Assembly: GCA_043805595.1 (NCBI GenBank) | Contig: JAZDHV010000006.1 | Location: 11,724 to 75,723, forward strand | Source: Candidatus Woesearchaeota archaeon | GTDB lineage: Archaea > Nanobdellota > Nanobdellia > Woesearchaeales > JAGVYU01 | DNA length: 64,000 nt | Direction of reading: 5' to 3' | Shown: positions 1-64,000 of the stretch, one piece after another | Layout: each line of letters opens with the position of its first letter | Position numbering within the stretch: the stretch's first letter is position 1 | Made by a program: the position numbers and the translations under genes | The notes under the pieces: model-generated | Databases searched by the model: none | What the model was told of the DNA's origin: nothing | What the model saw: the letters and a program-made list of their open reading frames with translations, nothing else

Positions 1-13
1 TAAATCTATATAA

Positions 14-856
14 ATGACGAGAAAGCCGATTGTTGCAGGGCAGTTCTACCCAGCCAATAAAAATGAGCTAATGAAACAGATCAAAGACAGTTTTAATTCT
101 GAATTCGGCCCTGGAAATGCCTCTCAAGGAAAAATTGAGAAAGTGAAAGCAGTCATCAACCCTCATGCAGGATACTTTTTCTCAGGAGCAGGAGCTGCAC
201 ATGGATTCAAAAGGATAAAAGAAGGCGGTGTTCCAGATGTTTTTGTCATTATTGGATTAAGCCATAATATCCCAAAAAGCGGAATCTCTCTTGAAGATTG
301 GGAGACACCTCTTGGTGTAGCAGAGAATGATAATGAACTAGGTGAAATCATAATTAGAAATACTGGACTTGAGCAAGATGAACATCTGCACATGATGGAG
401 CACTCACTTGAAGTACAGGTCCCATTTATACAGTTTATCTCAAAAAAGGCAAAGATAGTGCCTATAATCGCTTCTGAAGATTTTGATTACAAAAAATTAG
501 GCGAGGGAATCAAAAAGAGTATCAAAGAATATGATAAGAAAGTTGTTGTTGTCGCTTCAAGTGATTTTACACACTATGGAGCCAATTATGGTTTTGTCCC
601 TTTTTCTGGTAATGTGAAAGAGAATATGAAAAAATTAGACAAGGGAGCAATTGAATTTATACTTAAAAAGGATGCAAAGGGATTTCTAAAATATGTTGAG
701 AAGACTGGTGCAACAATATGCGGAAGATGGCCGATTGCAGTATTGCTTTCTGCTGTTGATTGCGACAAGGTTGAGCTTTTGAGATATTACACTTCTGGCG
801 ACATTGTCGGAGATTATGAGAGTGCAGTAGGATATGCGAGCATAGTATTTTATTGA
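14..856 (+). CDS. MEMO1-family protein (AmmeMemoRadiSam system protein B-like)
   Basis: 280 aa; N-terminal AGQFYP, HAGYFFSGAGAA and SSDFTHYG motifs typical of Memo/UPF0103 proteins. Confidence 0.8.
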   Translation: MTRKPIVAGQFYPANKNELMKQIKDSFNSEFGPGNASQGKIEKVKAVINPHAGYFFSGAGAAHGFKRIKEGGVPDVFVIIGLSHNIPKSGISLEDWETPLGVAENDNELGEIIIRNTGLEQDEHLHMMEHSLEVQVPFIQFISKKAKIVPIIASEDFDYKKLGEGIKKSIKEYDKKVVVVASSDFTHYGANYGFVPFSGNVKENMKKLDKGAIEFILKKDAKGFLKYVEKTGATICGRWPIAVLLSAVDCDKVELLRYYTSGDIVGDYESAVGYASIVFY

Positions 857-1194
857 GGCAGATAATGAAAGGGAGAAAGATAAGGTTAAATGAAAAGATT
901 GGAGAAATCAAACATTGCAAAAGCATATTTTCAAAAGCAATTGGATTGATGTTCTCTTTTCCTAGAGACAGGGCTTTAGTGTTTCATTTCAACAAGGAGA
1001 AATTAGTTGATTTGCATATGTTCTTTGTTTTCTATCCAATTGATGTATTTTATCTTGATGCTGGGAAGAAGGTCACTTCAGTCAAAAACAATTTTATACA
1101 GTTCACAGTGACATGGCCAAGGAAGGCAAAATATGTGATTGAGGCAAAGAAAGGGTTATTGGACATTAAGATAGGGGATGTTGTAGAGTTCTGA
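853..1194 (+). CDS. DUF192 (COG1430) family protein
   Basis: 113 aa; GLMF...ALVFHF...HMFFVFYPIDVFYLD pattern resembles DUF192; 4-nt overlap with upstream gene. Confidence 0.55.
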   Translation: MRQIMKGRKIRLNEKIGEIKHCKSIFSKAIGLMFSFPRDRALVFHFNKEKLVDLHMFFVFYPIDVFYLDAGKKVTSVKNNFIQFTVTWPRKAKYVIEAKKGLLDIKIGDVVEF

Positions 1195-1250
1195 TTATTG
1201 AATATCAATTATTATTGAATATCAACTATTATTGAATATCAATTGTTATT
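1193..1250. repeat. Tandem repeat, 19-bp unit (attattgaatatcaaYtR) x3
   Basis: Seen directly between convergent genes 853..1194 (+) and 1229..1699 (-). Confidence 0.75.
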
Positions 1251-1699
1251 GCTCCAGAATAATAAGCAATAGCAGTGCAACTACCAACAAATGCTGCCAA
1301 GGCTACAGCTGTTAAACCTCCTTTAATCAAAGTTGATGAGACTGGATGCCTTAAACACCATAATTGATAGTCTGAATAATGAAGCTGTTGATTTACTAAT
1401 TGTCTCAACTCAGGATCTTCATTCCCAACATAAATCTCTTCTAATCCACTTCTTGCTGCAGATCTTTCATATTCAGGATATCTTGGAACCATTCTTAACT
1501 CTTGGACATCTTCAAAACCATCTGACCAGCCAGTAGTCCTATATCCAAGGTCCCTGCGCTCTCCTGTATCTACTAATCTTTTTACTTGATCATTTAATGT
1601 TTTTCCAAATCTTGCTATTAAATCATGCACAGCATCAGTACTAATAGTAGAGTCCATACTTAAGGAGAATACGCTTGAATCTAAAGAACCACCAGTCAT
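1229..1699 (-). CDS. Hypothetical protein with C-terminal TM segment
   Basis: 156 aa ORF; hydrophobic C-terminus GGLTAVALAAFVGSCTAIAYY; start codon lies inside palindrome P1 of repeat copy A. Confidence 0.4.
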   Translation of the reverse strand: MTGGSLDSSVFSLSMDSTISTDAVHDLIARFGKTLNDQVKRLVDTGERRDLGYRTTGWSDGFEDVQELRMVPRYPEYERSAARSGLEEIYVGNEDPELRQLVNQQLHYSDYQLWCLRHPVSSTLIKGGLTAVALAAFVGSCTAIAYYSGAITIDIQ

Positions 1700-1846
1700 A
1701 GACTGGTGGGATTCAATAATTCCACGTCCATTACATCTAAGGACTGGTGGTTCTTAGTGCTCAGGAATTTTTCACTCCTGAAAGCTAAATCAATCAAAGA
1801 TTGCCACCAGCCATAGACTGGGTGGAAAATTCCTGACATTTTAAAG
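1681..1846 (+). repeat. Palindrome-rich repeat element, copy A (~165 bp)
   Basis: Starts ctaaagaaccaccagtcatagactggtgg; contains CCACCAGTC-ATA-GACTGGTGG (1689-1709), half-site GACTGGTGG (1742-1750), degenerate second palindrome (1804-1825) and inverted pair TCAGGAATTTT/AAAATTCCTGA; near-identical to 61392-61556. Confidence 0.85.
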
Positions 1847-1952
1847 TTAATCCCAAAACAGCAGAAACCTCAAAAAAGGTTCCTAAGATTTGAAATATTA
1901 AAAAAAATTTCCCAAAACATTTAAATATCGACTTAAATTCTGATATTCTATC

Positions 1953-2108
1953 GGGGCTGTAGTATAATCTGGCTAGTATAGCGGCCTCCAGTGATGGAGG
2001 GATGAGCCATTTCGGCGATGAATAATCTTTCTGCTGAAGACAGCCGTGGATCTGGGTTCAAATTTGCCAAAAGAACATTATTTTGGCATGAAAATCCCAG
2101 CAGCCCCA
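1953..2108 (+). tRNA. Candidate tRNA-Trp(CCA) with two introns (canonical 37/38 intron ~50 nt; second ~32-nt intron in T-loop region)
   Basis: Acceptor GGGGCTG (1953-1959) pairs with CAGCCCC (2101-2107) plus discriminator A; D-arm with GG; anticodon stem GCGGC/GCCGT around loop CU-CCA-G; T-arm CTGGG-TTCAAAT...CCCAG split by hairpin-forming insert (GCCAAAA/TTTTGGC); first intron carries C/D-box-like motifs (GTGATGG, CGATGAA, CTGA); T-run follows. Confidence 0.5.
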
Positions 2109-2119
2109 TTTTATCTTTC

Positions 2120-2576
2120 CTAAAGAACCACCAGTCATAGACTGGTGGGATTCAATAAATCCGTAAATACCTTATGATAGAACTGGTGGTTCTTAGTGCT
2201 CAGAATGCTCAGAAATCTTTTTAAAAAATTTCTGGCATGCCAAAAATGCTCTGCATTTTTGTGCATTTTCCAGCTTATGCAGGCAGAATCATGCAAAGCT
2301 TGCCGCCAGTCAGAGACTGGATGGAAATGCTCAGAAAAGCTTTGCTTTTCTGGCACACTTAGAAATGCTAAATGCATTTCTTGTGCCCAAAAAACACAAA
2401 GTGTTTTTTAGGGTGTTAAAAATCTGAAAGATTTTTATACAATTCTGACATTTTAATAAAATTTCTGGCATGCCAAAAATGCTTTTCATTTTTGAGCATT
2501 TTTCTGATTCCAATATTGGGACTGGCTTTCGGCCACCAGTTAAAAACTGGTGGAAAATTTCTGACATTTAAAAAAG
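2120..2576 (+). repeat. Degenerate, internally re-duplicated copy of the palindrome-rich element (copy B mosaic)
   Basis: Begins with same ctaaagaaccaccagtcatagactggtgg (palindrome 2128-2148); half-site 2181-2189; degenerate GCCGCCAGTC-AGA-GACTGGATGG 2302-2324; variant CCACCAGTT-AAA-AACTGGTGG 2533-2553; aatttctggcatgccaaaaatgct unit occurs twice (about 2228 and 2458). Confidence 0.75.
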
Positions 2577-3392
2577 ATGGCACAAACAATAATCAGGAGA
2601 GCTAGAAGAGCAAATGACTTAGTTAGTCCAAGGTTTCTGACACAAGTGCCTCAGCGTGATTATATTCTAGAAGGGATCTCAGAACTAGTCAGGATCACAA
2701 CTGAGACCGGCTATGAAGCGGATTTTGATGTCTACAAAAGAGCAAGAACAGAAAAACTTCATATTTCAAAATACATCACTATTGGTGATGAAAATTCAGT
2801 AAGCCTGATATCAGGACTAAACAGGCTATCCTGGGAATATATTGAAAAAATAGGAAAAGACCCTCGATACAAAAGCAATCAAGATGATTTTGAAAGGTTT
2901 GTCAGAAATCATGAGATTGGATTTCAATCACCTATGCCAAAACAAGGCGAAATACCTTATGAAGAATTTGACAGAAGGACAGATTATGCATTATTATCTG
3001 TCCACTCACACCCAGGTGGAGCTGCGCATGCTTCAAGAGAAGACCTGCTTCATCTGAACAATATTAGAAGAATAGATTTTAAAAGAAGGTTAATGAGCAA
3101 CCCAATCAGCATGGTCATTGGAGTATATCAAGACAGCACCAAGACTCATGATGAAGATGAACTGGTAAGAATAATATTCGGCACTGAGCAGTCAGGTGAA
3201 ATAATGCTGTTCCAAGAGAAAAGCGAATGGCCTCATTCAATAAAAACAATAAAAAGGGCTGCGAAGTCATATCTATCTGAAACAGCAGAACAATCTAAAA
3301 AATCATACAATATTGCGAGAGGGCAATATCATGCTGATGAAAAAATGATTGAGGTTCCAGCAGGCTTGCTTGAATTTGGGTTTAGATTCTAA
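2577..3392 (+). CDS. JAB/MPN (JAMM) metallopeptidase-domain protein
   Basis: 271 aa; exact JAMM signature H-S-H-x7-S-x2-D in LSVHSHPGGAAHASRED with upstream Glu. Confidence 0.6.
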   Translation: MAQTIIRRARRANDLVSPRFLTQVPQRDYILEGISELVRITTETGYEADFDVYKRARTEKLHISKYITIGDENSVSLISGLNRLSWEYIEKIGKDPRYKSNQDDFERFVRNHEIGFQSPMPKQGEIPYEEFDRRTDYALLSVHSHPGGAAHASREDLLHLNNIRRIDFKRRLMSNPISMVIGVYQDSTKTHDEDELVRIIFGTEQSGEIMLFQEKSEWPHSIKTIKRAAKSYLSETAEQSKKSYNIARGQYHADEKMIEVPAGLLEFGFRF

Positions 3393-3433
3393 ATATATTT
3401 ATTATTTCCATAATTAATCCAATATAGGATAAT

Positions 3434-4519
3434 TTATTCTATTTTTTTAGCAAAGCCTTGTTTTGTGTCTATAAGAACAAGATCATTGTCTTTCAGAACT
3501 TTTGTAGCAAACTTTGTGCCTATCAAAGCAGGTATCTTGTATTCTCTGCTAAGAATAGCTGCATGGCATGTAACTCCACCTTCATCAGTTATTATTGCTC
3601 CTGCTTTTTTTAGATTTGGAGTTATTAAATCAGTTGTAGTCATCTGAGTAACTAAAACATCACCTTGATTTATCTTGTTCATATCTTCCCTTGTTTTAAT
3701 ATGCTTGACTATTCCCTGATATCTTGCGTCAAAAGTACCTTGGCCTTTTAACTCAGAACTATACACTTCATTTTCAAGATAATGAAGTATTAAAGAGGCA
3801 TTCTCATGCATTGAATACTGTCCATTAGCAAGAATAAAAACACACTTTTGCCTTTCTCTGACTTTTTTGTCAATATCAATTTTATATCCCTTGATAACTT
3901 GTTCAACCTCTTTAGGTGTTAAGAATTTAAGATCATTCACTGTAATTTTTAGCCTATTGGCAATTTCCTTAAACAGAGGCTCTGCTATTTCATGTGTTTC
4001 ATTAAATTTAGATCTTCCTAAAAGCCGCATATTAGCCATAATGTCAACAACTTCTTTTACAAAAATGCTTTTATCATCTTCTATACCTCTTGAGTCTACA
4101 CTGATCAGAAATGTTGGGTAAGCCTGCTTATAGAGAAAGAAATATTTCTTTATTAAGTGAAGCAATTCGATTCTGCTCCTTTTATTCAGGTTTTTAAGGC
4201 TATTGGAGAATTCTATTAAATCACCAAATTTCTCTTTTCCTTCCTCAAGAATCTTATGCATGAAATAATGATCCTGTTCGAGATTATTTTTAATGAATTT
4301 GTCAAGTTCTGAAGAGATTTCATTTCTCCAGAAATGAGAATAAGACATCCCATCCCTTATGGTCAGATAATCTGGATGTTTAATTCCAAATCTTTCTACA
4401 AATTCATTTGTCATTGCTTCATAAACTAAGCAATTCTTCAAGAAATCATTCTTTCTTTCTGCAATTAATTCCCATTTCATTTTAATCAGCAATTTCTGTG
4501 AAAGAATATATTGGAACAA
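3434..4519 (-). CDS. PEP-utilizing enzyme mobile (swivel phosphohistidine) domain protein; PEP synthase / rifampin phosphotransferase-like C-terminal half without ATP-grasp domain
   Basis: 361 aa; C-terminal GGVTCHAAILSREYKIPALIGT matches the conserved phosphohistidine swivel motif. Confidence 0.7.
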   Translation of the reverse strand: MFQYILSQKLLIKMKWELIAERKNDFLKNCLVYEAMTNEFVERFGIKHPDYLTIRDGMSYSHFWRNEISSELDKFIKNNLEQDHYFMHKILEEGKEKFGDLIEFSNSLKNLNKRSRIELLHLIKKYFFLYKQAYPTFLISVDSRGIEDDKSIFVKEVVDIMANMRLLGRSKFNETHEIAEPLFKEIANRLKITVNDLKFLTPKEVEQVIKGYKIDIDKKVRERQKCVFILANGQYSMHENASLILHYLENEVYSSELKGQGTFDARYQGIVKHIKTREDMNKINQGDVLVTQMTTTDLITPNLKKAGAIITDEGGVTCHAAILSREYKIPALIGTKFATKVLKDNDLVLIDTKQGFAKKIE

Positions 4520-5237
4520 CTCCTTTTGAGACTAAATCATCAATATTTGCTTGATTAACCTTATTATGGCGGTCAACTAAATATAAGCTTGGATTCACTC
4601 CAGCTGATTGAAATCCTTGATAGGCTGCATATAAAACAGATGGCTTATCGTCATAGAAAGCCTTAATATCCCTGTCTAATAAAGCTGGGACTCTTGCAAA
4701 AGTCTCTGGGTCATTCTTATCGCCAATCTCTTCTCCAACAAGAAGACCATCATATTGGCAAGTGTTTCCGATTAATAATTCAATTAATTCAATTGAACCT
4801 GATGTTAATAAGTAAACAAGATTTCCTTGTCCTCTGACAAGATTAAATCTTGGAGCGACATCATCATATACTATTTCAGAGGGATCTACTTCTAGTTCTC
4901 CTGCCTTTATAGCCTCGACCCAAGCATAATTCAATAAATTAAAGTCATCCTGAGAAATATTCCCTCTTGTCCTATGGAATTCTCTTATTCTCTCTAAAGC
5001 TTCTGGATCAGTTATATACTTTCCAGCAAGTTCACTAGCAATAAAATCATATCCTTGTCTGAATGGGCCTGTTATGACTCTTCCTACATCATATAGCTCG
5101 ATTCTTGGTTCTTGAGATTCAGATCCTTTTGTTGGATTTTGGTCTACTCTTTGTTCCAAATCTTGCTCTTCATCTCGTTCTCCTTTATCCTCATGTTCTT
5201 CTCTGTCGCCTGTTTGCTCTTCTTCCATTGTCATCAC
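4482..5237 (-). CDS. Hypothetical acidic protein, co-operonic with PEP-utilizer gene (38-nt overlap)
   Basis: 251 aa ORF with Glu/Asp-rich N-terminus; no recognised domain. Confidence 0.4.
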   Translation of the reverse strand: MMTMEEEQTGDREEHEDKGERDEEQDLEQRVDQNPTKGSESQEPRIELYDVGRVITGPFRQGYDFIASELAGKYITDPEALERIREFHRTRGNISQDDFNLLNYAWVEAIKAGELEVDPSEIVYDDVAPRFNLVRGQGNLVYLLTSGSIELIELLIGNTCQYDGLLVGEEIGDKNDPETFARVPALLDRDIKAFYDDKPSVLYAAYQGFQSAGVNPSLYLVDRHNKVNQANIDDLVSKGVVPIYSFTEIAD

Positions 5238-5355
5238 CTAATTAGTTGTCATAACTAAGTTTTCTATGCATTAGAAGTGAATATTGAGTATATTAATATT
5301 TGTTGTAATCATAATGACAACAATGTTTATATACTTGTTAATATTCCAATTAGAT

Positions 5356-6075
5356 ATGATCACAGAAATATTAGGAGAAATTGGATTAAGTGGAACAGAA
5401 GCTAAAGTTTATGTAGCTTTGCTGGAATTAGGATCAGCTTTAGCTGGAGAAATTACTAAAAAGTCTGAAGTGAATAGGACAAATGTTTATGATGCATTGG
5501 AAAGACTAATAAAAAAAGGTCTTGTTACATATGTGATAAGTGCCAACAGAAAAGTGTTTGAGCCTATAAAACCAGAAAGGATAAAAGAAATTCTTAAGGA
5601 AAAAGAAGAAAAGGTTAACTCAATAATGGAAGAATTGAATACTAAGTACATTACAAGCAAAACAAAAGAGCAAGCAACAATATTTAAAGGAAAGATGGGA
5701 ATTAAGTTAATTTTTGAAGATATTCTTAAAGAAGGCAAAATACTTTATGCATATGGAGCTGAAAGCAGATTTGCAGATAACTTTCCATCATACTTTAAAA
5801 TATGGAACAAGAGAAGGGCTAAACTAGGGATTAAAGTAAAGATGCTCTATAATGAAAAAGTAAGGAAAATAAAATTAACAGAGGGATTTAGATTATTAAC
5901 AATGAAATTCCTTCCAAAACAATATGAATTTCCTTCAACAATCCTTATCTATAATGATAAGGTTGTAACAATTGCATGGTCAGATATTCCATTTGGATTT
6001 ATGATTGAAAGCAAAGAAGCTGTAAGAAGCCAGATGAGTTTCTTTCATATTTTATGGAAGACTGCAAAAGAGTAG
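5356..6075 (+). CDS. TrmB-family transcriptional regulator
   Basis: N-terminal wHTH LSGTEAKVYVALLELGSALAGEITKKSEVNRTNVYDALERLIKKGLV typical of TrmB; start taken at internal Met MITEILGEIGL (ORF track begins at 5284). Confidence 0.75.
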   Translation: MITEILGEIGLSGTEAKVYVALLELGSALAGEITKKSEVNRTNVYDALERLIKKGLVTYVISANRKVFEPIKPERIKEILKEKEEKVNSIMEELNTKYITSKTKEQATIFKGKMGIKLIFEDILKEGKILYAYGAESRFADNFPSYFKIWNKRRAKLGIKVKMLYNEKVRKIKLTEGFRLLTMKFLPKQYEFPSTILIYNDKVVTIAWSDIPFGFMIESKEAVRSQMSFFHILWKTAKE

Positions 6076-6171
6076 AAAAGATTATTCTTTTACTATCAGA
6101 ATATCTTTGGTTCTACCAACCCCACAAATCATCATAAAGAAATTAAAGAAAGTGAAGTTTTATTAATTCCT

Positions 6172-6657
6172 CTAATCTCTCTTCATCAATTCCTCTAATT
6201 TCCCAAATTGTTTAGCATACAATGGTAAAACTTCCTCTGTTGAATGGATTTGAGTCATCTTAGGAATTCTCCAGAAACTATCTTCTCCATAAGCATGTTG
6301 TTCTGTAACTTGCAAAGGCTTTGCAGGTTTTCTACTGAGAAATCTTTTTGGTTTAAAATGAGTAGCTAATTCAACTTGGATTTCTCTTGGATAAAGCAGA
6401 AAATCAGTAGACATTTCCCTTCTTGGATCAGTATTTAGAGATTCCATCCTTATTTCACCAGATCTGAATGCATCCACATAGAATAACCACTCTAATTTAT
6501 GATCAAAGCTTTCTTCCAGCAAATAGTTCCTTGGACCATCCCACTGCTTTAAACCAATTGCCCTTAAACCATTTCTATCAAGGTCTGCATATTTTACAGT
6601 TTGCCCTGCTAATATTTCCCTCACAGCATCAATTACTTCTCTATCATTTGTGTACAT
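6172..6657 (-). CDS. Hypothetical protein
   Basis: 161 aa ORF between the two TrmB paralogs, opposite strand; no recognised motif. Confidence 0.4.
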   Translation of the reverse strand: MYTNDREVIDAVREILAGQTVKYADLDRNGLRAIGLKQWDGPRNYLLEESFDHKLEWLFYVDAFRSGEIRMESLNTDPRREMSTDFLLYPREIQVELATHFKPKRFLSRKPAKPLQVTEQHAYGEDSFWRIPKMTQIHSTEEVLPLYAKQFGKLEELMKRD

Positions 6658-6721
6658 TTTATTTTCCTCCTACATGTTTATTTGTAACACATTAGTAACT
6701 ACACATAGTATACTTAAGTTT

Positions 6722-6746
6722 TTGTTGTAATATTATATTACAACAA
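6722..6746. promoter_or_regulatory. Perfect 25-bp palindrome TTGTTGTAATAT-T-ATATTACAACAA in divergent promoter region (candidate TrmB operator)
   Basis: Seen directly, ~40 bp upstream of TrmB paralog start (6785); related TTGTTGT-N10-ACAACAA at 5300-5326 upstream of the other TrmB paralog. Confidence 0.4.
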
Positions 6747-6784
6747 TAATAAAATTTAAATACTGGAAAACAACTGCACTCTGT

Positions 6785-7528
6785 ATGAATCCAAAATTAA
6801 TACTTGAAAACGCAGGATTGGCAGGAAATGAAGTAAAAATCTATCTTGATCTTCTTGGTCTAGGATCTGCTTTGGCAGGAGAAATCACAAAAAAGTCAGG
6901 TATTAATAGGACAAATGTCTATGATGCTTTGGAAAGACTTATAGAAAAAGGCCTTGTCAGCTATGTTATAAAAACAAATAGAAAATATTTTGAAGCTGCT
7001 GAGCCAACTAGAATCACTAAGTTCCTGTCTGAAAAACAGGAAGAGATAGAACAAAAAAAGAAATTAGTAAATTCAATACTTCCTGAATTAAAGGCTAAAA
7101 GAATGCTAAGTAAAGAGCCTCAAGAAGCGACAATTTTTAAAGGCAGGAAAGGAATAAAATCAGTGGCTGAAGATGTCATAAAGACGAAAAAAGAATTACT
7201 TGTTTTTGGAGCAGAAGGCAAGTTTGTAGATTTATTCACACACTATGCAAGGCAATGGCATTTGAAAAGAAAAGAAAACAGAATTCCATTAAAAATTCTT
7301 TTTAATGAAAAAATTAGAAAAAAGAAATCCAAAGAAAAGTTTCCTATCTGTCAAATGCGATATAGCTCAAATATACAAGAGACTCCAGCAACAACATGGA
7401 TCTATGGTGACAAGGTAGCGATAATGGTTTGGGGAGAGCAGCCAATTGCCACTTTGATAAGAAGCAAAGAGGTAGCAAAATCATATAAAGTAAATTTTGA
7501 TCTTTTGTGGGATTTGGCCAAAAAATGA
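6785..7528 (+). CDS. TrmB-family transcriptional regulator (paralog of 5356..6075)
   Basis: N-terminal EVKIYLDLLGLGSALAGEITKKSGINRTNVYDALERLIEKGLV is near-identical to the HTH of the upstream paralog. Confidence 0.75.
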   Translation: MNPKLILENAGLAGNEVKIYLDLLGLGSALAGEITKKSGINRTNVYDALERLIEKGLVSYVIKTNRKYFEAAEPTRITKFLSEKQEEIEQKKKLVNSILPELKAKRMLSKEPQEATIFKGRKGIKSVAEDVIKTKKELLVFGAEGKFVDLFTHYARQWHLKRKENRIPLKILFNEKIRKKKSKEKFPICQMRYSSNIQETPATTWIYGDKVAIMVWGEQPIATLIRSKEVAKSYKVNFDLLWDLAKK

Positions 7529-7600
7529 TAGTTAATAAATATTCAATTGCAAATAATTAGAAACTTGATTAAAGAAACTTGTTTATAATTAATAATAAAG

Positions 7601-7608
7601 TTTATATA
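7601..7608 (+). promoter_or_regulatory. TATA-box-like TTTATATA ~25 bp upstream of transporter start
   Basis: Position and sequence fit archaeal TATA element for a leaderless transcript; inference only. Confidence 0.3.
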
Positions 7609-7630
7609 ATTATTATATGAGGAAAAGAAT

Positions 7631-8791
7631 ATGAAAAAAGAGGTGTGGGAGGCAGCTGCGACATTAGTCGGAGCAACAATCGGCGCAGGAGTCTTGGGAA
7701 TCCCTTATGTGATTGCAAAAGCAGGGTTTATTGTAGGCCTCGTGGATATCTTGATCATAGGTTTCTTCATCCTAATGCTTCAGCTCTATATGGGTGAGAT
7801 TGTATTGAGGACAAAAGGAAACCATCAGATAACAGGATTTGCAGAGAAATATATCGGGAAAAAAGGAAAATTTATTGTTGCATCACTTTTCATATTAAGC
7901 ATTTACGGTGCCTTGATTGCCTACCTGATTGCCAGCGGAGAATTATTGTCGACGATATTTGGAGGAAACCCAATATATTATGGATTTGGATTCTTTGTCT
8001 TCTGCAGCACAATAATATATATTGGAATCAAGGCAATCAAAAGATGGGAACTAGGGATATCAATGATCCTTATCGGGATCCTAATACTGATAATAACAGT
8101 ATCCTTCACAAAAATCAATTATTCAAATTTTCACCTAGTTAACTTTAACAATATACTTGTACCATATGGAGTTATCCTATTCTCATTATTTGGCACAGTG
8201 GCAATACCAGAGATGAAAGAAGAGCTCAAGAAGAACAAGAAAGAGCTGAAAAAAGCAATAATAATCGGGACAACTATATCAATACTGATTGCAATAATCT
8301 TCAGCTTTGCTGTATTAGGAGTGGTTGGACTACAGAATTTTGAGAGTCTTGAAACAGACAAAAGAATTGCAACAATAGCACTTGGGCAAATAATGGGGAG
8401 AAATATGCTCATATTTGCAAACTTGTTTGCATTATTTGCAATAACAACAAGCTTTTTAGTATTAGGCTATGGGTTAAAGGAGATGTTCCATTTTGATGAC
8501 CATATTGGATGGAGGCTGTCATGGATCTTCACAATATCTGTACCAATAATTTTTTTCTTCATTGACTCATTTATTGTCGATATCACCAATTTTATCAATA
8601 TAATCGGATTTACAGGAACTTTTGCATTAGGGTTAATAGGAATAATGACTGTCATCATATATATGAAAGCCAAGAAATACGGGGAGAGAAAACCAGAATA
8701 TACAATTGCAAAAAACAGAGTGATAGAATATCTTCTGATTGGGTTGTTTGTTCTTGGAATGGCTTATGAGATTGTTAAAATGTTAATATAA
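7631..8791 (+). CDS. Amino-acid permease-family transporter (Trp/Tyr permease / AAAP-like), ~11 TM
   Basis: 386 aa polytopic membrane protein; N-terminal EAAATLVGATIGAGVLGIPY motif typical of amino acid transporters. Confidence 0.65.
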   Translation: MKKEVWEAAATLVGATIGAGVLGIPYVIAKAGFIVGLVDILIIGFFILMLQLYMGEIVLRTKGNHQITGFAEKYIGKKGKFIVASLFILSIYGALIAYLIASGELLSTIFGGNPIYYGFGFFVFCSTIIYIGIKAIKRWELGISMILIGILILIITVSFTKINYSNFHLVNFNNILVPYGVILFSLFGTVAIPEMKEELKKNKKELKKAIIIGTTISILIAIIFSFAVLGVVGLQNFESLETDKRIATIALGQIMGRNMLIFANLFALFAITTSFLVLGYGLKEMFHFDDHIGWRLSWIFTISVPIIFFFIDSFIVDITNFINIIGFTGTFALGLIGIMTVIIYMKAKKYGERKPEYTIAKNRVIEYLLIGLFVLGMAYEIVKMLI

Positions 8792-8813
8792 GAAAATTAA
8801 TATGAGAATTAGA

Positions 8814-9398
8814 TTATTCCTCTATTCTATGTGTAATTTCAAGGTAAGGCCTATTGCCCCCAATCACCCATAATCTCTCACCAGGCATAAACAAGTCCTT
8901 AGAAAGCAAAAGCCTTCTCTGATTATCCATATGGGATTCACCATAAACATATCCTTTGAAATTAACATAATGTTGATTTACATCAGGAAAAACTAGATTT
9001 CTCTTTAAGATCCTATTTTCACCAATGACACATGTCTTGTATTTTCCCTCGGATTCAGGAAATAGATTGTAATAAGACGGAGGTATGCAAATCCTTCTTC
9101 CTTGATCGACTTTAACACCTTTTTTTATAGGATTTGAAAAGAGGATAGCACTTTCAGGATAATCTTGATTAGATCCTTGATAAGGCAACATAGCTAACAA
9201 TTCCCTAAATTCTATCATTGTAATAGGATCTAAATTGCAATCCAATCCTCTTCCACTTAATAACAGACCATGATCATGAGGAAGGAGCCCTTTTTCAACT
9301 GCTTCAACCACTAATTCAGGTGTAATTGAAAAATAATCAGCTAAATCATCTAGATCAAACATAATACCAAGTCTTCTTGCTGTACTCTTTGTTGTCAT
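8814..9398 (-). CDS. Hypothetical protein
   Basis: Start taken at internal Met (MTTKSTARRL) to avoid overlap with the 3' end of the giant gene; no recognised domain. Confidence 0.4.
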   Translation of the reverse strand: MTTKSTARRLGIMFDLDDLADYFSITPELVVEAVEKGLLPHDHGLLLSGRGLDCNLDPITMIEFRELLAMLPYQGSNQDYPESAILFSNPIKKGVKVDQGRRICIPPSYYNLFPESEGKYKTCVIGENRILKRNLVFPDVNQHYVNFKGYVYGESHMDNQRRLLLSKDLFMPGERLWVIGGNRPYLEITHRIEE

Positions 9399-9447
9399 GA
9401 TAAATCGAAGTATAAATTGATTTAAAAATGTTACGGTTAAGTAGTAA

Positions 9448-12400
9448 CTATTTCTTAGAATTCTTATCTTTTTTAGAAGATTTATTATCTTTTTCTTTTT
9501 CCTTTTTATTATTATTCTCATCCAAAAAATCAAGGATCTTGTCATTATATTTTACAAACAATATGATGATAAAAACAATGACTAAGCCTGCAATAATATA
9601 ATTGAGATAATCAATGAAAAAAGAGGCTGGTTTGCTTATAATCAAACTGGCACTTTCCTTAATCTTGCCTAAAAAATCATTCAAATCCTCTTTAATTTTC
9701 TCTGAAATAGGAACATCAGGAGCTTTCTTTACAATAAGGAGCACTTCATTGCTCTCAACAACACCTCCCTTGCCATCATCAGCTGTAAATACCACTGTTT
9801 CAGCACCACTAAATCCTGGGTCATGGATTAACTTAGCTATACCAAGTTCATTGTCAATATCAATATTTATATGATCTGTAGACTCAGCTGAATAAACAAG
9901 CTTATCACCATCAGGATCAATGAAATATTGAGAAAGATCTAAGGATCTATTCTCATCAAAATTCCAGACCTGGATGGGAATACCTTTTTCATCAATAATA
10001 GTCTTATTAACAGATAAAATCCTGATCAGATTGTTCAATTCATTGACAGACAGTCGTGTCTTAACAATAATATCAACCATATTCTTTATCAACAAATCAG
10101 CGAACTCATCGTTAGAAAGGATTGCGTTGGATTCAGTGTTGACAACCTTGCCTTCAGCATTATACTTATAACGGCCATCTGATATTGAGCTGAGGATCTC
10201 ATCAGTCCTAAACTCCTCAATTGTTGTAGTGGGTTTCTCAGGTATTGTGACCAATGTTGTTACAATCATCGTTGTTGATGTTATCTCAGCTGAACTCAAT
10301 GCTGTCTCTGCAGTTGGAGTAATCAAAGAAGAGATTGTGTCATAATTATAATAAACCAAGCTGACAATAACAGCTATTATCACTAAAATAAGCAGATATA
10401 TTGGCCATTGGAGATCATCCTCCTTTTTAGGCTTTTTCTCCCTGATTATCTTTTCTTTTGGTTTTTCAGTTATCTTTTTTGGAGCAACAATGACTGTCTT
10501 TTCAACAGGCTTTTCTATTTTTTTTAATTCAATAATAGGCTTTTTCTCCAAAATAACAGGTTTCTCCCTCATCAGACCAGCAATTGCATAATAGCTAAAA
10601 TCAGGAAGTTTTGTCTCAAAATAAAGGAATGAATCATCCTCATCAATGATCTTAGTAGAAATATCAATCCATTGGCGCTTTTCATACCTCTTTATAATAA
10701 TTGATTTTGGATCAATATCTTGATACACAATCCATGATTTCTTAACCCTGAACCTCAGAAGGACATTTGAAAGGTTGTTTTCACTTATATTTTTTGCATC
10801 TATCTCAAAATACCTATAAACATGAGGGGAAGGCCTGATGAAAGTAGGCTTTTTTTTCAAACCTTTGATAGAGATTGATGCATTGCTAATCCTGCTCCTG
10901 ATCCTAAATGATATCTCACCAATACCAATCTTCTCATTCACTGGGATTGTGACATCATCACCAACTGAATATGTTGAGAGTGATTTTTCAAAATAATATG
11001 CACTACTCCTCCTTTTAACATATGAGCGTATAATAATCAAAATAATGACAATTAAAATGCCAATAATAATGTAAGTGAGATTATTCATCAAAAAAAGCAA
11101 GATAAAATTTATTATGCTCCATGCACCAAAAAAGATTGATTTAACAATTCCATATAAAAAACTTAGAATGTTGAGTATTCCAATCTTCTTATGGATATAA
11201 TAAATCAAGGCAATCAATATTGCAAGAAGCACAAGCAAAAACAATAAGGCAGGCCAGATTTTTGGCTCAACAATCTCAGGACCTATCTGCATCTTTTCAT
11301 CTTTTTTTACCTGCTTTTCAACCAGTTTTTTAGGTTCAATATTTTGACCTTTCTTTATTTCCGCTTTTATTGTCTCATCTTTCCTGATCTCATCTTTTTT
11401 TTCTGGTATTACTGGCTTTTCTTTTTTTGGCCACTTTGAAATAAAAGATATTACCTTAATCAGAATTATCAAAAGAACCAGGACAATGATTCCAGCAATG
11501 ATATAGGGGAAATAATCATTAATCATGGTTCTAACAGGTGTTATCACATTGTTGAGTGAGCCTGATAATGTCTGCAAAAATCCTATATTTTCTCCAGATA
11601 AAGTTGTTGATGTTGTTAAAGGCCCACTAGTAGTTGTGACATCTACTAATGATGATGTTGTAGTCTCAATCAAAGTGGTTGTTGTTTCAGCCAAAGTTGT
11701 TGTCTCTACAATCTCTATTGCAGTGGTTGCTGTAACATTTTCATAAGGCAAGAATGGCAACATATTCATGTAATAAAAAGCAGTGACAATTATTGCAATC
11801 AAGATAATCAAGAATACAGGCCAAACAGGAGGTCTTTTCTTTTCCTCTTTTGTATCCTTTAACACTAATTTTTTAACAGGCCCTGCCTTGGCTCTCTTTA
11901 ATGGCTTTTTCTCAACATTTTTTATCAATTCTTTTCTCTTTTTCTCTTGTTCTATTCTCTTTTTCTCCTTTTCTAATCTTTTCTTTTCCCTATTCTTTTT
12001 ATTGAGCTCTTTTTTCCTTGCCCTTTTCACTCTCCATTTGCTGTATCTAACTCTTATTTTTCCAGATGTTTTCCTTGAGAATCTAAGAAGTGGTCTTCTA
12101 AAAATTAGAATTATGATGATTAGTAACAATAAGGTAATTCCTGCCAAGAAAAACCATTTATACAATAAGACAAAATTATAAGCTGATTTAAAGTATCCAA
12201 AAATAGTATCCTTTAATGTACCTATAACACCCTTAATTTTCTCATACAATATCCCAATCTTGGATGTGAGAGGGGGTTCAATTGCAGCCACTTCTGTCGT
12301 TGTCACTTCCTCTACTGTTGCAGCAGTTGTCTCATTTACTGGAACAAACAAAGACTTGAAAAAAGGCGCGATAGGATAAGCCAGAAAGACATAGATCAGG

Positions 12401-14145
12401 ACTGCAGCCACAATCGCAATAACAATAACCAAAATGATATGCCAGATCTCAACCTTGTACTTTTTTCTTGCAACCTCTTCTTTTATAATTTTTTCAGGCT
12501 CTTTTTTAACATCTTTTTTTGGCTCTTTCTTGACCTCTTTTTTGATAACAGACTTTACTTTTTTTACTTTCTCCATTATTTGAGCCTTTTCTGCAATCTT
12601 CTTCAATTTACTCTTTTTAACAATATCCTTTGACAAGGAAAGTATAATCAGGACAACAATCAAAATTATCAAGGCAATAATAAGATAAATCCAGAATATA
12701 GATATAAAGTCAATGATTGCATTTGACTTCTTAAGACTGATTATAAAAGGCTGGACATAAACAATATTGTTGCTGGATTTAACATTTAATTTGACCAGAT
12801 AATTTCCAGGAGGGGTATTTTCAGAAGGTTTTGTCATAATGCTAAAGGATGTTGATTCTGAAGGAGCTAAGGCAACAAATTTCTGCTGTGATGAAATCCA
12901 AGGCTGATCTGTCTCAAGAGACAGTTCATAATCAGCTAATTTATTCCCTGAATTCCTGATAGGAATTGAAGTAATGGATTCAGAATAGCTTACTTTTATC
13001 CTCTTTGATCCCCTGCCAATCTTTGGAATAAAACAATTCTCAATATTGAGAGGAAGAGACAAAGATTTGCTGATCTTCCCTATATCAGATTTGATATCAA
13101 TTGAATAAGTCCTTGAATATTCATCTCCAACAGGAGGCTTGACATTTAGGTATACTAATTGTGACTTGCCTGAACCAATTGAAACCTTATTTGTATCAAG
13201 AGATAAGATATCATCAATTGGAGAAATTTCAATCTCATATGAATTCTCAATCGGACCAGGATTATCAATCTTGACAGGGATTTTTACAGGCAAGGACTCG
13301 CAAATATCATAATCATAACTGATTTCCTTAAAATCATTATTTGATGCTTGAGATTGAGCAGATAAAACTTCACCAAGCTTAACATCATAATCATAACAAT
13401 TGTCCACCTGAAGATCCAGAGGAAATTTTGTAAGGAATTTAGATTGTGTAGCAAGAACTGATGCTTCAATTGAATAATTCCCAACATCTTCACAAGAAGG
13501 ATCAATACTTAAGGTAGTGATCTTACCAGCACCTGGATCAATAATAAGAGGGTTTTGGTCAGTTGCAGAGGCATCATTGAATGAATTGATATAAACCTTA
13601 TATTCTTCCTTGAAAAAGCCAACATTATTGATTTGGATCTCATATTCTGCCTTGTCACAACCGCAGATCTTCTGCGAATTTGTCAAAGGAATAACTTCCA
13701 AGTTCTGGCAATTCTGGATTATTACATTCTGATTTAACTCCTTGACCTCACCAGATGATGATATTATCTGGATTTTATGGCCATATGAGCCTTTATCATA
13801 GAAGCAGGGAACCTTAATATGCTGATATAAATCAATTGACTCTCCAGAATCTAATTTAAAGATATAAGGGGCAATTGTAACCCACTTTGAGATCTCATTA
13901 TTATATATATTTACTTCATAACTTCGAGAATAAATATCATTATTTTCCACTATTATAGTGTTTATTGACTCAATACAAGAGCATGTCCGAATTTCAGCAT
14001 CTGTATATGCATTCATCCTGTTTGTTGCATAAACATCAGAGGTTAAGCTAATCAAAAGAATTATTGACAATAAAAGTATAAGTGTTAAAGTATATTTTAT
14101 GGATTTATTCATATAATACCAACCATTTATGTAATAATCCCCCAA
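9448..14145 (-). CDS. Giant (1565 aa) multi-pass surface protein with alternating Thr-rich, TM and Lys/Glu-rich segments
   Basis: N-terminal signal/TM; at least 8-10 strongly hydrophobic TM helices interleaved with KKE-rich stretches and Thr-rich linkers (TATTAIEIVETTTLAETTTT); C-terminal basic tail. Confidence 0.65.
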   Translation of the reverse strand: MGDYYINGWYYMNKSIKYTLTLILLLSIILLISLTSDVYATNRMNAYTDAEIRTCSCIESINTIIVENNDIYSRSYEVNIYNNEISKWVTIAPYIFKLDSGESIDLYQHIKVPCFYDKGSYGHKIQIISSSGEVKELNQNVIIQNCQNLEVIPLTNSQKICGCDKAEYEIQINNVGFFKEEYKVYINSFNDASATDQNPLIIDPGAGKITTLSIDPSCEDVGNYSIEASVLATQSKFLTKFPLDLQVDNCYDYDVKLGEVLSAQSQASNNDFKEISYDYDICESLPVKIPVKIDNPGPIENSYEIEISPIDDILSLDTNKVSIGSGKSQLVYLNVKPPVGDEYSRTYSIDIKSDIGKISKSLSLPLNIENCFIPKIGRGSKRIKVSYSESITSIPIRNSGNKLADYELSLETDQPWISSQQKFVALAPSESTSFSIMTKPSENTPPGNYLVKLNVKSSNNIVYVQPFIISLKKSNAIIDFISIFWIYLIIALIILIVVLIILSLSKDIVKKSKLKKIAEKAQIMEKVKKVKSVIKKEVKKEPKKDVKKEPEKIIKEEVARKKYKVEIWHIILVIVIAIVAAVLIYVFLAYPIAPFFKSLFVPVNETTAATVEEVTTTEVAAIEPPLTSKIGILYEKIKGVIGTLKDTIFGYFKSAYNFVLLYKWFFLAGITLLLLIIIILIFRRPLLRFSRKTSGKIRVRYSKWRVKRARKKELNKKNREKKRLEKEKKRIEQEKKRKELIKNVEKKPLKRAKAGPVKKLVLKDTKEEKKRPPVWPVFLIILIAIIVTAFYYMNMLPFLPYENVTATTAIEIVETTTLAETTTTLIETTTSSLVDVTTTSGPLTTSTTLSGENIGFLQTLSGSLNNVITPVRTMINDYFPYIIAGIIVLVLLIILIKVISFISKWPKKEKPVIPEKKDEIRKDETIKAEIKKGQNIEPKKLVEKQVKKDEKMQIGPEIVEPKIWPALLFLLVLLAILIALIYYIHKKIGILNILSFLYGIVKSIFFGAWSIINFILLFLMNNLTYIIIGILIVIILIIIRSYVKRRSSAYYFEKSLSTYSVGDDVTIPVNEKIGIGEISFRIRSRISNASISIKGLKKKPTFIRPSPHVYRYFEIDAKNISENNLSNVLLRFRVKKSWIVYQDIDPKSIIIKRYEKRQWIDISTKIIDEDDSFLYFETKLPDFSYYAIAGLMREKPVILEKKPIIELKKIEKPVEKTVIVAPKKITEKPKEKIIREKKPKKEDDLQWPIYLLILVIIAVIVSLVYYNYDTISSLITPTAETALSSAEITSTTMIVTTLVTIPEKPTTTIEEFRTDEILSSISDGRYKYNAEGKVVNTESNAILSNDEFADLLIKNMVDIIVKTRLSVNELNNLIRILSVNKTIIDEKGIPIQVWNFDENRSLDLSQYFIDPDGDKLVYSAESTDHINIDIDNELGIAKLIHDPGFSGAETVVFTADDGKGGVVESNEVLLIVKKAPDVPISEKIKEDLNDFLGKIKESASLIISKPASFFIDYLNYIIAGLVIVFIIILFVKYNDKILDFLDENNNKKEKEKDNKSSKKDKNSKK

Positions 14146-14356
14146 ATAAACCCTATCTCAAAGTTAAAAAACTAGAAGTATTAAAAATAATACTATTGTT
14201 AAAGAAATATGATTTTTAAATTATTTTAGAATATATAGGTTAATATCATACAAGAGATTAATTGAGGAATTAGTCTGAAATTGATAAGATACTGAAGAAT
14301 TAGATTTTATTGATAAAAAATACAAAAAAGAAAAAAATAAAGGAGTAAATGAAAAG

Positions 14357-14396
14357 TAAAATAAAAAAAAATTAAAATTTTTGTGTTGTTCGGAAC
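14357..14396 (-). terminator. Hairpin GTTGTTC-G-GAACAAC followed by T-run (on - strand) immediately downstream of S-layer-like gene
   Basis: Perfect 7-bp stem at 14382-14396 next to stop at 14402; T-rich stretch follows on coding strand. Confidence 0.4.
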
Positions 14397-14401
14397 AACA
14401 A

Positions 14402-15715
14402 TTAATAATAAGTTTGTGTCCCTTCTGCGTCCTCGTCTTCATCGCCTTTTAATTTGTTAAATCCAATTATCAGGCCAAGAATGACTAAAAGGACGACTAA
14501 AACAACCAAACCAATCTCCAAGCCTCTCTTAAGGCTTGATCCAGCAACACCACTAGCTGATGTTCCAGCAACATTTGCTGTAAGTGGAATCTGTTTTAAA
14601 ACACTGTCTCCTGAACTTACAGATAGGCTGAATCCATACTGACCAGCTGGCACGCCCTGCTTTGCTGACAAGAACACTAAAACTGAATCAGCATCACCAG
14701 CATTTACCAATATTGTGTTACTTGGCTGGATTGAAGCATCTAACTGGTTTCCACCATTAACAGATACTGTGTAAGCTCTTGTTGAAGAACCTGCATTAGT
14801 AATTGTCACCTGGTAAGCACCTGCTCCTTCTCCAGTAGATACATCCTGAACCTTGATTATTGTTGAAGGTCCAGCTTCTGGTTGTGTAGTTGGAACTACA
14901 GTATCAAGCTCACAAGCTTCATTTGGAATAACCTCGATTGTCCTTGTTGTTGAAGCAACCTCGTCACCATCATCATAGGTAACATCGATCTGTACTGTGT
15001 AATCTCCTGCTTCAGCACAATCAGGAATCCTCATGTAAAGCTCTTCACTTGTTGTTTGATCATCATCTTCACCCTCAGGCTCAAGCTCATCAATGTAGTC
15101 AGCAGCTGAAATTCCTAATTCTGGTATAGATACTTCAACTTTAACGCCGTCTTCATTTCTGTCTCCATTATTTTCAACCCTAACAGTTGTCAATAGAGCT
15201 CTTCCAGCCTTTATCTTTCCAGCAGGTGAAAAGATAACATCGTCAATATCAATTAAATGTTCTGGGGTTTCAACTAAGATTGCATAATATCTCATTATTG
15301 AAATATCCCTTGTGGTTCCATGAATAGTTAATATTATATCATAAATCCCTGGTTCCATTCTTTTTGTCAATCTTAGATCAAGTCTCTCAATGTATCTTCC
15401 TCCGACAGTCAAATCAAAAACTTCTGATTCAGCTGCAATCACATCATCTCTAGAATCACCTTTAATCTCAACTTCAATTTCGACATATCTATCTGTTGAC
15501 TCATTTGCATTAAATGTTATTTTCAATGGTAATGTTTCTCCTCTATCAAGAACTGCAAAGGAACCAGTTAGTGGATCTGGATCTCCTTCTGGTAGCTCGA
15601 TATTGTCGAGATAAACTGTTATTGAACTCTCGTCTATCTGTGCACTTGCAATTGTTGTAAGTGCCAAGACACTTATCAGAAACATTAACAACATTCCGAA
15701 TATTTTACTTTTCAT
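14402..15715 (-). CDS. S-layer-like secreted surface protein with C-terminal TM anchor and acidic tail
   Basis: 437 aa; N-terminal signal peptide MKSKIFGMLLMFLISVLALTTIASA; C-terminal GLEIGLVVLVVLLVILGLIIGF followed by DEDEDAEG; Thr/Ser/Gly/Asp-rich beta-like composition. Confidence 0.55.
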   Translation of the reverse strand: MKSKIFGMLLMFLISVLALTTIASAQIDESSITVYLDNIELPEGDPDPLTGSFAVLDRGETLPLKITFNANESTDRYVEIEVEIKGDSRDDVIAAESEVFDLTVGGRYIERLDLRLTKRMEPGIYDIILTIHGTTRDISIMRYYAILVETPEHLIDIDDVIFSPAGKIKAGRALLTTVRVENNGDRNEDGVKVEVSIPELGISAADYIDELEPEGEDDDQTTSEELYMRIPDCAEAGDYTVQIDVTYDDGDEVASTTRTIEVIPNEACELDTVVPTTQPEAGPSTIIKVQDVSTGEGAGAYQVTITNAGSSTRAYTVSVNGGNQLDASIQPSNTILVNAGDADSVLVFLSAKQGVPAGQYGFSLSVSSGDSVLKQIPLTANVAGTSASGVAGSSLKRGLEIGLVVLVVLLVILGLIIGFNKLKGDEDEDAEGTQTYY

Positions 15716-15947
15716 TTGTTTTACCCCCTATATAATTTATTTTAATATTGATAGTTATATGGACGTAATTACATACTCATTTATAAACCTTTCGATTAAT
15801 GAGTATTATATAGTAATTACACCTAATAACTATGGTATAGTAAATACAACTTATATTTAAATATTATTGTATCATACTATATATATTTCCACTCGTAACT
15901 TTCAATACATCACCTTCTTTTTTTAGATATCCCCTCATATTAATCAA

Positions 15948-18900
15948 TTAATATATTTCTAATTCTCTATGACGGACTCTCCTCAAGTCATCACTTTTTG
16001 TTGAAGCTATAGAAACCCTCACGTCATAAATTCCTGGATCTGCCCAGTCTGGAATCTCTAAGTCAGCAAGTTTCGTCACTGTTGTCTTTGCATCAATACC
16101 AAAAGGACCTAACTTTCTTCTAACTCCAAGTTCAGGAATTGTGTATGTGACTGTAATCTCTTTTATATCATAATAGTCGTTGTTAGTCATTGTAATTACT
16201 GCCTGAACACTGCTTCCTGCCTCAAACTTATCTGAGTATGTTCCGTCGAAACTAATCCTGTCAATAAACAGCTTTCTACGAGGAGATGAAATCGGATCTG
16301 GTATAACTACGTCAATAATAAAATCCTGCAAGTCTGTCAAAAATCCGTCGGAAACCATGATTATCACATGATTTTCACCAGCCTGATCCTCATCTGGATC
16401 CCATTGTATCAATCCAGTAACTGGATCAATTGTCATGTCAGCCGGCCATGTTATTAGTGAATATACAAGAGGATCATTGTCAGGATCTGACGCATCTGAA
16501 TCATACTCATATCTCTCAACAAAATCCATTGGATCATTAATCTCTAAATAAGTTACAGGTGCTGATGTGAAATAAGGCGCATGATTAATCAATGGATCAA
16601 ACAAAACATTTACAACAAATGTATCCTCTGTAAATAATCCATCCGGATCCTCTGCCCTCACAACAGCTGTGCATGAACCGATAAAAGATAAGTCTGGAAC
16701 TATGTCAACATCATCATTGGAGCCAATTGATATTCCACATTGATTGTTGTTTGAAACAGACATCAAGGTGTATGTTAATTCTGAATCTGAATTATCTGGA
16801 TCGTCGGTATAATCATTCAGATTGAAAACATTATCATTCACAGAGTCTTCAAATACATCCTCATCAGGCAATCCGCTTATAACTGGTCCATCATTAATCT
16901 CATCATCGTCAAAATAATCAGTGCAACCTAGGTCATCAGGAAAATCTGTATATGTGTCAAAATCGTTGTCTACAGAATCAGAACACTCAGTATAATCACA
17001 ACCTAAACTATCATCACAAATAAAATAACAATAATCAGTGCCTGTATCAACATCTAAATCACAATAACTATGCTCAGTACCAGCATTCTCACAAATCGGA
17101 GTGTGAGTAGTGGTAACAAAATCAAGACCACCACAAGCAGACTCATCATAAGGAGAACCACAATCAAGATCAGCATAACACAAAACAGGACCATCTGATT
17201 CGTCATCGTCAAAATAATCAGTGCAACCTAGGTCATCAGGAAAATCTGTATATGTGTCAAAATCGTTGTCTACAGAATCAGAACACTCAGTATAATCACA
17301 ACCTAAACTATCATCACAAATAAAACTACAATAATCAGTGCCTGTATCAACATCCTCATCACAATAACTATGCTCAGTACCAGCATTCTCACAAATCGGA
17401 GTGTGAGTAGTGGTAACAAAATCAAGACCACCACAAGCAGACTCATCATAAGGAGAACCACAATCAAGATCAGCATCACAAACAACAACACCATCAGACT
17501 CATCATCATCAAGATATGAATCACAACCAAAATCAGCTGGATAATCTATATCACCATCACCATCATTATCAACACCATCATTACATTCATAAAATTGCCT
17601 TACAACAGTCAAAGTAACAACATTACTGTCTGCTGTCCCACCATTGCCATCATTTGCAGTAAATGTTACAGTCTCAACACCAAAATAACTAGATGGCTGA
17701 GTAAAACTGACAATATGGGAAGTTGGATTGATTGAAACGACAATATTAGGATTGTCTAAAGCAGATGCTGCATATGACAGAGCATCTCCATCTGGATCAG
17801 AAAAATAGTTGTCTAGGTCAAAAGCATTCAAATTTGATGTCCCTTGGTTCCATGTCTCATCAGAAATTGGGTTTACAATTGGATCAAAATTAGGCGGATC
17901 ATTTATAGGTGTAACAGTTACTCTGAAAGTGTCTTCAGAATATAATCCATCTGGATCTGTAACTCGAACAACAGCGTCACAAACACCATTAAAATCTAAT
18001 GCTGGAGCAATGTCAATATTGTCTGAACCATCAATGCTTATTCCACATTGATTGCTGTTTGAAACTGATGTAAGAGAATATATCAATTGTGAATCTGTAT
18101 TATCTGGATCACTAGCAAAATCATTCAAGTTAAAAGCATTAGGCTTTGTTGTGTCTTCTGCAAGAGTCTGATCAGGCAATGAACCAATCACAGGAGCATC
18201 ATTAACAGGAGTGACAGTAACCCTGAAAGTATCTGTATCAAAAGCTCCCAAAGGATCTTCAACCCTAACAGTAACATCACAAATTCCATAAAAATTAAAA
18301 TCAGGATTTATGTCAATATTGTCGCTTCCATCAATAGTAACTCCACATTGATTTCCATTAGTAATAGATGTCAATGAGTAAGCCAATAAAGAGTCAGCAT
18401 GATCTGGATCACCTGCATAATCATTCAAGTTAAATGCGTTATTAATTGATGCATCCTCTGCTAATGTTTGATCAGGCAATCCGCTTATTGTTGGTGCGTC
18501 ATTGACTGGTGTGACAGTAACTGAGATTGAATCAGTATCAGTCAATCCACCTGTATCTTGAACTGTGAATGTGACTATGCCTGTTGAACCACTATATCCC
18601 GGAGCAGGTGTAAAAGTCACAATATGAGTTGTTGGATTGATTGAAACACCAACATTAGGCAATTGATTAGATGTCCATGACAGATCTCCATCAAGGTCTT
18701 CCTCATCCTGGACATAATCATCCAAGTCAAGACTGTTATGGATTGTGTCTTCTGGGAATGAAACATCAGGAATATTAGTTATGATTGGAGGTGTGTTTGC
18801 CTTGTGCATAGCTCTTGAGACAGTCAGGTCTGTATTAGAAATATCAAACTCTCCTTCAATTGGAAGATATAATGGATTTGTAACATCATATGTATAGTGG

Positions 18901-20201
18901 CCGTTTACATAACCGCCGATAACAGCAACGCCATTTGAATTGGTTGTTGCAGTCTGACCATTTGATGAAACAGTTGCGCCCTGGATTCTTGCAGCAGTTG
19001 TATCATCTGAAATTATGAAAGTAACCTCATAGACTGGAGCTGGAGCAACATAAATCTCTTCCTGAGCTGTCTCAGTTGGATTAGGTTTTCCGTCACAAAG
19101 CGGTGAGTCAGCAGTTCCTGCCACTTCCATTGTAAAAACATCCTCATATGGAGCAACCCATTGGAATGAATGTGCTGTCGGATCAACTTCATTCGGATTA
19201 GCTGGAAGTGAAGCTGAACCAGATAAAATAACCTGATGAGCTGAATTTCTCACTTCATAATCAATATCTGTAGGAACAGATGTCAAAGCATGCTGTGGAT
19301 CAGCATAATTGCTGATCTTATTATACTCAACTGTTACAGTGTCTCCTGCAACTGGATAAGGATCAGTTGTCCTCAATCCATTGATGATTGTGTAACATTC
19401 ATTTGTAGGCCTTCCTGGAAGCACACCAAAATATTTACTTGATGACAATGGAATATTTGAGGAACATTGGTTGTCAGTAACAACAGTCCTTACTGTTGCC
19501 TCATATTGTCCGTCTTCAGCAGGAACCCATGAATATTCAACATTTTTCACCTCATCCATAAAGATTGGGTCACCATGTGCAGCATCAAAATAAGTCATCT
19601 GCTGGTTAACAATCTGGCCATCTTTTTTGATTGTCAAAGATACAGTAGTGTCTGCAGAATAATAGATATCCCTGTATGCTGGAGGGATATATCCAACATT
19701 ATTATGAGCATCCTGGAAAGCTGAATGAGTTACTGCATCTAATGAAGCAGAAACATTAACCTGCAAAGGCTCATTAGCATAAAGATCATTTGTGACTGTG
19801 AATTCATCAATTGTAGAAGCGCAATTTGCAACTCTGTCAAAATTAATATCAACACTTCCTGAAGCATGTCCAGGATTGCAAAAAGTATGGAATGTAGCAA
19901 TGCCTTCAACAGGGATATATCCTGTATCAGCTGGATTTGCTGCTGGAACTATGAAATAACCTGCATAACCAAAAGGGGACAATAAACAAGAGGGGAATGA
20001 GATCAGCATGTGCCCATTAGAGGTTGATCCTGAAAATGAAAATGGAGTTGAGCTAACAGTATCACAGTTAATGTCGAGACAGGTAAAGAACTTTGATTCG
20101 ACATTGTTGACATTAAAGTTAAATGTAATGTCTGCAACTGCAAAGACATTTGCTGCCAGAAGAACAGCTAAAAATGGCATTATAAATAGTATTTTTTTCA
20201 T
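15948..20201 (-). CDS. Giant (1417 aa) secreted adhesin-like protein with cadherin-like (VNDAP) repeats and duplicated Cys/Asp-rich modules
   Basis: Signal peptide MKKILFIMPFLAVLLAANVFA; at least three ~100-aa repeats RVTVTPVNDAPxISGLPDQTLAED; two near-identical Cys-rich modules; no C-terminal anchor. Confidence 0.7.
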   Translation of the reverse strand: MKKILFIMPFLAVLLAANVFAVADITFNFNVNNVESKFFTCLDINCDTVSSTPFSFSGSTSNGHMLISFPSCLLSPFGYAGYFIVPAANPADTGYIPVEGIATFHTFCNPGHASGSVDINFDRVANCASTIDEFTVTNDLYANEPLQVNVSASLDAVTHSAFQDAHNNVGYIPPAYRDIYYSADTTVSLTIKKDGQIVNQQMTYFDAAHGDPIFMDEVKNVEYSWVPAEDGQYEATVRTVVTDNQCSSNIPLSSSKYFGVLPGRPTNECYTIINGLRTTDPYPVAGDTVTVEYNKISNYADPQHALTSVPTDIDYEVRNSAHQVILSGSASLPANPNEVDPTAHSFQWVAPYEDVFTMEVAGTADSPLCDGKPNPTETAQEEIYVAPAPVYEVTFIISDDTTAARIQGATVSSNGQTATTNSNGVAVIGGYVNGHYTYDVTNPLYLPIEGEFDISNTDLTVSRAMHKANTPPIITNIPDVSFPEDTIHNSLDLDDYVQDEEDLDGDLSWTSNQLPNVGVSINPTTHIVTFTPAPGYSGSTGIVTFTVQDTGGLTDTDSISVTVTPVNDAPTISGLPDQTLAEDASINNAFNLNDYAGDPDHADSLLAYSLTSITNGNQCGVTIDGSDNIDINPDFNFYGICDVTVRVEDPLGAFDTDTFRVTVTPVNDAPVIGSLPDQTLAEDTTKPNAFNLNDFASDPDNTDSQLIYSLTSVSNSNQCGISIDGSDNIDIAPALDFNGVCDAVVRVTDPDGLYSEDTFRVTVTPINDPPNFDPIVNPISDETWNQGTSNLNAFDLDNYFSDPDGDALSYAASALDNPNIVVSINPTSHIVSFTQPSSYFGVETVTFTANDGNGGTADSNVVTLTVVRQFYECNDGVDNDGDGDIDYPADFGCDSYLDDDESDGVVVCDADLDCGSPYDESACGGLDFVTTTHTPICENAGTEHSYCDEDVDTGTDYCSFICDDSLGCDYTECSDSVDNDFDTYTDFPDDLGCTDYFDDDESDGPVLCYADLDCGSPYDESACGGLDFVTTTHTPICENAGTEHSYCDLDVDTGTDYCYFICDDSLGCDYTECSDSVDNDFDTYTDFPDDLGCTDYFDDDEINDGPVISGLPDEDVFEDSVNDNVFNLNDYTDDPDNSDSELTYTLMSVSNNNQCGISIGSNDDVDIVPDLSFIGSCTAVVRAEDPDGLFTEDTFVVNVLFDPLINHAPYFTSAPVTYLEINDPMDFVERYEYDSDASDPDNDPLVYSLITWPADMTIDPVTGLIQWDPDEDQAGENHVIIMVSDGFLTDLQDFIIDVVIPDPISSPRRKLFIDRISFDGTYSDKFEAGSSVQAVITMTNNDYYDIKEITVTYTIPELGVRRKLGPFGIDAKTTVTKLADLEIPDWADPGIYDVRVSIASTKSDDLRRVRHRELEIY
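16903..17502. repeat. Near-perfect 300-bp tandem duplication inside adhesin gene
   Basis: Seen directly: 16903-17202 vs 17203-17502, only a few mismatches; encodes duplicated Cys-rich module DCGSPYDESACGGLDFVTTTHTPICENAGTEHSYCD... Confidence 0.85.
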
Positions 20202-20283
20202 AAATAAATCCCCCCTATTGTCTTGTTTATGATTTTGTTAATCTATTTTAAATGAAAATGAAAAAATGAAATTATTAATGATA

Positions 20284-21789
20284 TTAAGGACCTGGATTTA
20301 GAGCTCCTCCCCCAGTAAAACCTCCACCACTCAAAACCCCTCCATTACCTGTTGGTCCAAAAGCATTGAAAAAGCTACCAGTTCCTCCTAATTGAGGAAT
20401 GCCGCCAGGTGAAGGTGGCAATTGAGGACACCATGGAATAAGACTATTACTACCATTTGGAACCATAATAGGAATAATATATATCTGCTGTTCAGGTTCA
20501 GGTGGAGTGTATAATGCTTTTTCAGCAGCTGCACCTACACCTTGAGAAGCAATGTCTATACCATAATCAATCAGTTTATTTGGACCTTTTACACCAGGTG
20601 CAAATAATGAAAATCCAAATAAACCACCTTGACGGTAAGAAGCAACATTCAAAACAAGAGGATCTTCTGTTAATTCAGACCTGTTGGATCTGCAGAGCAA
20701 TAGTATATCATTGCCATTAGAATCTACAAAAGGAACTAAATAATTAGCATTTGCTGCATTATCAGATCCAAATGCTCTCCAGAAAATCTGCTCATTAGTC
20801 AATGAACCAATATTTTGGCCAAGATCAACTTCATAAACAAAATTAACATCATCTCTCCTGTCTCTAAACAGATTAAGCAATCCTTTTGTGAGTTCTTTTG
20901 CAACATAACCACCTGCTCCAACTTCCGGCTGACCTAATGAAGCAGATGTTCTATAAGCTGCCAATCCAGCACCCATAAATTTCTCAAGTAAATTCCTGAC
21001 ATAAACTGTCTCATGCTCAAGATCAGGTCCATTATTACAGAAAACAAAAGAGATTTCTGGAATATCATTTGCCCTTATTCTCTTATCATAAAAATTAGTT
21101 GTCCTTGCATAAACCTGAGGGAATACCTTATTAATCTCTCCATCAGGATTGAATCTGCTGTAAAAAATCAGGAAATCCTTAAATCCTCCTGTAATGTCAG
21201 GATCGCTTACATACAATCCAGAAACCTGCATTTCTCCCTGAGGCAAGAAGTGTCTTGCAAACTGAGTAATATTAAATACTCCTTCTTGTGTTGAGCCAAT
21301 CCCATTCAAATAATTTTCACCAAATCTTAATAATTCAGAGTTTCCTGGTATTGAAGATTTTCTTGATGTGATCAAATTAACATCTACAGGAACAACATAA
21401 GATGTTCCATCAGATGGAATATGATCTTTAAGACCAGGATTGGGATCAATTCCAGTACCATTAATCAATGCACTTATCTGGCCTTGTTTTTTTGCTCTTT
21501 GAGCCATTTCTGTTTGGAGAATTGAATCAAGATCAGCTGGATCAAAAACATCTTCACATTCTGCTTGCGCAGGTTCTGGGGCTTTTTCCCTCACTTCTGG
21601 AAAATTTTCTGGAACTCTTCTTGATTTTGTTGTATGATCAACACCATAATTCTGTGTTGCACATGAAGCAGCTACAGCAACAATTGAAGTACCGATTACA
21701 AAATCTCTTGCTAATGCTTTAGCAGTATCCCATGCATTTGTTAGATATTCCATTGGATTTAAAAGATTGATATTATTCATTTTATTCAC
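20284..21789 (-). CDS. Hypothetical membrane-anchored protein with Gly-rich C-terminus
   Basis: 501 aa; N-terminal hydrophobic anchor FVIGTSIVAVAASCATQ; C-terminal GGIPQLGGTGSFFNAFGPTGNGGVLSGGGFTGGGA; 8-nt overlap with upstream gene. Confidence 0.45.
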   Translation of the reverse strand: MNKMNNINLLNPMEYLTNAWDTAKALARDFVIGTSIVAVAASCATQNYGVDHTTKSRRVPENFPEVREKAPEPAQAECEDVFDPADLDSILQTEMAQRAKKQGQISALINGTGIDPNPGLKDHIPSDGTSYVVPVDVNLITSRKSSIPGNSELLRFGENYLNGIGSTQEGVFNITQFARHFLPQGEMQVSGLYVSDPDITGGFKDFLIFYSRFNPDGEINKVFPQVYARTTNFYDKRIRANDIPEISFVFCNNGPDLEHETVYVRNLLEKFMGAGLAAYRTSASLGQPEVGAGGYVAKELTKGLLNLFRDRRDDVNFVYEVDLGQNIGSLTNEQIFWRAFGSDNAANANYLVPFVDSNGNDILLLCRSNRSELTEDPLVLNVASYRQGGLFGFSLFAPGVKGPNKLIDYGIDIASQGVGAAAEKALYTPPEPEQQIYIIPIMVPNGSNSLIPWCPQLPPSPGGIPQLGGTGSFFNAFGPTGNGGVLSGGGFTGGGALNPGP

Positions 21790-23932
21790 CTCTGCCTCTT
21801 CCTAATCTGCTGAATGGCCCACGAGCAATTGCTGCCAGATTATGGCCTAAATTTTGAATACCATGTTTAACAAATCTAACTGGACCTCTGCTATGGTCTT
21901 CAAAAGTCTCTTCAATTGTCTGCCTATTCCCAATTAAATGAGTTATTATTCCATCTTTATCCCTGTAATCAATCAAAGTCTGATCAACAACAGATAAAAC
22001 TCCAGCTGCCTGATCTAAATATTTACTATCAATAATATTTGAATCAGCTAAATTTGTTAATGCAAGGGCAAATGCCTCTGCAGGAACAGATGGATTTGTT
22101 ACGCTCATTTTTCCAGCAAAATATCCAGTTCCAAAACCAGGTTCAACATCAGGAACATTTTCTGCTCCTTGAGCTAAATTCCCAATATTAGATGTCATAG
22201 CAGAGATTTCATGGCCACTGTTTGTAATTAAATCTAAAACAGTATCACCAGGAGCAACTCCAATGTCATCTCCATAACCAAGTGCTGGAATATCTCGCAT
22301 AAAGTTGAGTCTAACTGTTTGTTTTCCTCTCTTACCTGTATCAACTTGTATTTGAGCAAGGTCTCTTGTACTTGATTCTAATTCATTACCGAGAGAATCC
22401 AATAATTGTAATTGAGTTAATTGATCAGGTGTTGTTTGCAAAGGAACTGGATTTAATTTAGAATCTAAATCTGCATCTTCAGCTTGAAAAGTATTATTTG
22501 CTGTTTGAAGCTCTGCTCTTGATTCTAGTGCTTTAATTGTCTCTTGCCTTGCGGTTCTTAAGCTTGAATATGCGCCTTTTAACTCAGATCCCCTTTTCCC
22601 ATAAGCATCAATTAATGCTGCAAGAGTTTCGTGTCCTGTACCTGCAATTAGAGATTGATTACTATCAATTGTTTGTTGAGCTATTTCTAAATCAGCCCCT
22701 CTTTTACCATAAGCTCCTAATAAAGCTAAAAGATTATTATGACCAGCACCTGCAATTTGTGCATTAATAGCATCAATATCAGATCTTGCTGTTCCTAAAG
22801 CAGCTGAAGTTTCTGAAAGCATAACTTGAGAATCTATTAAATCACCTTGAGCTTGTCCATAAGCTGCTAAAGCTTTGTCTCTTGCTAATGCAGCTGGCCT
22901 AGCTCTTGCATATTCTGTAAGAAAACTTCCAGCCATAATACCTGCAATTGCTGCAACTGCAGTAACTTTTACAACATTTCTTCTACACCAATCTTTTACT
23001 CTTTGATATAAAGAAGAAGGACTTGTAGTAATTTCAGGCAGAGTATCACTAGATGCTGCGACACTGCTTTCAGAAGTATCTGGTCTTTCAGCTGGAGCTG
23101 ATCCATCAGAAGCAGGACTACCATATAAACTTGCACTAACATCACTCTCGCTCAAACCAGGCCTATCACCTGGGGGAGTATCTCCAATCTCAGCTCTTGG
23201 ACCCTCTGGTGTTCGCATTGTAACTTCTGGAGTTCTAACACCACAAGGAAATCTGGAACTTGATAATTTATCAGGAACTCTTCCGCCTGCATAAACTGGA
23301 TGAGCTTCTCCAACAACAGCCTCTAAAGGTACATCTTGAGGTAGTACAACATCATCATCGCCTGGATGATCACCAGGACAACGAATTGTAGATTTACTCA
23401 TACCCCAAGCTTTATGAGCTCTTTGTAATGTTGATTGAGAATCTGAATCAACAACATCATCTATATCAGCTGGAGAAGTTGTATAACCATTAGCAATTTG
23501 CCGAGCTTTTGCCATCTTTGACAGACGAAGCTTGTCATCACTTCTCCTGTAATCAAATCCGTCGAGAACTCCTGAATAAAAAGCCCGTGCAGTTAGATTT
23601 AAGTCTCCTAAAATTGTATCAACAGATTCATCAGAATTTTGATATCTTTGACGAGCATTTGCTATATCATCATCAGATAATTGAGAAACTGATCTTAAAT
23701 GCGAGGAATCTTTTCCCTGATGTCTTGAGACTGTTTTAACAGTGCCATATTTGACACCAAATTGGTCACCAACTGCTTCTCTTCTTTCTTGAAGAGTTAG
23801 TTTTCTTCCATCTTCACTATGAGTTTTTGCTTGAAATGCAGTATAAATTTCATCTGCTTGAGTTGCATTTAAATCCCTGTATGTTGCTCTAGAAGCATAG
23901 TCTGGTTTTTTTTCAATATTTCCTTTAGTCAT
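21782..23932 (-). CDS. Hypothetical single-pass membrane protein with C-terminal coiled-coil repeats
   Basis: 716 aa; central TM VVKVTAVAAIAGIMAGSFL; repeated AGxGHxxLxALxxAYGKRGxxL units; higher GC than surroundings. Confidence 0.45.
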   Translation of the reverse strand: MTKGNIEKKPDYASRATYRDLNATQADEIYTAFQAKTHSEDGRKLTLQERREAVGDQFGVKYGTVKTVSRHQGKDSSHLRSVSQLSDDDIANARQRYQNSDESVDTILGDLNLTARAFYSGVLDGFDYRRSDDKLRLSKMAKARQIANGYTTSPADIDDVVDSDSQSTLQRAHKAWGMSKSTIRCPGDHPGDDDVVLPQDVPLEAVVGEAHPVYAGGRVPDKLSSSRFPCGVRTPEVTMRTPEGPRAEIGDTPPGDRPGLSESDVSASLYGSPASDGSAPAERPDTSESSVAASSDTLPEITTSPSSLYQRVKDWCRRNVVKVTAVAAIAGIMAGSFLTEYARARPAALARDKALAAYGQAQGDLIDSQVMLSETSAALGTARSDIDAINAQIAGAGHNNLLALLGAYGKRGADLEIAQQTIDSNQSLIAGTGHETLAALIDAYGKRGSELKGAYSSLRTARQETIKALESRAELQTANNTFQAEDADLDSKLNPVPLQTTPDQLTQLQLLDSLGNELESSTRDLAQIQVDTGKRGKQTVRLNFMRDIPALGYGDDIGVAPGDTVLDLITNSGHEISAMTSNIGNLAQGAENVPDVEPGFGTGYFAGKMSVTNPSVPAEAFALALTNLADSNIIDSKYLDQAAGVLSVVDQTLIDYRDKDGIITHLIGNRQTIEETFEDHSRGPVRFVKHGIQNLGHNLAAIARGPFSRLGRGRGE

Positions 23933-24147
23933 ACATTATCCCCTTCTAAAAGTTGTTTTAAAAAAATTATTATCTAATTGTAGGGTAGAAATATCTATTA
24001 CATATTTAAATCTTTTGTATTGATACTATTATAAAGTACTAATATAACTTAACTATTTTATAATAGATACTTTCTGGTTTTGTTGAGGGGAGGTTTTTGA
24101 TAAAAATTTAATTAGAATTAAATATTATTAGTCATTCTCTCTTTTCC

Positions 24148-25236
24148 ATGATATCAATTGTTGGCGCAGGACCAGTAGGTTGTTTTGCAGGATATCTTCT
24201 TGCAAAAAAAGGGCTTGAAGTTGAGATATATGAGAAAAACAAAGAAATCGGCAAGCCAGTGCAATGCACAGGGATTGTGACAAATTCCATTCTAAAATTG
24301 ATTGAAATTCCTGATGAATGTGTTGCTAATAGAATCAATGATGTCGAGATATGTGCTCCAAACGGAAAATCACTGAAAATCAGGTTTAGGGAAGCAAATC
24401 TTATCCTTGACAGAGAGAGATTTGACAAATTTTTAGCCCAGACAGCTGAAAAAGAGGGAGCAAAGATATTTCTAGGCAATAAAATTGAAATTGTTAGAGA
24501 CAATATGTTATCAATAAAAAAAACAGGCAGTGAGGAGAAGGTTGAAAGAAGATCTGATGTAATCATCGGAGCAGACGGGCCGCAAAGTGCAATAGCAAAA
24601 TCTCTTGGAAACAAAAAAAGAGAATACTGGACAAGCCTGCAATACAGGATTGAGCATAAAAATGAGAACAAGATTGAATTCTATCCATATTTAGGAACAT
24701 TTGCATGGATTGTTCCTGAGAATAAGGAAATTGCTCGCGTAGGCATAATTGGATCATTTGGTATAAGGAGAATATTGGATGATTTTTTAGAGAAAAAGAT
24801 TGGAAAGGATTTCAGAGACAATATAATTGAGACACAAGGTGGATTGATACCAAAATTTGATGCAAGAATGAACTTTAACAAAGAAAACATGTATATTATA
24901 GGTGATGCTGCCGGACTTGTAAAGGCAACAACTGCTGGAGGAATTATCCAAGGGATGAAATCAGCTGAAATATTGGCTGGATGCATTGGAACAGACAAGA
25001 AATTTTCAAGAGAATTGAGAAAGAGATTGTTTTTTGACTTATCTCTGCATAAATATATGAGAAATATTATGGACAAATTTGAGGAAAAAGACTGGAACAG
25101 GCTGATAGGATATTTTGACAAGCCAAGGATGAAAAAAATACTAGAGACAATTGACAGGGATGAGCCAAGCAAAATGGTATTTAAGCTATTGCTGAAAGAG
25201 CCAAGGCTGATCTATTTTGTTAAATTCCTTATTTGA
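24148..25236 (+). CDS. Geranylgeranyl reductase family FAD-dependent oxidoreductase
   Basis: 362 aa; N-terminal Rossmann IVGAGPVGCFAGYLLAKKG, IIGADGPQSAIAK and GDAAGLVKATTAGGI motifs typical of archaeal GGR. Confidence 0.75.
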   Translation: MISIVGAGPVGCFAGYLLAKKGLEVEIYEKNKEIGKPVQCTGIVTNSILKLIEIPDECVANRINDVEICAPNGKSLKIRFREANLILDRERFDKFLAQTAEKEGAKIFLGNKIEIVRDNMLSIKKTGSEEKVERRSDVIIGADGPQSAIAKSLGNKKREYWTSLQYRIEHKNENKIEFYPYLGTFAWIVPENKEIARVGIIGSFGIRRILDDFLEKKIGKDFRDNIIETQGGLIPKFDARMNFNKENMYIIGDAAGLVKATTAGGIIQGMKSAEILAGCIGTDKKFSRELRKRLFFDLSLHKYMRNIMDKFEEKDWNRLIGYFDKPRMKKILETIDRDEPSKMVFKLLLKEPRLIYFVKFLI

Positions 25237-25261
25237 CAAACATAAAAATTAATTATCTAAA

Positions 25262-25330
25262 CTAAAGAACCACCAGTCAGAGACTGGTGGAATTCACTAA
25301 ATCCACAACTGCAATACCTCCATGAAGCAC
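25262..25330 (+). repeat. Truncated copy C of the palindrome-rich element
   Basis: ctaaagaaccaccagtcagagactggtggaattcactaaatcc; palindrome 25270-25290; diverges after ~45 bp. Confidence 0.7.
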
Positions 25331-25331
25331 A

Positions 25332-26105
25332 CTAACCTTTTCCCACTAAAGTTTCAAGAGGACTATTTTTTTCGCCGCCTTTGGCGGACTCTCCTAAAAG
25401 TACCCCACGCAAGGCATCATGATCGCTGACATCGCGAAAGTTAGCATTGAAATTGGAATTGTTGACAAAGCCGTTAAGCCTAGACGCCCGCGCAACAATC
25501 TCATCATCCTTAATACTCTCAGCAGCATGATCAGGATTCATTGTGAATACTCTTGTTTCAGAAATTCTACCATTTACTCTTAGATTATCCATAACTCTTT
25601 CAAGCATATAACCAGAACCATAACCAGCACTAACCCAAGGCACCCTAGCAACAGTAACATCCTTATCATACCTACCAGTTCTGACATGAAATGACCTATA
25701 CTCAGCATCACTTCCTTTAAGCCTCAACCCTTTAGGATCAACAAAAACAACATCCCCTGCCTGCTCTAACCTCAAAATAAGATCTTTTTGTCCAGAATTA
25801 AGATGAACATAACCAATACCAGCAAGCTCCTGACACACAGTTGAAGTGCCTTCTCCAAAAACCACATTAAAAGCAGCATTCCCACCAATACCCAACAACA
25901 ATTTTCCATCTCTTTTTGTAGCAAGAGGAGCATTAGCAGTATAAAACCAAACTCTTCTCAATCCTTCACCAGCTATCCTAGCAGCAGACAATTGCGCACC
26001 AGTATTAATAGTAGAAGGAACAAACAACCCATAAATATCTTTTAAAGCTCCTTGCCTAACATTATAAACAAACTGTTGTTCTTGTGCATTATTCATTTTC
26101 CACAC
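25332..26105 (-). CDS. Hypothetical protein (paralog of 26140..27036 in C-terminal region)
   Basis: 257 aa; shares C-terminal VARASRLNGFVNNS...ALRGV segment with neighbour; unusually GC-rich codons. Confidence 0.5.
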   Translation of the reverse strand: MWKMNNAQEQQFVYNVRQGALKDIYGLFVPSTINTGAQLSAARIAGEGLRRVWFYTANAPLATKRDGKLLLGIGGNAAFNVVFGEGTSTVCQELAGIGYVHLNSGQKDLILRLEQAGDVVFVDPKGLRLKGSDAEYRSFHVRTGRYDKDVTVARVPWVSAGYGSGYMLERVMDNLRVNGRISETRVFTMNPDHAAESIKDDEIVARASRLNGFVNNSNFNANFRDVSDHDALRGVLLGESAKGGEKNSPLETLVGKG

Positions 26106-26139
26106 TCCAATTTTGGATTATATATTGATAATTAAAACT

Positions 26140-27036
26140 TTAACTTTCCTGACATTTACCTCTGTAAAGAGCTCCAACAGCCTCATAACCTCCAATTGTA
26201 GCAGGAGTTAAACTTGCAGCCATAATCTCTTGCGCCCTTGGCTTTGCAAGAAGTGCCGCAACTTCCTGAATTTTTTTCGAGTCGGCTTCGCCGACAATTT
26301 GTACCCCACGCAAGGCACCACGATCGCCGACAACGCGATGGCCAGCAACGAAACTGGAATCGTCGAGAAAGTTGAGAAGCCTAGACGCCCGCGCAACCAC
26401 CCCACCCTCAGGAATAAACCTTTCAATATGAGTCTCAGTTGGAAACCAAAGCCTTGTTCGTTCAACCTCCCCATCTTCTCTAAGCATATTCATATTCTCC
26501 CCATAATCTGGAAATTCTTGTTTTGGATCATATTTTGCTGTCAAACTGCCATGTGCCTTAACAGCAAAAGGCCTCACAACATCACTTAATCTTTCAGCAC
26601 GAACATCAGAAGTATTAACTGGAACATAACTCCACTCATCATTTTTTCTAATCAACCCTAATTCAGAAGCTAAAGCCCAATCAATATCAAATCCAGAAAG
26701 CAATTGCAGTTGAGACTCTGTAAGAGTGTAAACATGCCCCTCACTTTTCAATATCTCTCCACTAAATCTATCAATATCTGCACCAGCAACAGAATCAAAA
26801 GCCTGCCTACCACCAAGACCATACTCAAGATTACTATCAGAAACTCTGAAAAGAAACAAATTAGCAGTATAAACACATTTTACTCTCAGATCAGGATCTG
26901 TTGTCCTTCTCTGATTCTGAACCTCAGAAGCCTCTTGAAAAGTCCATTTTTCCAACCTTTTATAACCTTCAGCAAGACAATCTAAAATGGTTTCAAGCAT
27001 TAAATCAGGCATTTTAGAGATAGAAATGAGCAACAA
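26140..27036 (-). CDS. Hypothetical protein (paralog of 25332..26105 in C-terminal region)
   Basis: 298 aa ORF (true start may be internal MPDLML); C-terminal VARASRLLNFLDDSSF...ALRGV; DNA block 26301-26398 resembles 25399-25495. Confidence 0.5.
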   Translation of the reverse strand: MLLISISKMPDLMLETILDCLAEGYKRLEKWTFQEASEVQNQRRTTDPDLRVKCVYTANLFLFRVSDSNLEYGLGGRQAFDSVAGADIDRFSGEILKSEGHVYTLTESQLQLLSGFDIDWALASELGLIRKNDEWSYVPVNTSDVRAERLSDVVRPFAVKAHGSLTAKYDPKQEFPDYGENMNMLREDGEVERTRLWFPTETHIERFIPEGGVVARASRLLNFLDDSSFVAGHRVVGDRGALRGVQIVGEADSKKIQEVAALLAKPRAQEIMAASLTPATIGGYEAVGALYRGKCQES

Positions 27037-27381
27037 TTTATAAACTTTATTAATATCTTTATTATAAAGTAGTAAATTATTTTATAAAATTGTCAATTCT
27101 TAACTGATTACGTGAGAAACCCCCAACTTAAGCCAAATTAACATTAAAATGCAATGCATTTCTAAGCTCCCAGAAATTCCAAATGAATTTTAAGGATATA
27201 TTGAGAGTATATTATTTATAATCAAAACTAAAACAAACTTTTATAAAAGCAGAATAAGTCCCTATCCTATTATATATGCTAAGGGGAATTGATAAAATAA
27301 TTGATATTACAAATTATTAATTAGTAATATTAATTGGAAATATTAATTGGTAATTGATAATGTTAATGTGTAATTGATAAG

Positions 27382-30300
27382 GTGATGTCATTGGATGATG
27401 ATTTTGATGATGAAGAGATTTCATTTGACATGAAAAAGGTAAAAGGATTCTTCAAGAAAGTAAGTGGATCATTTAGCGATGATGATAAATCTCTTGATGC
27501 TCTTGATGAGAAAAAAAAAGATAAAAAAGATATCCATGAAGAGATAGAGAAGAAAAAAGAAGAGCTCAGGAGATTAGAGGCTGAAAAGGGAGAAGAGAGT
27601 CAAAGAGAGAGTCAAAAAAAAGAGGAGAATGGGAAAAAGGAAGAATACAAAGAAAAAGCAATAAAAGAGGATAAAAGAGAGGTTGCATGGAAAAAGAAAG
27701 ATATAATTAATGAAGATAATAAAACAGAAAAAGACGATGATGAACTCAATATTGATTTTTCTGGAATCAAAAACTTTTTTAAAAAAAAGGCCAAAAAAGA
27801 AAAAAGCGAGGATGAAGAAAAGGATGAAGAATTTTCAGATGTGACAAAAACTATAAAAAAAGGATATACTTATATTAAAAATAAACCTTGGATCATCCCA
27901 ACAATCCTTATCATATTTATACTACTGTTCTGTGTCTATTTCAGCGCTAATCTTAGATATCAGTCAGCAATATTGCCGATAACAGATGTTTGGGCAAGAG
28001 ACAATATATATAATGGGATAAGAGCCCAGGTTGAGAATAAAGTCAATAATGAATATCCAAATCTTCCTGATGAGAACAAAGCAAAAATAATTGAGAAAGA
28101 GTTTGAAAAGATCCTGAGTGAAAACAAAAAGGAAATTGATAATGCAATATCAGCCTCCTCAAACCAATTTAAATCAAGATTAAGGCGAGATATCACAAAC
28201 AGCAAAGGAGAGGTTATTGGTGAATTCACCTACCTATTGGCAATTGACCCTTATTATTGGACAAGGCATGCAAGAAATATACTTAACAATGGACATCCAG
28301 GAGACGAGCTTAGGGATGGAAAGCCGTTTGACAATCATATGTTTGCACCTTTGGGAAGGTTTATCGTGCCTGACATGCTCCACGCATATCTTTCTGCTTA
28401 TTTATTTAAAGTGTTCCAGTTTTTCAACAGAGACCTAGACCTAATGAGTTTCATTTTCCTTATGCCAATCCTCATCAGCGCTTTGGCAGTGATCCCTGGA
28501 TTTTTTATCACAAGAAGGCTTGCAGGCAATTATGGAGGATTTGCAGCAGGGTTTTTAATCGCAGTCCACGCTGCCTTTCTCAACAGGACAATGGGAGGGT
28601 TTTCAGATACAGATGCATATAGCGTGACACTGCCATTATATACAGCATGGTTCTTTTTAATTGCGTTTGAAGAAAAAGACCTAAAAAAGAAAATAATATA
28701 TTCTGCCTTATCTGGCATTTTAATCGGCCTTCTTGGTTTTGCATGGACAGGAGGATGGTGGTATATGTTCTATCTTATAATAATATCCACAATAATATAT
28801 GCCATTGGCTATCTAGCAGTCTATTTAATATTAAATTATAAAAAAGGAATAAAAATCAACCAGATAGTCAAACTAAAATTTATTAAATATAATTTTATTA
28901 TCTTGATCGTATTTATAATGTTCTCAGGCATTTTTATCACTATGTTTCTAGGATTCAATGAGTTCTATACAGTCGTGGAAAAACCTATGGGATTTGTCAC
29001 ATTAAAGCAAATAGGGGCAACATCTGTCTGGCCAAATGTCTTCACAACAGTGGCTGAACAGAATGAATCATCATTTCCTGAATTGATTGGAAATATAGGA
29101 GGCACATTCTTATTTTTCCTGAGTCTTTTAGGAATATTATTTGTATTTATAAAGGGGATAATATTTTTGATCAAAGATAAGGAGGGTGGATTGATTTATA
29201 TCAAGTACAGCATCCTGCTTGTCCTTTGGTTTGCTGCAACAGTATATTCTGGAATAAAAGGTATAAGATTCATATTATTATTTGTTCCTGCATTTTCGAT
29301 TGCAGTAGGACTTGCATTGGGGATTATATACCAGTATGCTGTCAAGATAATATCAAATGAATTAAAGATCAACAAACTAATCACACAAGTAGTCATCATA
29401 GCCCTGCTATCTTTAATCCTGATCAAGCCTCTGCAATCTGCACAATCAACAGCATATCAAGACATTCCAAGCATGACAGATGAATGGTGGAGCTCTTTAG
29501 AAAAGATAAGATTAGAAAGCAGTGAGAATGCCATAATAACATCATGGTGGGATTTCGGGCATTGGTTCAAATATATTGCAGACAGGCCTGTAACATTTGA
29601 CGGAACATCACAAGACTCACCAATGGCCCATTGGGTAGGATATTCACTCCTGACATCTGATGAAGATATCAGTGTCGGAATATTAAGAATGCTTGACTGC
29701 GGCAGCAACAATGCATTTGATGAGCTTGACAAGGTAATAAATGAAACTTACAAGAGCGTGGATACAATCTATGAGATAATTGTTTTAGAGAAAGAAGAGG
29801 CAAGAGAGGTATTGAAAGAGTATGGACTTAATGAAGAGCAGGCAGAAAATGTTTTGAAAAATACACACTGCGAGCCTCCTGAAGCATATTTTATAACCTC
29901 ATCTGACATGATAGGAAAAAGCGGAGTATGGGGGCATTTTGGAATCTGGAATTTCAGGAGATCAACAATGTATAACAAAATAAAAGATAATAATCTTAAT
30001 ATGGACAAAGGTGTCAAATATCTAAAAGATGAATTCAACATGACAGATGATGAAGCACAGGCAATATATTTAGAAATTCAATCATTGGGAACTGGCAGGG
30101 ATGCAAATGACTGGACAGCACCTTGGCCAAGCTATGCATCTGGAATTGATCCATGCACACCAGAAGATGAAGGGATATATATCTGCTCATTATTTGGAGG
30201 CGGTGCTGGACTGTTTAACTCTACATCAATGGAACTGGTATTTAGTTCAGCCCAAGGCATAGACAAACCCAAGAAATTGGTCATACTGAATGAAACTGGA

Positions 30301-30711
30301 ATAATCACCAAGGAATATGAGAATGGAGGGGATTTTGGTGTCCTGATGATCCCAACCGAGGATGGGTTTTCTAGGCTCATAACAAATGTTGAGCAGACTG
30401 ACAGCATATTCACCCAATTGTATTTCTTAGATGGGCATGGAACAAAACATTTTAAGAAGTTCAGTGAAGAGAACAGTGTCTTGGGACAAAGGATAGTTGT
30501 CTGGAAAGTTGACTGGGAAGGAAAACAGGAGAATGTCTATCCGTTTTTCCAGCAAGATGTGACAATTGAGGAAATCAGCGAAGAAGAGTATAATGCAACT
30601 GAGATTGATAATGTAGAAAATATTGAGATTGATACAATCAATAAAAGTGAAATTGTTATGATAAATGAAAGTGATGTGATTGGAGGAGAATTTAATACAA
30701 CTGAAGCATAA
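27382..30711 (+). CDS. aglB: AglB/STT3 dolichyl-phosphooligosaccharide-protein glycosyltransferase with long N-terminal Lys/Glu-rich extension
   Basis: 1109 aa; WWDYG-type motif TSWWDFGHWF; 13 predicted TM followed by large C-terminal soluble domain; ~170-aa charged N-terminal region before first TM; likely ATG at 27385. Confidence 0.85.
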   Translation: MMSLDDDFDDEEISFDMKKVKGFFKKVSGSFSDDDKSLDALDEKKKDKKDIHEEIEKKKEELRRLEAEKGEESQRESQKKEENGKKEEYKEKAIKEDKREVAWKKKDIINEDNKTEKDDDELNIDFSGIKNFFKKKAKKEKSEDEEKDEEFSDVTKTIKKGYTYIKNKPWIIPTILIIFILLFCVYFSANLRYQSAILPITDVWARDNIYNGIRAQVENKVNNEYPNLPDENKAKIIEKEFEKILSENKKEIDNAISASSNQFKSRLRRDITNSKGEVIGEFTYLLAIDPYYWTRHARNILNNGHPGDELRDGKPFDNHMFAPLGRFIVPDMLHAYLSAYLFKVFQFFNRDLDLMSFIFLMPILISALAVIPGFFITRRLAGNYGGFAAGFLIAVHAAFLNRTMGGFSDTDAYSVTLPLYTAWFFLIAFEEKDLKKKIIYSALSGILIGLLGFAWTGGWWYMFYLIIISTIIYAIGYLAVYLILNYKKGIKINQIVKLKFIKYNFIILIVFIMFSGIFITMFLGFNEFYTVVEKPMGFVTLKQIGATSVWPNVFTTVAEQNESSFPELIGNIGGTFLFFLSLLGILFVFIKGIIFLIKDKEGGLIYIKYSILLVLWFAATVYSGIKGIRFILLFVPAFSIAVGLALGIIYQYAVKIISNELKINKLITQVVIIALLSLILIKPLQSAQSTAYQDIPSMTDEWWSSLEKIRLESSENAIITSWWDFGHWFKYIADRPVTFDGTSQDSPMAHWVGYSLLTSDEDISVGILRMLDCGSNNAFDELDKVINETYKSVDTIYEIIVLEKEEAREVLKEYGLNEEQAENVLKNTHCEPPEAYFITSSDMIGKSGVWGHFGIWNFRRSTMYNKIKDNNLNMDKGVKYLKDEFNMTDDEAQAIYLEIQSLGTGRDANDWTAPWPSYASGIDPCTPEDEGIYICSLFGGGAGLFNSTSMELVFSSAQGIDKPKKLVILNETGIITKEYENGGDFGVLMIPTEDGFSRLITNVEQTDSIFTQLYFLDGHGTKHFKKFSEENSVLGQRIVVWKVDWEGKQENVYPFFQQDVTIEEISEEEYNATEIDNVENIEIDTINKSEIVMINESDVIGGEFNTTEA

Positions 30712-30746
30712 TAATTTTTAAACAAGAACATATTCTTTATTTTCTT

Positions 30747-31412
30747 ATGGAAGACAAATCCAAGATTTATGCTGTTGTGGCTGCATATAATGAGGAGAAA
30801 TATATAGGAAGTGTTATCAGGAATATTAAAAAACACCTGAACTATATCATTGTTGTTGATGATGGAAGCAGGGATGAAACCAATAAGATAGCCAAAGAGA
30901 ACAAGGCAATTGTTTTAAGACATCCCATAAATATAGGAAAAGGAGCTTCAATCAAGACAGGATGTGACTTTGTATTAAAAAAAGGTGGAAAGATAATGAT
31001 ACTGATTGATGCAGACGGCCAGCATGATCCAAAAGAGATCCCAAATTTTCTCGAAGCCATAAAGGACAATGACATTGTGTTTGGATTCAGAAAATTTAAT
31101 AAAGACATGCCATTGATGATGAAAATCGGAAACAACATTATAAATACTGCTACAAGGTTTTTATATAATATTGACTTATATGACTCACAGAGCGGATACA
31201 GGGCATATACTGCAGATGCATACAGGAAGATCAGATGGGATGCAAATGACTATTCAATGGAATCAGAGATGATCGCAAACCTTGGAAAGACAAGATTAAG
31301 GTATACACAAATCCCAATACAGACAATCTATTCAGACATCTACAAAGGGACAACTGCAATAGATGGAATTAAGATTGTGATTAACATGTTATTATGGAAA
31401 TTGAGGCGGTAA
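30747..31412 (+). CDS. GT2 family glycosyltransferase (dolichyl-phosphate sugar synthase-like)
   Basis: 221 aa; YAVVAAYNEEKYI ... VVDDGSRDET ... DADGQHDP GT-A/DxD motifs. Confidence 0.8.
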   Translation: MEDKSKIYAVVAAYNEEKYIGSVIRNIKKHLNYIIVVDDGSRDETNKIAKENKAIVLRHPINIGKGASIKTGCDFVLKKGGKIMILIDADGQHDPKEIPNFLEAIKDNDIVFGFRKFNKDMPLMMKIGNNIINTATRFLYNIDLYDSQSGYRAYTADAYRKIRWDANDYSMESEMIANLGKTRLRYTQIPIQTIYSDIYKGTTAIDGIKIVINMLLWKLRR

Positions 31413-31413
31413 T

Positions 31414-31755
31414 ATGCTAGGAATACAAATAATCGGAGTGCTGTTCGGACTGTTCATGCTTTACATCACATTCCTGCACAACAAAAGAAAAGAGTTTACT
31501 GTAAAAGAAGGATTAGTCTGGGCCATATTATGGCTAGGATTCATATTTATCACATTATTTCCAACCCAATTGAACTATTTTGTAAAGGATGTGCTGACAA
31601 TGCAGAGGCCTCTTGATTTCTATATAATATTAGGATTCATCATAATAATAGGAACACTTTTCCATACCTATTCCTTAGTCAGAAGACTGCAGAAGAAGAC
31701 AGATGACCTTGTATCAAAGATTGCAATCGGCAAAGAGGATAATAAGGAGAAGTAA
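31414..31755 (+). CDS. Small membrane protein (DUF2304-like, commonly paired with GT2 genes)
   Basis: 113 aa; 3 predicted TM; immediately follows GT2 gene with 1-nt spacing. Confidence 0.4.
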   Translation: MLGIQIIGVLFGLFMLYITFLHNKRKEFTVKEGLVWAILWLGFIFITLFPTQLNYFVKDVLTMQRPLDFYIILGFIIIIGTLFHTYSLVRRLQKKTDDLVSKIAIGKEDNKEK

Positions 31756-31805
31756 GAGATTTCTTAGAATAATTTTATAAAGTTAGATTCAATCCCATTT
31801 TAATT

Positions 31806-32945
31806 ATGGATGTAAAAAGCATCAAGTTTTTGGACAAATATGTCGGCACCTTGGTATGCCTTAAGCTAGGGATACTTAACAAGCTGTTTTCCAGGAAGAA
31901 ATTAAAGGCTGTTGATAGGATATTAGTAATTCAATTATGGGGGATTGGAGAGACAATATTGACTTTGCCTGCAATCAAGGCATTAAGAGAACAATATAAG
32001 GATTCACAGATTGATATTTTGACCACAAAGAGAGCAAAGGATGTTTTTGAAGGACAAGGTTTTATTGATGATATAATTGTGATTGAGACAAATTTGTCGT
32101 CCATATCCAGGTTCATCTCCAAAAATTACAGGAAATATTCATTAGTTGTTGATTTTGAAGAGTATCTAAACATTTCCTCAATCATATCTTTTTTTGTGGG
32201 CAGTTTTAGAGTCGGCTATAAAAATAGGATAAGAGGGATGACTTTGTCTAAGTCAGTCTCTTATAATGACAAACAGCATGTTGTTGAAACTCATCTTGAC
32301 CTGATAAGACTAATTGGATATGACGGGAAAGTGGAAAGATTGGAAAGATTGAGGTATAGTAAGAAAGATAAAAATTATATTGAGATATTATTGGATGATA
32401 AAAAAGTGTCTAAAAATGATTTTTTAGCGGGATTGTTTGCAGGAGCAGCTGAGTCGGCAAAATCAAGGATGTGGATGAAGGAGAATTTTGCTGAGCTTGG
32501 TGACAGGCTAATTGAGGAGAAGAATGCAAAAATTGTGTTATTAGGAAGCTCAGATGATATCAAGTTAAATGATGAAATAATCAGATTGGTCAAGAATAAA
32601 GACAAGATTGATAATCTTGCTGGGAAAACAAGCCTGCAGCAATTGTTTTATCTTGAGGAAAGATGTGATTTAATCATTAGCAATGATTCAGGGCCAATGC
32701 ATATTGGAGCTGCAATGGATACAAAAACAATCGGGTTGTTTGGCCCAAATCTTCCAATCAGATGGAGACCTTTCCAGAAAGACAGTGTTGGACTGTATAA
32801 AGGAGGTATCTGTGAGTTTAGCCCTTGCATAAATGTGCATCTGGGGAAAGTGCCTGAATGCCTTCAGCCAAGTCATAATAACATCTGCATGAAAAATCTG
32901 GAGGTAGAGGATGTCATGAAACATATTGAGAAGTTGAAAAGCTGA
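31806..32945 (+). CDS. GT9 family glycosyltransferase (heptosyltransferase-like)
   Basis: 379 aa; N-terminal ILVIQLWGIGETILTLPAIKAL and C-terminal ISNDSGPMHIGAAMDTKTIGLFGP match GT9 (RfaF/WaaC) signatures. Confidence 0.8.
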   Translation: MDVKSIKFLDKYVGTLVCLKLGILNKLFSRKKLKAVDRILVIQLWGIGETILTLPAIKALREQYKDSQIDILTTKRAKDVFEGQGFIDDIIVIETNLSSISRFISKNYRKYSLVVDFEEYLNISSIISFFVGSFRVGYKNRIRGMTLSKSVSYNDKQHVVETHLDLIRLIGYDGKVERLERLRYSKKDKNYIEILLDDKKVSKNDFLAGLFAGAAESAKSRMWMKENFAELGDRLIEEKNAKIVLLGSSDDIKLNDEIIRLVKNKDKIDNLAGKTSLQQLFYLEERCDLIISNDSGPMHIGAAMDTKTIGLFGPNLPIRWRPFQKDSVGLYKGGICEFSPCINVHLGKVPECLQPSHNNICMKNLEVEDVMKHIEKLKS

Positions 32946-32987
32946 TAGAATACCTGATTTCTATTCTTATATTATTCTATTCTTCAA

Positions 32988-33743
32988 TTATTCTTCCATA
33001 TGATGATATTCGCCGTAAGTGAAAAACCCATTCAACTGCTTTATCCTTGCTAATCTTGGAAAAACATCTTTTTCCAAAGAAGCAGTATTTTCAAAGAGCT
33101 CAAAGATCTCTGGCTTAAAGATGTATATTCCTGCATTAACAATGAATGAGGTTGTCTGCCTCGGCTTTTCCTGAAAATCAATGATCTGATCTCCATCAAG
33201 AACTGCGTTCCCATACTGGGATGGCTTTTCTCTTGTCATCAGGCCCATTGTTGCAAGCTTATCATTATGGATATGCTTTGAGATCATCTTATTGAGGTCA
33301 AAATCATTGTAGACATCACCGCTTGAGACAATAAAATTTGAGTCATCCAACATCTTTTTTACCCTGAATAATGCATTTGCATTGCCTTTTGAATCATCCT
33401 CAATTATCTTGACATCCTGTGTAGTATGAAGGCATTCATGATTTATCTTATCAAGATGGTTTGAGGACTGGGTCACAATCAGAATCTTTTTGATACCAAA
33501 GCTATTGAAAAAATCAAGCTGATTCTTGATCAAGGTCTTTGACTTAAGATTCTTTAATGCCACCTTATGATGATCTGATTTTAGAAGTATCACAGCAGTG
33601 CTAATCTGCTGAGAGCCAAGACCTTTTTTTAGGTAGATCTCAAAAGCCTGGGATCTTGAGCGGATGATTGAGCCGTCTACTTTGGAGTCTAATATATCTA
33701 ACAATGGCTTATCCACAGAAATCGCAATCTTTTCCTTCTTCAT
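32988..33743 (-). CDS. Sugar-phosphate nucleotidyltransferase-like protein with N-terminal ~50-aa RHH-like extension
   Basis: 251 aa; central/C-terminal SSGDVYNDFDL...EKP...FIVNAGIYIF resembles NTP_transferase fold; canonical GxGTRL motif not evident. Confidence 0.5.
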   Translation of the reverse strand: MKKEKIAISVDKPLLDILDSKVDGSIIRSRSQAFEIYLKKGLGSQQISTAVILLKSDHHKVALKNLKSKTLIKNQLDFFNSFGIKKILIVTQSSNHLDKINHECLHTTQDVKIIEDDSKGNANALFRVKKMLDDSNFIVSSGDVYNDFDLNKMISKHIHNDKLATMGLMTREKPSQYGNAVLDGDQIIDFQEKPRQTTSFIVNAGIYIFKPEIFELFENTASLEKDVFPRLARIKQLNGFFTYGEYHHMEE

Positions 33744-33862
33744 TTTAACTTTGATGTATTACCCCCTAACAGTATGATATAGTAATACCTTTTTAATAAT
33801 TTATATTTTCTAAAATATATATCATATAACAATAATGTATTTAAATAAGGTAGAAGAATAGT

Positions 33863-34369
33863 ATGAATAGTTCATACTTTAATATAATATATAATGAAGG
33901 TGATTTTATGCCAAATAAAGCAGAGACAAATTTTCTTGATAAACCAGATGTATTATTGATTGGAAAGGCAAGCAGTGAATATGGATTATTTGAAAAAGTT
34001 TCTGAGAAAGTAAGACCTGAATCCAGAGCATTTATAGCAATTGGAGGAAAAGAATATGGAAACAGGCCAAATGATATCAGAAAAGTGCTTTTACAGCAAT
34101 TATCATACCCATTATGGAACGGATTTGTTGTAATTGATGACCCTCAAATTGATTCTGGGCTTCCAGAAGATGTAAAAAGGATCCTCAAGATACAATCAGC
34201 AGGGCAAAGGCATTCAGATCCAATATTCTTAGCATATTCTAAAGATCCTGAGCTTTTAAGCTTAAGGCCATATGTTGATTTTATCCAAAATGGAGTAGTT
34301 GGGAGTGATATTGCAGATTCAATTGCAAGATATTCAGTGGATAGGATTAATGAAAGAAAAAGGCATTAA
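33863..34369 (+). CDS. Hypothetical protein
   Basis: 168 aa ORF; no recognised motif. Confidence 0.35.
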   Translation: MNSSYFNIIYNEGDFMPNKAETNFLDKPDVLLIGKASSEYGLFEKVSEKVRPESRAFIAIGGKEYGNRPNDIRKVLLQQLSYPLWNGFVVIDDPQIDSGLPEDVKRILKIQSAGQRHSDPIFLAYSKDPELLSLRPYVDFIQNGVVGSDIADSIARYSVDRINERKRH

Positions 34370-34449
34370 TAAAGTCTTATTCTTAAATATGGTAATTGAC
34401 ATACTTCCGAATCTGAGCAAAGGAGATTCAGTAGAACATATATTGAATA

Positions 34450-35448
34450 ATGGAGAGAAACAACAGAATGTCAAATGATTATGATCTTAAAAATGCAATC
34501 AGCAATTTTGATAAAAGAAGGATTCTGGTATTAGGAGATATTGCCCTTGACCATTACCTAATTGGAGAAGTTGAGAGGATAAATCCAGAACAACCTGCTG
34601 CTCCATTAGTAAGAGTAAATGGACATAGGTATAACCTAGGGGCAGGAGGCAATGTTGCACAAAATCTGGCAACATTAGATGCAAAAGCAACCTTATGCGG
34701 ATTGATAGGAAATGACTTTTATGGGGGAAAGGTAGAGGAAATTTGCAGACAATATGGAATATCATTTATACCAGTATATAATGGAGATGATAGGAGCACT
34801 ACAGTAAAACAGAGACTATTAGCCCATCAACAACAAATTGCCAGATTTGATGAAGAAGATACAAGCCCAATATCTGAAGAAACAGGCCAAATGATCCTGG
34901 ACAGAATAAAACCTTGCATTGATGAAAGTGATGCAGTAATATTATCTGATTATAATAAAGGGCTACTAATTGAATCAGTTGTCAGAGAAGTAATAAAATA
35001 TGCAGCACAAAAAGGTGTCAAAGTTTATTCTGAAGTGAAACCAACAAATGCTATATTCTATCAAAACTCAACATTAGTATGCTGTAATCTTAGCGAAGCT
35101 GAACAATTCACTAATCTCAGACTAAATGGCAGAGCTGACAATATTATAAATATTGGAAGAGAAATGATGCAGAGATTATCTCCAGAATATTTAGTCATCA
35201 CACTAAGTGAAAGAGGAATGTTCAGCTATGATAGTCATCATAATCATGCTTTAGAACCTACAAAGGCAAAATCTGTTGTTGATGTTTCAGGAGCAGGCGA
35301 TACAGCTATCTCATTATTGGCATTAGCCAATCTTGAACTAGATATTCATGCATCTGCATATCTAGCGAATCATGGAGCAGGCGCTGCTATTGAAAAGGTT
35401 GGGACAGCCACTATCACAAGAGATGAGCTATTGAAAAGCCTATCATGA
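34450..35448 (+). CDS. PfkB-family sugar kinase, heptose 7-phosphate kinase-like (HldA / HldE domain I-like)
   Basis: 332 aa; ILVLGDIALDHYLIGEVERINPEQPAAPLVRV...GAGGNVAQNLATLDAKATLCGLIGNDFYG closely matches RfaE domain I signature; C-terminal DVSGAGDT. Confidence 0.7.
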   Translation: MERNNRMSNDYDLKNAISNFDKRRILVLGDIALDHYLIGEVERINPEQPAAPLVRVNGHRYNLGAGGNVAQNLATLDAKATLCGLIGNDFYGGKVEEICRQYGISFIPVYNGDDRSTTVKQRLLAHQQQIARFDEEDTSPISEETGQMILDRIKPCIDESDAVILSDYNKGLLIESVVREVIKYAAQKGVKVYSEVKPTNAIFYQNSTLVCCNLSEAEQFTNLRLNGRADNIINIGREMMQRLSPEYLVITLSERGMFSYDSHHNHALEPTKAKSVVDVSGAGDTAISLLALANLELDIHASAYLANHGAGAAIEKVGTATITRDELLKSLS

Positions 35449-35512
35449 CTAAAAAAGAATGATTGTGGATAAGATATGTTTAAATAAAAATAAATAATCC
35501 TAAATCAATATC

Positions 35513-36097
35513 ATGGCAAAAATAACAAAAGCTGTTTTTTTAGACAGGGATGGAACCATCAATGTCGACTATGGATTCACATATGAACTTATGAAATTCC
35601 GATTTGAAGAAGGAGTAATCCAAGGACTTCAAAAGCTCAAATTAAAAAAATATCTCTTGATCATTACAACTGGACAATCTGGAATGGGAAGAGGATATTA
35701 CACTAAAGAAGAATACAATAAATTTACTGATTTAATGCTGGAAGAACTTAAAAAACATGACATTCAATTAGAGGGAGTTTATTACTGCCCCCATCATCCT
35801 ATGGAAGGAAAAGGGGAATTTAAGATTGATTGCGGCTGCAGAAAGCCAAAGACTGGAATGATACAAAAAGCTGTAAAAGATATGGCAGATAAAGGAATTG
35901 ATATAGATGTCAAGAACAGCTTTGTAATAGGAGACAAGACAGATGATATCAAGATGGGTGAAAATGCTGGATGCAGAACAATCCTTTTATTGACTGAATC
36001 AGGGAAAAAAGGGAAAGATGGCCATTATGAGGTAAAACCTACATTTATTGCAAAAAACCTTGACAAGGCAGCAGATTGGATAATAAAAAATGATTGA
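35513..36097 (+). CDS. gmhB: D,D-heptose 1,7-bisphosphate phosphatase-like HAD hydrolase
   Basis: 194 aa; AVFLDRDGTIN motif I, CPHHP...CGCRKP zinc-binding insert and IGDKTDD motif typical of GmhB/HisB-N family. Confidence 0.75.
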   Translation: MAKITKAVFLDRDGTINVDYGFTYELMKFRFEEGVIQGLQKLKLKKYLLIITTGQSGMGRGYYTKEEYNKFTDLMLEELKKHDIQLEGVYYCPHHPMEGKGEFKIDCGCRKPKTGMIQKAVKDMADKGIDIDVKNSFVIGDKTDDIKMGENAGCRTILLLTESGKKGKDGHYEVKPTFIAKNLDKAADWIIKND

Positions 36098-36106
36098 GTT
36101 GTTAAT

Positions 36107-37003
36107 ATGATAGACTTTTCAAAGATCAAGACAATAAGCATCAAGGACAGGGAACATAAAGAAGCATTAGTCAGGTTTCCAAATCCAGATGACCCATTCA
36201 AGATAATTGAGAATGAAGACCTAAGAGAGCTTGCAGAGAGGATAATCGAGGCATACAATAAAAACAAACAGATAATATTCATGATAGGAGGTCATGTTGT
36301 AAAGACAGGGATGAGCGCCTATATTGTAGATCTGATGAAAAAAGGAGTGATAAACCATATTGCAATGAATGGAGCAACAAGCATACATGATTTTGAGATT
36401 GCAACATATGGAGAGACAAGCGAGGATGTTGAATCAGGAATTAAGAATGGTACCTTTGGAATGGTCAAAGAGACTGGAGAATTCATGAACAGTGCAATCA
36501 AAGAAGGTGCAGGCTCAGGAAATGGATATGGACATGCAATTGGCAAGAAGATTGATGAGCTAAATGGAAAGAATAAGGAGAAGAGTGTGCTGTATCAGGC
36601 ATATAATCTTGGGATACCAGCAACTGTCCATGTTGCAATAGGAAATGACACAATACATATGAATCCAAAATGTGATGGAAGCAGCCTGGGAAAAGCGACA
36701 TATATTGACTTTAAGAAATTTGCAGATACACTAAGCAAGGCTGACAAAGGAGTGATAGTCAATATCGGAAGCGCAGTGATATTACCAGAAACATTTTTAA
36801 AAGCAATTACAATTGTAAGAAATCTAGGATATGATATAGGTGATATCACAACTGCCAATCTAGATATGATTGACCATTACAGGCCAAGATTAAATGTTGT
36901 GGAAAGACCTGTAAGCGCTTTAGGAGGAAAGGGATTTGTTATTATAGAAAGGCATGAAAAGACAATCCCTAGTTTATACAAACTGATTATGAAGGCGATC
37001 TGA
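36107..37003 (+). CDS. Hypothetical protein inside heptose operon (function unknown; candidate for missing isomerase step by position only)
   Basis: 298 aa; no motif recognised by eye; 1-nt overlap with downstream cytidylyltransferase gene. Confidence 0.4.
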   Translation: MIDFSKIKTISIKDREHKEALVRFPNPDDPFKIIENEDLRELAERIIEAYNKNKQIIFMIGGHVVKTGMSAYIVDLMKKGVINHIAMNGATSIHDFEIATYGETSEDVESGIKNGTFGMVKETGEFMNSAIKEGAGSGNGYGHAIGKKIDELNGKNKEKSVLYQAYNLGIPATVHVAIGNDTIHMNPKCDGSSLGKATYIDFKKFADTLSKADKGVIVNIGSAVILPETFLKAITIVRNLGYDIGDITTANLDMIDHYRPRLNVVERPVSALGGKGFVIIERHEKTIPSLYKLIMKAI

Positions 37004-37527
37004 TGAAAATCACAAGCCCGAAAGTAAAAACAAGAGAAGAGATCAGGCAGATTGCTGATGAATTAAGAAATCATGGCAAGACAATAGTTTCTATCAATGG
37101 AAGCTATGACATACTCCATATAGGGCATATCAAGATGCTCCAAGAAGCCAGAAAACAAGGAGATGTCCTGATTCTAGGATTGAACAGCGATGAATCAGTG
37201 AGAGAATGGAAAAAATTTGTAAAGAATCCAAACTGGTACAAAAGGCCGATAAATCCTGCCTGGGCAAGAGCAGAGATGCTTGCTGCGCTTGACAGTGTTG
37301 ATTACATTGAGATATATGATGAGCCAGAGTGCATGCCATTTCTTGACAATCTGAAGCCACATATCCATGTAAATGGCAGTGATTATGGAGAAGACTGTGT
37401 AGAGGCTCCAACTGTAAAGAAAAATGGCGGAAGGATATATATTGCCAAATTTATTGAGGGATTTTCCACAACAAAGTTCATCGAGAAGATACTTGACATT
37501 TATAATGATGAATCTGAAAAAAGATAA
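37003..37527 (+). CDS. Cytidylyltransferase-fold nucleotidyltransferase, heptose 1-phosphate adenylyltransferase-like (HldC / HldE domain II-like)
   Basis: 174 aa; NGSYDILHIGHIKMLQEA (HxGH motif) ... ILGLNSDESV ... VDYIEIYDE typical of RfaE domain II / TagD-like enzymes. Confidence 0.7.
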   Translation: MKITSPKVKTREEIRQIADELRNHGKTIVSINGSYDILHIGHIKMLQEARKQGDVLILGLNSDESVREWKKFVKNPNWYKRPINPAWARAEMLAALDSVDYIEIYDEPECMPFLDNLKPHIHVNGSDYGEDCVEAPTVKKNGGRIYIAKFIEGFSTTKFIEKILDIYNDESEKR

Positions 37528-37637
37528 AGAAATATTTTCATAAATATAGGCATTAATTTCATCTAAGTTTTCTTAAATATATAACATATCGACCCACATA
37601 TTTTTAAATACAAATTCATTCTTGACAAACTAATAAA

Positions 37638-38567
37638 ATGGATATAAGTGTTGTAATACCAATATATAATGAGGAAAAGAATATCAAATTTTTAGTAGAT
37701 GAAATCACAGATGTCCTTAAAGGGATAACTGACAAGTTTGAGATCATCCTTATTGATGACGGAAGCAAAGACAGATCATTCTTTTTTATGACCAAGATCA
37801 AGGAGAAGAACAAACATTTAAGGATCATCAAGTTCAGGAAGAATTTCGGGCAGACATCTGCATTGGATGCAGGATTCAGCCTTGCCAAAGGAAAAGTGAT
37901 AATTGAGATGGACGGGGACCTTCAGAATGATCCCCATGATATCCCAAACCTGCTGGAGAAAATGAAACAAGGATATGATGTTGTCAGCGGATGGAGGCAT
38001 AAGAGAAGAGACAGTTTTTTAAAAAAAATCATATCTAAAATTGCAAATATATTCAGAAAAGCTATCACTGGAGAGAAGATCCATGATTCTGGATGCTCAT
38101 TAAAAGCATATAAAAAAGAATGCCTTGCTGATATCAACCTTTTTGGAGAGATGCATAGATTTATACCCCTTATATTGATGTGGAAAGGATATAAGATCGG
38201 AGAGGTAAAAGTGAATCATAGGGGAAGAAAATATGGCAAGACAAAATACAATTTTGTAAGGGTGCTAAAGGGATTTCTTGATCTTTTGGTAATAAAATTC
38301 TGGATGCAATATTCAACCAGGCCAATGCACCTTTTTGGGGGATTAGGCATACTGTCATTCTTATTTGGTTTTCTGGTCAATCTCTATCTTACTTTCAGAA
38401 AATTCTTTTTCAATGAATCACTCACAAACAGGCCATTGCTCCTGTTAGGGGTATTGTTCATGATACTTGGATTCCAGCTGATAATATTAGGATTGTTAGC
38501 TGATATACTTATCAAAACATATTATGGCGGAGAGAGAAAGAGTTATTATATTGAGAAGATATTGTAG
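37638..38567 (+). CDS. GT2 polyprenol-phosphate glycosyltransferase with C-terminal TM helices (GtrB/ArnC/DPM-like)
   Basis: 309 aa; ISVVIPIYNEEKNI ... ILIDDGSKD ... DGDLQNDP; two C-terminal TM segments. Confidence 0.8.
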   Translation: MDISVVIPIYNEEKNIKFLVDEITDVLKGITDKFEIILIDDGSKDRSFFFMTKIKEKNKHLRIIKFRKNFGQTSALDAGFSLAKGKVIIEMDGDLQNDPHDIPNLLEKMKQGYDVVSGWRHKRRDSFLKKIISKIANIFRKAITGEKIHDSGCSLKAYKKECLADINLFGEMHRFIPLILMWKGYKIGEVKVNHRGRKYGKTKYNFVRVLKGFLDLLVIKFWMQYSTRPMHLFGGLGILSFLFGFLVNLYLTFRKFFFNESLTNRPLLLLGVLFMILGFQLIILGLLADILIKTYYGGERKSYYIEKIL

Positions 38568-38655
38568 GATTTCTAAGGGTAAATTATACTTATTGCTCTT
38601 TTTGCTCTTTTTTTAAAAAATTTTTTTGTTTTTTGTGTCTAAAAAATTTTTAGGA

Positions 38656-38700
38656 ATTTGAATCAATGATCATTCGGAATCAAATTCCGACTTGATTCTA
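38656..38700. terminator. Nested palindrome (GGAATTTGA...AATGATCATT...TCAAATTCC) after T-runs between convergent genes; probable bidirectional terminator
   Basis: Seen directly between 37638..38567 (+) and 38719..39681 (-); preceded by ctctttttgctcttttttt T-stretches. Confidence 0.4.
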
Positions 38701-38718
38701 TTATTCTTCTTTTATTTT

Positions 38719-39681
38719 TTAGTCTTTAGTTTTATAATTCTTGTACCACTCAACAAAAATCCTTATGCCATCCTCAATCTTTATCTTAGGACTGTAATTC
38801 AACAATTTTTTTGCCTTACTGATATCTGCGCAGGTTATTGTTACATCACCTGGATTTATTGCCATCCTATTGATAATAGCCTTTTTTCCAAGATTTTTCT
38901 CAATCAATGAAATCAGATAATTAAGCTCAATAGGATTATTGTCCCCTAAATTGATTATCTCAAACTTAAGGTCAGCGTCCAAAGCTGAGATTATCCCATC
39001 ACAAATGTCGCTGACAAAGGTATAATCCCTTTTTGAGGATCCATCTCCAAAAACTGTGATCGGCCTTTGCTCATCTATAAGCCTTGTGAACTTGAAGATG
39101 GCCATATCAGGCCTGCCACCAGGACCATAGACTGTGAAAAACCTAAGGCATATAATGTTTATATTAAAGAGGCTATGATAAGTGTAGCAGAGGACTTCAC
39201 CTGCTTTTTTTGTAGCTGCATATGGTGATATTGGATAGTCTGTGTTATCTGACTCCTTAAATGGGATCTCTTCCCTATCTCCATAAACAGAAGATGATGA
39301 AGCAGACACAAATTTCTTGATATTATATTTTCTGGCAGACTCAAGCAAGTTCTGAAGCCCAATGATGTTCACATTTGAATATAACATTGGCTTTTCTATT
39401 GAAGGCCTGACACCAGCCATTGCAGCCAAATGGATTATCTTTTCAATATTTTCATGAGAAAATATTTCTTTTATCCCATCCATATCTGTGATATCTGCCT
39501 TGTAAAAAATAAAAGAATCTGGGAATGAACTCTTAAGCTCATCAATATTAGATTGCTTTAAATCCTGTCCATAATTATCACTCAGGTTATCAATACATAC
39601 AACAATATGGTCTTTTTCTAGAAGTTTCCTGCAAACAATGCTGCCAATAAGGCCAGCCCCCCCAGTAACTAATATTTTCAT
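38719..39681 (-). CDS. NAD-dependent sugar epimerase/dehydratase (SDR family; UDP-sugar 4-epimerase or ADP-heptose 6-epimerase-like)
   Basis: 320 aa; MKILVTGGAGLIGS Rossmann and YAATKKAGE (YxxxK) catalytic motif. Confidence 0.8.
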   Translation of the reverse strand: MKILVTGGAGLIGSIVCRKLLEKDHIVVCIDNLSDNYGQDLKQSNIDELKSSFPDSFIFYKADITDMDGIKEIFSHENIEKIIHLAAMAGVRPSIEKPMLYSNVNIIGLQNLLESARKYNIKKFVSASSSSVYGDREEIPFKESDNTDYPISPYAATKKAGEVLCYTYHSLFNINIICLRFFTVYGPGGRPDMAIFKFTRLIDEQRPITVFGDGSSKRDYTFVSDICDGIISALDADLKFEIINLGDNNPIELNYLISLIEKNLGKKAIINRMAINPGDVTITCADISKAKKLLNYSPKIKIEDGIRIFVEWYKNYKTKD

Positions 39682-39716
39682 CTTGCCATAAAGAAAACAT
39701 AAGTATTTAAATATTT

Positions 39717-40730
39717 ATGCCATATCCTATTACTATAAAAAAAAAGATTATATTTTTTCAGATGAAAAAGAAACAAATTATCAAAAATGTCATTTTTGGA
39801 GCAATTGCATTAGGATTGATCTGGTTACTACTGTCCCAAATATCACTTAAAAGCTTGTTTGAGACATTGAAAAATGCAGACATACAGCTTCTTTTTGTAG
39901 GATTTGTATTGTATGCAATAACCTATCTTTTCAGAACATTCAGGTTTAAGGCATTGCTTAATGACAGCATTAATGTGAACAATCTTTTCAAGATTGTATC
40001 ATTGCATGCACTATTGAATAATCTGATACCAGCAAGGCTTGGCGAGCTCAGTTTTGTGTATTTTACAAAAAAAATAGGCAATATCAAAAGTGCGCAATCA
40101 ATCTCAGTACTTATCATATGCAGGGTAATGGATTTTACTGTGTCATTGATAATATTCTCAATAGCGCTATTGAATATTGGAGAAATACCAAGCATAATGT
40201 CCAGTATTCTGAAAATAATGTCAGTCTTTCTGCTATTAATGATCATGCTGTTATTTATTTTAATATTTACAAGATATAACATCCATAAGATTGCTTTTAG
40301 GTTCTGCAACCTGCTGAAAATTGATCATTATAGATTTATATCCTTTCTTCTGGCAAAGATAAAAGAGATCATTGAAGAGATAAAAAATATTAAATCAAAT
40401 AAGAAGATGGTGCAGGTCATTATTTATTCTATATTAATCTGGGCCAGTTTCCTGACTTCATTTTATTTTATAATATTGAGCCTTAATATGCAGATAAGTT
40501 TATGGATAATAATGATAGCATTCATATTCCTTATGTGGGCAAGCATCCTGCCAATCCACTCATTTGGCGGATTTGGAACATCTGAAGGGGCTTGGGCAAT
40601 AGCAATGATTGCCCTTGGAACTGGAAAGGAACAAGCAATTATATCTGGATTTTCTGTGCACATACTCATGTATGTGTTTGTGATAATACTCTGTATTTTT
40701 GCAATTCCTATCTTAAGGAAGATAAAATAA
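39717..40730 (+). CDS. UPF0104 / LPG-synthase-TM-like polytopic membrane protein (putative flippase-like)
   Basis: 337 aa, ~8 TM; N-terminal IFGAIALGLIWLLLSQISLKSLFETLKNADIQLL resembles PF03706-type proteins often linked to GT2 genes; likely start at MKKKQ. Confidence 0.45.
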   Translation: MPYPITIKKKIIFFQMKKKQIIKNVIFGAIALGLIWLLLSQISLKSLFETLKNADIQLLFVGFVLYAITYLFRTFRFKALLNDSINVNNLFKIVSLHALLNNLIPARLGELSFVYFTKKIGNIKSAQSISVLIICRVMDFTVSLIIFSIALLNIGEIPSIMSSILKIMSVFLLLMIMLLFILIFTRYNIHKIAFRFCNLLKIDHYRFISFLLAKIKEIIEEIKNIKSNKKMVQVIIYSILIWASFLTSFYFIILSLNMQISLWIIMIAFIFLMWASILPIHSFGGFGTSEGAWAIAMIALGTGKEQAIISGFSVHILMYVFVIILCIFAIPILRKIK

Positions 40731-40814
40731 GGGGATAATAGGGTATTCCTCCAGAGTAATATTTAAATAAGCTGAGATAACTAATCATAATGGGGAAATA
40801 TTTGAGGGTATAAT

Positions 40815-41573
40815 ATGAAATGTGCAGTATGCGGACAACCAATGCAAGGCAAGTCTTGCAAAAGATGCAATTTTTCATATGACAATTTTAAAGATGAATA
40901 TATTAAAAATGATTTCAGGGATTTTAACCTATTTAATCTCATTATGAAAAATATAAAAGGGAAAAGTGTGCTGGATATAGGTTGCGGAGGAGGATACCTG
41001 ATAAGGCTTTTGAGCAAAAGGGGGATGAAAACATTTGGAATGGAAATTGACAAAGATTCTGCAGAGCATGCCAGAGCAATCAATTCTGATTCAAAAATAT
41101 TTAATGAACCAGCTGAGAATATAAGGAAAGTATTGAAACAAAATGTTGACTCTATTGTAATGATAGATGTTTTAGAGCATATTGAAGATGATAATAAGGT
41201 TGTTTCAGATTTAGGAAAGATAATCAATGAAAAAGGCCAATTGATCATAGTTGTTCCATGTTTTAGGTTCTTATACGGCAAAAGAGATATTTTAGCAGGA
41301 CATAAAAGAAGATATACATCCAAAATGCTAAGGAAGATACTGTTAAAAAATGGGTTTAAAGTTAGAAAAATGAGATACTGGAACATGATGGGATTTTTCC
41401 CTTATCTAATCAGTGAGAAGGTAATGAAGAGGTCCTTGAAAGCAGGATTCAGAAGCAATAAAAAGAGCCTATTGAATAACATGCTGAATATCTGGTTCAA
41501 AAATGTTGAAAATAGAATAAATTTTGGTTTTGGATTAAGTATTTTGTGTGTTGCTGAGAAAAAGCAGGATTGA
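40815..41573 (+). CDS. Class I SAM-dependent methyltransferase with N-terminal zinc ribbon
   Basis: 252 aa; CAVCGQPMQGKSCKRC; motif I VLDIGCGGGYLIRLL; motif post-I GMEID. Confidence 0.75.
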   Translation: MKCAVCGQPMQGKSCKRCNFSYDNFKDEYIKNDFRDFNLFNLIMKNIKGKSVLDIGCGGGYLIRLLSKRGMKTFGMEIDKDSAEHARAINSDSKIFNEPAENIRKVLKQNVDSIVMIDVLEHIEDDNKVVSDLGKIINEKGQLIIVVPCFRFLYGKRDILAGHKRRYTSKMLRKILLKNGFKVRKMRYWNMMGFFPYLISEKVMKRSLKAGFRSNKKSLLNNMLNIWFKNVENRINFGFGLSILCVAEKKQD

Positions 41574-41587
41574 ATGTCAGATGATTT

Positions 41588-43906
41588 TTGAAAATTCCTG
41601 ACAATTTTTTTAAAATGGATGAAAAAAATAAAAAGGTGATGGTTTTTGGGATTCTCGTAATTCTTATCCCATCAATATTTTATCTAAATTTCTTGTTGAG
41701 TGACAATATTCCAGTCAGGGACATGCTGACATATGGTTTTGCAAGGTCAGAGGTGCTTAGGCATTCTTTTGAACAATATAATGACTACAATCCCTTATGG
41801 AACCCATTTTTCATGAGCGGGACTCCTTATTATGCACAGGCAATCTCTTTTGGGTTTGACCAGCCTATTGGATATCTGCTTCTTTTTTTTAATACTGTCA
41901 CAGCGTTAAAGCTGAATTTTGTGATTGATATAATATTGGCAGGATTATTCATGTACCTGTTTATGATTTCTATCAGACTAAAACCAGAATATGCATTTGT
42001 TTCTGCGTTTGTCTATATGTTCAATGGATATGCAATAAAATATTTTTACAACACAAATCTGATGACACTCAATGCCTATGCATTTATTCCACTTGTGATG
42101 CTGTTTGCTGTAATGACATTAAAATCAAAGAAATGGTTTTTGCTGTCTGTGATCACTGGGCTGATATTTGCAATCCAAATAAGAGTAGGGCCTGATCTAA
42201 AAGTTTTCTTATTTACCTTTCTAATATTCTTAGTTTATAATGCAATGATAATGGTTATGAATTTTAAGAAAAACGTCAAAATGGTTGTAATTAATGTGAT
42301 TATTGTTGGATTGATAATCGGAGGGTTGTCAGCACAAAAGATCCTGCCAGAAAAAGAATATCTTGAGATGAGCTCAAGGTCAGAGCTGAAATATGAGGAA
42401 TCATCTGGCAGGAGGGTTCCTGTATCTGAATTCTTTTCAAGATTGATTGAGCCAATAAGAATGCCAAAAATACATGAATTCAAGACTTCAGAGCACATAG
42501 GCATATTTGCTGCACTGCTTGCGCTGCTGGCAATTGCGTTTAAATTCAGGAACAAAATGACAATCTTTTTTCTGATTGTTTTAATCATATCATTATTATT
42601 GGCATCTGGATCATTCCTATTCTATGTCTTATGGAAGTATATCCCACCGTTTGACAGTTTCAGATATTTGGAAAGAATATTATCTATGTTTGCGTTTGGA
42701 GCTTCTGCTCTAGCAGGGATAGGTGCATTTGTATTATTTGAGAAAATATTGAAAAAAGTCACTAGGAATACAAAAATTGGACTGTATATAGCTGTCTTTT
42801 TACTCATATTTCTAGATTTAGCTGTATTTGGATATTCACCATTTAACAAGATCAACATTGATGTCTATAATGCAATTGAAAACAATGATGCTGTAAATGA
42901 GATTGATTCTAAAGAAGGCATTTTCAGGATGAATTTCTGGGAAATAAGAGGAATAGACTGGGATACACAATTTTATACAGTCCCACTAGGGATTGAGGGA
43001 ATATATGGATATGAATCTGCATGGCATGTGCCTTATTTCAACCAATATTTGGGATATGCCAACCAAAATCCATCCAAATTATGGGGAATACTTAATTTGA
43101 AGTATATCACTTCAACAACAGAGCTGAATGTCAGCGGGTTTGAGCTGGTGAAAAAGGCTTCAGATTGTGAAATCTGCAAAAGTGAGGAGCCAAACATCAA
43201 CAAAGGATGGGGGCCATATGTCTATGAAAATAAAAATGCCATCCCAAGGGCTTTTTTGACAGAGCATGCAATCCTTTTATTTGGAGAGAAAATGAATATT
43301 GACAATGTTATGCCAAGACTGCTGCTTGGAGATGAGTTTAATCCTATCAGGACAGTGATAATAACAAAAGAGACTGACAATAAAAAAATTATTGAGAATG
43401 ATCTCAAACATATATCTGGTGTGATATTGGCAAAGAGCACTCTTGATGATAGTGAAATCAGAGTGTTGAGAGAATTTTATGATAATGGAGGCCTGATAAT
43501 TCCTGATATCTTCAATGATGAGAATCAATTAACAAATGAGGGCATTAAAAGAATATTTGAGACAGAATCAGAGCCTGTGGTTATTGAGGATGAAGATATT
43601 ATCACACATGATTTTGATCACAAAGAGATAAGATTAAATAAAGAGTCTAAGGGAAAATTCCTGGTGATAAGCGAGAAGTATTCAATATTCCCTGGGTGGA
43701 AGGCAACAATTGATGGAAAAGAGAAAGAGATTCTGAATGCAGACAGCATGATAACAGCTGTTTATATTGATGAGGCTGAAGATGTGATGTTTAGTTATAT
43801 GCCTCAATCATATAAAACAGGAAGATTGATCACTATAATTACAATAATTTTAATAATTGGAGTTTTAGTCTATCTATTATTTGTCAAAAAAGAGAGAAAA
43901 GAATAA
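41588..43906 (+). CDS. Large polytopic membrane protein with C-terminal extracytoplasmic domain (GT-C fold-like, YfhO/ArnT-like)
   Basis: 772 aa; ~12 N-terminal TM helices then ~300-aa soluble domain and terminal TM; start may be at internal Met. Confidence 0.45.
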   Translation: MKIPDNFFKMDEKNKKVMVFGILVILIPSIFYLNFLLSDNIPVRDMLTYGFARSEVLRHSFEQYNDYNPLWNPFFMSGTPYYAQAISFGFDQPIGYLLLFFNTVTALKLNFVIDIILAGLFMYLFMISIRLKPEYAFVSAFVYMFNGYAIKYFYNTNLMTLNAYAFIPLVMLFAVMTLKSKKWFLLSVITGLIFAIQIRVGPDLKVFLFTFLIFLVYNAMIMVMNFKKNVKMVVINVIIVGLIIGGLSAQKILPEKEYLEMSSRSELKYEESSGRRVPVSEFFSRLIEPIRMPKIHEFKTSEHIGIFAALLALLAIAFKFRNKMTIFFLIVLIISLLLASGSFLFYVLWKYIPPFDSFRYLERILSMFAFGASALAGIGAFVLFEKILKKVTRNTKIGLYIAVFLLIFLDLAVFGYSPFNKINIDVYNAIENNDAVNEIDSKEGIFRMNFWEIRGIDWDTQFYTVPLGIEGIYGYESAWHVPYFNQYLGYANQNPSKLWGILNLKYITSTTELNVSGFELVKKASDCEICKSEEPNINKGWGPYVYENKNAIPRAFLTEHAILLFGEKMNIDNVMPRLLLGDEFNPIRTVIITKETDNKKIIENDLKHISGVILAKSTLDDSEIRVLREFYDNGGLIIPDIFNDENQLTNEGIKRIFETESEPVVIEDEDIITHDFDHKEIRLNKESKGKFLVISEKYSIFPGWKATIDGKEKEILNADSMITAVYIDEAEDVMFSYMPQSYKTGRLITIITIILIIGVLVYLLFVKKERKE

Positions 43907-43909
43907 AAA

Positions 43910-45811
43910 ATGGAAGAGATTAAGATAAACCTTGAGAAAATATACCTTGTTGTATTTGTTCTAGTCATGATGTGGGTAGGCTTTGCCTTGTATGACAACA
44001 GCCTCAGGCATGATTATCCTCATGGGGACTTTGCATCAGATGCATTCCAGCATCTGCCAAAGACTGATTGGGTCAAAAAAGAGGGAAGCTATAAATTCAA
44101 CCCATTCTATGGCTCAACTGGATACCATGATGTGGTAGGATTTTACCCGCCAGGACTATATTATGTGAGTGCTGCGTTTTCTATTGCTTCAGGATTAGAA
44201 GTGTATGATGTAATATTTTTTATCACAATAATTATCACAATAATTAGCTGTATGTTTATTTATGTGATCATCAGGGAATATAACAAGAATGTGGCCCTGC
44301 TTTCTCTTCCACTAATGCTTTTAGTATTCATTGATCCGTTCTTTATAGGGATAAGGTTTGGGTCAAGGCCATTTTTCATAACAAACCTCTTTGTCATAGG
44401 AGTATTATGGTTTTTCTCAAAAATAGAACTGAAAAAAAGCTGGATATTTTTTGGAATATTCTGGGGAGTGACTATGATTGCACATGGAATAGAATATTTC
44501 TATATTGTGGGAATAGTCAGTGCCTTTGTTGCCCTAAAACTGATTTACAGAAGATTGAAACTTGCTGATTTAAAGAACATTATCATAGGGGGTGTGATTG
44601 GAGTAATACTGCCAATCTATTATTCAATAATATTTGTGCTGCTTTATGTTGTTGGAGACATACAGCAAGGATCAAATGGAGGCACAGGATTCTTTCCAAA
44701 CGGTTTCTTAAGGTTTGTCGGAGTCGGAAATCCGATCTACAATAATGTCACTTATTCCACAATATTTCAGCAGTTTAAATTAGTCTCAATAATTGTAATT
44801 ATAGGTATGATCATCTCTGGGATTGTCTTGGCAAAAAAGCTGATTGACAAGAAAGGCATTGATTATGCCTTATTATTTGGATTCTTCGGATTTATGATGG
44901 GAAGCTTTAATTTCATCGGATTCAGAAAAGCATTCCAGTCAAGATTCTTTTTTCCAATATTTTTAGCAGTGTTTTTTGGGATTGCTGTTTATTATGTTAT
45001 AATATTAGTTAAGAGCCTAGCAAAAATCAAATGGAAAACAATGTATAGCATAGTCATAAGTTCGGTGCTGTTGCTTAGCATCACATTTGCCTATTATGAC
45101 AAACCAAGCCATTTCAGCGCAATTGACCCATATCATTGGGAGGCAATAACATGGATACCAGACAATACTCCAATTGATTCAAAAGTTTACTTTTTTTATG
45201 GAGACATCTATGACCAGGATGCAATATTAAGGAACAGCCACAGGTTCCATTTCTTCATCAATTGGCAGGATCAAGAATATCAAAGAGCAGTTCAGAATGG
45301 AACAGTCCTTGCTTATTATAACACTGAAAGGCCAGGCGATTCATTGCCAGGATATCCCTACAGGACAGGCTTGTTTTCTTTTGGAAGGCATGAATGGGAA
45401 TATAATGAAGAACATGGAGAAATGTCATTGAAGTTTTCTTTAATGGATATCTGCTCTTTTGATTATTATGTATTTGACATCCATCCAGATGTGAGCAGGA
45501 CTCCTGCATTTATACAACACAATAATATTGTCAGAGCTGTGTTTTTAACAAATGGGATGAGCGAGGTTTTCAATAATCAGGTAGTCAGCATTGTAAAAAA
45601 TGATAATATCTTGGATTGCTCAAATATGGACAAATTTATTGAAATGATTCAGGCACAGCAAGCAGAAGCTGAAGGAAGAGAAGCAGGAGGGACAACAAGT
45701 GAAGGGGAAGAAGCAAAAACAGATGAGGCAGAAAGTCAAGGAGAGGAAGGCTCAGAAGGTGAAGTGCGAACAGAAGGAGATAATGGAAATGGATCAGAAG
45801 CTATTGAATAA
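43910..45811 (+). CDS. Large polytopic membrane protein with acidic Glu/Gly-rich C-terminal tail (GT-C fold-like)
   Basis: 633 aa; ~13 TM; C-terminal AEAEGREAGGTTSEGEEAKTDEAESQGEEGSEGE. Confidence 0.45.
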   Translation: MEEIKINLEKIYLVVFVLVMMWVGFALYDNSLRHDYPHGDFASDAFQHLPKTDWVKKEGSYKFNPFYGSTGYHDVVGFYPPGLYYVSAAFSIASGLEVYDVIFFITIIITIISCMFIYVIIREYNKNVALLSLPLMLLVFIDPFFIGIRFGSRPFFITNLFVIGVLWFFSKIELKKSWIFFGIFWGVTMIAHGIEYFYIVGIVSAFVALKLIYRRLKLADLKNIIIGGVIGVILPIYYSIIFVLLYVVGDIQQGSNGGTGFFPNGFLRFVGVGNPIYNNVTYSTIFQQFKLVSIIVIIGMIISGIVLAKKLIDKKGIDYALLFGFFGFMMGSFNFIGFRKAFQSRFFFPIFLAVFFGIAVYYVIILVKSLAKIKWKTMYSIVISSVLLLSITFAYYDKPSHFSAIDPYHWEAITWIPDNTPIDSKVYFFYGDIYDQDAILRNSHRFHFFINWQDQEYQRAVQNGTVLAYYNTERPGDSLPGYPYRTGLFSFGRHEWEYNEEHGEMSLKFSLMDICSFDYYVFDIHPDVSRTPAFIQHNNIVRAVFLTNGMSEVFNNQVVSIVKNDNILDCSNMDKFIEMIQAQQAEAEGREAGGTTSEGEEAKTDEAESQGEEGSEGEVRTEGDNGNGSEAIE

Positions 45812-46157
45812 AATAAAAAATGAAGGGATTTATGTATTGATTCTGTTAGTTCTTACATTAGTTTTGTTTAAGTTAGTGTTTTTTAAAGAGAGTGTCTTGG
45901 TTATATTAAGAACAGTTGTTTCATTATATTGGCTTTTTATAATCCCAGGAATAGCAATGATGTACTATTGGCATGACAAACTCAAGTTTTTTGAGAGAAT
46001 GATAGTCGGGACTGCATTAAACATTGGATTGTTTATTATATTTAGCTATAATATTTCTATTATGGGACTGCATATTAAGTGGCATATTTGGGTTTGGCCT
46101 GTTTTGGTTCTTTTGGGAAGTTGGTTTGTTATTAAGTTTATTAAAGAAAAAGATTAG
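45783..46157 (+). CDS. Small membrane protein (4 TM)
   Basis: Start taken at internal Met to remove overlap with upstream gene; hydrophobic throughout. Confidence 0.35.
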   Translation: MEMDQKLLNKIKNEGIYVLILLVLTLVLFKLVFFKESVLVILRTVVSLYWLFIIPGIAMMYYWHDKLKFFERMIVGTALNIGLFIIFSYNISIMGLHIKWHIWVWPVLVLLGSWFVIKFIKEKD

Positions 46158-46912
46158 TTTAAAGCAGTATTCCATAGTATCTCAAAATACTGATTGAATG
46201 AACCAGTCACTTCTTTTCCAGTAATCCTTATGATTAAAGGGTCTTTTGTCAGGATTATTATACATGATCTGTTCTTGTATGTCATGATCTCTGCAGGAGT
46301 GGACTGCTGGAGGAATCTGATATTGTAATTTTTGGAGTTTTGGAAGAATTCAATCCTTTGCTTTCTGTTTTTTAATTCCTTGTTGAAGATGATGTTTGTT
46401 ATGATTCCTTTTTTTTCCCTTAATTTTGAGTATTTGACAAAGAACCTGTCAGCTTGTTTGTCAGATTCACCTTTGCTGGCACCAAATACATTGCAGATGT
46501 CACCTTTATTGCATTCGTTTATTAAGTCTTGGAAAATTGTTTTCATACCATTCCAGCCTTGGAAAACTTCAACATTGACTTTTTCCTTGGTTTCATTGAA
46601 TTTCAATAATAAAGTTGGTAATAGCTGATTTATGAAGTCTTTTTCTTTTTGGATTTCATTTTCTTTGTCATTAAGAAAGTTAAGGATATGGTTTGGGTTA
46701 GCAGGGCTAAAATGAGAGATGCCATTCTTTTCAACTTTTGAGATTATACCTTTTTCTATCAATCTGTTTGTGACATCATAAATGTTTGATGGAGAGATGC
46801 CTGAGGTTTTTGCTAATAATGTTTTTGTGCACTCACCTAACCCTAATAAGGCTTCATATACCTTAATCTCACCTTCTGTAAGGCCAATCCTTCTAAGGTT
46901 TTGGAACTGCAT
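46154..46912 (-). CDS. TrmB-family transcriptional regulator (third copy)
   Basis: 252 aa; N-terminal LTEGEIKVYEALLGLGECTKTLLAKTSGISPSNIYDVTNRLIEKGII wHTH; divergent from PEP-utilizer cassette. Confidence 0.65.
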   Translation of the reverse strand: MQFQNLRRIGLTEGEIKVYEALLGLGECTKTLLAKTSGISPSNIYDVTNRLIEKGIISKVEKNGISHFSPANPNHILNFLNDKENEIQKEKDFINQLLPTLLLKFNETKEKVNVEVFQGWNGMKTIFQDLINECNKGDICNVFGASKGESDKQADRFFVKYSKLREKKGIITNIIFNKELKNRKQRIEFFQNSKNYNIRFLQQSTPAEIMTYKNRSCIIILTKDPLIIRITGKEVTGSFNQYFEILWNTALN

Positions 46913-47047
46913 ATTAGCTCATTATATGATTTTATATATAAATTTTACTAAAGTAGTCCTGTAAAAGGACACTCTTATTCATATACTTATTAGCCACCAC
47001 TTATTGGTAAGCAATGACTAAACCAGCCAAAGAGTTGGTTTACACAG

Positions 47048-47455
47048 GTGACAAAAATGGAGGATCATAAACAAGAAGTAAAACAAAGTATCATTCAGAG
47101 CATTGATTTGTTATTGCAAGAATTACACCAGCCTGGTCCTTGTTGGGGTATTATGGAATGTGGAAGAATGTTGCATGAAAGGGAAAGGCTTCTAAGAATG
47201 GCTCTTGAAAATGAGGGATATGATATACTGGCTAATTTTCAAAATCCTGATTTATGTGATGACATTATTGAATGTTATAATATAATGGCTCGTCGTTCAA
47301 ATCGATTGGATAGATGGCCAGAAACTCAGGCTGACGAGGAGTTTTATGATAAGATCAGATCAGATTATAAAATAGGTGAATTTGATACAGCGATGGCCCG
47401 AAGTTGTGGTATGGTAACTCATGGTTTAAGGGCCACATACGATTGGGCTGACTAG
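47048..47455 (+). CDS. Hypothetical protein
   Basis: 135 aa ORF; several Cys (CWGIMECG, CDDIIEC) but no recognised motif. Confidence 0.35.
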   Translation: MTKMEDHKQEVKQSIIQSIDLLLQELHQPGPCWGIMECGRMLHERERLLRMALENEGYDILANFQNPDLCDDIIECYNIMARRSNRLDRWPETQADEEFYDKIRSDYKIGEFDTAMARSCGMVTHGLRATYDWAD

Positions 47456-47463
47456 AATATAGG

Positions 47464-48339
47464 GTGATAAAAATGACAGAATATATAGCAATGGATTTTA
47501 CAGGAGTGTTTACAGGGGTTGAGAAGACAACTATGCAGGCTCAGTTTGAGCATCTTCATAGGGATCACTACCAGCCAAATTTTGGAGCTTCTCCACTTGA
47601 GGATTATCTAGCTGTAAATAAACAGTATGGAGCTACTTCTAAAGAAAAAAGCTCAGATCATGCACTTAGAGAATGGTTCATGACTATGGGGGATGTGTAT
47701 GGAATGACCAGAGAAGATCTTGAAGAGACAGTTGATAAGTGCTTTGACAGTGGCGTAATGAACCAAGGTGTGATTGATGCAGTCATAAGGCTTGCAAAGG
47801 AGCATGGAAAAAAGATAATCATAGTCTCAAAAAATCCAAAAGATGAAGTCTCTTATGTAGCTGACAGAATAAATGAAGAGGCAGGAGAAGAAGTAATCTA
47901 TGGAGTGATTGGAACAGAGCTGGAATATGACTCAGACGGAAGAATAATCGGTGTAAAAGAGCTGGAATATGACTCAGACGGAAGAATAATCGGTGTAAAA
48001 AGACTTATCTCTGACAGTGGATCAGGTGACATTGATGATACAGAACTTGTGCTGAAAAGCGAAGAGATAGTCAGATATGCAACCAGCTATGACTTTGTAA
48101 GTGATGAAAAAGACATTGACATAGCTGAAGCTGCTGTAGCAGCTGGAAATAAGGCAATCCTGATCAGGCACACACCTGGTGGTGAGGAGAGGGATCCATA
48201 TTTTGCTAGAAGCGAAGATTATCAAGAATCAACGATTGAAAGCGGTGCATACAATGAAGAGGTTGAGAATGATGGGAATGTAGAGGATAATCTAGTTGAT
48301 ATGCTAGCTGACAATGAAAATGAAAGTGAAAGTGAATAA
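47464..48339 (+). CDS. Hypothetical acidic protein with 14-aa tandem repeat (possibly degenerate HAD-like)
   Basis: 291 aa; ELEYDSDGRIIGVK x2 encoded by perfect 42-bp tandem repeat 47917-48000; acidic C-terminal tail; overlaps downstream gene by 26 nt. Confidence 0.4.
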   Translation: MIKMTEYIAMDFTGVFTGVEKTTMQAQFEHLHRDHYQPNFGASPLEDYLAVNKQYGATSKEKSSDHALREWFMTMGDVYGMTREDLEETVDKCFDSGVMNQGVIDAVIRLAKEHGKKIIIVSKNPKDEVSYVADRINEEAGEEVIYGVIGTELEYDSDGRIIGVKELEYDSDGRIIGVKRLISDSGSGDIDDTELVLKSEEIVRYATSYDFVSDEKDIDIAEAAVAAGNKAILIRHTPGGEERDPYFARSEDYQESTIESGAYNEEVENDGNVEDNLVDMLADNENESESE

Positions 48340-49771
48340 AATGACTCAAAAATATAGAAAAGTCTGGGAATCAAATTATTTGCCTTTTCTTTATGCTCAA
48401 TGGAATCTAGAGTCAAATCTGAAAGAGCTCAAGAAGAATCTAGGAGTCGGATACAGGAATTCAATTATTGTCGGTAGAAATAGTGCTTGTGAAACCTTTT
48501 ATTCAGAACAGGATATGGAAAGAGAATCTAAGATTGGGTTAAGCATATTCTCAGATAATGATAAGGCTAAGAAACTTTTAGGAAAGTCAAGGAATCTGGC
48601 AATAAATGGATTAAAGTTTAATACTGAATTGTTTAATTCAGATTTGTCTGAAAAGAATAATAAAGAGCTGCTAAAGAAATTCTTAAAGAATTATGATTTG
48701 ACTATAAAACTTTTTGGAGTCTATCATACAACTCAACCACAATGCTTTAAGCTTGTAAAAGAAGAATTGTCTAAATATCTGGAGACTAAAAAAATCAATC
48801 CTTTGATCTTGTTGGATCTAACAGTTCCAACTTCACCAAGCATTATAAAAAAATCAGAAATTGACTGGCACAAAATAGTATTAGATGATGATAAAGGAGG
48901 CATTATAGATTATCATGATAAATACAGATTTTTAGGCACTGAAGAGGGGATGCCTCATAAACCATTGAGCCATTTTATCAAAAAGTTTGATAACGATATT
49001 AAAATTGGGAAACACAAAATAAAAGATAAGATTGAAAAGATTATGGACTCCTTGGAATCAATCAAGTCAAAGCAAGATTTTATTATAAAGAAATATAAAA
49101 TATCTCCAGAAATTCAGGAATTGTCAAGATTAGTCCAGGATTTTAGCCATGCAAGGCTTGAAATAAGATTGGCTTGGGTAAGTGGTGAATGGGGTTGCAG
49201 GAAAATATTTGAGGAGATTGGAAAAAGATTTCAATTAAGTGTAAGTGACTTAGAAAATTACTCTAAAGAAGAGATTATTAAGTTGCTAGAGAAAGAAGAA
49301 AAGGTTGATCAACAAATAGTAAATGAAAGAAAAGAATTGTTTGTTGCATTCTTAAAAGACTCAAAATATGATTTTCTTACTGGAAATGAAGCTGAAAGGT
49401 ATTTTAAATTAAACAATCTGGATGAAAAAATTGATTTGTCAGAAGTTCATGGACAAACTGCTAATAAAGGATATGCAAAAGGAAAAGCAACTGTGATCAG
49501 GGCAGGATTCAGTCTAAATGATGAAATGAAAAAAATGCAAAAAGGAGATATCTTGATTGTGACTCAGACAAAGCCTCTGTTCATGCCAATAATCATGAAG
49601 GCAAGCGCAGTTGTCACAGATGAAGGAGGCATTACAGGCCATGCAGCTGTTGTTTCAAGAGAATTAAACATACCTTGCGTGATTGCTGCCCATAATGCGA
49701 CCAAAATGTTTAAAGATGGCGATTTAGTAGAAGTACAGGCTGATAAGGGGATTGTGAAGAAAATTATTTAG
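48314..49771 (+). CDS. PEP-utilizing enzyme mobile (swivel phosphohistidine) domain protein, paralog of 3434..4519
   Basis: 485 aa; C-terminal GGITGHAAVVSRELNIPCVIAA; region preceding swivel domain aligns with that of 3434..4519. Confidence 0.7.
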   Translation: MKMKVKVNKMTQKYRKVWESNYLPFLYAQWNLESNLKELKKNLGVGYRNSIIVGRNSACETFYSEQDMERESKIGLSIFSDNDKAKKLLGKSRNLAINGLKFNTELFNSDLSEKNNKELLKKFLKNYDLTIKLFGVYHTTQPQCFKLVKEELSKYLETKKINPLILLDLTVPTSPSIIKKSEIDWHKIVLDDDKGGIIDYHDKYRFLGTEEGMPHKPLSHFIKKFDNDIKIGKHKIKDKIEKIMDSLESIKSKQDFIIKKYKISPEIQELSRLVQDFSHARLEIRLAWVSGEWGCRKIFEEIGKRFQLSVSDLENYSKEEIIKLLEKEEKVDQQIVNERKELFVAFLKDSKYDFLTGNEAERYFKLNNLDEKIDLSEVHGQTANKGYAKGKATVIRAGFSLNDEMKKMQKGDILIVTQTKPLFMPIIMKASAVVTDEGGITGHAAVVSRELNIPCVIAAHNATKMFKDGDLVEVQADKGIVKKII

Positions 49772-50181
49772 TTATGATTGTGTGAATCATCTGGTTTCTT
49801 TAAATAATAATTTAAAACTAATCCTATAATAATCAATAAGATAAATGTGACTACTGCAGATATTTTTATTGAATTCAGAGGAAATGCCAAATAATAGGCT
49901 ATTGTTGAGAACAAACCTATTCCTATGAAGAAGGGGAGGAAAATCTTTTCATCCCTTTGCAAGTTGGTCTTTCTAAGGATTAAGTAGAATGGGAGAATGA
50001 AGAACAGGAAGATTATGATTATTGTGAGTAAGCCAGTTAATCCAAATATGGCTAATGAAAATACTGCAATGATTAGTGCAAGTCCAATGTTGAAATAAGG
50101 GTTGTTAATTTTCAATTTGATACACCCTGATATTTTCTCTATTATATGCAGGCTGGGAGTTGTTGAAGTTCTGTTGTTCAT
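49768..50181 (-). CDS. Small hydrophobic ORF overlapping 5' end of next membrane protein gene (possible frameshifted N-terminus)
   Basis: 137 aa, 3 TM; overlaps 50105..51670 in another frame by 77 nt. Confidence 0.3.
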   Translation of the reverse strand: MNNRTSTTPSLHIIEKISGCIKLKINNPYFNIGLALIIAVFSLAIFGLTGLLTIIIIFLFFILPFYLILRKTNLQRDEKIFLPFFIGIGLFSTIAYYLAFPLNSIKISAVVTFILLIIIGLVLNYYLKKPDDSHNHN

Positions 50182-51670
50182 TTGAGACTAATTGATCAAA
50201 TGTGTTTCGGTCACCTATAATAACAACATCACTATAATCATATATAACATGAGTATTTGGAATCCCTTGTTCCAATTCCTCAATATTAATGCCATTGAAA
50301 TGGCGCTGAGAGATGTACTGCATCCAGCGCTTCTTTGCCAATGAAGATGTACCCATATCTAGGATTACTGCAGATTCTAGAGTGTTCTCAGTCAGCCATT
50401 GAGAAACCTCAAATTGAGGCTGGTTAAGCCTTGATAGAGGTGATTCATAAAATGTGTTTAACATGTTTATTGAAGGTAGGATGTTGAAAATCAATGCAAG
50501 TGCAATAAAAATTATTATTAATGCATATTTTGCATAATCTTTTACTGGCTTTTTAAGTGGAATAAATGAGATTATTGCTAACAATCCAATTGCTGCTAAA
50601 GGTGCAAAAACCATGTTAGAAGCAGCTAATGAACGATGGACAAAAGGGCCTTTCCCAATGACATCTGCATGAATCACTATGTATAATGATACAATCCAGC
50701 CAAGCATGAAAATGTCCTGTGTTTTTCTTCTTAATGCAAGGAAGATTATTCCAAGCAGGATCAGAGGAATAATCCAGAGTCCGTTCATATCTGCAAATGA
50801 GAAATAAATCTCTGGAACACCTCCAAGATTGTCTGGCTTTTTAAACCAAGAGAATAATCTGCTGAAATCACCCTGAGTTCCTTCAACAGAAGGAGAGCCT
50901 TGGAAGGATTTTATCACATTTCCAGTCTGGTAAGGGAATATTGCGATTATTATCAAGAAAATTATTATAGGCAGAAACAATGTCTTCAGGTTGACTATGA
51001 AAATCTTTTTTTGTTTTATTGCCAAGAAAAGATAGATTATTGCCAATGCTGCCACTGAATGGAAAAAACCCATTGGATGGAGCAAGAGGTTGATAGCCAG
51101 TAGGACTGCTAATAGATACATGTAAATGGTCTTTTCTTCTTTTTTATTGTAATTGATGAAATACATGTAAAATAAGTAAATAATGATTGGAGTGAAAAAG
51201 TATGAGATCCTTTCAGGCCATTGGCCGAATAAGTAGACAAGAACATTCCTGCCTGCAAATGCAACCAGAATTGAGGAGAGGAAAGCAGGCCAGAATCCAT
51301 ACCATTTGTCAATTATGAAATAATTGATCAATACTATCAATGAGCAGAGGATTGCAATGAAAATGTAGAATGAGAGGAATCTGCTGTTTGTAAATGACTG
51401 CATTAGGGCTAGGTTTAAGTGGTAAGGAGGATGATACCAAAGTGTGTTCTCTTTGTAAGTATTGTCTAAACCATATCTATAATAGATGTATTTTGGCAGA
51501 TATATTATTGGCTGATCATAGGATGAAGTGTAATCTGCAACTGTGAAATGAGATGATGCGTCTACCTGGCCAAAAGGGATCTCATTTGTCCTTATAGGCT
51601 GTGTCCAGGTGAATATAGTGAAAAGGTAAAGGATTGTTATCATTAATATATGGATATGTTTGGATTTCAT
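50105..51670 (-). CDS. Large polytopic membrane protein with C-terminal soluble domain (GT-C fold-like)
   Basis: 521 aa; ~11 TM then ~120-aa hydrophilic C-terminus; architecture similar to 41588..43906 and 43910..45811. Confidence 0.45.
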   Translation of the reverse strand: MKSKHIHILMITILYLFTIFTWTQPIRTNEIPFGQVDASSHFTVADYTSSYDQPIIYLPKYIYYRYGLDNTYKENTLWYHPPYHLNLALMQSFTNSRFLSFYIFIAILCSLIVLINYFIIDKWYGFWPAFLSSILVAFAGRNVLVYLFGQWPERISYFFTPIIIYLFYMYFINYNKKEEKTIYMYLLAVLLAINLLLHPMGFFHSVAALAIIYLFLAIKQKKIFIVNLKTLFLPIIIFLIIIAIFPYQTGNVIKSFQGSPSVEGTQGDFSRLFSWFKKPDNLGGVPEIYFSFADMNGLWIIPLILLGIIFLALRRKTQDIFMLGWIVSLYIVIHADVIGKGPFVHRSLAASNMVFAPLAAIGLLAIISFIPLKKPVKDYAKYALIIIFIALALIFNILPSINMLNTFYESPLSRLNQPQFEVSQWLTENTLESAVILDMGTSSLAKKRWMQYISQRHFNGINIEELEQGIPNTHVIYDYSDVVIIGDRNTFDQLVSNEQQNFNNSQPAYNRENIRVYQIEN

Positions 51671-51702
51671 TATTATAAGTAAAAAGGTTAAATTATTTAA
51701 AT

Positions 51703-52182
51703 ATGACTAAAAAACTGATAAATATGGGTAAGAAATACATAGGTATTTTTGTGATATTAGGAATAGGAGTCCTATTAGCCAGTTCATATTATATATATTT
51801 AGAGCATGACAAATATTTTCCCTCAATCTCTGACATCAATAAAAACCCATCCAAATATGAGAATATGAAGGCAGAGATATGGGGATATTTAGAAGAGATA
51901 AATGAAACAGAATATTATGTCGCTTATAATTCTGATAGAATAAAAGTTTTTGGAAATAAAAGGAAGAATGATGATTCTATAAGGCAGGTGATGATAAGAG
52001 GAACTGTTGAAGAGGGAGCAGTAATTGAAGAAGAATTCCTAATGTTTGAGAAGGACAGCCTGATGTTTGGGCTTTCAATAGTTGGATTGATAGGATTCTT
52101 AACCATATTTTTTTATGATTGGAAGATTAAATTTAGGAAATCTAAGATTCCAATATTTCTTGACAGGAGGAAAAATGCCTGA
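51703..52182 (+). CDS. Small protein with N- and C-terminal TM segments
   Basis: 159 aa ORF; no recognised domain. Confidence 0.35.
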   Translation: MTKKLINMGKKYIGIFVILGIGVLLASSYYIYLEHDKYFPSISDINKNPSKYENMKAEIWGYLEEINETEYYVAYNSDRIKVFGNKRKNDDSIRQVMIRGTVEEGAVIEEEFLMFEKDSLMFGLSIVGLIGFLTIFFYDWKIKFRKSKIPIFLDRRKNA

Positions 52183-52645
52183 CTGGATATCACATCTTAT
52201 GCTAGGATTGATACTTGCAAAAGTATTCAGGGTAAAGAAGAAAAGCCTGGTGTTGTTAGGAGCGATCCTGCCAGATATTTTATTTCAATTCTATCATCTA
52301 AGCTTGTTTTTTAAGATACCTGAGAATACAGAATGGCTATTGGTTGGATTCCACCAGCCATTTGCAATGATAATATTATCATTGGTTATCCCATTTTTTT
52401 TCAAGCATGGTTATATAAAATCATTTTTTATGCTGACAATTGGGTGGATAGGGCATGTTGTTATTGACATAATCAATGTAGCCTCATTCAACCATGGAAT
52501 GATATTACTGCCATTCAGCTGGACAGTTGTCTCATTCGGCAGTTTTTATATTGCAGAATATTTTTTCTATATACTGCTGTTCGGAAATATTTACTTGCTT
52601 CTTATAATAATCGACTATTTTAGGTTTAAGAAAGTGGTATTTTAA
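52175..52645 (+). CDS. Membrane-bound metal-dependent hydrolase-like protein (DUF457/YdjM-like)
   Basis: Start at internal MPDWISHLMLG; conserved His-rich segments WISH, ILPD, GHVVIDI in a 4-5 TM protein. Confidence 0.4.
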   Translation: MPDWISHLMLGLILAKVFRVKKKSLVLLGAILPDILFQFYHLSLFFKIPENTEWLLVGFHQPFAMIILSLVIPFFFKHGYIKSFFMLTIGWIGHVVIDIINVASFNHGMILLPFSWTVVSFGSFYIAEYFFYILLFGNIYLLLIIIDYFRFKKVVF

Positions 52646-52703
52646 TATTGTTTTGTATTGATATTAAAGTTTTCAATTATTAGAAACATTTATAATTAAT
52701 ATA

Positions 52704-53756
52704 TTGTTCTTTATACCTATGGGGGGCTTTAGAATTTTAGTAATAAAATGCGGGGCATCAGGCGATGTAGTCAGGACTACTTTTATACTTCCTGGACTAA
52801 AGAAAAAACATAAGGGTTGTGATATCATTTGGGTGACTTCAAAATTCAATCTTGACCTGATAAAACATATTGACCTTATTGATGAGAAAATCGTATTTGA
52901 TGCAGATACAAAAGACAAGCTAAATGATGAATATGAAGTAGTTATTTCTTTAGATGATGAAAAAGCAATGTGTGAATTGGCAAGTTCTGTCAAAAGCAGG
53001 AAAATAATTGGAGCATACCTTGATCCTGATGGAAAAAGGAAGTATACAGATGATTCAGAACAATGGCTTGGAATGGGTTTGTTGAGGCCAGATGAGAAAG
53101 GTGGTAAAGAGAAAGCTGACAAACTCAAATTTGAGAACAAAAAAACCTATCAGCAGATTATTTCTGAAATATTAAGGATAGAGATGAACAAACCAATTGT
53201 CAGATATTCAGACAGTGAGACAGAGTTTGCAAGAAAATTTTCTGAAGAAAATGATATAAATAAAGATGATTTGGTCATTGGACTCAACACAGGTGCAGGA
53301 GGCAGATGGAAATACAAAAGAATAAGTGAAGAAAAAACAGCTGAACTAGCTGATAGATTAGTTAGGGGATTGGGAGCCAAAATCATATTATTTGGAGGGC
53401 CTGATGAGGTCGAGAGGAATAAAAAGATAATTGAGCTGGTCAATGAGCAAATAATTGATGCTGGATGCAATAACTCACTGCTTGAGTTTGCTGCACTAAT
53501 TGACCTGTGTGATGCAGTTGTGGCAAGCGACACACTTGGAATGCATCTGGGAATAGCACAAGACAAGAAAGTAGTGAGCTTTTTCGGCCCGACTCCTGCA
53601 GCTGAGATCGAGATGTATGGAAAAGGAGAAAAAATTGTGCCTGACAAAGACTGCCTGGTTTGCTATCTGATGGATTGCGATGAGAAAATTAAATGCATGG
53701 AATTGATAACATCTGATTTATTGTTTGATGCTGTGAAAAAGGTGCTTGGAAAATGA
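52704..53756 (+). CDS. GT9 family glycosyltransferase (heptosyltransferase-like), second copy
   Basis: 350 aa; N-terminal ILVIKCGASGDVVRTTFILPGLKK and C-terminal VASDTLGMHLGIAQDKKVVSFFGPTP GT9 signatures. Confidence 0.75.
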   Translation: MFFIPMGGFRILVIKCGASGDVVRTTFILPGLKKKHKGCDIIWVTSKFNLDLIKHIDLIDEKIVFDADTKDKLNDEYEVVISLDDEKAMCELASSVKSRKIIGAYLDPDGKRKYTDDSEQWLGMGLLRPDEKGGKEKADKLKFENKKTYQQIISEILRIEMNKPIVRYSDSETEFARKFSEENDINKDDLVIGLNTGAGGRWKYKRISEEKTAELADRLVRGLGAKIILFGGPDEVERNKKIIELVNEQIIDAGCNNSLLEFAALIDLCDAVVASDTLGMHLGIAQDKKVVSFFGPTPAAEIEMYGKGEKIVPDKDCLVCYLMDCDEKIKCMELITSDLLFDAVKKVLGK

Positions 53757-54460
53757 AGTCATTCGTAGTGGTGCCAACATATAATGAGAGCGAGAATATT
53801 CAGAATCTTCTTAATGAGCTGATCCAATTTGATATAGAAATTGTAGTAGTTGATGACAACAGCCCAGATGGGACTTCTGGGTTGGTTAAGGTAATGCAGA
53901 AGAAAAGCAAAAAGATACATCTGATAACAAGGACAACAGAGAGAGGGAGAGGGAGTGCAGGAATAGCTGGATTCAAGTATGCTTTGGCAAAAGGAGCAGA
54001 TGTTGCAGGTGAGATGGATGCTGATTATTCACATAATCCTAAGTATATCCCTAATATGCTTGAAAGAATAAAAGAATGTGATCTGGTACTTGGTTCTAGA
54101 CTGGTGAAGGGTGGAAAAGATATTGGAAGGCCATTATTGAGAAGGATAATCACAATATTAGCAAATCTTTATATACAAATAATACTAGGAATAAAAGCAA
54201 GGGATTGCAACTCAGGATACAGGTTTTTTAAGAGAAATGTGCTTGAAACAATCAATTTGGACAAAATGGTTTCTCAAGGGCCATCAATTGTGCAAGAGAT
54301 GCTTTACAAGACTCATCTTAAGGGATTTAAGATATGCGAGATACCTATAGAATTTGTTGAAAGGGAGAAAGGCAAATCAAAACTAGGGTTCAAACAATTA
54401 TACAAAGGATATATAATGGTATTAAAGCTCAAATGGTGGAGAATCACAGGAAGGATATGA
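53753..54460 (+). CDS. GT2 dolichyl-phosphate mannose/glucose synthase-like glycosyltransferase
   Basis: 235 aa; SFVVVPTYNESENI ... VVDDNSPDGT ... DADYSHNP; 4-nt overlap with upstream GT9. Confidence 0.8.
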   Translation: MKSFVVVPTYNESENIQNLLNELIQFDIEIVVVDDNSPDGTSGLVKVMQKKSKKIHLITRTTERGRGSAGIAGFKYALAKGADVAGEMDADYSHNPKYIPNMLERIKECDLVLGSRLVKGGKDIGRPLLRRIITILANLYIQIILGIKARDCNSGYRFFKRNVLETINLDKMVSQGPSIVQEMLYKTHLKGFKICEIPIEFVEREKGKSKLGFKQLYKGYIMVLKLKWWRITGRI

Positions 54461-55029
54461 ATATGGCAGATGAAGAATATAATGGAAGATGGAAAGTGCT
54501 TGAATCAGAATATTTAGTGCAGAACAAATGGGTGAATGTGAAAAGAGAGAAAATCAGATTACCCAATAATAAAATAATCAAAGATTATTATTTACTTGAA
54601 AGACCAGATTCTGTGATTGTTTTTTGCTTGACCAAACAAAACAAGATATTGATATTAAAACAATACAAGCATGGAGCGCAAGAAGAGATACAGGAGATTC
54701 CAGCAGGCATGATGGATGATAGAGAGTCTCCTGAAGACGCAGCAAGAAGAGAGGTTTTAGAAGAAACAGGATATAAGGTTGAGAATCTAGAAAAGATTGG
54801 AACAATATTTCTTGACCCAACTGCAACAAGAAGTACATGCCATATATATTTTGCAACTGGAGCTGAGAAAGTAGGTTCGCAAAAACTTGATGCAACTGAA
54901 GATATTACAGTCATGGAGATGACAAAAGAAGAAGTGCTTGGAAACCTGAAGAATTCAACAATCAATTCAGGTGTTGTTCCTGGAGCAATATTCTTAGGCC
55001 TTGAGAAGATGAAGGATATGGGAAAATGA
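54457..55029 (+). CDS. NUDIX hydrolase (ADP-sugar pyrophosphatase-like)
   Basis: Nudix box GMMDDRESPEDAARREVLEETG; start taken at MNMADEE. Confidence 0.8.
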   Translation: MNMADEEYNGRWKVLESEYLVQNKWVNVKREKIRLPNNKIIKDYYLLERPDSVIVFCLTKQNKILILKQYKHGAQEEIQEIPAGMMDDRESPEDAARREVLEETGYKVENLEKIGTIFLDPTATRSTCHIYFATGAEKVGSQKLDATEDITVMEMTKEEVLGNLKNSTINSGVVPGAIFLGLEKMKDMGK

Positions 55030-55122
55030 TAAAATCCAGGGGATTTTCAGGATGCCAAAAAAGGAAAAAAAATGGAGGAAGGAGAACTTTATAATTGAAT
55101 TATTGAGTTTTCCCTTTTTAGA

Positions 55123-56223
55123 ATGAGCCTGCTAAACAGAACAATAGGAATAATTGGAAATATTATATTTATCTTCAAGAAAAGAAAGATCAAGGAAGTG
55201 CTTGATCCTGAAAAAATACTGCTGATCAGATCTGCAAGCATAGGAGATGTGATGATGACAACTCCTGCAATCAAAGCATTGGCTGAGAAATATCCAAAAG
55301 CTAAGATTGATTATCTAGTTGGGAATTATTCAAAAAAAGTGTTAGAAGGAAATAATCATATTGATGAAATCATAGGATTTGATGAGGAAATCATCAGAAG
55401 GACAAAAATTGGAGGGATCATAAAGCTGATCAAAGAACTGAGGGCAAAGAAGTATGACTTATGCATTGTTTTTGACAAATCATGGATATGGGGATTATTC
55501 GCTTACCTCTGCAGGGTGAAATACAGGATTGGCTTCGACAGAAAAGGAGAAGGGTTTGCACATAATCTTAAAGTCAAGTTCAAGGGAGAAGAGTATGAGC
55601 TTGACTATAATAATTTATTATTAGGATTGCTTAAGATTGGAAATATAAGCAGACAGATGGAGATATTCATCTCTCCTGAAGAAAATAATGAGGCAGATGA
55701 AATTGTGAGAAAAGCAAAAACAAAGAGAACATTAATTGGGATTGCTCCAGGAGGGGCAAAGAATCCAGGGCAAGAGATGGACTCAAAAAGGCTGCCAAAA
55801 CCAAAATATGCCAAGATCTGCAATAAATTGATTGAGAAAAACAATATAATATTTTTTGGATCAAAAGAAGACAGTCATATAATATCTGATATCATGAAGC
55901 TTATGAAAACAAAACCCACAGACTTAAGCGGAAAATTAAGCCTGAAAGTGAGTGCAGCAGTTATTGGAAAATGTGATCTGTTCATATCCCATGATACAGG
56001 GCTGATGCATATAGCAGCTGCAATGAAAGTCCCTCAGATAGCAATATTCGGACCAACACCTCCAAAAAGGTTTTCACCAGAAAAAGCAAAAGTGGTTGCA
56101 GCAGGGCAGAAAAAAAGGTTATGTTATGACATGTATGGCAGATTTAACAAGAAATGCACATGCATACAGGAGATCAATGCAGATGAAGTCATTGAAGAAG
56201 CCAAGAGGATTCTTGGAGATTGA
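55123..56223 (+). CDS. GT9 family glycosyltransferase (heptosyltransferase-like), third copy
   Basis: 366 aa; ILLIRSASIGDVMMTTPAIKALAEKYP and ISHDTGLMHIAAAMKVPQIAIFGPTPP. Confidence 0.75.
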   Translation: MSLLNRTIGIIGNIIFIFKKRKIKEVLDPEKILLIRSASIGDVMMTTPAIKALAEKYPKAKIDYLVGNYSKKVLEGNNHIDEIIGFDEEIIRRTKIGGIIKLIKELRAKKYDLCIVFDKSWIWGLFAYLCRVKYRIGFDRKGEGFAHNLKVKFKGEEYELDYNNLLLGLLKIGNISRQMEIFISPEENNEADEIVRKAKTKRTLIGIAPGGAKNPGQEMDSKRLPKPKYAKICNKLIEKNNIIFFGSKEDSHIISDIMKLMKTKPTDLSGKLSLKVSAAVIGKCDLFISHDTGLMHIAAAMKVPQIAIFGPTPPKRFSPEKAKVVAAGQKKRLCYDMYGRFNKKCTCIQEINADEVIEEAKRILGD

Positions 56224-56915
56224 GATATGACAGCAAGTTTTTTATATACCTGAATATTACAGGTAATATGTGGACAGTAAAGGTAAAGATTAAGCATGAC
56301 TGCACAATTGGAGCAAGATGCAAAAAATTCAACTGCATCAGCTTTTCAATCTCTTTAAACCATTGGGAAGAAAAAGATTTTTATTACACTTCACAAAGGC
56401 ATACAATTGAGGGAAATAGGAAAAACATTAATGGATTTATTAAGGATTTGAAAAAAGACAAAAGAATCATTAATCTTGAGATTTCAAAAAACACTGTTTT
56501 TTTTATTGAGAAAAGAAAAAGGGGAGAAATCCCGAGTTCTCATTATAATCCAAGGATGTTCTTTGTAAAGCCTGTTTTTGTTGACAGAAATGGCTATGAG
56601 CTTTGGGAGTTGGCTTCTTGGAGAAAAGAAATCCTGATGAAGTTTGTCAATGACCTTAAAAAAGAAAAAAATGTGAAGATGAAGATTGAAAAATTCCAGA
56701 ATGTTAAGCTGGAAACAATTTATTTTCCGAAGATCATGCCAAAATTAAGTGATAAACAAAGAGAAGCTTTTCAGCTGGCTATTGAAAACAATTATTATGT
56801 TTTTCCAAGAAAAGCTGATTTGAAATATCTTGCCAGGCTTATGGGCGTGTCAGTTTCAACTTTTCAAGAGCATTTAAGAAGGGCTGAAGAAAAAATAATG
56901 CCAATTTATACTTGA
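56220..56915 (+). CDS. HTH_10 (bacterio-opsin activator-type) transcriptional regulator
   Basis: 231 aa; C-terminal LSDKQREAFQLAIENNYYVFPRKADLKYLARLMGVSVSTFQEHLRRAEEKI matches HTH_10 domain consensus. Confidence 0.65.
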   Translation: MRYDSKFFIYLNITGNMWTVKVKIKHDCTIGARCKKFNCISFSISLNHWEEKDFYYTSQRHTIEGNRKNINGFIKDLKKDKRIINLEISKNTVFFIEKRKRGEIPSSHYNPRMFFVKPVFVDRNGYELWELASWRKEILMKFVNDLKKEKNVKMKIEKFQNVKLETIYFPKIMPKLSDKQREAFQLAIENNYYVFPRKADLKYLARLMGVSVSTFQEHLRRAEEKIMPIYT

Positions 56916-56988
56916 TTCTAAATTGCATTGGATACCCTGATATTTACGGGTAAAAAATAAAATACCTAATAAGTACTACTAAAAAGTT

Positions 56989-57972
56989 ATGAAACCTGTT
57001 GAGACTACAGAAAATGGAAAACTCCAAATATGCATAGAAGAAAGAATAACTGAAAGAGAGCTAGACAAAAAATTGGAAGAAGAGATTTTAGAAGGAAGAT
57101 TATCTGGAGCAGAACATTGCTTTAGAGATTCAGTGCATTGGTATAATCTAGCCATGGGATATGTCAATCCATACAATATATCCAGAGTGCATGCTGAATT
57201 AGCATTGATTGAAAAGCATTCACAAGCTGTTAAAGCTTTTAATGTAAATTATCCTAATGATGATCCTTTGTTTGAAGCAATCAGAAGAAAGACTCTTGTT
57301 TTTTATGGAGTTGGAATTGGAGACACTGAAATGGAATTTGTAGATTGGCAGTTGAGATCAGACCATAATCCTGTCCAAGTCATAGGAATTGATGTCAATA
57401 AAGATTTTCTTGAGTGCTTTGCCATAGCCTTAAAGAACAGACTTATAGAAACCAGAATAACAGGAGGGTGTTCTAGTCACAAAACTATAATTACATATAA
57501 AGGCTTAAATGCCCTATTTGGACAGGTTACAAGAGAAGATATTAAGTTTGATGGATCAGAAGAACAAGGAAGCGCGAATATTTGTGTTGGCAGCACAATT
57601 GGGAATTTTTATTATGATAATGATATTTTCCGTATATTTGACAGAACTTCATCACTTGGAGATTCATTGATATTAGGTTTTCAGACAAACAGGCATCTTG
57701 ATATTTTATTTGAGAAGTATAGAAGAAATCCATTATTTGCTGAATTTGTATTAAGTTGGGTGCCAAAAAATGAACGATCTAAACTTGATTGGTTTTATGA
57801 TCCTCATAATGGTCTTATAATTGCTAAACATAAAAGTATTGAGGTTTTCAGATCAAGAAAGTATGATCCAGAAAGATTAACATTCCAGGTTCAATGCCAT
57901 GGTTTTGATTTGAAGTATCAGGATATTGACCAGGAAGGTAATACATGCATTCAGGTTTATGAGAAATTGTGA
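56989..57972 (+). CDS. Putative SAM-dependent methyltransferase, EgtD/Methyltransf_33-like
   Basis: 327 aa; VFYGVGIGDTEMEFV, VIGIDVNKDFL and VGSTIGNF resemble EgtD-family motifs; tentative. Confidence 0.4.
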   Translation: MKPVETTENGKLQICIEERITERELDKKLEEEILEGRLSGAEHCFRDSVHWYNLAMGYVNPYNISRVHAELALIEKHSQAVKAFNVNYPNDDPLFEAIRRKTLVFYGVGIGDTEMEFVDWQLRSDHNPVQVIGIDVNKDFLECFAIALKNRLIETRITGGCSSHKTIITYKGLNALFGQVTREDIKFDGSEEQGSANICVGSTIGNFYYDNDIFRIFDRTSSLGDSLILGFQTNRHLDILFEKYRRNPLFAEFVLSWVPKNERSKLDWFYDPHNGLIIAKHKSIEVFRSRKYDPERLTFQVQCHGFDLKYQDIDQEGNTCIQVYEKL

Positions 57973-58015
57973 GAAACCAACAAATTTAAAAACATCTATC
58001 TATTGATGTTCGATT

Positions 58016-59446
58016 ATGTCACACTCAAAAAGGATAGCTGGAAATGCAGTGATATTGTTCACATCAAATGTATTGAGGCATGTACTATCATTTGTTCTTG
58101 TCGTATTGATTGCCAGGTACCTTGGGGATGAAGGATTAGGGCAATACAGTTTTGCATTTGCTTTTGTAAGCCTGTTTATAGTTTTCATTGACCTTGGCCT
58201 AGAGACATTCATGATAAGAGAGGTTGCAAGGGATGAAAGCAAAGTTAGAAAATATACAAACAATATCCTAACAATAAGACTTATTGCAGGAGTAATAGTG
58301 ATACTAGCTGCTACAATCATAGCCAAGCTGTCAAATCTTTCAAACCAAATGGTCTTCCTGATATTTTTAGGAAGTATTTCCTTATTCCTGATACAAATAT
58401 TGTATGTGTTTTGTGTTGCATTCATATCATTGCAAAAGACTGCATTTGATGCATTGTTTAAATTAGTTGAAAGGATAGCAGTATTCTTAATTGTGATTGG
58501 GGTATTATTAAGCGGCAAGGGAATATTAGGATTATTTATTGGAATAATAGCAGGAAGCTTTGTCTCAGTAATTTTTTCATTTATCATCACATCAATCAAG
58601 ATTGGACTGATCAAATTCCAATATGAAAAGGAATTCTGGATATATCTGCTCAAGAAATCATTGCCATTTCTCGCTACAAACATATTTCTTGTCATCTATT
58701 TCAGAATCGACACAGTAATGCTTGGATTTATCACAGATTATGCAGTTGTAGGCTGGTATAATGCAGCGTACAAGCTGATAGATGGATTATCATTTATCCC
58801 AATAGTCGGATTATTGGCAGTATATCCAGCAATGTCAAAATTCTTCAAGGAAAATAAGGAATATCTGAAAATCACTTTTGAAAGGACATTCAAGTACATG
58901 CTGATGCTGGCAATACCAATATCCATAGGAACAACATTCCTGGCAGCAAGGCTTATTGAATTCCTGTATAAGATTGAGTTTTCACAATCAGGCCTGGCAT
59001 TGCAGATATTGATATGGGCAGAATTATTTGTGTTCCTGAATTATGTGATGGGATACCTGCTGAATTCCATCAATAAACAGAAATTGTTTGCAATAGTCTC
59101 TGGGATTGCAGTTTTAGTGAATGTTATACTCAACCTGCTATTAATCCCATCGCTAAGCCTGTATGGAGCAGCAATAGCAACAGTGATAACACAATTGATC
59201 AATTTCTTCATGCTCTATTATCTTGCATCAAAGAATGGATTCAAATTAAAATTGTTCAGGATGAGCTATAAGATGATAATTGCAGGCATGATAATGGGAA
59301 TCTTGATCTATTATTTATTAGACCTGCACATCCTGCTGATAATCCCTATTGCAGGAATAGCATATTTTATCATATTGCTGATCACAAGATCAATAGGAAA
59401 AGAAGAATTTGATGTAGTCAAGCAGTTTTTTCACAAAAGTCCTTAA
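58016..59446 (+). CDS. Wzx-type oligosaccharide flippase (MOP/polysaccharide biosynthesis protein family)
   Basis: 476 aa; ~12-14 TM; N-terminal AGNAVILFTSNVLRHVLSFVLVVLIARYLGDEGLGQYSFAF typical of Wzx/RfbX/AglR. Confidence 0.8.
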   Translation: MSHSKRIAGNAVILFTSNVLRHVLSFVLVVLIARYLGDEGLGQYSFAFAFVSLFIVFIDLGLETFMIREVARDESKVRKYTNNILTIRLIAGVIVILAATIIAKLSNLSNQMVFLIFLGSISLFLIQILYVFCVAFISLQKTAFDALFKLVERIAVFLIVIGVLLSGKGILGLFIGIIAGSFVSVIFSFIITSIKIGLIKFQYEKEFWIYLLKKSLPFLATNIFLVIYFRIDTVMLGFITDYAVVGWYNAAYKLIDGLSFIPIVGLLAVYPAMSKFFKENKEYLKITFERTFKYMLMLAIPISIGTTFLAARLIEFLYKIEFSQSGLALQILIWAELFVFLNYVMGYLLNSINKQKLFAIVSGIAVLVNVILNLLLIPSLSLYGAAIATVITQLINFFMLYYLASKNGFKLKLFRMSYKMIIAGMIMGILIYYLLDLHILLIIPIAGIAYFIILLITRSIGKEEFDVVKQFFHKSP

Positions 59447-60344
59447 GGATTTTTAACCCATCACCCAAAGAGGTTTTTGGAGTGAAATTGCAGAGTTCTT
59501 CCATCTCTTCTGAAGAGCCGATGAATGAGATTGGCTCAGCTGTTGTTCCTTGAGTGATTATATCTGGATTTTCTATTCCAAAAGTTTTTGCCGCCTCAAG
59601 AATGAGTTCTTTTATTGTCAAAGGATTTCCAATACAAAAGTCAATCACTTTGTTGCTGGCTTTTTCGCTTTCAATTATTTTCAAGATGCCCTCAATAGCA
59701 TCATCTATAAACATTGCATCTATAAGATTTGTGCCATCCCCTCTGATTGTAAACTCATGCTTGTTCTCGATTCCAAATGATCTTACTAATTGAGAGTATA
59801 TCTTTCTCTCAGGCTCATGAGGGCCATATGCTCCGAAAAACCTTACAATCACATAATCTGAGAGATTATGCCTCTCTTTATGAAAGAATTTAATGTATTG
59901 CTCTGCTGCAAGCTTTGAAATAGCATAAGGGAGAGTGGGATTTAAAGGTTGATCTTTTGCAGGACCTTTGATGCCATCATAAACTGCTCCAGATGAGAAG
60001 AATATGAGTCTTTTCCCTTTGAAATAAGTGAGGAAGTTAATTAAAGCTGTGACATTCAGCTCAAAATCAAGTTTTGGATCCTGCACAGAGATTGTTGGAT
60101 TAGCATTTGCAGCCAGATACAAGCAGATATCAAAATCATTGCTTGAAGATAAATATGTCTTGATCTGTTCTTTGTCCAAAAGATCACATTTAACAGGAGT
60201 TGTGTTGCTTAGAGAATTTTTATTTATGAATTCAGGAAAATCAGATGAAGAGTTGTAAAAAGCAAATATTTCCCAATCCTTTGGAGCCTTTAAAAGGAAA
60301 TTTTTTCCGATAAATCCAGAAGCACCTGTTACCAAAACTTTCAT
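59418..60344 (-). CDS. NAD-dependent sugar epimerase/dehydratase/reductase (SDR family)
   Basis: 308 aa; MKVLVTGASGFIGKNF Rossmann; YAISKLAAE (YxxxK). Confidence 0.75.
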   Translation of the reverse strand: MKVLVTGASGFIGKNFLLKAPKDWEIFAFYNSSSDFPEFINKNSLSNTTPVKCDLLDKEQIKTYLSSSNDFDICLYLAANANPTISVQDPKLDFELNVTALINFLTYFKGKRLIFFSSGAVYDGIKGPAKDQPLNPTLPYAISKLAAEQYIKFFHKERHNLSDYVIVRFFGAYGPHEPERKIYSQLVRSFGIENKHEFTIRGDGTNLIDAMFIDDAIEGILKIIESEKASNKVIDFCIGNPLTIKELILEAAKTFGIENPDIITQGTTAEPISFIGSSEEMEELCNFTPKTSLGDGLKILKDFCEKTA

Positions 60345-60361
60345 CCTTATTCACCTAATTA

Positions 60362-61330
60362 TCAATCCAATTTATCAACATTATCCTTAAACCATTCAAG
60401 GGAGAGCCTTATGCCTTCATCAATATCAATTTTTGGAGTATAACCCAGAATTTTATTTGCTTTATCAACAACTGGAACCCTATTCTTCACATCAGGATAG
60501 TCAATATCCTTAAAAACAATTTTTGAACTTGAACCCGAATGCTTAATAATCTTTTCAGCAAGCTCTTTTGTGGAGACTGAAGCAGAAGGATTTCCAATAT
60601 TAAATATATGGCCAATAGCCTCTTTTCTTTCAATCATGGCAAAAATCCCTTCAATAAAATCTGATACATAACACCAAGCTCTAATTGCAGAGCCATCACC
60701 ATGTATAGTTAAGCCATCTCCTTTAACAGAATTTATCAAGAAATTTCTGATAGCTCCCCCACCAACCTGCCTAGGACCATAAACATTGAAAGGTCTGACA
60801 GAACACACTGGAATATTGAATTCCTTATGGTATGAGAAAGACAATAGCTCTGATGAAAGCTTTGAAATAGCATAACTCCAACGAGGCTCTGTTATAGGCC
60901 CCTGGACTGTATTAGAATTTTCATCAACATTCTCTGCATCAGGACCATAAACTTCACTTGTCGAGAAATCTATCAGGATATCAATATCCTTGCCTTTGAC
61001 AGCTTCAAGAATATTGTATGTTCCGAACAAATTTACAGAGAATGTCTTAGCAGGGTGGTCAACAACATTCTTGACACCTGCAATAGCTGCCATATGCAAG
61101 AAGACTGTTGCAGAAGAACTTTCAACTGCATCTTTTAATACCTTTGTGTCAAGGACATTACCTCTTATAAAAGTAAGATTTTCATGATCTTTGAAAGGGC
61201 AAAGCTTTAAGGCATTTCTTTCACAATTATCATATATTGTGATCCTATTATTATCTATCAGTTTCTCAATAATATGGGAAGCAATGAAACCTGCCCCACC
61301 TGTAATGAAAATATTCTTGTTTTCTATCAT
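60362..61330 (-). CDS. NAD-dependent sugar epimerase/dehydratase (SDR family)
   Basis: 322 aa; IFITGGAGFIASHII; YAISKLSSE (YxxxK); element copy D lies in its upstream region. Confidence 0.8.
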   Translation of the reverse strand: MIENKNIFITGGAGFIASHIIEKLIDNNRITIYDNCERNALKLCPFKDHENLTFIRGNVLDTKVLKDAVESSSATVFLHMAAIAGVKNVVDHPAKTFSVNLFGTYNILEAVKGKDIDILIDFSTSEVYGPDAENVDENSNTVQGPITEPRWSYAISKLSSELLSFSYHKEFNIPVCSVRPFNVYGPRQVGGGAIRNFLINSVKGDGLTIHGDGSAIRAWCYVSDFIEGIFAMIERKEAIGHIFNIGNPSASVSTKELAEKIIKHSGSSSKIVFKDIDYPDVKNRVPVVDKANKILGYTPKIDIDEGIRLSLEWFKDNVDKLD

Positions 61331-61391
61331 TTTATAACCTAATTGTCAAGATTATTGATCAGCAACTTACCAAAACATTGATCAATAAATA

Positions 61392-61556
61392 CTAAAGAAC
61401 CACCAGTCATAGACTGGTGGGATTCAATAATTCCACGTCCATTACATCTAAGGACTGGTGGTTCTTAGTGCTCAGGAATTTTTCACTCCTGAAAGCTAAA
61501 TCAATCAAAGATTGCCACCAGTCAGAGACTGGTGGAAAATTCCTGACATTTTAATG
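61392..61556 (+). repeat. Palindrome-rich repeat element, copy D (near-identical to copy A)
   Basis: Identical to 1681-1810 over ~130 bp, then 4 substitutions/1 indel in last palindrome; palindromes 61400-61420 and 61515-61535. Confidence 0.85.
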
Positions 61557-61571
61557 GGTGAGTGTTCAATA

Positions 61572-62348
61572 TTATCCTATCAAATCCTTAATATCCTTAT
61601 ATTTTACCTTGCCTTGCTCAACCCTTTTTTTAGTCAATTCATTTGAGCTAATTATCGCATTTAGAAAATCTGAGCTGATGTCCTTCTTCAGGATCTCAAT
61701 ATTAGGCAAGAGGCAATGGCCTCCAATTATCCCAGGAAACATCAACGGCCTAGGAACCTTATGCTCAATATCCATTGTCTGAGTAGCAGAGAATCTTGTA
61801 ACAGCATTCTTGAAGTCAGCACCAAATTCCTGGCAAATCCTATCCATCTCCTGATGGAATGCAATGTTAATCGCATAATAGGTTGTCTCAAACAGTTTTC
61901 CAAGCTCAGAATCAACAGATGAGCCAAAAACCTCAGTCTTAAGGCCAAGTGACTCAAAATGCTCTTTAGCAAGCTTGGCTGATTCCTCATTAACCGGGCC
62001 GATGAATTTAACAAATTTCTTCAAGCCTTCAAGAAGCTTTGGATGCCTTCCCCTCACTGGACTATGGACCAGTTGAATATTTGTCTTTTCAAAAATTGAT
62101 CTTGTAGTGCCAGGCCTGACAGTTGAATTAATGATCACAAGCTTTGGCTTATATTCATTTATATAATTTATCACAATATCATTGAAATTGCCAAAAAAAG
62201 GAATGCATATATGCATGATATCAATCTGCTCAGTGATTTTGACAGGCTCAATATCTTTCTTAAAAACCTTGTATTTGCCTGATTCGTCCAAAAGTTCAAT
62301 CAGAGCAGATCCAATCTCCCCTGTTCCAATAATTAATACATTTTTCAT
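61572..62348 (-). CDS. Nucleotide-sugar dehydrogenase family protein (UDP-glucose/GDP-mannose dehydrogenase-like), short form lacking C-terminal domain
   Basis: 258 aa; N-terminal IIGTGEIGSALIELL Rossmann and GGHCLLPN (catalytic Cys motif GGxCxxKD-like); typical enzymes are ~430 aa. Confidence 0.55.
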   Translation of the reverse strand: MKNVLIIGTGEIGSALIELLDESGKYKVFKKDIEPVKITEQIDIMHICIPFFGNFNDIVINYINEYKPKLVIINSTVRPGTTRSIFEKTNIQLVHSPVRGRHPKLLEGLKKFVKFIGPVNEESAKLAKEHFESLGLKTEVFGSSVDSELGKLFETTYYAINIAFHQEMDRICQEFGADFKNAVTRFSATQTMDIEHKVPRPLMFPGIIGGHCLLPNIEILKKDISSDFLNAIISSNELTKKRVEQGKVKYKDIKDLIG

Positions 62349-62476
62349 TTTTTTATTATTTTATTATTTTATTTATTTATTTGTTTATTGGTTTATTTGT
62401 TTATTGGTTTATTTGTTTATTATAATTTATAATTTGATAACACTATTTGTTTATTATAATTTATAATTTGATAACA
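62341..62476. repeat. AT-rich microsatellite-like repeats plus 34-bp direct repeat x2 (atttgtttattataatttataatttgataacact)
   Basis: Seen directly in intergenic region between two minus-strand genes (tttattattttattattttatttatttatttgtttattggtttatttgtttattggtttatttg then 34-bp unit twice). Confidence 0.7.
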
Positions 62477-63462
62477 CTTTTTGTCTTTGATGACTCCAAT
62501 ATCTTCAAAGCCAATTCAAGAGCCAATAAACCCTGCTCACCAGTCACTTTTGGATCCTTATTCTCCTTAATACATTCTATAAAGGATTCAAGCTCAAGCC
62601 TCAAAGGCTCCTGCTTCTGGATATTTATCTTCATCATATCTCCAGCTGTGACTGACAATATTGAGCTGGAATAATCATAATCTTCACTGGCACTGTTCTT
62701 ATAAAAATAAAGCTCTTGAGTAAGATAATTAAGCCTGAACATCCCTTTTTCACCAGTAATTGACAATTCCCTTATGACAACTGGAGTGAGCCAGTCAATA
62801 TTTAACAATCCAATAACACCATTCTCAAAAGAAAGCTGTGAGCAAAGCATATCCTCATTTGAAGAATGAATCCTTTTTTCAGTCTGCGCATAGATATGAG
62901 TGATTCTAGAATTGTTAATATTGGAAATAATGTCAAGATCGTGGACTGCCAAATCTATAACCACACCAACATCCAATATTCTTGTAGGAAAAGGCGATGA
63001 CCTTGCAACTGAAAATTTGTAAATCTTGCCAATCTCCTTATTATCAACCCTTTTTTTCAGCTCTGTGACAGCTGGATTAAACCTCTCAACATGACCAACC
63101 ATCAATTTTACATTCTTCTCCCTTGCCTTGCTGATGATATCCTGTGCATCTTCAACAGTTGAAGCAATTGGCTTTTCAATAAGAACATTAATCCCCTTGT
63201 CAATCACATCAAAGGCAACCTGCTTATGAAGAGAGGTAGGAACTGCAATGATTACAGCATCTAATTTTTCTGAATCCAGCAAATTTTTGTAATCAATATA
63301 TTGCTTGACCTTGTAAATAGAAGAAATCTTGTTCAATTGATCTGAATTGGCATCTGAGATTGCAACTAGATTAACATTATCAATCTCATTCAATAATCTC
63401 ACATGGTTTTTTCCCATGTTTCCAGTTCCGATCACAGCAAAATTTAGCTTTTCCATTTTCAT
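62461..63462 (-). CDS. Gfo/Idh/MocA family NAD(P)-dependent sugar oxidoreductase (WbpB-like UDP-sugar 3-dehydrogenase candidate)
   Basis: 333 aa; FAVIGTGNMGKNHVRLL ... AVIIAVPTSLHKQVAFDVIDKGINVLIEKPIA classic family signature. Confidence 0.8.
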   Translation of the reverse strand: MKMEKLNFAVIGTGNMGKNHVRLLNEIDNVNLVAISDANSDQLNKISSIYKVKQYIDYKNLLDSEKLDAVIIAVPTSLHKQVAFDVIDKGINVLIEKPIASTVEDAQDIISKAREKNVKLMVGHVERFNPAVTELKKRVDNKEIGKIYKFSVARSSPFPTRILDVGVVIDLAVHDLDIISNINNSRITHIYAQTEKRIHSSNEDMLCSQLSFENGVIGLLNIDWLTPVVIRELSITGEKGMFRLNYLTQELYFYKNSASEDYDYSSSILSVTAGDMMKINIQKQEPLRLELESFIECIKENKDPKVTGEQGLLALELALKILESSKTKSVIKL

Positions 63463-63471
63463 TCCAGATTT

Positions 63472-64000
63472 TTATTCTGGATTGTTCAGTATATTCACAA
63501 TATTTTTAAGATCTTTCATCGAGACAGAAGGATGGATTGGCAATGACAACACTTCTTGACATACTTTTTCAACAACAGGAAGAGACATATTACCAAAAAT
63601 CTCTTTTAAAGCATCCTGCCCATACAGAGGAATAGGATAAAATATTGAAGTCTGAATACCATTTTTTTCAAACAATTTTATCAGATCAGCCCTTGACAAA
63701 GGATACTCATCAGTAACCCTGATAGTATACTGATGGAAGACATGCTTAATATTAGGCTCGACTTTTGGAGTGACTATTCCTTTGTATGATATGTTGTCGC
63801 TGAGAAACTTTGCATTCTCAATCCTAGATTCATTAAAATCATCAATTTTACCTAATTGCACCAATGCAATTGCTGCCTGCAAATCTGTCATCCTGTAATT
63901 AAAACCAATGATCTTATGCCTATAGCGCTCTTCCTGGCCATGATTTCTCAAAAGCCTTAAGGAATTATTAATTTTAGAATCTTTAGTAGTTATAAGGCCT
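63472..64000 (-). CDS. DegT/DnrJ/EryC1/StrS-family PLP-dependent sugar aminotransferase (C-terminal part; gene continues beyond window)
   Basis: C-terminal portion RNHGQE..YRHKIIGFNYRMTDLQAAIALVQLGKID; reading frame open to window edge. Confidence 0.75.
   Translation of the reverse strand, partial: GLITTKDSKINNSLRLLRNHGQEERYRHKIIGFNYRMTDLQAAIALVQLGKIDDFNESRIENAKFLSDNISYKGIVTPKVEPNIKHVFHQYTIRVTDEYPLSRADLIKLFEKNGIQTSIFYPIPLYGQDALKEIFGNMSLPVVEKVCQEVLSLPIHPSVSMKDLKNIVNILNNPE

Follow-up and report, generated by a model that had tools for sequence, protein, structure and literature searches.

Positions 20,284 to 27,036 of the 64-kb stretch of Candidatus Woesearchaeota DNA that we analyzed (the window) hold four genes encoding uncharacterized proteins, together with a geranylgeranyl reductase (GGR) gene. 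A reading made from the letters alone (the sequence-only reading) had taken them for a compositionally distinct block, possibly a single acquired module of viral or envelope-related nature, which raises the question of whether these genes belong together. According to our analysis, the region is composed, with a probability of about 0.8, of two unrelated units around an ordinary GGR gene: a pair of lectin-fold targets of a diversity-generating retroelement (DGR), C and D, and a hypervariable surface pair (B and A). Variability between close relatives is found in C/D and in the middle of B-A. Throughout the text, the genes are designated as follows:

20284..21789, minus strand: gene A, predicted to encode a secreted lipoprotein whose Gly-rich C-terminal tail is conserved; its first 8 nt are shared with the 3' end of B
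21782..23932, minus strand: gene B, a 716-aa single-pass membrane protein (TM segment at residues ~320-342)
24148..25236, plus strand: GGR, matching TIGR02032 at 3.7e-58 and 84% identical to its ortholog in the sister genome L008
25332..26105, minus strand: gene C, a 257-aa paralog of D of the same fold family, which aligns with the family alignment
26140..27012, minus strand: gene D, 290 aa counted from the NCBI ATG, a DGR variable protein with an AvpA-like C-type lectin fold

An ORF check of the window placed all four genes on the minus strand, with the mechanical ORF of D reaching a TTG at 27036. For three of them, NCBI lists matching hypothetical proteins (V1740_00885, V1740_00890 and V1740_00905) from a Candidatus Woesearchaeota MAG. 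Scans of A to D against Pfam, PHROGs and NCBIfam, including subsequences at E<=10, gave no usable match, and neither did an Rfam scan of the whole window give any. The four ORFs, the paralogy of C and D, a truncated repeat copy between genes and the lack of recognizable domains had all been noticed by the sequence-only reading, and all of these observations were borne out.

The same reading had described the genes as markedly more GC-rich than their surroundings. The difference is in fact modest, with 37.5% GC in the region against 34.5% in the rest of the window. Among the 52 ORFs, D (41.5%) and C (40.2%) rank first and second, while B is 7th and A only 13th. The excess lies entirely at codon positions 1 and 2, and the GC3 values of B (0.13) and A (0.18) are the lowest of the window, a low GC3 being common to the conserved and the variable parts of B. 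Over all ORFs, GC12 and GC3 are anticorrelated (r=-0.72). A strand effect as the cause of low GC3 was discarded, since both patterns occur among genes on either strand. The same composition signature is present in a giant Ig/cadherin adhesin (15948-20201) and in an S-layer-like gene (14402-15715); hence, composition does not delimit an A-D block. The modest GC excess reflects amino-acid composition and not foreign base composition.

We then turned to the individual units. C and D share 31% identity (BLASTP, E=8e-15), and orthologs of C are found in P0022, P0024 and L013. The AF2 model of D (pLDDT 87.7) presents a C-type lectin fold (CLec) of the AvpA subtype, and 5ioo_A (AvpA) was its sole significant PDB match in Foldseek, with 7-8% identity in the structural alignment. 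AvpA (PDB 5IOO) is the variable protein of a Nanoarchaeota DGR (Handa et al. 2016, PMC5006420; Paul et al. 2015, PMC4372165). It has an internal variable repeat (VR), then the conserved strand motif RFxGV and then a helical C-terminal extension (PMC5006420). D is organized alike: its VR is internal (residues 206-237 of 290), the corresponding motif ALRGV lies in strand 232-238, and helices at low pLDDT (245-289) form a C-terminal extension whose coding sequence contains a hairpin. At the sequence level, C and D show no profile-detectable similarity to AvpA, since a search of all PDB sequences with the C/D family profile (26 members, E<=10) gave one unrelated match only. They also differ from AvpA in being two tandem targets with the template repeat (TR) and the reverse transcriptase (RT) absent from 64 kb, whereas AvpA lies within a complete cassette.

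C and D are thus two paralogs in tandem, from a family with an AvpA-like C-type lectin fold whose members serve as the variable (target) proteins of archaeal DGRs. At 50% clustering this family counts 658 representatives, and neither Pfam nor NCBIfam nor PHROGs has a model for it. Since neither C nor D has a signal peptide and their relatives are fused to Ser/Thr kinases, both proteins are probably intracellular, where they would act as variable ligand-binding or sensor proteins. Structure searches, which the sequence-only reading had suggested as a test for capsid, tape-measure or pilus folds, were informative in part: the D model led to the lectin fold of AvpA and matched nothing significantly in BFVD, a library of viral structures, and the AF2 model of B, built with its single homolog, was unusable (pLDDT 34).

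In a DGR, the RT copies the TR RNA misincorporating opposite adenines, and the resulting cDNA overwrites a VR located towards the 3' end of the target. As an outcome, around 15 residues of the ligand-binding surface are randomized while the scaffold is kept. The following elements were found in C and D:

26301..26397, minus strand: VR of D, 97 nt, encoding residues 206-237, with the GC-rich invariant 3' end GCCTTGCGTGGGGTAC
26281..26295, minus strand: hairpin of D, GTCGGC-GAA-GCCGAC, 5 nt 3' of the VR, a candidate DGR hairpin/cruciform
25400..25496, minus strand: VR of C, 97 nt, encoding residues 204-235, in which six AAY codons remain
25375..25387, minus strand: hairpin of C, CCGCC-AAA-GGCGG, 12 nt 3' of the VR, weak on its own

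By comparing both VRs, we found differences at 18 of the 97 sites, nine of them at codon position 1, nine at position 2 and none at position 3. An A is present in one of the two copies at 16 of these 18 sites, and 14 of them fall on adenines of the TR of locus L010, which is a homologous TR and not the genome's own (23 A in 92 nt; hypergeometric P=1.2e-7). Third positions are identical at 32 of 32 codons within the VR and at a fraction of 0.47 elsewhere in the genes, where amino-acid identity drops to 25%. The flanks of the VRs are 100% identical between C and D, and both VRs end in the same IMH-like, GC-rich sequence given above. This is exactly the pattern expected from one shared TR. The TR that we deduced for this genome, GTTGCGCGGGCGTCTAGGCTTAACAACTTTATCAACAATTCCAATTTCAATGCTAACAATCGCGATGTCAGCGATCATGATGCCTTGCGTGGGGTAC, is 82% identical to that of L010 and would permit around 3e13 variants. 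Regarding the hairpins after the VR, compensatory stem variation is seen in L004, L009 and L084; by folding energy alone, these short stems do not reach significance. The C-type ortholog in L013 differs from the VR of C at eight third positions (counted by eye), versus none between D and C within the same genome. We also considered the Asn-rich VR of C as the TR itself and rejected it: it lies within a full-length CLec ORF, has its own hairpin and belongs to a gene with C-type orthologs elsewhere.

Searches of the 64-kb window gave neither a TR (exact and 3-mismatch anchor searches, and blastn with the deduced TR) nor an RT (tblastn with the L010 RT, and a scan of ORFs for YxDD). Complete target-TR-RT cassettes for the C/D family do exist in other DPANN genomes. 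The L010 locus carries a complete DGR (VR 10615-10707, TR 11050-11142) in which 12 of the 14 mismatches are at TR adenines, with an adjoining RT that contains LGNLTSQ...YVDD. In L134, a VR (8616-8707) and a TR (9105-9196) lie beside an RVT_1 gene, and in L004 an RT fragment is found directly 3' of the target gene. Most of the family loci seen have no adjacent RT (L001, L006, L009 and L135). A VR DNA scan of genome contigs recovered a single related VR, that of L013. In an anchor scan of metagenomes, L033 and L084 were real among the matches listed, the others being mostly chance matches to GC-rich soil contigs, given the short anchor.

With no TR or RT in the 64 kb, the DGR mechanism is one that we infer for this genome. 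We propose that the VRs of C and D were both written recently from one TR-RT cassette, which may lie outside the window and act in trans or may have been lost very recently. The writing would be very recent, as the VRs are identical at 79 shared sites, including all 32 third positions, while the rest of the paralogs agree at 47%. One could argue that C and D are fossil targets, whose TR-RT was lost and whose VRs are frozen relics evolving as ordinary sequence. The empty 64 kb would fit this, as would the Woesearchaeota AvpA-like genes marked 'no DGR' in PMC5006420 and the majority of family loci without an RT beside them. Relics of this kind are hard to reconcile with the contrast in third positions, and DGRs with remote (trans) targets are known (PMC8144416); besides, the search covered the 64 kb of the window, which is part of a 99-kb contig (around 35 kb longer) of a MAG with further contigs. 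We therefore regard fossil targets as an unlikely reading, although one that deserves some weight. Far less credit is due to a reading without any retroelement, in which C and D underwent ordinary gene conversion and their binding residues then came under positive selection; we consider it highly improbable. Tandem paralogs 900 bp apart are good conversion substrates and a tract of 97-116 nt at 78-81% identity is compatible with it, but selection alone leaves unexplained why all 18 differences avoid third positions and why they coincide with the adenines of a homologous TR, and the same VR framework adjoins real TR-RT cassettes elsewhere. Recent writing from a shared TR remains our preferred explanation for C and D.

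The comparison with the sister Woesearchaeota genome L008 shows how both units are placed. The elements at the C/D edges are:

25241..27224, no strand: indel relative to L008, 1,984 bp, holding the repeat copy, C, D and the upstream region of D
25253..25330, plus strand: truncated copy of a ~150-nt hairpin-rich repeat element, starting at the left edge of the indel
1681-1828 and 61392-61539: full copies of the ~150-nt repeat element

Homology to L008 (blastn) ends at 27225 and restarts at 25240, and the indel replaces 4 bp of L008. Its edges carry imperfect 10-bp direct repeats, TTATCTAAAC (25253-25262) and TAATCAAAAC (27219-27228), which match at 8 of 10 positions in AT-rich DNA and are not significant alone. 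The truncated repeat copy, previously placed at 25262-25330, is present and extends somewhat further, from 25253. Beyond the indel, L008 keeps the order AglB-GGR-B-A-adhesin, with 85-88% nucleotide identity in the flanks and without C/D. GGR is an ordinary conserved host gene that lies outside both variable units.

These data bear directly on the idea of one horizontally acquired viral or envelope module spanning 20284-27036. In its favor, A to D have no recognizable sequence domains, GC is slightly elevated and the sister genome is devoid of C/D. Yet L008 has B, A and GGR in synteny with AglB and the adhesin, C/D form a separate indel, and members of the C/D family are found singly amid housekeeping genes in many DPANN genomes. 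The composition signal is an amino-acid bias common to the neighboring surface genes. As for a viral origin, no match to A, B or D turned up by tblastn in phage records, and none in IMG/VR (queried with protein sequences and with a DNA pattern of the VR), PHROGs or, for the fold of D, BFVD; no integrase was found among the window genes with Pfam domains scanned. The one-module reading is hence largely refuted, and we give it hardly any credence. The envelope-related part of the proposal survives for A and B, which are plausibly envelope proteins; what the proposal had missed is the identity of C and D as DGR targets with a C-type lectin fold.

B and A belong to a cell-surface cluster formed by AglB, GGR, B, A, the giant Ig/cadherin adhesin and the S-layer-like protein. 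Their assignment to the envelope comes from predicted features, namely a lipobox signal in A and a bitopic membrane topology in B. At its N-terminus, A carries a single hydrophobic stretch that spans residues 25-47 and ends in AASC-AT, and its match to the NCBIfam lipoprotein signal peptide is weak (E=0.47). The sequence-only reading had already seen this anchor segment and the Gly-rich C-terminus. The homolog in L008 shows both a Tat signal and a lipobox, TRRGFLAAAATALAGC-AT (LAGC-AT), and the putative lipobox and the Gly-rich tail are kept in A of both genomes. The N-terminal ~250 aa of B are conserved, lack a signal peptide and are presumably cytoplasmic, and its hypervariable parts are the linker, the TM segment (~320-342) and the C-terminal ~370 aa. 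B is a membrane protein, as anticipated, and has one TM, although the 'repeated' coiled-coil units attributed to it were overstated: the motif AGxGHxxLxALxxAYGKRG occurs only twice, at residues 394 and 430. The overlapping B-A pair is probably co-translated. PDB sequence searches with A and B gave no match, and their homologs were found in one other genome only, L008. Divergence from this genome is concentrated in a single stretch:

20366..23188, minus strand: hyperdivergent segment of ~2.8 kb, comprising B from residue ~249 and residues 1-474 of A, in which nucleotide homology to L008 is absent

Nucleotide homology stops at 23189 and restarts at 20365. Within this context, B is 58% identical to its L008 counterpart over the first ~250 residues only, and A shows 24% identity over 369 residues (E=3e-21), while the neighboring proteins are 84-98% identical. 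From the comparison of these two genomes, we regard allelic replacement through recombination, which would occur under diversifying selection on exposed surfaces, as the most likely cause. Alternatively, the segment could have evolved very fast in situ, under relaxed or positive selection and with no replacement by a distant allele. That A can still be aligned with its counterpart and retains the lipobox and the Gly-rich tail in both versions would agree with this, and so would the low GC3 that the conserved and the variable parts of B have in common. However, with flanks differing by ~12% in DNA, a protein divergence of 76% demands an extreme local rate; the edges of the segment are sharp, and the B ectodomains are unalignable and unlike in length and repeat content. 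We therefore deem in-situ evolution rather unlikely, if still a serious competitor to allelic replacement.

In order to contextualize both units, we compared them with known systems. Partial DGRs, in which a target with VR and cis elements has no adjacent RT, have been described in Nanoarchaeota OTU1 (PMC4372165), and contig-based surveys miss remote DGR targets (PMC8144416). C and D resemble such systems in having a VR, a GC-rich VR end, a hairpin and evidence of adenine-directed mutagenesis with no RT nearby; they differ in being two paralogous targets with one deduced TR, in a small indel with a genome-specific repeat at its boundary. As in Mtd of the Bordetella phage BPP-1 and TvpA of Treponema (FGE-type CLec), a CLec scaffold shows TR-templated variable residues, and a hairpin lies downstream of the GC-rich, IMH-like end of the VR. 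Unlike Mtd and TvpA, C and D belong to another CLec subclass and an archaeal host, have VRs of about half the length, are neither receptor-binding tail fibres nor lipoproteins, and have no avd gene seen. Regarding B and A, replacement-type flexible genomic islands of cell-envelope genes are a concept from bacterial and archaeal population genomics. The B/A segment is similar to them in its fixed position within a conserved surface/glycosylation cluster and its high divergence in close relatives, and dissimilar in that it is known from two genomes and involves orphan genes and no glycosyltransferase swap.

A bolder scenario would go further: C/D as a small mobile target cassette, delivered or rearranged via the genome-specific hairpin repeat at its left edge, with one remote TR-RT diversifying several cytoplasmic lectin-fold sensors and, separately, the swapped B/A segment as a host-specificity determinant of a probable episymbiont. 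We hold this to be speculative and quite improbable as a whole. If true, the kinase-fused relatives of C and D would point to programmable intracellular ligand sensing in a DPANN archaeon.

Our findings do not overturn the current understanding, as DGRs with AvpA-like targets were already reported in Nanoarchaeota, Pacearchaeota and Woesearchaeota. Still, two 'hypothetical proteins' become recognizable targets of programmed hypermutation, and two VRs are enough to recognize the DGR signature even with RT and TR off-window, which matters because remote targets escape contig-based surveys. A model made from the C/D family alignment would annotate many DPANN genes. Finally, B/A constitute a sharply bounded hypervariable surface locus adjoining N-glycosylation genes, and thus a candidate for studies of host interaction in Woesearchaeota.

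The region 20284-27036, taken by the sequence-only reading for one GC-rich block, possibly acquired and of viral or envelope-related nature, contains the following genes:

20284..21789, minus strand: gene A
21782..23932, minus strand: gene B
24148..25236, plus strand: geranylgeranyl reductase (GGR)
25332..26105, minus strand: gene C
26140..27012, minus strand: gene D

All four ORFs claimed (A to D) are present on the minus strand, and NCBI holds hypothetical proteins identical to A, B and D (V1740_00885, V1740_00890 and V1740_00905, respectively, on a 99,375-nt contig of a Candidatus Woesearchaeota MAG). As had been stated, none of the four proteins has a recognisable domain (no Pfam, PHROGs or NCBIfam match for any), C and D are paralogs (31% identity, E=8e-15), and A carries one N-terminal hydrophobic segment as an anchor and a Gly-rich tail. 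B is indeed a membrane protein, with one transmembrane segment near residue 330, but its supposedly repeated motif AGxGHxxLxALxxAYGKRG occurs only twice.

The description of the block as markedly more GC-rich was overstated, with 37.5% GC in the region versus 34.5% in the rest of the window. Among 52 ORFs, D and C are the top two in GC, B is 7th and A 13th. The excess sits in codon positions 1-2 and reflects Ala/Gly/Arg/Asp-rich proteins; B (0.13) and A (0.18) have the lowest GC3 in the window, and GC at codon positions 1-2 is anticorrelated with GC3 over all 52 window ORFs (r=-0.72). GC3 is 0.13-0.25 in Ala/Gly/Asp-rich genes, mostly those of surface proteins and also the PfkB kinase at 34450-35448, and 0.31-0.43 in Lys/Ile/Asn-rich genes of the window. 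Because the adjacent adhesin and S-layer-like gene have the same signature, composition delimits no block.

The sole homolog of B, P0027, comes from another Woesearchaeota MAG. The gene order of its locus, L008, follows that of the window through GT9, DUF2304, GT2, AglB/STT3, GGR, B, A and then a Big_9/cadherin adhesin, with 84-98% identity of neighbouring proteins and 85-88% identity of flanking DNA. Collinearity is broken at two places:

25241-27224: indel, 1,984 bp in place of 4 bp in L008, containing a repeat copy, C, D and the region upstream of D
20366-23188: divergent segment with zero nucleotide homology to L008

Since the breaks lie on either side of GGR, an ordinary conserved gene, the proposed block is in fact two independent variable units, both embedded in a conserved cluster of cell-surface and glycosylation genes. 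In this cluster, AglB/STT3 is extended at its N-terminus by about 170 Lys/Glu/Asp-rich residues that precede the first membrane segment (27382-27900, local GC about 0.28), an extension also kept in L008. As for a viral origin, the searches gave no support: neither tblastn with A, B and D (50,697 phage records) nor four IMG/VR scans nor a comparison of the D model with BFVD produced a match, and PHROGs gave no usable one.

Close relatives of D form about 25 clusters, exclusively from DPANN MAGs or metagenomes, and a full profile search of the family retrieved 658 representatives at E<=1e-3. The AF2 model of D, which rested on 26 sequences, was confident (pLDDT 87.7, pTM 0.84). With it, Foldseek significantly matched only 5ioo_A in the PDB (E=2.3e-4), that is AvpA, the crystallised variable protein of a Nanoarchaeota diversity-generating retroelement (DGR) (PMC5006420). 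Like AvpA, D has a short internal variable repeat (VR) that closes with an invariant strand motif (ALRGV in D, RFxGV in AvpA) and is followed by a flexible helical extension with a hairpin in its DNA, although sequence methods do not link the two families. Nanoarchaeota, Pacearchaeota and Woesearchaeota are already known to have DGRs with AvpA-like C-type lectin targets (PMC5006420, PMC4372165, PMC6349945), so C and D are further members of this kind and not a new one.

The VRs are a tract common to both genes:

25400-25496, minus strand: VR of C, 97 nt
26301-26397, minus strand: VR of D, 97 nt

They are completely identical over the first 21 and last 16 nt, and their 18 differences fall only at codon positions 1 (9) and 2 (9), with adenine in one copy at 16 of the 18. 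All 32 third positions agree, versus 47% in the remainder of the genes, and protein identity outside the VR is 25%. Such a pattern is expected of two VRs if both derive from a single adenine-mutagenised template. In another genome (locus L013), the C-type ortholog departs from the C VR at eight third positions (counted by eye), while the D VR, from the same genome as C, differs at none, a contrast that points to a shared resident template repeat (TR). Downstream of each VR, at a distance of 5-12 nt, is a short GC hairpin, whose stem differs in sequence yet stays complementary in C, D and three comparison loci (L004, L009, L084). These elements are consistent with a DGR hairpin but are weak evidence on their own. 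Two VRs in a tandem gene pair are also seen on the metagenome contig L084.

Complete cassettes of the same family were found in other loci. In L010 (VR 10615-10707, TR 11050-11142), 12 of 14 mismatches are at TR adenines, and the adjoining reverse transcriptase (RT) has the DGR-type LGNLTSQ motif and YVDD; in L134 (VR 8616-8707, TR 9105-9196), the repeats are next to a 461-aa RVT_1 gene. Of the 18 C/D differences, 14 coincide with adenines of the L010 TR (P=1.2e-7), and the TR inferred for the window's genome would have eight AAY codons, making about 3e13 protein variants possible. In both complete DGRs the TR is within the 5' end of the ORF called as RT (L010:10997-12205, L134:9042-10427); either gene callers extend through the stop-free TR or it is truly embedded in the RT gene. 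L004 has an RT fragment directly after the target gene: this DGR RT beside the D homolog (L004:9730-9800) is 5'-truncated, begins at LGNLTSQ and is preceded by a G10 homopolymer, and may reflect decay of the cassette or an assembly artefact.

Neither TR nor RT was found within the 64-kb window. One could argue that the cassette was recently lost from the genome, and this may be so. The C and D VRs are identical at every shared site, as if both were written recently from one TR, and the most likely place for the TR-RT cassette is thus another part of the genome, from which it would act in trans. Remote or partial DGR arrangements have been described (PMC4372165, PMC8144416).

The left edge of the C/D indel is one truncated copy of a hairpin repeat element of ~150 nt; the repeat copy noted inside the block does belong to a real family:

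1681-1828 and 61392-61539: two full copies, 97% identical
2111-2328, 2451-2572 and 25253-25330: further copies

The element is composed of hairpins of the type CCACCAGTC-NNA-GACTGGTGG, and folding 1681-1835 as RNA gives an MFE of -59 kcal/mol (z=-7.15). Rfam contains no match to the element and none of the comparison loci carries it; a MITE-like element and a small structured RNA are both possible identities. Separately, the intergenic region between 61572-62348 and 62461-63462 holds, at 62342-62477, an AT-rich array with an 8-nt repeat period and, after it, a perfect tandem duplication of 34 nt.

A and B, orphans and probably surface genes, occupy a hypervariable slot, with an 8-nt overlap of the B stop and the A start. 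No relatives of either were found in PDB, phage records or IMG/VR. A is 24% identical to its L008 homolog (E=3e-21), DNA homology being regained only in its last ~27 residues, and both share the Gly-rich C-terminal tail. The hydrophobic signal of A closes with AAS-C-AT, and that of the homolog, a canonical twin-arginine and lipobox signal, with LAG-C-AT; these lipobox-type signals make A a probable lipoprotein. In B, the first ~250 residues lack a signal peptide and are conserved (58% identical to the L008 homolog). Next come a linker rich in Ser and Pro, a single transmembrane helix and a C-terminal region of helical character; beyond the N-terminal part the proteins are unalignable, and the C-terminal region is entirely different between the two genomes. 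The AF2 model of B reached a pLDDT of 34. Rapid in-situ divergence is a possible origin of the divergent segment 20366-23188; its sharp boundaries favour replacement by a distant allele, with diversifying selection on exposed parts.

The pair is flanked by AglB/GGR on one side and, on the other, by an Ig/cadherin adhesin (1,417 aa), an S-layer-like protein and a membrane protein of 1,565 aa. The adhesin (15948-20201) is 91% identical to its L008 ortholog over the first 1,013 residues. At 16900-17499 it has a 300-nt unit duplicated in tandem (96% identity), along with other, diverged copies. The secreted 437-aa protein at 14402-15715 matches the 'PACE-CTERM putative S-layer protein' (Pacearchaeota-type) model with E=9.8e-21, though at 74 bits it stays under the cut-off of 110, and it also matches the Ig-like domains FixG_C and NPCBM_assoc.

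We found no signal peptide or hydrophobic segment in C or D. Family members are placed singly among housekeeping genes, and the same lectin-fold domain also occurs in fusions, either at the C-terminal end of Ser/Thr protein kinases or with a prokaryotic RING finger (P0091, P0159, P0152; L136:5589-7367). In L001:13349-20864, four consecutive kinase genes have a D homolog 2.5 kb away. The fusions and kinase neighbours hint at a signalling role for the family and, together with the missing signal peptide and the housekeeping contexts, lead us to predict that C and D are variable intracellular ligand-binding or sensor proteins. What they add to the known AvpA-like targets is modest: a large family without a model in domain libraries, two targets arranged in tandem with no RT close by, and a precisely bounded indel that begins at a genome-specific hairpin repeat.

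What the first reader, a model, noticed from the sequence alone, without database searches (positions are those of the whole stretch)
31806..56223. Three GT9 (heptosyltransferase-like) glycosyltransferases in one archaeal locus alongside AglB
31806..32945, 52704..53756 and 55123..56223 all carry the N-terminal (S/A)xGDxx...P and C-terminal (S/N)DSG(P/L)MH(I/L)(A/G)AA...FGPT signatures of GT9, a family known from bacterial LPS inner-core heptosylation. Together with the heptose activation genes this predicts an LPS-core-like heptose oligosaccharide built in an archaeon, presumably on a lipid carrier or on protein. Each GT9 is paired with a GT2 Dol-P glycosyltransferase, suggesting stepwise assembly.
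Basis: partly seen in the sequence, partly recalled or inferred. Interest (0 to 1): 0.6.

Follow-up and report, generated by a model that had tools for sequence, protein, structure and literature searches.

The report
Archaeal heptose-glycan island with three GT9s
A DPANN (Woesearchaeota) archaeon carries three bacterial-LPS-type family-9 glycosyltransferases beside its protein N-glycosylation enzyme AglB and most of an ADP-heptose pathway, which suggests heptose-bearing surface glycans, not LPS, and offers a testable use for archaeal heptose nucleotides.

Summary
ORFs 31806-32945, 52719-53756 and 55123-56223 are all GT9 (PF01075, E 7e-33, 3e-16, 5e-38). For the weakest one, an AlphaFold model matches the solved GT9 structures best.

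The contig is archaeal. Two of its proteins are 100% identical to proteins of an NCBI Woesearchaeota MAG. It also carries AglB with a WWDFG motif, TrmB and HTH_10 regulators, and a two-intron tRNA-Trp.

The three GT9s are only 23-29% identical to each other and fall in separate, well-populated DPANN clades. Relatives keep a module: AglB, GT2, DUF2304, GT9, NTP-transferase, GmhA, a GSU2086-family protein, HldA, GmhB, HldC.

The most likely function is cytoplasmic heptosylation of a dolichol-linked glycan that is flipped and then transferred by AglB. This is inferred, not shown.

"LPS-core-like" is not supported:
- The lipid A/Kdo-binding residues of WaaC and WaaF are absent.
- No Kdo or lipid A genes are in the window.
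- The pairing of each GT9 with a GT2 is only approximate.

This window has no GmhA. An orphan ORF sits in its place.

ADP-heptose genes in archaea, and a heptose in the Thermoplasma N-glycan, are already published. This is therefore a new member of known kinds and of moderate interest.

The parts
1953..2108 (+). tRNA-Trp(CCA) with two introns; context evidence for archaeal origin
   Evidence: Acceptor stem GGGGCTG/CAGCCCC read directly. ARAGORN calls it only after in-silico removal of a 30-34 nt T-arm insertion. Missed by ARAGORN and Rfam.
24148..25236 (+). FAD-dependent geranylgeranyl-reductase-like protein upstream of AglB; function as a polyprenol/dolichol reductase is inferred
   Evidence: PF01494. 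The same family lies just upstream of AglB in L012, L013 and L014.
27382..30711 (+). AglB, the oligosaccharyltransferase (STT3 family)
   Evidence: PF02516 at 155 bits and PF21436. WWDFG at residue 722 and 9 TM-like segments. Best NCBIfam match is archaeo_STT3.
30747..31412 (+). Soluble GT2, polyprenyl-phosphate glycosyltransferase type (PpgS/AglJ-like)
   Evidence: PF00535. Best NCBIfam matches PpgS at 123 bits and AglJ at 98 bits, both below cut-off. No TM segment.
31414..31755 (+). DUF2304 small membrane partner of the GT2
   Evidence: PF10066 at 72 bits. Three TM segments. The GT2-DUF2304 pair follows AglB in L003, L012, L013 and L014, and lies near it in L011.
31806..32945 (+). GT9-1, the AglB-adjacent GT9 paralogue
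   Evidence: PF01075 at 114 bits. Orthologues at 50-61% identity in the same position in L003, L013 and L014. Clade bootstrap 200/200. Glu in place of the catalytic Asp13.
32988..33743 (-). Sugar-1-phosphate nucleotidyltransferase with an N-terminal extension of about 50 aa
   Evidence: PF00483. 71% and 60% identical to the syntenic genes of L003 and L013.
33863..34369 (+). Orphan ORF (153-168 aa) in the position held by GmhA in relatives
   Evidence: No Pfam or NCBIfam match. Not similar to SIS proteins. Its only relatives are repeats in two proteins of about 4,650 aa.
34450..35448 (+). [quoted passage not shown]
   Evidence: TIGR02198 at 280 bits (cut-off 345), against 60 bits for ribokinase.
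35513..36097 (+). GmhB, heptose 1,7-bisphosphate 7-phosphatase
   Evidence: TIGR00213 at 170 bits, above the cut-off of 149.6.
36107..37003 (+). GSU2086-family protein with a deoxyhypusine-synthase-like fold; function unknown, linked to heptose operons
   Evidence: NF052581 at 378 bits, above the cut-off of 250. AF2 model pLDDT 90.3 with DHS/LOR-SDH/ArgZ fold matches. Between GmhA and HldA in L013 and L014. Between hldE and gmhA in Geobacter (PMC5585712).
37003..37527 (+). HldC-like heptose-1-phosphate nucleotidyltransferase
   Evidence: TIGR02199 at 141 bits (cut-off 181.5). C-terminal FIEGFSTT, i.e. the STT motif without Arg5 (motif from PMC11573728).
37638..38567 (+). GT2 of the ArnC/GtrB type with two C-terminal TM helices (polyprenyl-phosphate sugar synthase)
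   Evidence: PF00535. ArnC model at 208 bits, PgfS at 167 bits. TM segments at 229-254 and 261-279.
38719..39681 (-). SDR sugar-nucleotide epimerase/dehydratase; role as an HldD-like 6-epimerase unresolved
   Evidence: GalE at 179 bits, RmlB at 177 bits, heptose_epim at 110 bits (cut-off 274.6).
39717..40730 (+). Flippase-like membrane protein (LPG_synthase_TM family)
   Evidence: PF03706 at 118 bits. TIGR00374 at 63 bits, above the cut-off of 43.
41588..43906 (+). YfhO-like polytopic membrane protein, a candidate GT-C glycosyltransferase
   Evidence: PF09586. 11 TM-like segments.
50105..51670 (-). DUF6541/PTPS-related polytopic membrane protein (GT-C-like), divergent from the GT9 genes
   Evidence: PF20176 and PF10131. 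53% identical to the L003 gene. The same gene lies head-to-head with a GT9 in L003, L015 and L017.
52719..53756 (+). GT9-2, member of a deep Woesearchaeota/Nanoarchaeota GT9 clade
   Evidence: PF01075 at 60 bits. More than 120 clusters at about 50% identity, nearly all named hits DPANN. Clade bootstrap 197/200. AF2 model best matched by 3TOV, WaaF and WaaC.
53753..54460 (+). Soluble GT2 (PpgS/AglJ-like) between GT9-2 and GT9-3
   Evidence: PF00535 at 100 bits. NCBIfam match to PpgS at 79 bits. A GT9-2-type gene followed by a GT2 recurs in L002, L010 and L017.
54433..55029 (+). NUDIX hydrolase of the ADP-sugar pyrophosphatase type
   Evidence: PF00293. Matches to the YffH/AdpP and NudE families, below cut-off. 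Also present in L002.
55123..56223 (+). GT9-3, a WaaF-like GT9
   Evidence: PF01075 at 131 bits. TIGR02195 at 143.5 bits, above the cut-off of 134.6. 92% identical to P0001 and 56% to the L003 orthologue.
58016..59446 (+). Wzx/MOP-family flippase
   Evidence: PF01943 at 114 bits. 12 TM-like segments. Wzx_EPS match.
59418..63951 (-). Further sugar-nucleotide modification genes: two SDRs, a UDP-sugar dehydrogenase fragment, an archaeal-type UDP-GlcNAc 3-dehydrogenase and a DegT aminotransferase

Best explanation
The region from about 24 to 64 kb is the surface-glycan (protein N-glycosylation) island of a Woesearchaeota (DPANN) archaeon.

Proposed pathway:
1. [quoted passage not shown] The enzymes are a GmhA encoded elsewhere (it is not in this window), HldA, GmhB and HldC. 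The conserved GSU2086-family protein has an unknown extra role.
2. The three soluble GT-B enzymes of family GT9 act at the cytoplasmic face of the membrane. They belong to three old, separate DPANN clades. They use this donor to add heptose to a dolichol-phosphate-linked oligosaccharide started by the AglJ/PpgS-like GT2.
3. GT9-1 is the conserved AglB-adjacent enzyme and probably acts early.
4. The lipid-linked glycan is flipped by the Wzx-type or flippase-like protein. AglB then transfers it to Asn of surface proteins, such as the large Ig/cadherin-like proteins encoded upstream.
5. The GT2 enzymes also make Dol-P-sugars that the GT-C-like membrane proteins (YfhO, DUF6541) use outside the cell.

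Shown here: family memberships, gene order and its conservation, archaeal origin, conservation of donor-site residues, and loss of the LPS acceptor-site residues.

Inferred: heptose as the donor, a dolichol-linked acceptor, N-linked protein as the final destination, and the order of steps.
For: - GT9 membership of all three proteins.
- Donor-site residues are conserved in all three: Asp269 (the 'heptose-sensing' residue of WaaF), His274 and Lys195 as K or R. The catalytic Asp13 is D, D and E (residue roles from bioRxiv 10.1101/2022.06.13.495986).
- HldA, GmhB and HldC are each the best family match.
- The module AglB-GT2-DUF2304-GT9-NTP-GmhA-(GSU2086)-HldA-GmhB-HldC is conserved in three other Woesearchaeota-type contigs.
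- A GT4 replaces the GT9 directly after DUF2304 in L011 and L012. This fits a swappable glycan-extending step.
- The GT9s have no TM segments. AglB has WWDFG, and Wzx and GT-C-like proteins are present.
- An ADP-sugar-type NUDIX hydrolase lies next to GT9-3.
- Precedents: the Thermoplasma N-glycan contains a heptose (PMC11407970). ADP-heptose clusters sit in glycosylation regions of Iplasma and M. maripaludis (PMC3750248, PMC12667266). Archaeal heptose enzymes are active (PMC11573728).
Against: - No GmhA is present in the 64-kb window. Its usual slot holds an unrelated orphan ORF, so heptose supply in this genome is unproven.
- HldA and HldC score below the NCBIfam equivalog cut-offs.
- GT9-2-type and some GT9-3-type genes in other contigs have no heptose genes within 10 kb.
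- Donor sugar cannot be read from a GT9 sequence alone.
- No biochemical or glycan data exist for any DPANN archaeon.
- The acceptor is unknown.
Confidence: 0.55

Rival explanations
1. The GT9s build a lipid-anchored heptoglycan or glycolipid, a functional analogue of the LPS inner core on an archaeal lipid, that is never transferred to protein.
For: Characterised GT9s such as WaaC and WaaF act on a lipid-anchored acceptor. The island holds a flippase-like LPG_synthase_TM protein and several GT-C-like proteins that could serve a glycolipid pathway.
Against: The Kdo2-lipid A phosphate-binding residues are not conserved. No Kdo or lipid A genes are in the window. GT9-1 is tightly and repeatedly linked to AglB.
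Confidence: 0.2
2. One or more of the GT9s, most likely GT9-2, uses a donor other than a heptose nucleotide. 'Heptosyltransferase' would then be only a family label.
For: GT9-2 forms a deep separate clade (197/200) with an altered donor motif, D-S/T-L-A/G-M/L-H, and His is replaced by Asn in 7 of 40 members. GT9-2-type loci L015 and L017, and the GT9-3-type loci L010 and L011, show no heptose genes within 10 kb. The GT9-3 homologue in L012 sits beside two cytidylyltransferase-like genes only.
Against: Asp271 (equivalent to the heptose-contacting Asp261/269) and Lys200 are invariant in the GT9-2 clade. A GT9-2-type protein (P0360) is reported on a contig of the same length, 213,425 bp, as the one carrying the full heptose module in L014. 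All solved closest structures are heptosyltransferases or uncharacterised GT9s.
Confidence: 0.3
3. The heptose branch is decaying in this particular genome. GmhA has been lost and replaced, the operon has been rearranged, and the GT9s are idle or repurposed.
For: GmhA is absent and an orphan ORF occupies its place. A 26-aa relic of an S6PP-type phosphatase domain lies at 34371-34448. Gene order differs from L013 and L014.
Against: HldA, GmhB, the GSU2086-like gene, HldC and all three GT9 ORFs are intact and full length with their catalytic residues. GmhA could lie in the roughly 35 kb of the contig outside the window or elsewhere in the genome.
Confidence: 0.15
4. The GT9s are direct protein heptosyltransferases like the bacterial autotransporter heptosyltransferases TibC and AAH.
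For: GT9-1 and GT9-2 have a C-terminal four-Cys cluster, and GT9-3 has three Cys. TibC has a four-Cys iron finger in its C-lobe; in the window's GT9s the cluster lies in the C-terminal tail after FGPT, but the two were not aligned or superposed. TibC appears among the structural matches.
Against: TibC matches only at TM about 0.5, behind 3TOV, WaaF and WaaC. The window's GT9s begin directly with the Rossmann beta1 strand, which leaves no room for TibC's N-terminal beta-barrel of about 97 aa. The Cys cluster is common in ordinary bacterial GT9s.
Confidence: 0.05
5. The contig is bacterial contamination or a chimera.
For: GT9, HldA, GmhB and HldC are typically bacterial families.
Against: The window carries AglB/STT3 with WWDFG, three or more TrmB regulators, HTH_10 and a two-intron tRNA-Trp. 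It has 100% matches to Woesearchaeota MAG proteins. The same AglB-GT9-heptose synteny occurs in several independent DPANN contigs of 200-300 kb. GC content is even at 0.32-0.39 across the window.
Confidence: 0.02

Closest known systems
E. coli LPS heptosyltransferases WaaF (HepII), WaaC (HepI) and WaaQ (HepIII), CAZy family GT9
   Same: Same Pfam family and GT-B fold. The D(S/T)GxxH donor motif, the donor-binding Lys and the catalytic acidic residue at position 13 are shared. GT9-3 passes the HepII NCBIfam cut-off.
   Different: Only 19-26% identical. The basic residues that bind Kdo2-lipid A are not conserved. The organism is an archaeon and no Kdo or lipid A genes are in the window. The genomic partner is AglB rather than the waa/lpx genes. 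A C-terminal Cys cluster is present that the E. coli enzymes lack.
Veillonella parvula GT9 (PDB 3TOV), an uncharacterised structural-genomics protein
   Same: Best sequence match in the PDB for GT9-3 (E 2.4e-24). Best structural match for the GT9-2 model (TM 0.75).
   Different: Bacterial, of unknown function, and about 21% identical.
Archaeal Agl N-glycosylation pathways (Haloferax volcanii AglB, AglJ, AglD, AglR, AglS; Methanococcus)
   Same: The logic matches: an AglB oligosaccharyltransferase, Dol-P-sugar-forming GT2s (AglJ-like matches), a Wzx-type flippase, GT-C-like enzymes and sugar-nucleotide genes, all clustered together.
   Different: From my own knowledge, no characterised Agl pathway uses a GT9 enzyme or ADP-heptose. 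All Agl-model matches here are below cut-off.
ADP-heptose pathway (GmhA, HldE or HldA+HldC, GmhB, HldD) and the archaeal heptose biosynthetic enzymes of Tang et al. 2024
   Same: HldA-, GmhB- and HldC-type genes lie in one operon. Such enzymes are already reported in archaea (PMC11573728).
   Different: GmhA is missing from the window. HldC lacks the Arg5 of the STTR5 promiscuity motif. An extra GSU2086-family gene is present. There is no clear HldD.
Mycobacterial PpgS (Rv3631) with its DUF2304 partner
   Same: A soluble GT2 whose best match is the PpgS model lies directly before a DUF2304 membrane protein.
   Different: The score (123 bits) is far below the PpgS cut-off of 370. The sugar is unknown and the context is archaeal. 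The PpgS-Rv3632 relationship itself is recalled from my own knowledge, not tested here.
TibC/AAH autotransporter heptosyltransferases
   Same: They use ADP-heptose, have a GT-B core and carry a four-Cys metal finger in the C-lobe (PMC4358343).
   Different: Weaker structural match (TM about 0.5). No N-terminal beta-barrel is present.

Membership tests
CAZy GT9 / Pfam PF01075 | Match to the family profile above the curated threshold | tested here: met
   114.3, 59.8 and 131.2 bits against a cut-off of 22.
CAZy GT9 / Pfam PF01075 | GT-B fold closest to solved GT9 structures | tested here: met
   Tested for GT9-2, the weakest member. AF2 model pLDDT 90.8. Top PDB matches are 3TOV, 1PSW (WaaF) and 2GT1/2H1H/6DFE (WaaC). 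GT9-3 matches 3TOV and 1PSW by sequence. GT9-1 was not modelled.
CAZy GT9 / Pfam PF01075 | Donor-site motif D(S/T)GxxH plus Lys192/195, and a catalytic acidic residue at position 13 | tested here: met
   Asp and His are present in all three. Position 195 is R, K and K. Position 13 is E, D and D. In the GT9-2 clade D16, K200 and D271 are invariant and His is present in 33 of 40 members.
CAZy GT9 / Pfam PF01075 | Heptosyl (or other glycosyl) transfer activity | not testable with these tools
   Needs an enzyme assay.
LPS heptosyltransferase I/II/III (WaaC, WaaF, WaaQ equivalogs) | Score above the NCBIfam equivalog cut-off | tested here: inconclusive
   Only GT9-3 passes TIGR02195 (143.5 against 134.6). 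GT9-1 scores 109.4 and GT9-2 scores 52.3. All other Waa models are far below cut-off.
LPS heptosyltransferase I/II/III (WaaC, WaaF, WaaQ equivalogs) | Conserved basic residues that bind the Kdo2-lipid A acceptor (WaaC R60, R63, K64, K98, R120, R143; WaaF R69, K92) | tested here: not met
   Mostly replaced by non-basic residues in all three proteins and their orthologues.
LPS heptosyltransferase I/II/III (WaaC, WaaF, WaaQ equivalogs) | Host makes Kdo-lipid A | tested here: not met
   No Lpx, Kds or WaaA family was found among the 56 window ORFs scanned, and the host is a DPANN archaeon. Only the 64-kb window could be tested, not the whole genome.
[quoted passage not shown] | GmhA (SIS) isomerase | tested here: not met
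   No SIS match in the window by Pfam, NCBIfam or tblastn with three DPANN GmhA sequences. It is present in relatives L003, L013 and L014.
[quoted passage not shown] | HldA kinase, GmhB phosphatase and HldC nucleotidyltransferase | tested here: met
   GmhB is above cut-off (170 against 149.6). HldA (280 against 345) and HldC (141 against 181.5) are below the equivalog cut-off, but each is the best match by a wide margin.
[quoted passage not shown] | HldD 6-epimerase | tested here: inconclusive
   Three SDRs match GalE/RmlB models better than heptose_epim (110, 50 and 83 bits against a cut-off of 274.6).
Archaeal AglB oligosaccharyltransferase | STT3 domain, a multi-TM N-terminal part and the WWDxG motif | tested here: met
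   PF02516 at 155 bits. WWDFG at residue 722 and 9 TM-like segments.
BAHT (TibC/AAH) protein heptosyltransferases | N-terminal beta-barrel, beta-hairpin thumb and a four-Cys iron finger | tested here: not met
   The Cys cluster is present. There is no N-terminal barrel, because the proteins begin at the Rossmann beta1 strand. The TibC structural match has TM of only about 0.5.

The most novel reading that the evidence does not exclude
Woesearchaeota, and perhaps many DPANN archaea, coat their surface proteins with N-glycans that carry several heptoses. These would be added by three anciently diverged archaeal GT9 clades acting on dolichol-linked intermediates. That would be the first physiological use for archaeal heptose nucleotides. 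The GSU2086-family protein (DHS-like fold), conserved in heptose operons from Geobacter to Woesearchaeota, would be a so far unrecognised enzyme of heptose-nucleotide metabolism.
Probability: 0.3. Interest if true: 0.6.

Novelty: new member of a known kind. Interest (0 to 1): 0.38.

Why it matters
A commentary on the 2024 discovery of heptose-nucleotide enzymes across kingdoms states that why archaea make manno-heptose 'remains elusive' (PMC11573728). This locus and its conserved relatives give a concrete, testable answer. In them, GT9 transferases are physically linked to AglB and to the heptose pathway, which points to heptosylated N-glycans or other surface glycans in DPANN archaea.

The finding also shows that GT9 is not just an LPS family. 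Woesearchaeota hold at least three old GT9 clades whose acceptor sites differ from the LPS enzymes. For symbiotic DPANN cells, surface glycans may matter for host contact.

The practical caution is that automatic names such as 'lipopolysaccharide heptosyltransferase II' in these MAGs should not be read as evidence of LPS.

Tried and rejected
- ARAGORN (default and intron mode) and Rfam (gathering and E-value modes) found no tRNA. Only manual reading plus in-silico intron removal recovered tRNA-Trp.
- Exact-sequence look-ups of window proteins (GT9-3 and P0121) found no contig on record. The remaining roughly 35 kb of the source contig therefore could not be read to look for GmhA.
- The single genome-contig scan with GT9-3 returned only the 92% relative plus four distant bacterial loci. 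It gave no taxonomic survey of GT9 in Archaea.
- The idea that orf168 is a diverged GmhA was rejected. It has no similarity to SIS proteins, and its only relatives are repeats in two giant proteins.
- The idea that the GSU2086-family protein replaces GmhA was rejected. Both co-occur in L013, L014 and Geobacter.
- The first bootstrap run timed out. The second was invalid because of a NaN in the distance correction. Only one search is used.
- Literature searches found no paper on GT9 or heptosyltransferases in DPANN or Woesearchaeota.
- A phylogeny against characterised non-heptose GT9s could not be made, because no such reference sequences were available.
- The tree is neighbour-joining on 332 columns, not maximum likelihood.

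Full report
**Observation**

Each matches Pfam PF01075 (Glyco_transf_9) far above the 22-bit gathering score:
- 31806-32945: 114.3 bits, E 7e-33.
- 52704-53756: 59.8 bits, E 3e-16, C-terminal half only.
- 55123-56223: 131.2 bits, E 5e-38.

Against NCBIfam, all three match the HepI, HepII and HepIII models best. Only GT9-3 passes an equivalog cut-off (TIGR02195 HepII, 143.5 against 134.6).

For GT9-2, the weakest member, an AlphaFold model built on 40 homologues has pLDDT 90.8. In the PDB it is matched best by the GT9 protein 3TOV (TM 0.75), then WaaF (1PSW) and WaaC (2GT1, 2H1H, 6DFE). TibC follows at a distance.

GT9-2 most likely starts at the ATG at 52719. The NCBI protein P0241 is 100% identical over 52719-53756.

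- GT9-1 has GIGE, not GD, at the N-terminus.
- The C-terminal motifs are NDSGPMH...FGPN in GT9-1, SDTLGMH...FGPT in GT9-2 and HDTGLMH...FGPT in GT9-3.

**Origin**

The window comes from a DPANN archaeon.
- The GSU2086-like protein and GT9-2 are 100% identical to proteins of an NCBI 'Candidatus Woesearchaeota archaeon' MAG, on a 99,375-bp contig.
- GT9-3 is 92% identical to a protein of another Woesearchaeota MAG.

Archaeal features inside the window:
- AglB/STT3 (155 bits) with a WWDFG motif.
- Three or more TrmB regulators and one HTH_10 regulator.
- A tRNA-Trp(CCA) at about 1953-2108 that carries two introns. ARAGORN and Rfam miss it. I read the acceptor stem directly. ARAGORN calls the gene once a 30-34 nt insertion in the T-arm is deleted in silico.

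GC content is even across the window. Contamination is therefore very unlikely.

**Anatomy of the island**

Upstream lie genes for very large Ig/cadherin-like surface proteins (9448-20201) and a geranylgeranyl-reductase-like FAD enzyme (24148-25236). The island then runs as follows:

| Coordinates | Gene |
|---|---|
| 27382-30711 | AglB |
| 30747-31412 | soluble PpgS/AglJ-like GT2 |
| 31414-31755 | DUF2304 membrane partner |
| 31806-32945 | GT9-1 |
| 32988-33743 (-) | sugar-1-P nucleotidyltransferase |
| 33863-34369 | orphan ORF |
| 34450-35448 | HldA-like kinase |
| 35513-36097 | GmhB |
| 36107-37003 | GSU2086-family protein |
| 37003-37527 | HldC-like nucleotidyltransferase |
| 37638-38567 | ArnC/GtrB-type GT2 with two C-terminal TM helices |
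| 38719-39681 (-) | SDR |
| 39717-40730 | flippase-like protein |
| 40815-41573 | methyltransferase |
| 41588-45811 | two polytopic membrane proteins, one YfhO-like |
| 46154-46912 (-) | TrmB |
| 50105-51670 (-) | DUF6541/PTPS-related GT-C-like membrane protein |
| 52719-53756 | GT9-2 |
| 53753-54460 | second soluble GT2 |
| 54433-55029 | ADP-sugar-type NUDIX hydrolase |
| 55123-56223 | GT9-3 |
| 56220-56915 | HTH_10 regulator |
| 58016-59446 | Wzx flippase |
| 59418-63951 (-) | further sugar-nucleotide modifying enzymes |

The GT9s have no TM segments, so they should act in the cytoplasm or at the inner face of the membrane.

**The heptose genes**

- GmhB passes its cut-off (170 against 149.6).
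- HldA (280 against 345) and HldC (141 against 181.5) fall below the equivalog cut-offs. Each is still by far the best match for its protein.
- HldC ends in FIEGFSTT. This is the (F/L)xxG-x-STT motif of heptose nucleotidyltransferases, but without the Arg5 that marks promiscuous CDP-/UDP-heptose makers (PMC11573728). ADP-heptose is therefore the likely product. This is an inference.
- GmhA is missing. There is no SIS match by Pfam or NCBIfam, and tblastn with three DPANN GmhA sequences finds nothing in the 64 kb.
- The slot that holds GmhA in relatives is filled by a 153-168 aa ORF. Its only relatives among 1.8 billion representatives are repeats inside two proteins of about 4,650 aa.
- A 26-residue relic of an S6PP-type phosphatase domain lies just upstream of HldA.
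- None of the three SDRs is clearly an HldD.

**Comparative genomics**

The linkage is conserved.
- In two Woesearchaeota contigs (L013 at 228 kb, L014 at 213 kb) the order is FAD reductase, AglB, GT2, DUF2304, GT9, (one gene), NTP-transferase, GmhA, GSU2086-family, HldA, GmhB, HldC, GT2.
- In L003 (a 309-kb metagenome contig) the order is AglB, GT2, DUF2304, GT9, NTP-transferase, GmhA, a phosphatase-kinase fusion, HldC, DUF6541, GT9, GT9.
- The AglB-adjacent GT9s of these loci are 50-61% identical to GT9-1.
- In L011 and L012 a GT4 takes the place of the GT9 right after DUF2304, and a GT9 lies a few genes further on.
- The unit of GT9-2, GT2 and GT9-3 recurs in L002 and L010.
- A GT9-2-type gene lies head-to-head with a DUF6541 gene in L015 and L017, and is directly followed by a GT2 in L017. 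Neither locus has heptose genes within 10 kb.

**Relationships among the three GT9s**

- They are only 23-29% identical to each other. This is about as far as each is from E. coli WaaF.
- A neighbour-joining tree (332 columns, 45 sequences) puts them in three separate DPANN clades. Bootstrap support is 200/200 for the AglB-adjacent GT9-1 clade, 197/200 for the GT9-2 clade and 180/200 for GT9-3 with its closest orthologues.
- GT9-1 and GT9-3 sit among WaaF-like bacterial sequences. GT9-2 is a deep branch of its own.
- Each clade has many members in Woesearchaeota or Nanoarchaeota MAGs. They are old residents of the lineage, not a recent transfer into this genome.

**Active-site reading**

(residue roles)
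- The donor side is conserved. Asp269 (the WaaF 'heptose-sensing' residue, equivalent to WaaC Asp261), His274 and Lys195 (K or R) are kept.
- The catalytic base at position 13 is Asp in GT9-2 and GT9-3, and Glu in the whole GT9-1 clade.
- The acceptor side is not conserved. The Arg/Lys residues that hold the phosphates of Kdo2-lipid A in WaaC and WaaF are mostly replaced.
- GT9-1 and GT9-2 carry a four-Cys cluster after the FGPT motif, and GT9-3 carries three Cys. Most bacterial homologues have the cluster, but E. coli WaaC, WaaF, WaaQ and WaaU lack it. TibC has a four-Cys iron finger in its C-lobe (PMC4358343). Whether the two clusters correspond structurally was not tested. It is a general GT9 feature, not an archaeal novelty.

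**Mechanism proposed**

The best-supported reading has four steps:
1. [quoted passage not shown] The GmhA step is encoded elsewhere or is missing.
2. The three soluble GT9s add heptose to a dolichol-phosphate-linked glycan begun by the AglJ/PpgS-like GT2.
3. The glycan is flipped by Wzx or the flippase-like protein.
4. AglB transfers it to Asn of surface proteins.

The GT2 and GT-C-like proteins would add further sugars from Dol-P-sugars outside the cell.

Family memberships, synteny and residue conservation are shown. The donor, the acceptor, the destination and the order of steps are inferred.

Overall confidence in the full model is about 0.55. It is higher for 'GT9-1 is a heptosyltransferase of the AglB pathway' and lower for GT9-2.

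Rival readings:
- A lipid-anchored heptoglycan that never reaches protein (0.2).
- A non-heptose donor for one or more paralogues (0.3; not exclusive of the main model).
- Decay of the heptose branch in this genome (0.15).
- Direct protein heptosylation in the manner of TibC (0.05).
- Contamination (0.02).

**Comparison with what is known**

- Heptose-nucleotide enzymes in archaea are published, and their purpose is stated to be unknown (PMC11573728).
- The Thermoplasma acidophilum N-glycan contains a heptose (PMC11407970).
- ADP-heptose clusters next to glycosylation genes were noted in Iplasma (PMC3750248) and in M. maripaludis strains KA1 and JJ (PMC12667266).
- NCBI already labels these DPANN proteins 'glycosyltransferase family 9' or 'lipopolysaccharide heptosyltransferase II'.
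- I found no paper that discusses GT9 or heptosyltransferases in DPANN.

The proteins are members of GT9. They should not be filed as LPS heptosyltransferases, because the acceptor-site test and the Kdo/lipid A context test are not met.

**Verdict**

'LPS-core-like', one-to-one GT2 pairing and a complete activation pathway are not supported.

Novelty is a new member of known kinds, with a useful system-level hypothesis. Interest is 0.38.

The most interesting side observation is the GSU2086-family protein:
- It has a DHS-like fold.
- It is about 60% conserved across Woesearchaeota.
- It is embedded in heptose operons in Woesearchaeota and also in Geobacter. There it lies between hldE and gmhA and shares their Tn-seq phenotype.
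- Its function is unknown.

Noticed in passing
window 36107-37003 (+); L013 8001-8897; L014 8001-8897: A GSU2086-family protein (NF052581, 378 bits) with a deoxyhypusine-synthase-like fold (AF2 pLDDT 90.3; DHS, LOR/SDH and ArgZ matches at TM about 0.55-0.6) is embedded in the heptose operon. It is about 60% conserved across many Woesearchaeota. In Geobacter sulfurreducens it lies between hldE and gmhA and shares their Tn-seq phenotype. It may be an uncharacterised, possibly NAD-dependent, step of heptose-nucleotide metabolism.
   Followed up: partly
window 1953-2108 (+): A tRNA-Trp(CCA) with two introns: about 50 nt in the anticodon loop and about 30-34 nt in the T-arm. ARAGORN and Rfam miss it. 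It is recovered only by in-silico removal of the T-arm insertion.
   Followed up: yes
window 1690-1712, 1800-1825, 2128-2150, 2300-2325, 2530-2560: Repeated short palindromic motifs of the form CCACCAGTCATAGACTGGTGG flank the tRNA-Trp gene in the 880-bp intergenic region. Their meaning is unknown.
   Followed up: no
window 33863-34369 (+): An orphan ORF (153-168 aa) sits where relatives have GmhA. Its only detectable relatives are 28-33 repeated stretches in two proteins of about 4,650 aa that have no Pfam domain (P0362, P0363). It looks like a captured fragment of a giant-protein repeat.
   Followed up: partly
window 34371-34448 (+): A 26-residue relic, 54% identical to the S6PP/HAD phosphatase domain of the phosphatase-kinase fusion in L003, lies just upstream of HldA and in another frame. 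It suggests that an older fused phosphatase was lost and replaced by GmhB.
   Followed up: partly
window GT9-1 residues ~335-362, GT9-2 residues 312-326, GT9-3 residues ~331-344: A C-terminal Cys cluster lies after the FGPT motif: four Cys in GT9-1 and GT9-2, three in GT9-3. It is also present in most bacterial GT9 homologues but absent from E. coli WaaC, WaaF, WaaQ and WaaU. TibC has a four-Cys iron finger in its C-lobe, but no alignment or superposition was made. It is probably a metal site.
   Followed up: partly
window 32988-33743 (-): The conserved sugar-1-P nucleotidyltransferase has an N-terminal extension of about 50 residues (KIAISVDKPLLDILD...RSRSQAFEIYLKKGL). By eye it resembles a ribbon-helix-helix DNA-binding domain. 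The extension is also present in the L003 and L013 orthologues.
   Followed up: no
window 3434-6075 and 46154-49771: Two similar units are present, each a TrmB-family regulator next to unannotated ORFs and a protein ending in a PEP-utilizer mobile domain. The 47048-49771 part is absent from the 92%-related contig L002, which has two 122-aa ORFs there.
   Followed up: no
L017 1076-2853: Split transketolase genes (N-terminal and pyrimidine-binding/C-terminal halves) sit inside a glycan island that contains a GT9-2-type gene. They could be a source of sedoheptulose-7-phosphate.
   Followed up: no
window 9448-20201 (-): Two very large predicted surface proteins (1,565 and 1,417 aa; Big_9, cadherin-like and He_PIG domains) and a 437-aa FixG_C/NPCBM_assoc protein lie upstream of the AglB island. 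A similar arrangement occurs in L012. They are candidate glycoprotein substrates.
   Followed up: no

Follow-up and report, generated by a model that had tools for sequence, protein, structure and literature searches.

Two loci in a 64,000-nucleotide stretch of DNA from a Candidatus Woesearchaeota archaeon (the window) combine a TrmB-family regulator gene with a divergent operon for an acidic protein and a phosphohistidine swivel protein, which raises the question of what such a module does and whether it serves the glycan genes nearby. The host is a tiny symbiotic archaeon. A sequence-only reading had taken the two cassettes, A and B, for copies of one duplicated regulatory or phosphotransfer module that flanks a glycan/surface island symmetrically and is tied to it. 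Our analysis suggests that the module is most likely a TrmB-regulated device for small-molecule phosphorylation/dephosphorylation, and that the two cassettes most likely lie close to the island by coincidence.

Organization of cassette B

Cassette B (46154-49771) consists of a TrmB regulator gene divergent from an operon that runs from a 132-aa ORF through partner B to swivel protein B (Table 1), and all four ORFs listed by the sequence-only reading are present. Its TrmB assignment was borne out by Pfam PF01978 (49.9 bits, cut-off 25.6). The match of TrmB-B to the TrmB, TrmBL1 and TrmBL2 models and to the PDB structure of TrmBL2 is confined to the N-terminal ~90 aa, and the sugar-binding C-terminal domain of TrmB was not detected in the cassette TrmB proteins with Pfam or NCBIfam.

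TrmB-B is 66% identical to the TrmB of an orthologous cassette in another contig (L085). When the intergenic regions of the two loci were compared, ~40 nt were found to be near-identical between diverged flanks. This block, which holds the palindrome GTCCT-N5-AGGAC (46956-46970) and an ATATACT TATA-like element, is a candidate operator/promoter of the divergent pair. The 132-aa ORF lies between it and the partner B gene. No match to this ORF was found in Pfam, NCBIfam or PADLOC, it forms a singleton cluster among ~15 billion proteins, a metagenome scan gave no relative, and it is missing from L085. It is a lineage-specific orphan, an add-on to cassette B, and not the common cassette part it had been taken for, as cassette A has no counterpart or paralogue.

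Table 1. Features of the two cassettes, in window coordinates
Feature	Position	Strand	Remarks
Swivel protein A	3434..4480	-	~348 aa from homology-supported ATG; longest ORF, to 4519, 361 aa
Partner A, acidic HAD-superfamily protein	4482..5237	-	~205-aa core and 45-aa acidic N-terminal extension
TrmB-A	5284..6075	+	PF01978, 65.1 bits; 46-bp intergenic region to divergent partner A/swivel A operon
TrmB-A2, third TrmB paralogue	6785..7528	+	PF01978, 56.2 bits
TrmB-B, TrmB-family regulator	46154..46912	-	252 aa; PF01978 at residues 6-71; divergent from operon
Conserved intergenic block, candidate operator/promoter of divergent pair	46948..46987		from comparison with L085
Small acidic ORF with 5 Cys	47057..47455	+	132 aa from ATG; 135 aa if started at GTG 47048
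Partner B, acidic (pI 4.3)	47473..48339	+	288 aa from homology-supported ATG; 291 aa if started at GTG 47464
In-frame 42-bp tandem duplication, ELEYDSDGRIIGVK x2	47916..48000	+	TRF; inside partner B
Swivel protein B, basic (pI 9.2)	48341..49771	+	~476 aa; longest ORF, from 48314, 485 aa

Swivel protein B has the rifampin-binding-like and swivel domains of RPH

The swivel domain claimed for the 485-aa ORF was recovered by PF00391 at residues 409-479 (E 1.6e-21), and the string TDEGGITGHAAVVSRELNIPCV is present. This C-terminal phosphohistidine domain (nt 49538-49750), with the codon of the catalytic His443 at 49640-49642, is preceded by a helical domain that resembles the rifampin-binding domain of rifampin phosphotransferase (RPH). 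With the family profile, positions 91-484 align to residues 445-866 of RPH 5fbs (E 2e-31). The AF2 model is compact (pLDDT 94.5), and its top Foldseek matches are RPH structures (5fbt/5fbu/5hv1, E ~1e-13, TMq 0.58), with ~14% identity in the structural alignment. Among 42 diverse homologues, T435, G438, G439, H443, R449 and E450 are invariant. The swivel proteins are thus composed of an RPH rifampin-binding-like helical domain and a His swivel domain, without the ATP-binding half, and would correspond to the "H" component in dikinases that are split in two (HpeHI/CreHI/PpsAB type).

The overlap reported between the partner and swivel ORFs turned out to be an artefact of taking the longest ORF. 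A start at M10, backed by the N termini of homologues, leaves a TAA-A-ATG junction at 48337-48343, and the swivel A/partner A junction is the same.

By sequence, both partners are HAD proteins that lack the Asp+2 acid/base

Judged by its sequence, partner B is a member of the HAD superfamily, probably derived from HAD-IB. All curated HAD models of Pfam and NCBIfam score below threshold on it, the best indications being TIGR01488 HAD-IB (E 2.6e-8, under the model cut-off) and PF12710 (E 0.002). Profile comparison (hhalign) with Pfam-confirmed HAD_2 neighbours of swivel genes gave 71.6% probability and E 3.5e-5 over 181 columns that include motifs I-IV. The AF2 model (pLDDT 39) does not confirm the fold. 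In an alignment of eight sequences, D11, K198 and D214 are invariant and position 122 is Ser or Thr in all. Partner B thus keeps the Asp nucleophile (D11, codon 47494-47496), the Ser/Thr, the Lys and the acidic metal motif, and its motif I reads D-F-T-G, with Thr instead of the acid/base Asp+2. The family is small, with just 9 representatives in 1.84 billion proteins.

The perfect 14-aa repeat described earlier was reproduced by TRF in the 291-aa ORF (period 42, 2.0 copies, 100% identity), in a segment matched by the HAD-IB model. Since all 7 homologues of partner B carry the unit once, the duplication is either recent and genome-specific or an assembly artefact.

Partner A has 16 homologues of ~205 aa, and its N-terminal extension was seen in the window genome alone. 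Its profile matches human enolase-phosphatase E1 (1yns, E 2.9e-6). Motif I reads D-V-G-R, with Gly instead of Asp+2, and TSG, GDK and DDK motifs are present; D50, G52, R53, T145, S146, G172, D173, K174, D196, D197 and K198 are invariant. It contains no tandem repeat. Partners A and B show neither pairwise similarity nor a significant hhalign profile-profile match; they belong to one superfamily, HAD, and to different subfamilies, and in both the Asp nucleophile is kept and the Asp+2 acid/base is missing.

Cassettes A and B are two old types of one design

The mirror-image arrangement was confirmed, cassette A having its swivel and partner genes on the minus strand and its TrmB gene on the plus strand (3434-6075), ~42 kb from cassette B. 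Swivel A, of the short size class, belongs to the same family (PF00391, E 3.8e-21; family HMM, E 1e-61). The swivels are indeed paralogues (189 aa aligned, 31% identity, E 5e-25, with ~110 aa of the alignment lying N-terminal to the Pfam swivel domain), as are the TrmBs, with 29% identity over their full length. Yet the idea of a second copy of a duplicated module did not hold: the TrmBs share 29-30% identity, the similarity of the swivels is limited to their C-terminal half, and the partners are of different HAD subfamilies.

Each cassette is much closer to orthologous cassettes of other organisms than to the other one in the window. The B-type order TrmB/partner/swivel was found in L085/L086, the partner being 59% (BLASTP) or 63% (alignment) identical to its orthologue. 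A-type cassettes were found in L087, L088 and L089 (TrmB 52-71%, swivel 49-55% and partner 48-60% identity); the upstream gene of L089 shares 71% identity with TrmB-A, and TrmB-A2 is closer to the TrmBs of L087 and L088 (62-67%) than to TrmB-A (48-49%). Since both three-gene arrangements recur in other contigs, they are not due to chance. A and B are therefore two old types of one module design, anciently separate and conserved in other DPANN contigs. Furthermore, five of five HAD/swivel pairs combine an acidic partner (pI 4.3-4.8) with a basic swivel (pI 8.8-9.6).

Genomic context of the cassettes and of swivel genes elsewhere

Cassette B had been placed at the far end of the island but is embedded in it, with glycan genes on both sides (27382-45811 and 50105-63462). 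The surface/glycosylation genes near the cassettes include AglB/STT3, GT2, GT9, an ADP-heptose-like set, a flippase and epimerases; a second TrmB gene and an amino-acid permease gene separate cassette A from the first surface-protein gene. Synteny comparison spoke against a tie to the island, because L085, L087, L088 and L089 all lie in unrelated contexts, with neighbours that include peptidase C1, PAC2, endonuclease V, DHH, RNA polymerase and isochorismatase.

In 79 DPANN/CPR loci, we compared 138 immediate neighbours of swivel genes with 138 control genes taken within these loci. Swivel genes form arrays of up to 8 paralogues, and in giant ORFs a single ATP-grasp is joined to 3-4 helical-domain/swivel units. 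PPDK_N, a stand-alone ATP-grasp, was found in 10/138 neighbours versus 1/138 controls (Fisher p = 0.01). Five swivel genes, one 47% identical to swivel B, surround a single stand-alone PPDK_N gene in L092, and the gene order in L077 is TrmB, swivel, PPDK_N. The 64-kb window contains no ATP-grasp gene, and none was found in the 5-8 kb around each of the four orthologous HAD-containing cassettes (L085, L087-L089).

Phosphatase-like partners recur next to swivel genes, swapped between superfamilies (HAD, His_Phos_1, HD and LMWPc). Their matches total 19 among the neighbours, HAD_2 and Hydrolase being taken as matches on the same five proteins (HAD count of 5), versus at most 4 in the control, where none of the four families matched more than one protein (p = 0.0017). 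In the HAD-like proteins of swivel loci and the window, Asp+2 is replaced in 8 of 9, by Thr, Gly, His, Tyr, Gly, Asn, Met and probably His. Phosphate acetyltransferase adjoins swivel genes in 4 cases, and one array (L029) holds both HAD-like proteins and a stand-alone ATP-grasp. TrmB adjacency was not significantly enriched in the within-locus control (6 versus 3, p = 0.5); the link to TrmB is drawn because the divergent architecture repeats, rather than from statistical enrichment. GT4-type families made up 4/138 neighbours, with none among the top 25 families listed for the controls, and cytidylyltransferase-like families 3/138. A coincidental arrangement had been expected to appear as partners without homology and as swivels that elsewhere are linked neither to TrmB nor to glycosylation loci. 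The partners indeed lack pairwise homology and linkage to glycosylation genes is weak, but linkage to TrmB recurs.

Proposed function and alternatives

A catalytic-His swivel domain beside a partner from a phosphoryl-transfer superfamily agrees with the earlier suggestion of a phosphotransfer-type module. We consider it somewhat more probable than an even chance that cassette B is a TrmB-controlled, self-contained operon for phosphoryl transfer to a small-molecule substrate. The helical domain of swivel B would hold the substrate and His443 would carry the phosphoryl group. His443 would be charged by a stand-alone ATP-grasp, an "I-type" component presumably acting in trans from elsewhere in the genome; such genes are adjacent in relatives and absent from the 64 kb. 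The swivel domain would then hand the phosphoryl group to the substrate, as homology to RPH and HpeH suggests. Partner B may act on the same phosphoryl flux, most simply by hydrolysing or transferring phosphate from the product or from phospho-His, and TrmB-B might bind the intergenic palindrome and set expression according to a ligand. The loss of Asp+2 argues against partner B being an efficient conventional phosphatase, and a kinase whose product is hydrolysed by a paired phosphatase would run a futile cycle, which counts against a simple pairing. The proposal is also weakened by the absence of an ATP-grasp gene from the window and from the surroundings of the four orthologous cassettes, by the below-threshold HAD scores and low pLDDT of partner B, by the non-significant TrmB adjacency and by the sugar-binding domain missing from the TrmB proteins.

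In an alternative relay independent of ATP-grasp, the partner would not act downstream as a hydrolase but would pair directly with the swivel His for phosphoryl transfer. Lacking the Asp+2 acid/base, like the P-type ATPases (DKTGT), it would form a long-lived acyl-phosphate on Asp11 and then exchange phosphoryl groups with His443. Charging could rely on a small donor, for example acetyl phosphate or a phospho-metabolite that has been scavenged, or the partner could drain the phosphoryl group. The absence of ATP-grasp genes from the window and the four orthologous cassettes, the replacement of Asp+2 in both partner families and most other HAD-like proteins, the neighbouring phosphate acetyltransferase genes, and the tight coupling and opposite charge of the pairs all fit, as does the range of partner families, since HAD, His_Phos_1 and LMWPc proteins each form covalent phospho-enzyme intermediates. 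HD proteins, however, make none, and ordinary HAD subfamilies (dehalogenases, enolase-phosphatase, phosphonatase) also have a non-Asp residue at +2. Moreover, the L029 array indicates that HAD proteins are no general replacement for ATP-grasp. HpeH on its own does catalyse phosphotransfer between small molecules without ATP (PMC12167813), which speaks for the relay. Overall, we regard it as unlikely.

That swivels are RPH-like resistance kinases inactivating toxic compounds of the host or of competitors, the paralog arrays and many-unit polyproteins reflecting diversified specificities, appears quite unlikely. Rifampin phosphotransferase is the best structural and sequence match, but at low identity, and phosphatase-like partners would reverse such an inactivation; resistance genes do not typically have TrmB-type regulators, and PADLOC or other defence signatures were not found. 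In its favour, the wide family of small-molecule dikinases to which RPH belongs includes enzymes that act on antibiotics (PMC12167813), and surveys of the CPR resistome have counted rph-like genes (PMC8651080). Very unlikely, in our view, is that an in-genome duplicated module brackets the glycan/surface island and regulates or feeds it, for instance by phosphorylating a sugar or a lipid-linked surface-glycosylation intermediate. Both cassettes are near such genes, two sugar epimerase/dehydratase genes follow the gene of P0002, which is the closest relative of swivel B (55% identity), GT4 and cytidylyltransferase-like neighbours occur, and TrmB regulators are classically sugar-responsive. Yet glycosyltransferases are frequent in DPANN/CPR genomes generally, the orthologous cassettes have non-glycan contexts in 4/4 cases, cassette B lies inside the island and cassette A is set apart from it, and ~30% identity with unalignable partners means no recent duplication. 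We also considered that the swivels are degenerate PEP synthase/PPDK remnants, split or pseudogenised and lying beside unrelated genes by chance, since annotation pipelines label them "PEP-utilizing enzyme" or "phosphoenolpyruvate synthase" and their best NCBIfam matches are PEP synthase models. Those matches cover the swivel segment only; the N-terminal 370 aa match the rifampin-binding domain of RPH, and neither ATP-grasp nor the PEP/pyruvate TIM barrel. With intact ORFs, invariant catalytic residues, a compact high-confidence model and conserved three-gene synteny, this explanation is effectively refuted.

The small-molecule phosphoryl-transfer module that we favour has parallels in known systems. 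Swivel B matches the rifampin-binding and swivel domains of RPH, whose ATP-binding half it lacks. The split dikinases HpeHI, CreHI and PpsAB provide the precedent for a helical and swivel half apart from the ATP-grasp half: HpeH comprises the RIF-binding and swivel domains, and HpeI is the ATP-grasp (PMC12167813).

Organization and context of the two cassettes

The four ORFs that a sequence-only reading had assigned to cassette B are all present, and a mirror-image trio of TrmB-family gene, acidic partner and swivel gene (cassette A) lies at 3434-6075 in the opposite orientation, as that reading had described. The window is AT-rich (GC about 35%).

Features of the cassettes and of their surroundings in the window
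Feature	Position	Strand	Length and remarks
Odd-composition ORF	1229-1699	minus	
ORF directly downstream of swivel A	2577-3392	plus	271 aa
Swivel A	3434-4519	minus	
Partner A	4482-5237	minus	
TrmB-A	5284-6075	plus	
ORF between TrmB-A and the third TrmB	6172-6657	minus	161 aa
Third TrmB	6785-7528	plus	
Large predicted surface/membrane protein	9448-14145	minus	1565 aa
Large predicted surface/membrane protein	15948-20201	minus	1417 aa
ADP-heptose-like set and GT9 genes	31806-37527, 52704-53756, 55123-56223		
TrmB-B	46154-46912	minus	252 aa
Palindrome block	46948-46987		plausible candidate operator/promoter
Small ORF	47048/47057-47455	plus	135/132 aa
Partner B (acidic ORF)	47464/47473-48339	plus	291/288 aa
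Duplicated unit in partner B	47916-48000		42 bp, exactly twice
Swivel B	48314-49771	plus	485 aa, longest-ORF start
Codon of catalytic His443, swivel B	49640-49642		

The acidic protein contains the perfect tandem repeat that had been reported, and the last ORF carries the expected PEP-utilizer mobile (swivel) domain at residues 409-479 (Pfam). The overlap described between partner B and swivel B arose because the longest ORF had been taken; the N termini of homologues place the true start of swivel B at the ATG at 48341. Coupling is very tight either way, the stop codon of partner B and the start codon of swivel B forming the junction TAA-A-ATG, which is identical in cassette A.

The proposed kinship of the two cassettes held for the swivel proteins, which are 31% identical over their C-terminal 189 aa and are both detected by a family HMM (E 2e-171 and 1e-61), but not for partners A and B, which gave no match by BLASTP or by profile-profile alignment (hhalign). 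A comparison of A3 with the HAD_2 neighbour profile, run for the same question of partner homology, was also negative. Along their full length, the two TrmBs are 29% identical. The small Cys protein, thought to be common to both cassettes, has no counterpart in cassette A, the ORFs at 6172-6657 and 1229-1699 not being paralogues. With swivel and TrmB identities this low, partners that cannot be aligned, and true orthologues of each cassette elsewhere, cassettes A and B are not recent duplicates. The three-gene synteny is conserved in these orthologues. The B-type cassettes L085/L086, from other contigs, share 66% identity in TrmB, 59% (BLASTP) or 63% (aligned) in the partner and 41% in the swivel protein; the corresponding values for the A-type cassettes L087, L088 and L089 are 52-71%, 48-60% and 49-55%.

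The genes between and beyond the cassettes encode surface proteins (Big_9, cadherin-like), AglB/STT3, GT2, GT9, a flippase, an ADP-heptose-like gene set, membrane GT-C-like proteins and sugar-nucleotide enzymes. Symmetrical flanking of this glycan island had been proposed. However, glycan/surface genes flank cassette B on either side and run on to the window end, a second TrmB and an amino-acid permease lie between cassette A and the first surface gene, and the orthologous cassettes all lie amid unrelated genes. Because of this layout and of the unrelated contexts, the apparent symmetry is best read as a coincidence. What the sequence-only reading had noticed is real and non-random, but its interpretation as a duplicated module tied to a glycan island is only partly right.

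Several other features of the region were recorded. The ADP-heptose-like set (PfkB kinase, GmhB-like HAD, cytidylyltransferase-like) and three genes of the GT9 heptosyltransferase family adjoin the AglB/STT3 oligosaccharyltransferase, and form a bacterial-type heptose pathway inside an archaeal glycan island. The two very large predicted surface/membrane proteins, the smaller of which combines four Big_9 Ig repeats with cadherin-like domains, may be episymbiont adhesins. The 271-aa ORF next to swivel A gave a weak match to a prokaryotic JAB domain, just under threshold (E 3.5e-5). Five ORFs (1229-1699, 6172-6657, partner A, the small ORF from 47057 and partner B from 47473) have a composition unlike that of their basic, K/N/I-rich neighbours: they are acidic to near-neutral (pI 4.3-6.1), K+N+I make up only 9-17% of their residues, and three have no family match.

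The swivel proteins have the domains of a dikinase component lacking ATP-grasp

PF00391 was the sole Pfam domain found in swivel A and swivel B (76.1 bits for swivel B; cut-off 23.1), the ATP-grasp domain PF01326 and the PEP/pyruvate TIM barrel PF02896 being absent. Swivel B contains the sequence TDEGGITGH, which corresponds to the catalytic-His motif T/SxxGGxxxH, and T435, G438, G439 and H443 are invariant in 42 homologues. Positions 91-484 of the profile built from these homologues aligned with residues 445-866 of rifampin phosphotransferase (RPH) from Listeria (5fbs) with an E value of 2e-31. The AF2 model of swivel B was very confident (pLDDT 94.5, pTM 0.90), and its best PDB matches in Foldseek were RPH structures (E about 1e-13, TMq 0.58). 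From the profile alignment and the structural matches, we conclude that swivel A and B consist of a helical domain of the RPH rifampin-binding type followed by a His swivel domain, without ATP-grasp or TIM barrel.

An identity as PEP synthase or pyruvate phosphate dikinase was rejected, as the flanking ATP-grasp and TIM barrel are both missing. True PEP synthases and PPDKs match the swivel profile over a segment of about 100 aa only, and the NCBIfam PEP synthase models matched the swivel protein over the swivel segment only, at 103 bits for a cut-off of 598. DPANN/CPR proteins that routinely carry the annotation 'PEP-utilizing enzyme' or 'PEP synthase' are therefore the substrate-binding, phospho-His half of RPH-type dikinases, a re-identification that corrects metabolic reconstructions in which they would be counted as gluconeogenic enzymes.

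The partners are atypical HAD-like proteins

The partner A family (about 205 aa) matched human enolase-phosphatase E1, an HAD enzyme (1yns), over motifs II-IV (profile E 2.9e-6), and one homologue gave a weak match to PF00702. D50, T145/S146, K174 and D196/D197 are invariant, with TSG, GDK and DDK motifs; in motif I, the Asp nucleophile is followed by Gly-Arg at +2/+3, so that Asp+2 is replaced by Gly. Residues 1-45 of partner A form a highly acidic N-terminal extension (MMTMEEEQTGDREEHEDKGERDEEQDLEQR...), which is missing from all 13 aligned homologues, as these begin at the HAD core; the acidic tail of partner B sits C-terminally instead.

The family of partner B is very rare: nine representatives were found among 1.84 billion proteins, and a metagenome scan gave no confirmed relatives. 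The 14-aa duplication of partner B is absent in all seven homologues. Its matches to TIGR01488 (HAD-IB; 34 bits, cut-off 45) and PF12710 (18.9 bits, cut-off 27) were below threshold. It aligned over motifs I-IV (hhalign probability 71.6%) with four Pfam-confirmed HAD_2 proteins, three of them encoded directly beside swivel genes (L023, L029, L052) and the fourth within a swivel locus (L006). The nucleophile D11 is invariant and followed at +2 by Thr (Val in one homologue), DxD being found only in the most distant member, P0145. Motif I therefore reads D-x-T-G, and the Asp+2 general acid/base is missing. Motifs II-IV are kept: position 122 is S/T in 8/8 sequences, K198 and D214 are invariant, and the three align with S107, K140 and D164/D165 of the HAD_2 proteins. 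The AF2 model, for which two sequences were used, was unusable (pLDDT 39), and the HAD fold of partner B is a putative one, based on motifs and profiles only.

Asp+2 was missing in eight of the nine HAD-like proteins of the window and the swivel loci. Furthermore, the five HAD/swivel pairs all combine a strongly acidic partner (pI 4.3-4.8) with a basic swivel protein (pI 8.8-9.6).

TrmB regulators and the divergent promoter

The three TrmB paralogues scored 49.9, 65.1 and 56.2 bits with PF01978 (cut-off 25.6), and the best PDB match was TrmBL2. They resemble TrmB/TrmBL2 in their N-terminal winged-helix domain and, for TrmBL2, in their length (about 250 aa). Unlike in TrmB/TrmBL1, no sugar-binding C-terminal domain was detectable, no C-terminal Pfam domain being found at E ≤ 0.01. 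The NCBIfam TrmB/TrmBL1 equivalogs matched residues 4-90 or so only (36 bits for a 650-bit cut-off), and the C-terminal 150 aa or so are conserved only within the DPANN/CPR group. The third TrmB, close to cassette A, is more similar to the TrmBs of L087/L088 (62-67%) than TrmB-A is (52-54%); the 161-aa ORF that separates the two has no family match and an atypical composition.

In B-type cassettes, the intergenic region contains a conserved block of about 40 nt with the palindrome GTCCT-N5-AGGAC, which is a plausible candidate operator/promoter. The palindrome was the sole useful output of a sigma-70 promoter scan, which is otherwise uninformative for an archaeon. The small ORF is absent from L085, is a singleton among about 15 billion proteins and had no confirmed relatives in the metagenome scan. 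PADLOC gave no relevant match: nothing for the partner, swivel and small proteins, and for the TrmBs only weak HTH-level matches to Csa3/CasR.

An expanded family in DPANN archaea and CPR bacteria

When one genome was scanned for each species, 79 swivel loci were retrieved; by their record titles, almost all are from DPANN archaea and CPR/Patescibacteria, with a few under other taxon names. The genes fall into two size classes, of about 350 and 480 aa, to which swivel A and swivel B respectively belong. Swivel genes of 300 aa or more were present in 81 loci; of these, 33 had at least two such genes and 21 at least three, the maximum being eight. Long swivel ORFs are swivel-swivel fusions, and among the giant ones some have one ATP-grasp followed by three or four helical-domain/swivel units. 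Four of these giant DPANN/CPR ORFs are uninterrupted, from 1399 to at least 3159 aa (L028:3547-9606, L049:3031-9015, L050:589-4788, L066:58-9537). They carry a single N-terminal PPDK_N-like ATP-grasp and then three or four units of RPH substrate domain plus swivel His, except that of L066, the ORF of at least 3159 aa, with at least eight units and no ATP-grasp detected. These ORFs are polyprotein versions of the paralogue arrays.

P0014, a homologue with precomputed matches to PF02350 and PF00391, was considered as a GNE-like sugar epimerase-kinase. The PF02350 match was below threshold (26 vs 30.6 bits) and overlapped the swivel domain, and a rescan identified P0014 as a swivel-swivel tandem fusion. 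As the epimerase fusion was spurious, this lead to a sugar substrate was dropped.

No description of this DPANN/CPR family was found in the literature searched, the related items being a CPR resistome survey, which counts rph-like genes, and papers on a two-component dikinase and on VadK. Cassette B belongs to a large DPANN/CPR expansion not found described there.

Swivel genes adjoin ATP-grasp and phosphatase-like genes

A six-frame search with an HMM of 14 stand-alone ATP-grasp neighbours found no ATP-grasp gene in the window, even at E ≤ 10, and none is present in cassettes L085 and L087-L089. Stand-alone ATP-grasp genes do adjoin swivel relatives in L092, where an array of five swivel genes, among them a 47%-identical relative of swivel B, surrounds one, in L077, and more generally among the immediate neighbours of swivel genes.

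Pfam matches in 138 immediate neighbours of swivel genes and in a control of 138 genes taken three or more genes away within the same loci
Family	Neighbours	Control
PPDK_N (ATP-grasp)	10	1
His_Phos_1	7	at most 1
TrmB	6	3
HAD	5	at most 1
HD	5	at most 1
Phosphate acetyltransferase	4	at most 1
GT4	4	none among the top 25 families listed

ATP-grasp was enriched beside swivel genes (Fisher p = 0.01), and so were the phosphatase-like families when pooled as a sum of family matches (19 vs at most 4, p = 0.0017). Two LMWPc phosphatases also adjoin swivel genes. TrmB was not significantly enriched over the within-locus control; its linkage rests instead on the recurrence, with different fillers, of a TrmB gene divergent from a swivel gene, with or without a phosphatase-like or ATP-grasp gene. 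The order was TrmB/swivel/PPDK_N in L077, TrmB/weak His_Phos_1-like/swivel in L048, and TrmB/swivel in L005, L039, L053 and L074.

In two other Woesearchaeota (L001:4280-4957 and L003:4457-5008), an LMWPc-family protein with an intact CX5R(S) loop, and no HAD protein, is paired with a swivel B relative (35% and 44% identity). One of these LMWPc genes overlaps the swivel gene by 8 nt at its 3' end, and that pair lies inside a grpE-dnaK-dnaJ cluster.

Discussion

The metabolism of DPANN archaea and CPR bacteria is minimal and host-dependent, and their capture and processing of metabolites has long been a gap in knowledge. Their swivel proteins have expanded into large paralogue arrays and are repeatedly linked with phosphatase-like proteins and regulators of the TrmB type. 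In the mechanism that we propose for cassette B, His443 would be charged in trans by an ATP-grasp component encoded outside the 64 kb. The swivel domain would then phosphorylate a small molecule held by the helical domain, and the HAD-like partner might hydrolyse or relay the same phosphoryl group. TrmB-B would control the divergent promoter through the conserved palindrome.

In the main rival reading, partner and swivel His trade phosphate directly and the partner replaces the ATP-grasp component; if correct, this exchange would represent a new type of phosphorelay. This would fit with the loss of Asp+2 in the partners, with the covalent phospho-enzyme chemistry used by three of the alternative partner families, and with the lack of a nearby ATP-grasp gene in all HAD-containing cassettes. 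Yet, HAD and ATP-grasp genes occur together in the array of L029, and we consider direct exchange unlikely. A doubtful extension to DPANN/CPR as a whole is that the expanded proteins made of substrate domain and swivel His (arrays of up to eight genes, polyproteins of at least eight units) trade phosphoryl groups with phosphatase-fold partners through the Asp of HAD, the His of His_Phos_1 or the Cys of LMWPc. Such cassettes would be ATP-grasp-independent His/Asp phosphorelays under TrmB control, moving phosphate without ATP between scavenged metabolites in energy-poor symbionts. Charging in trans by an ATP-grasp component remains our preferred reading. The cassettes define a compact three-gene module, of which the donor, the substrate and the partner chemistry can be tested in vitro.

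Comparison with known systems

Partner B resembles HAD subfamily IB (phosphoserine-phosphatase-like) in its Asp nucleophile at the end of strand 1, its S/T, Lys and acidic motifs and its weak profile match. Unlike HAD phosphatases, it lacks the Asp+2 acid/base, scores below all curated thresholds and has an acidic C-terminal tail. Its motif I, D-x-T-G, is also reminiscent of the DKTGT motif of P-type ATPases.

RPH (5fbs/5fbt/5hv1) is the best profile and fold match of the swivel proteins, the match covering its RIF-binding and His swivel domains. It is, however, a single chain with an N-terminal ATP-grasp, which is missing here, and identity in the structural alignment is about 14%; no evidence was found for rifamycin as a substrate. 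NCBIfam models for the PigC/RedH prodigiosin ligases and for PRK06241-type 'PEP synthase' paralogues align with residues 266-482 or so of swivel B, i.e. with the end of the substrate domain and the swivel domain, but these are enzymes of about 880 aa with an ATP-grasp, and swivel B scores only 67-68 bits against cut-offs of 1300-1350. VadK reportedly keeps its ATP-grasp together with the swivel domain, whereas the window proteins carry the complementary truncation, substrate domain plus swivel without ATP-grasp. VadK (Rv1127c), which derives from PPDK by truncation and works as an autophosphorylating regulatory kinase, is nonetheless similar in that it lacks one of the three canonical dikinase domains and uses the swivel His (PMC13400623).

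The closest parallel is with HpeHI, CreHI and phenylphosphate synthase (PpsAB), two-component small-molecule dikinases whose 'H' components (HpeH, CreH, PpsA) are separate from the ATP-grasp protein; HpeH alone moves phosphate between small molecules (PMC12167813). Like the swivel proteins, HpeH combines an RPH-type helical substrate domain with a C-terminal swivel domain bearing T/SxxGGxxxH, and DPANN/CPR swivel relatives adjoin stand-alone PPDK_N genes as in HpeHI-type systems. HpeH is larger (about 640 aa, 71 kDa) than the DPANN/CPR proteins (350-480 aa). Unlike the dikinase genes, which lie in aromatic-catabolism operons, the swivel genes occur in arrays of up to eight paralogues in DPANN archaea and CPR bacteria; the cassettes of the window and their orthologues have no adjoining ATP-grasp gene, and the window swivel proteins are paired with a HAD-like protein and a TrmB regulator. 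Cassette B thus encodes a predicted H-type dikinase component without ATP-grasp, alongside an atypical HAD protein and a TrmB-family regulator, and the two-component dikinase subfamily, recently defined (JBC 2025), extends to archaea and CPR.
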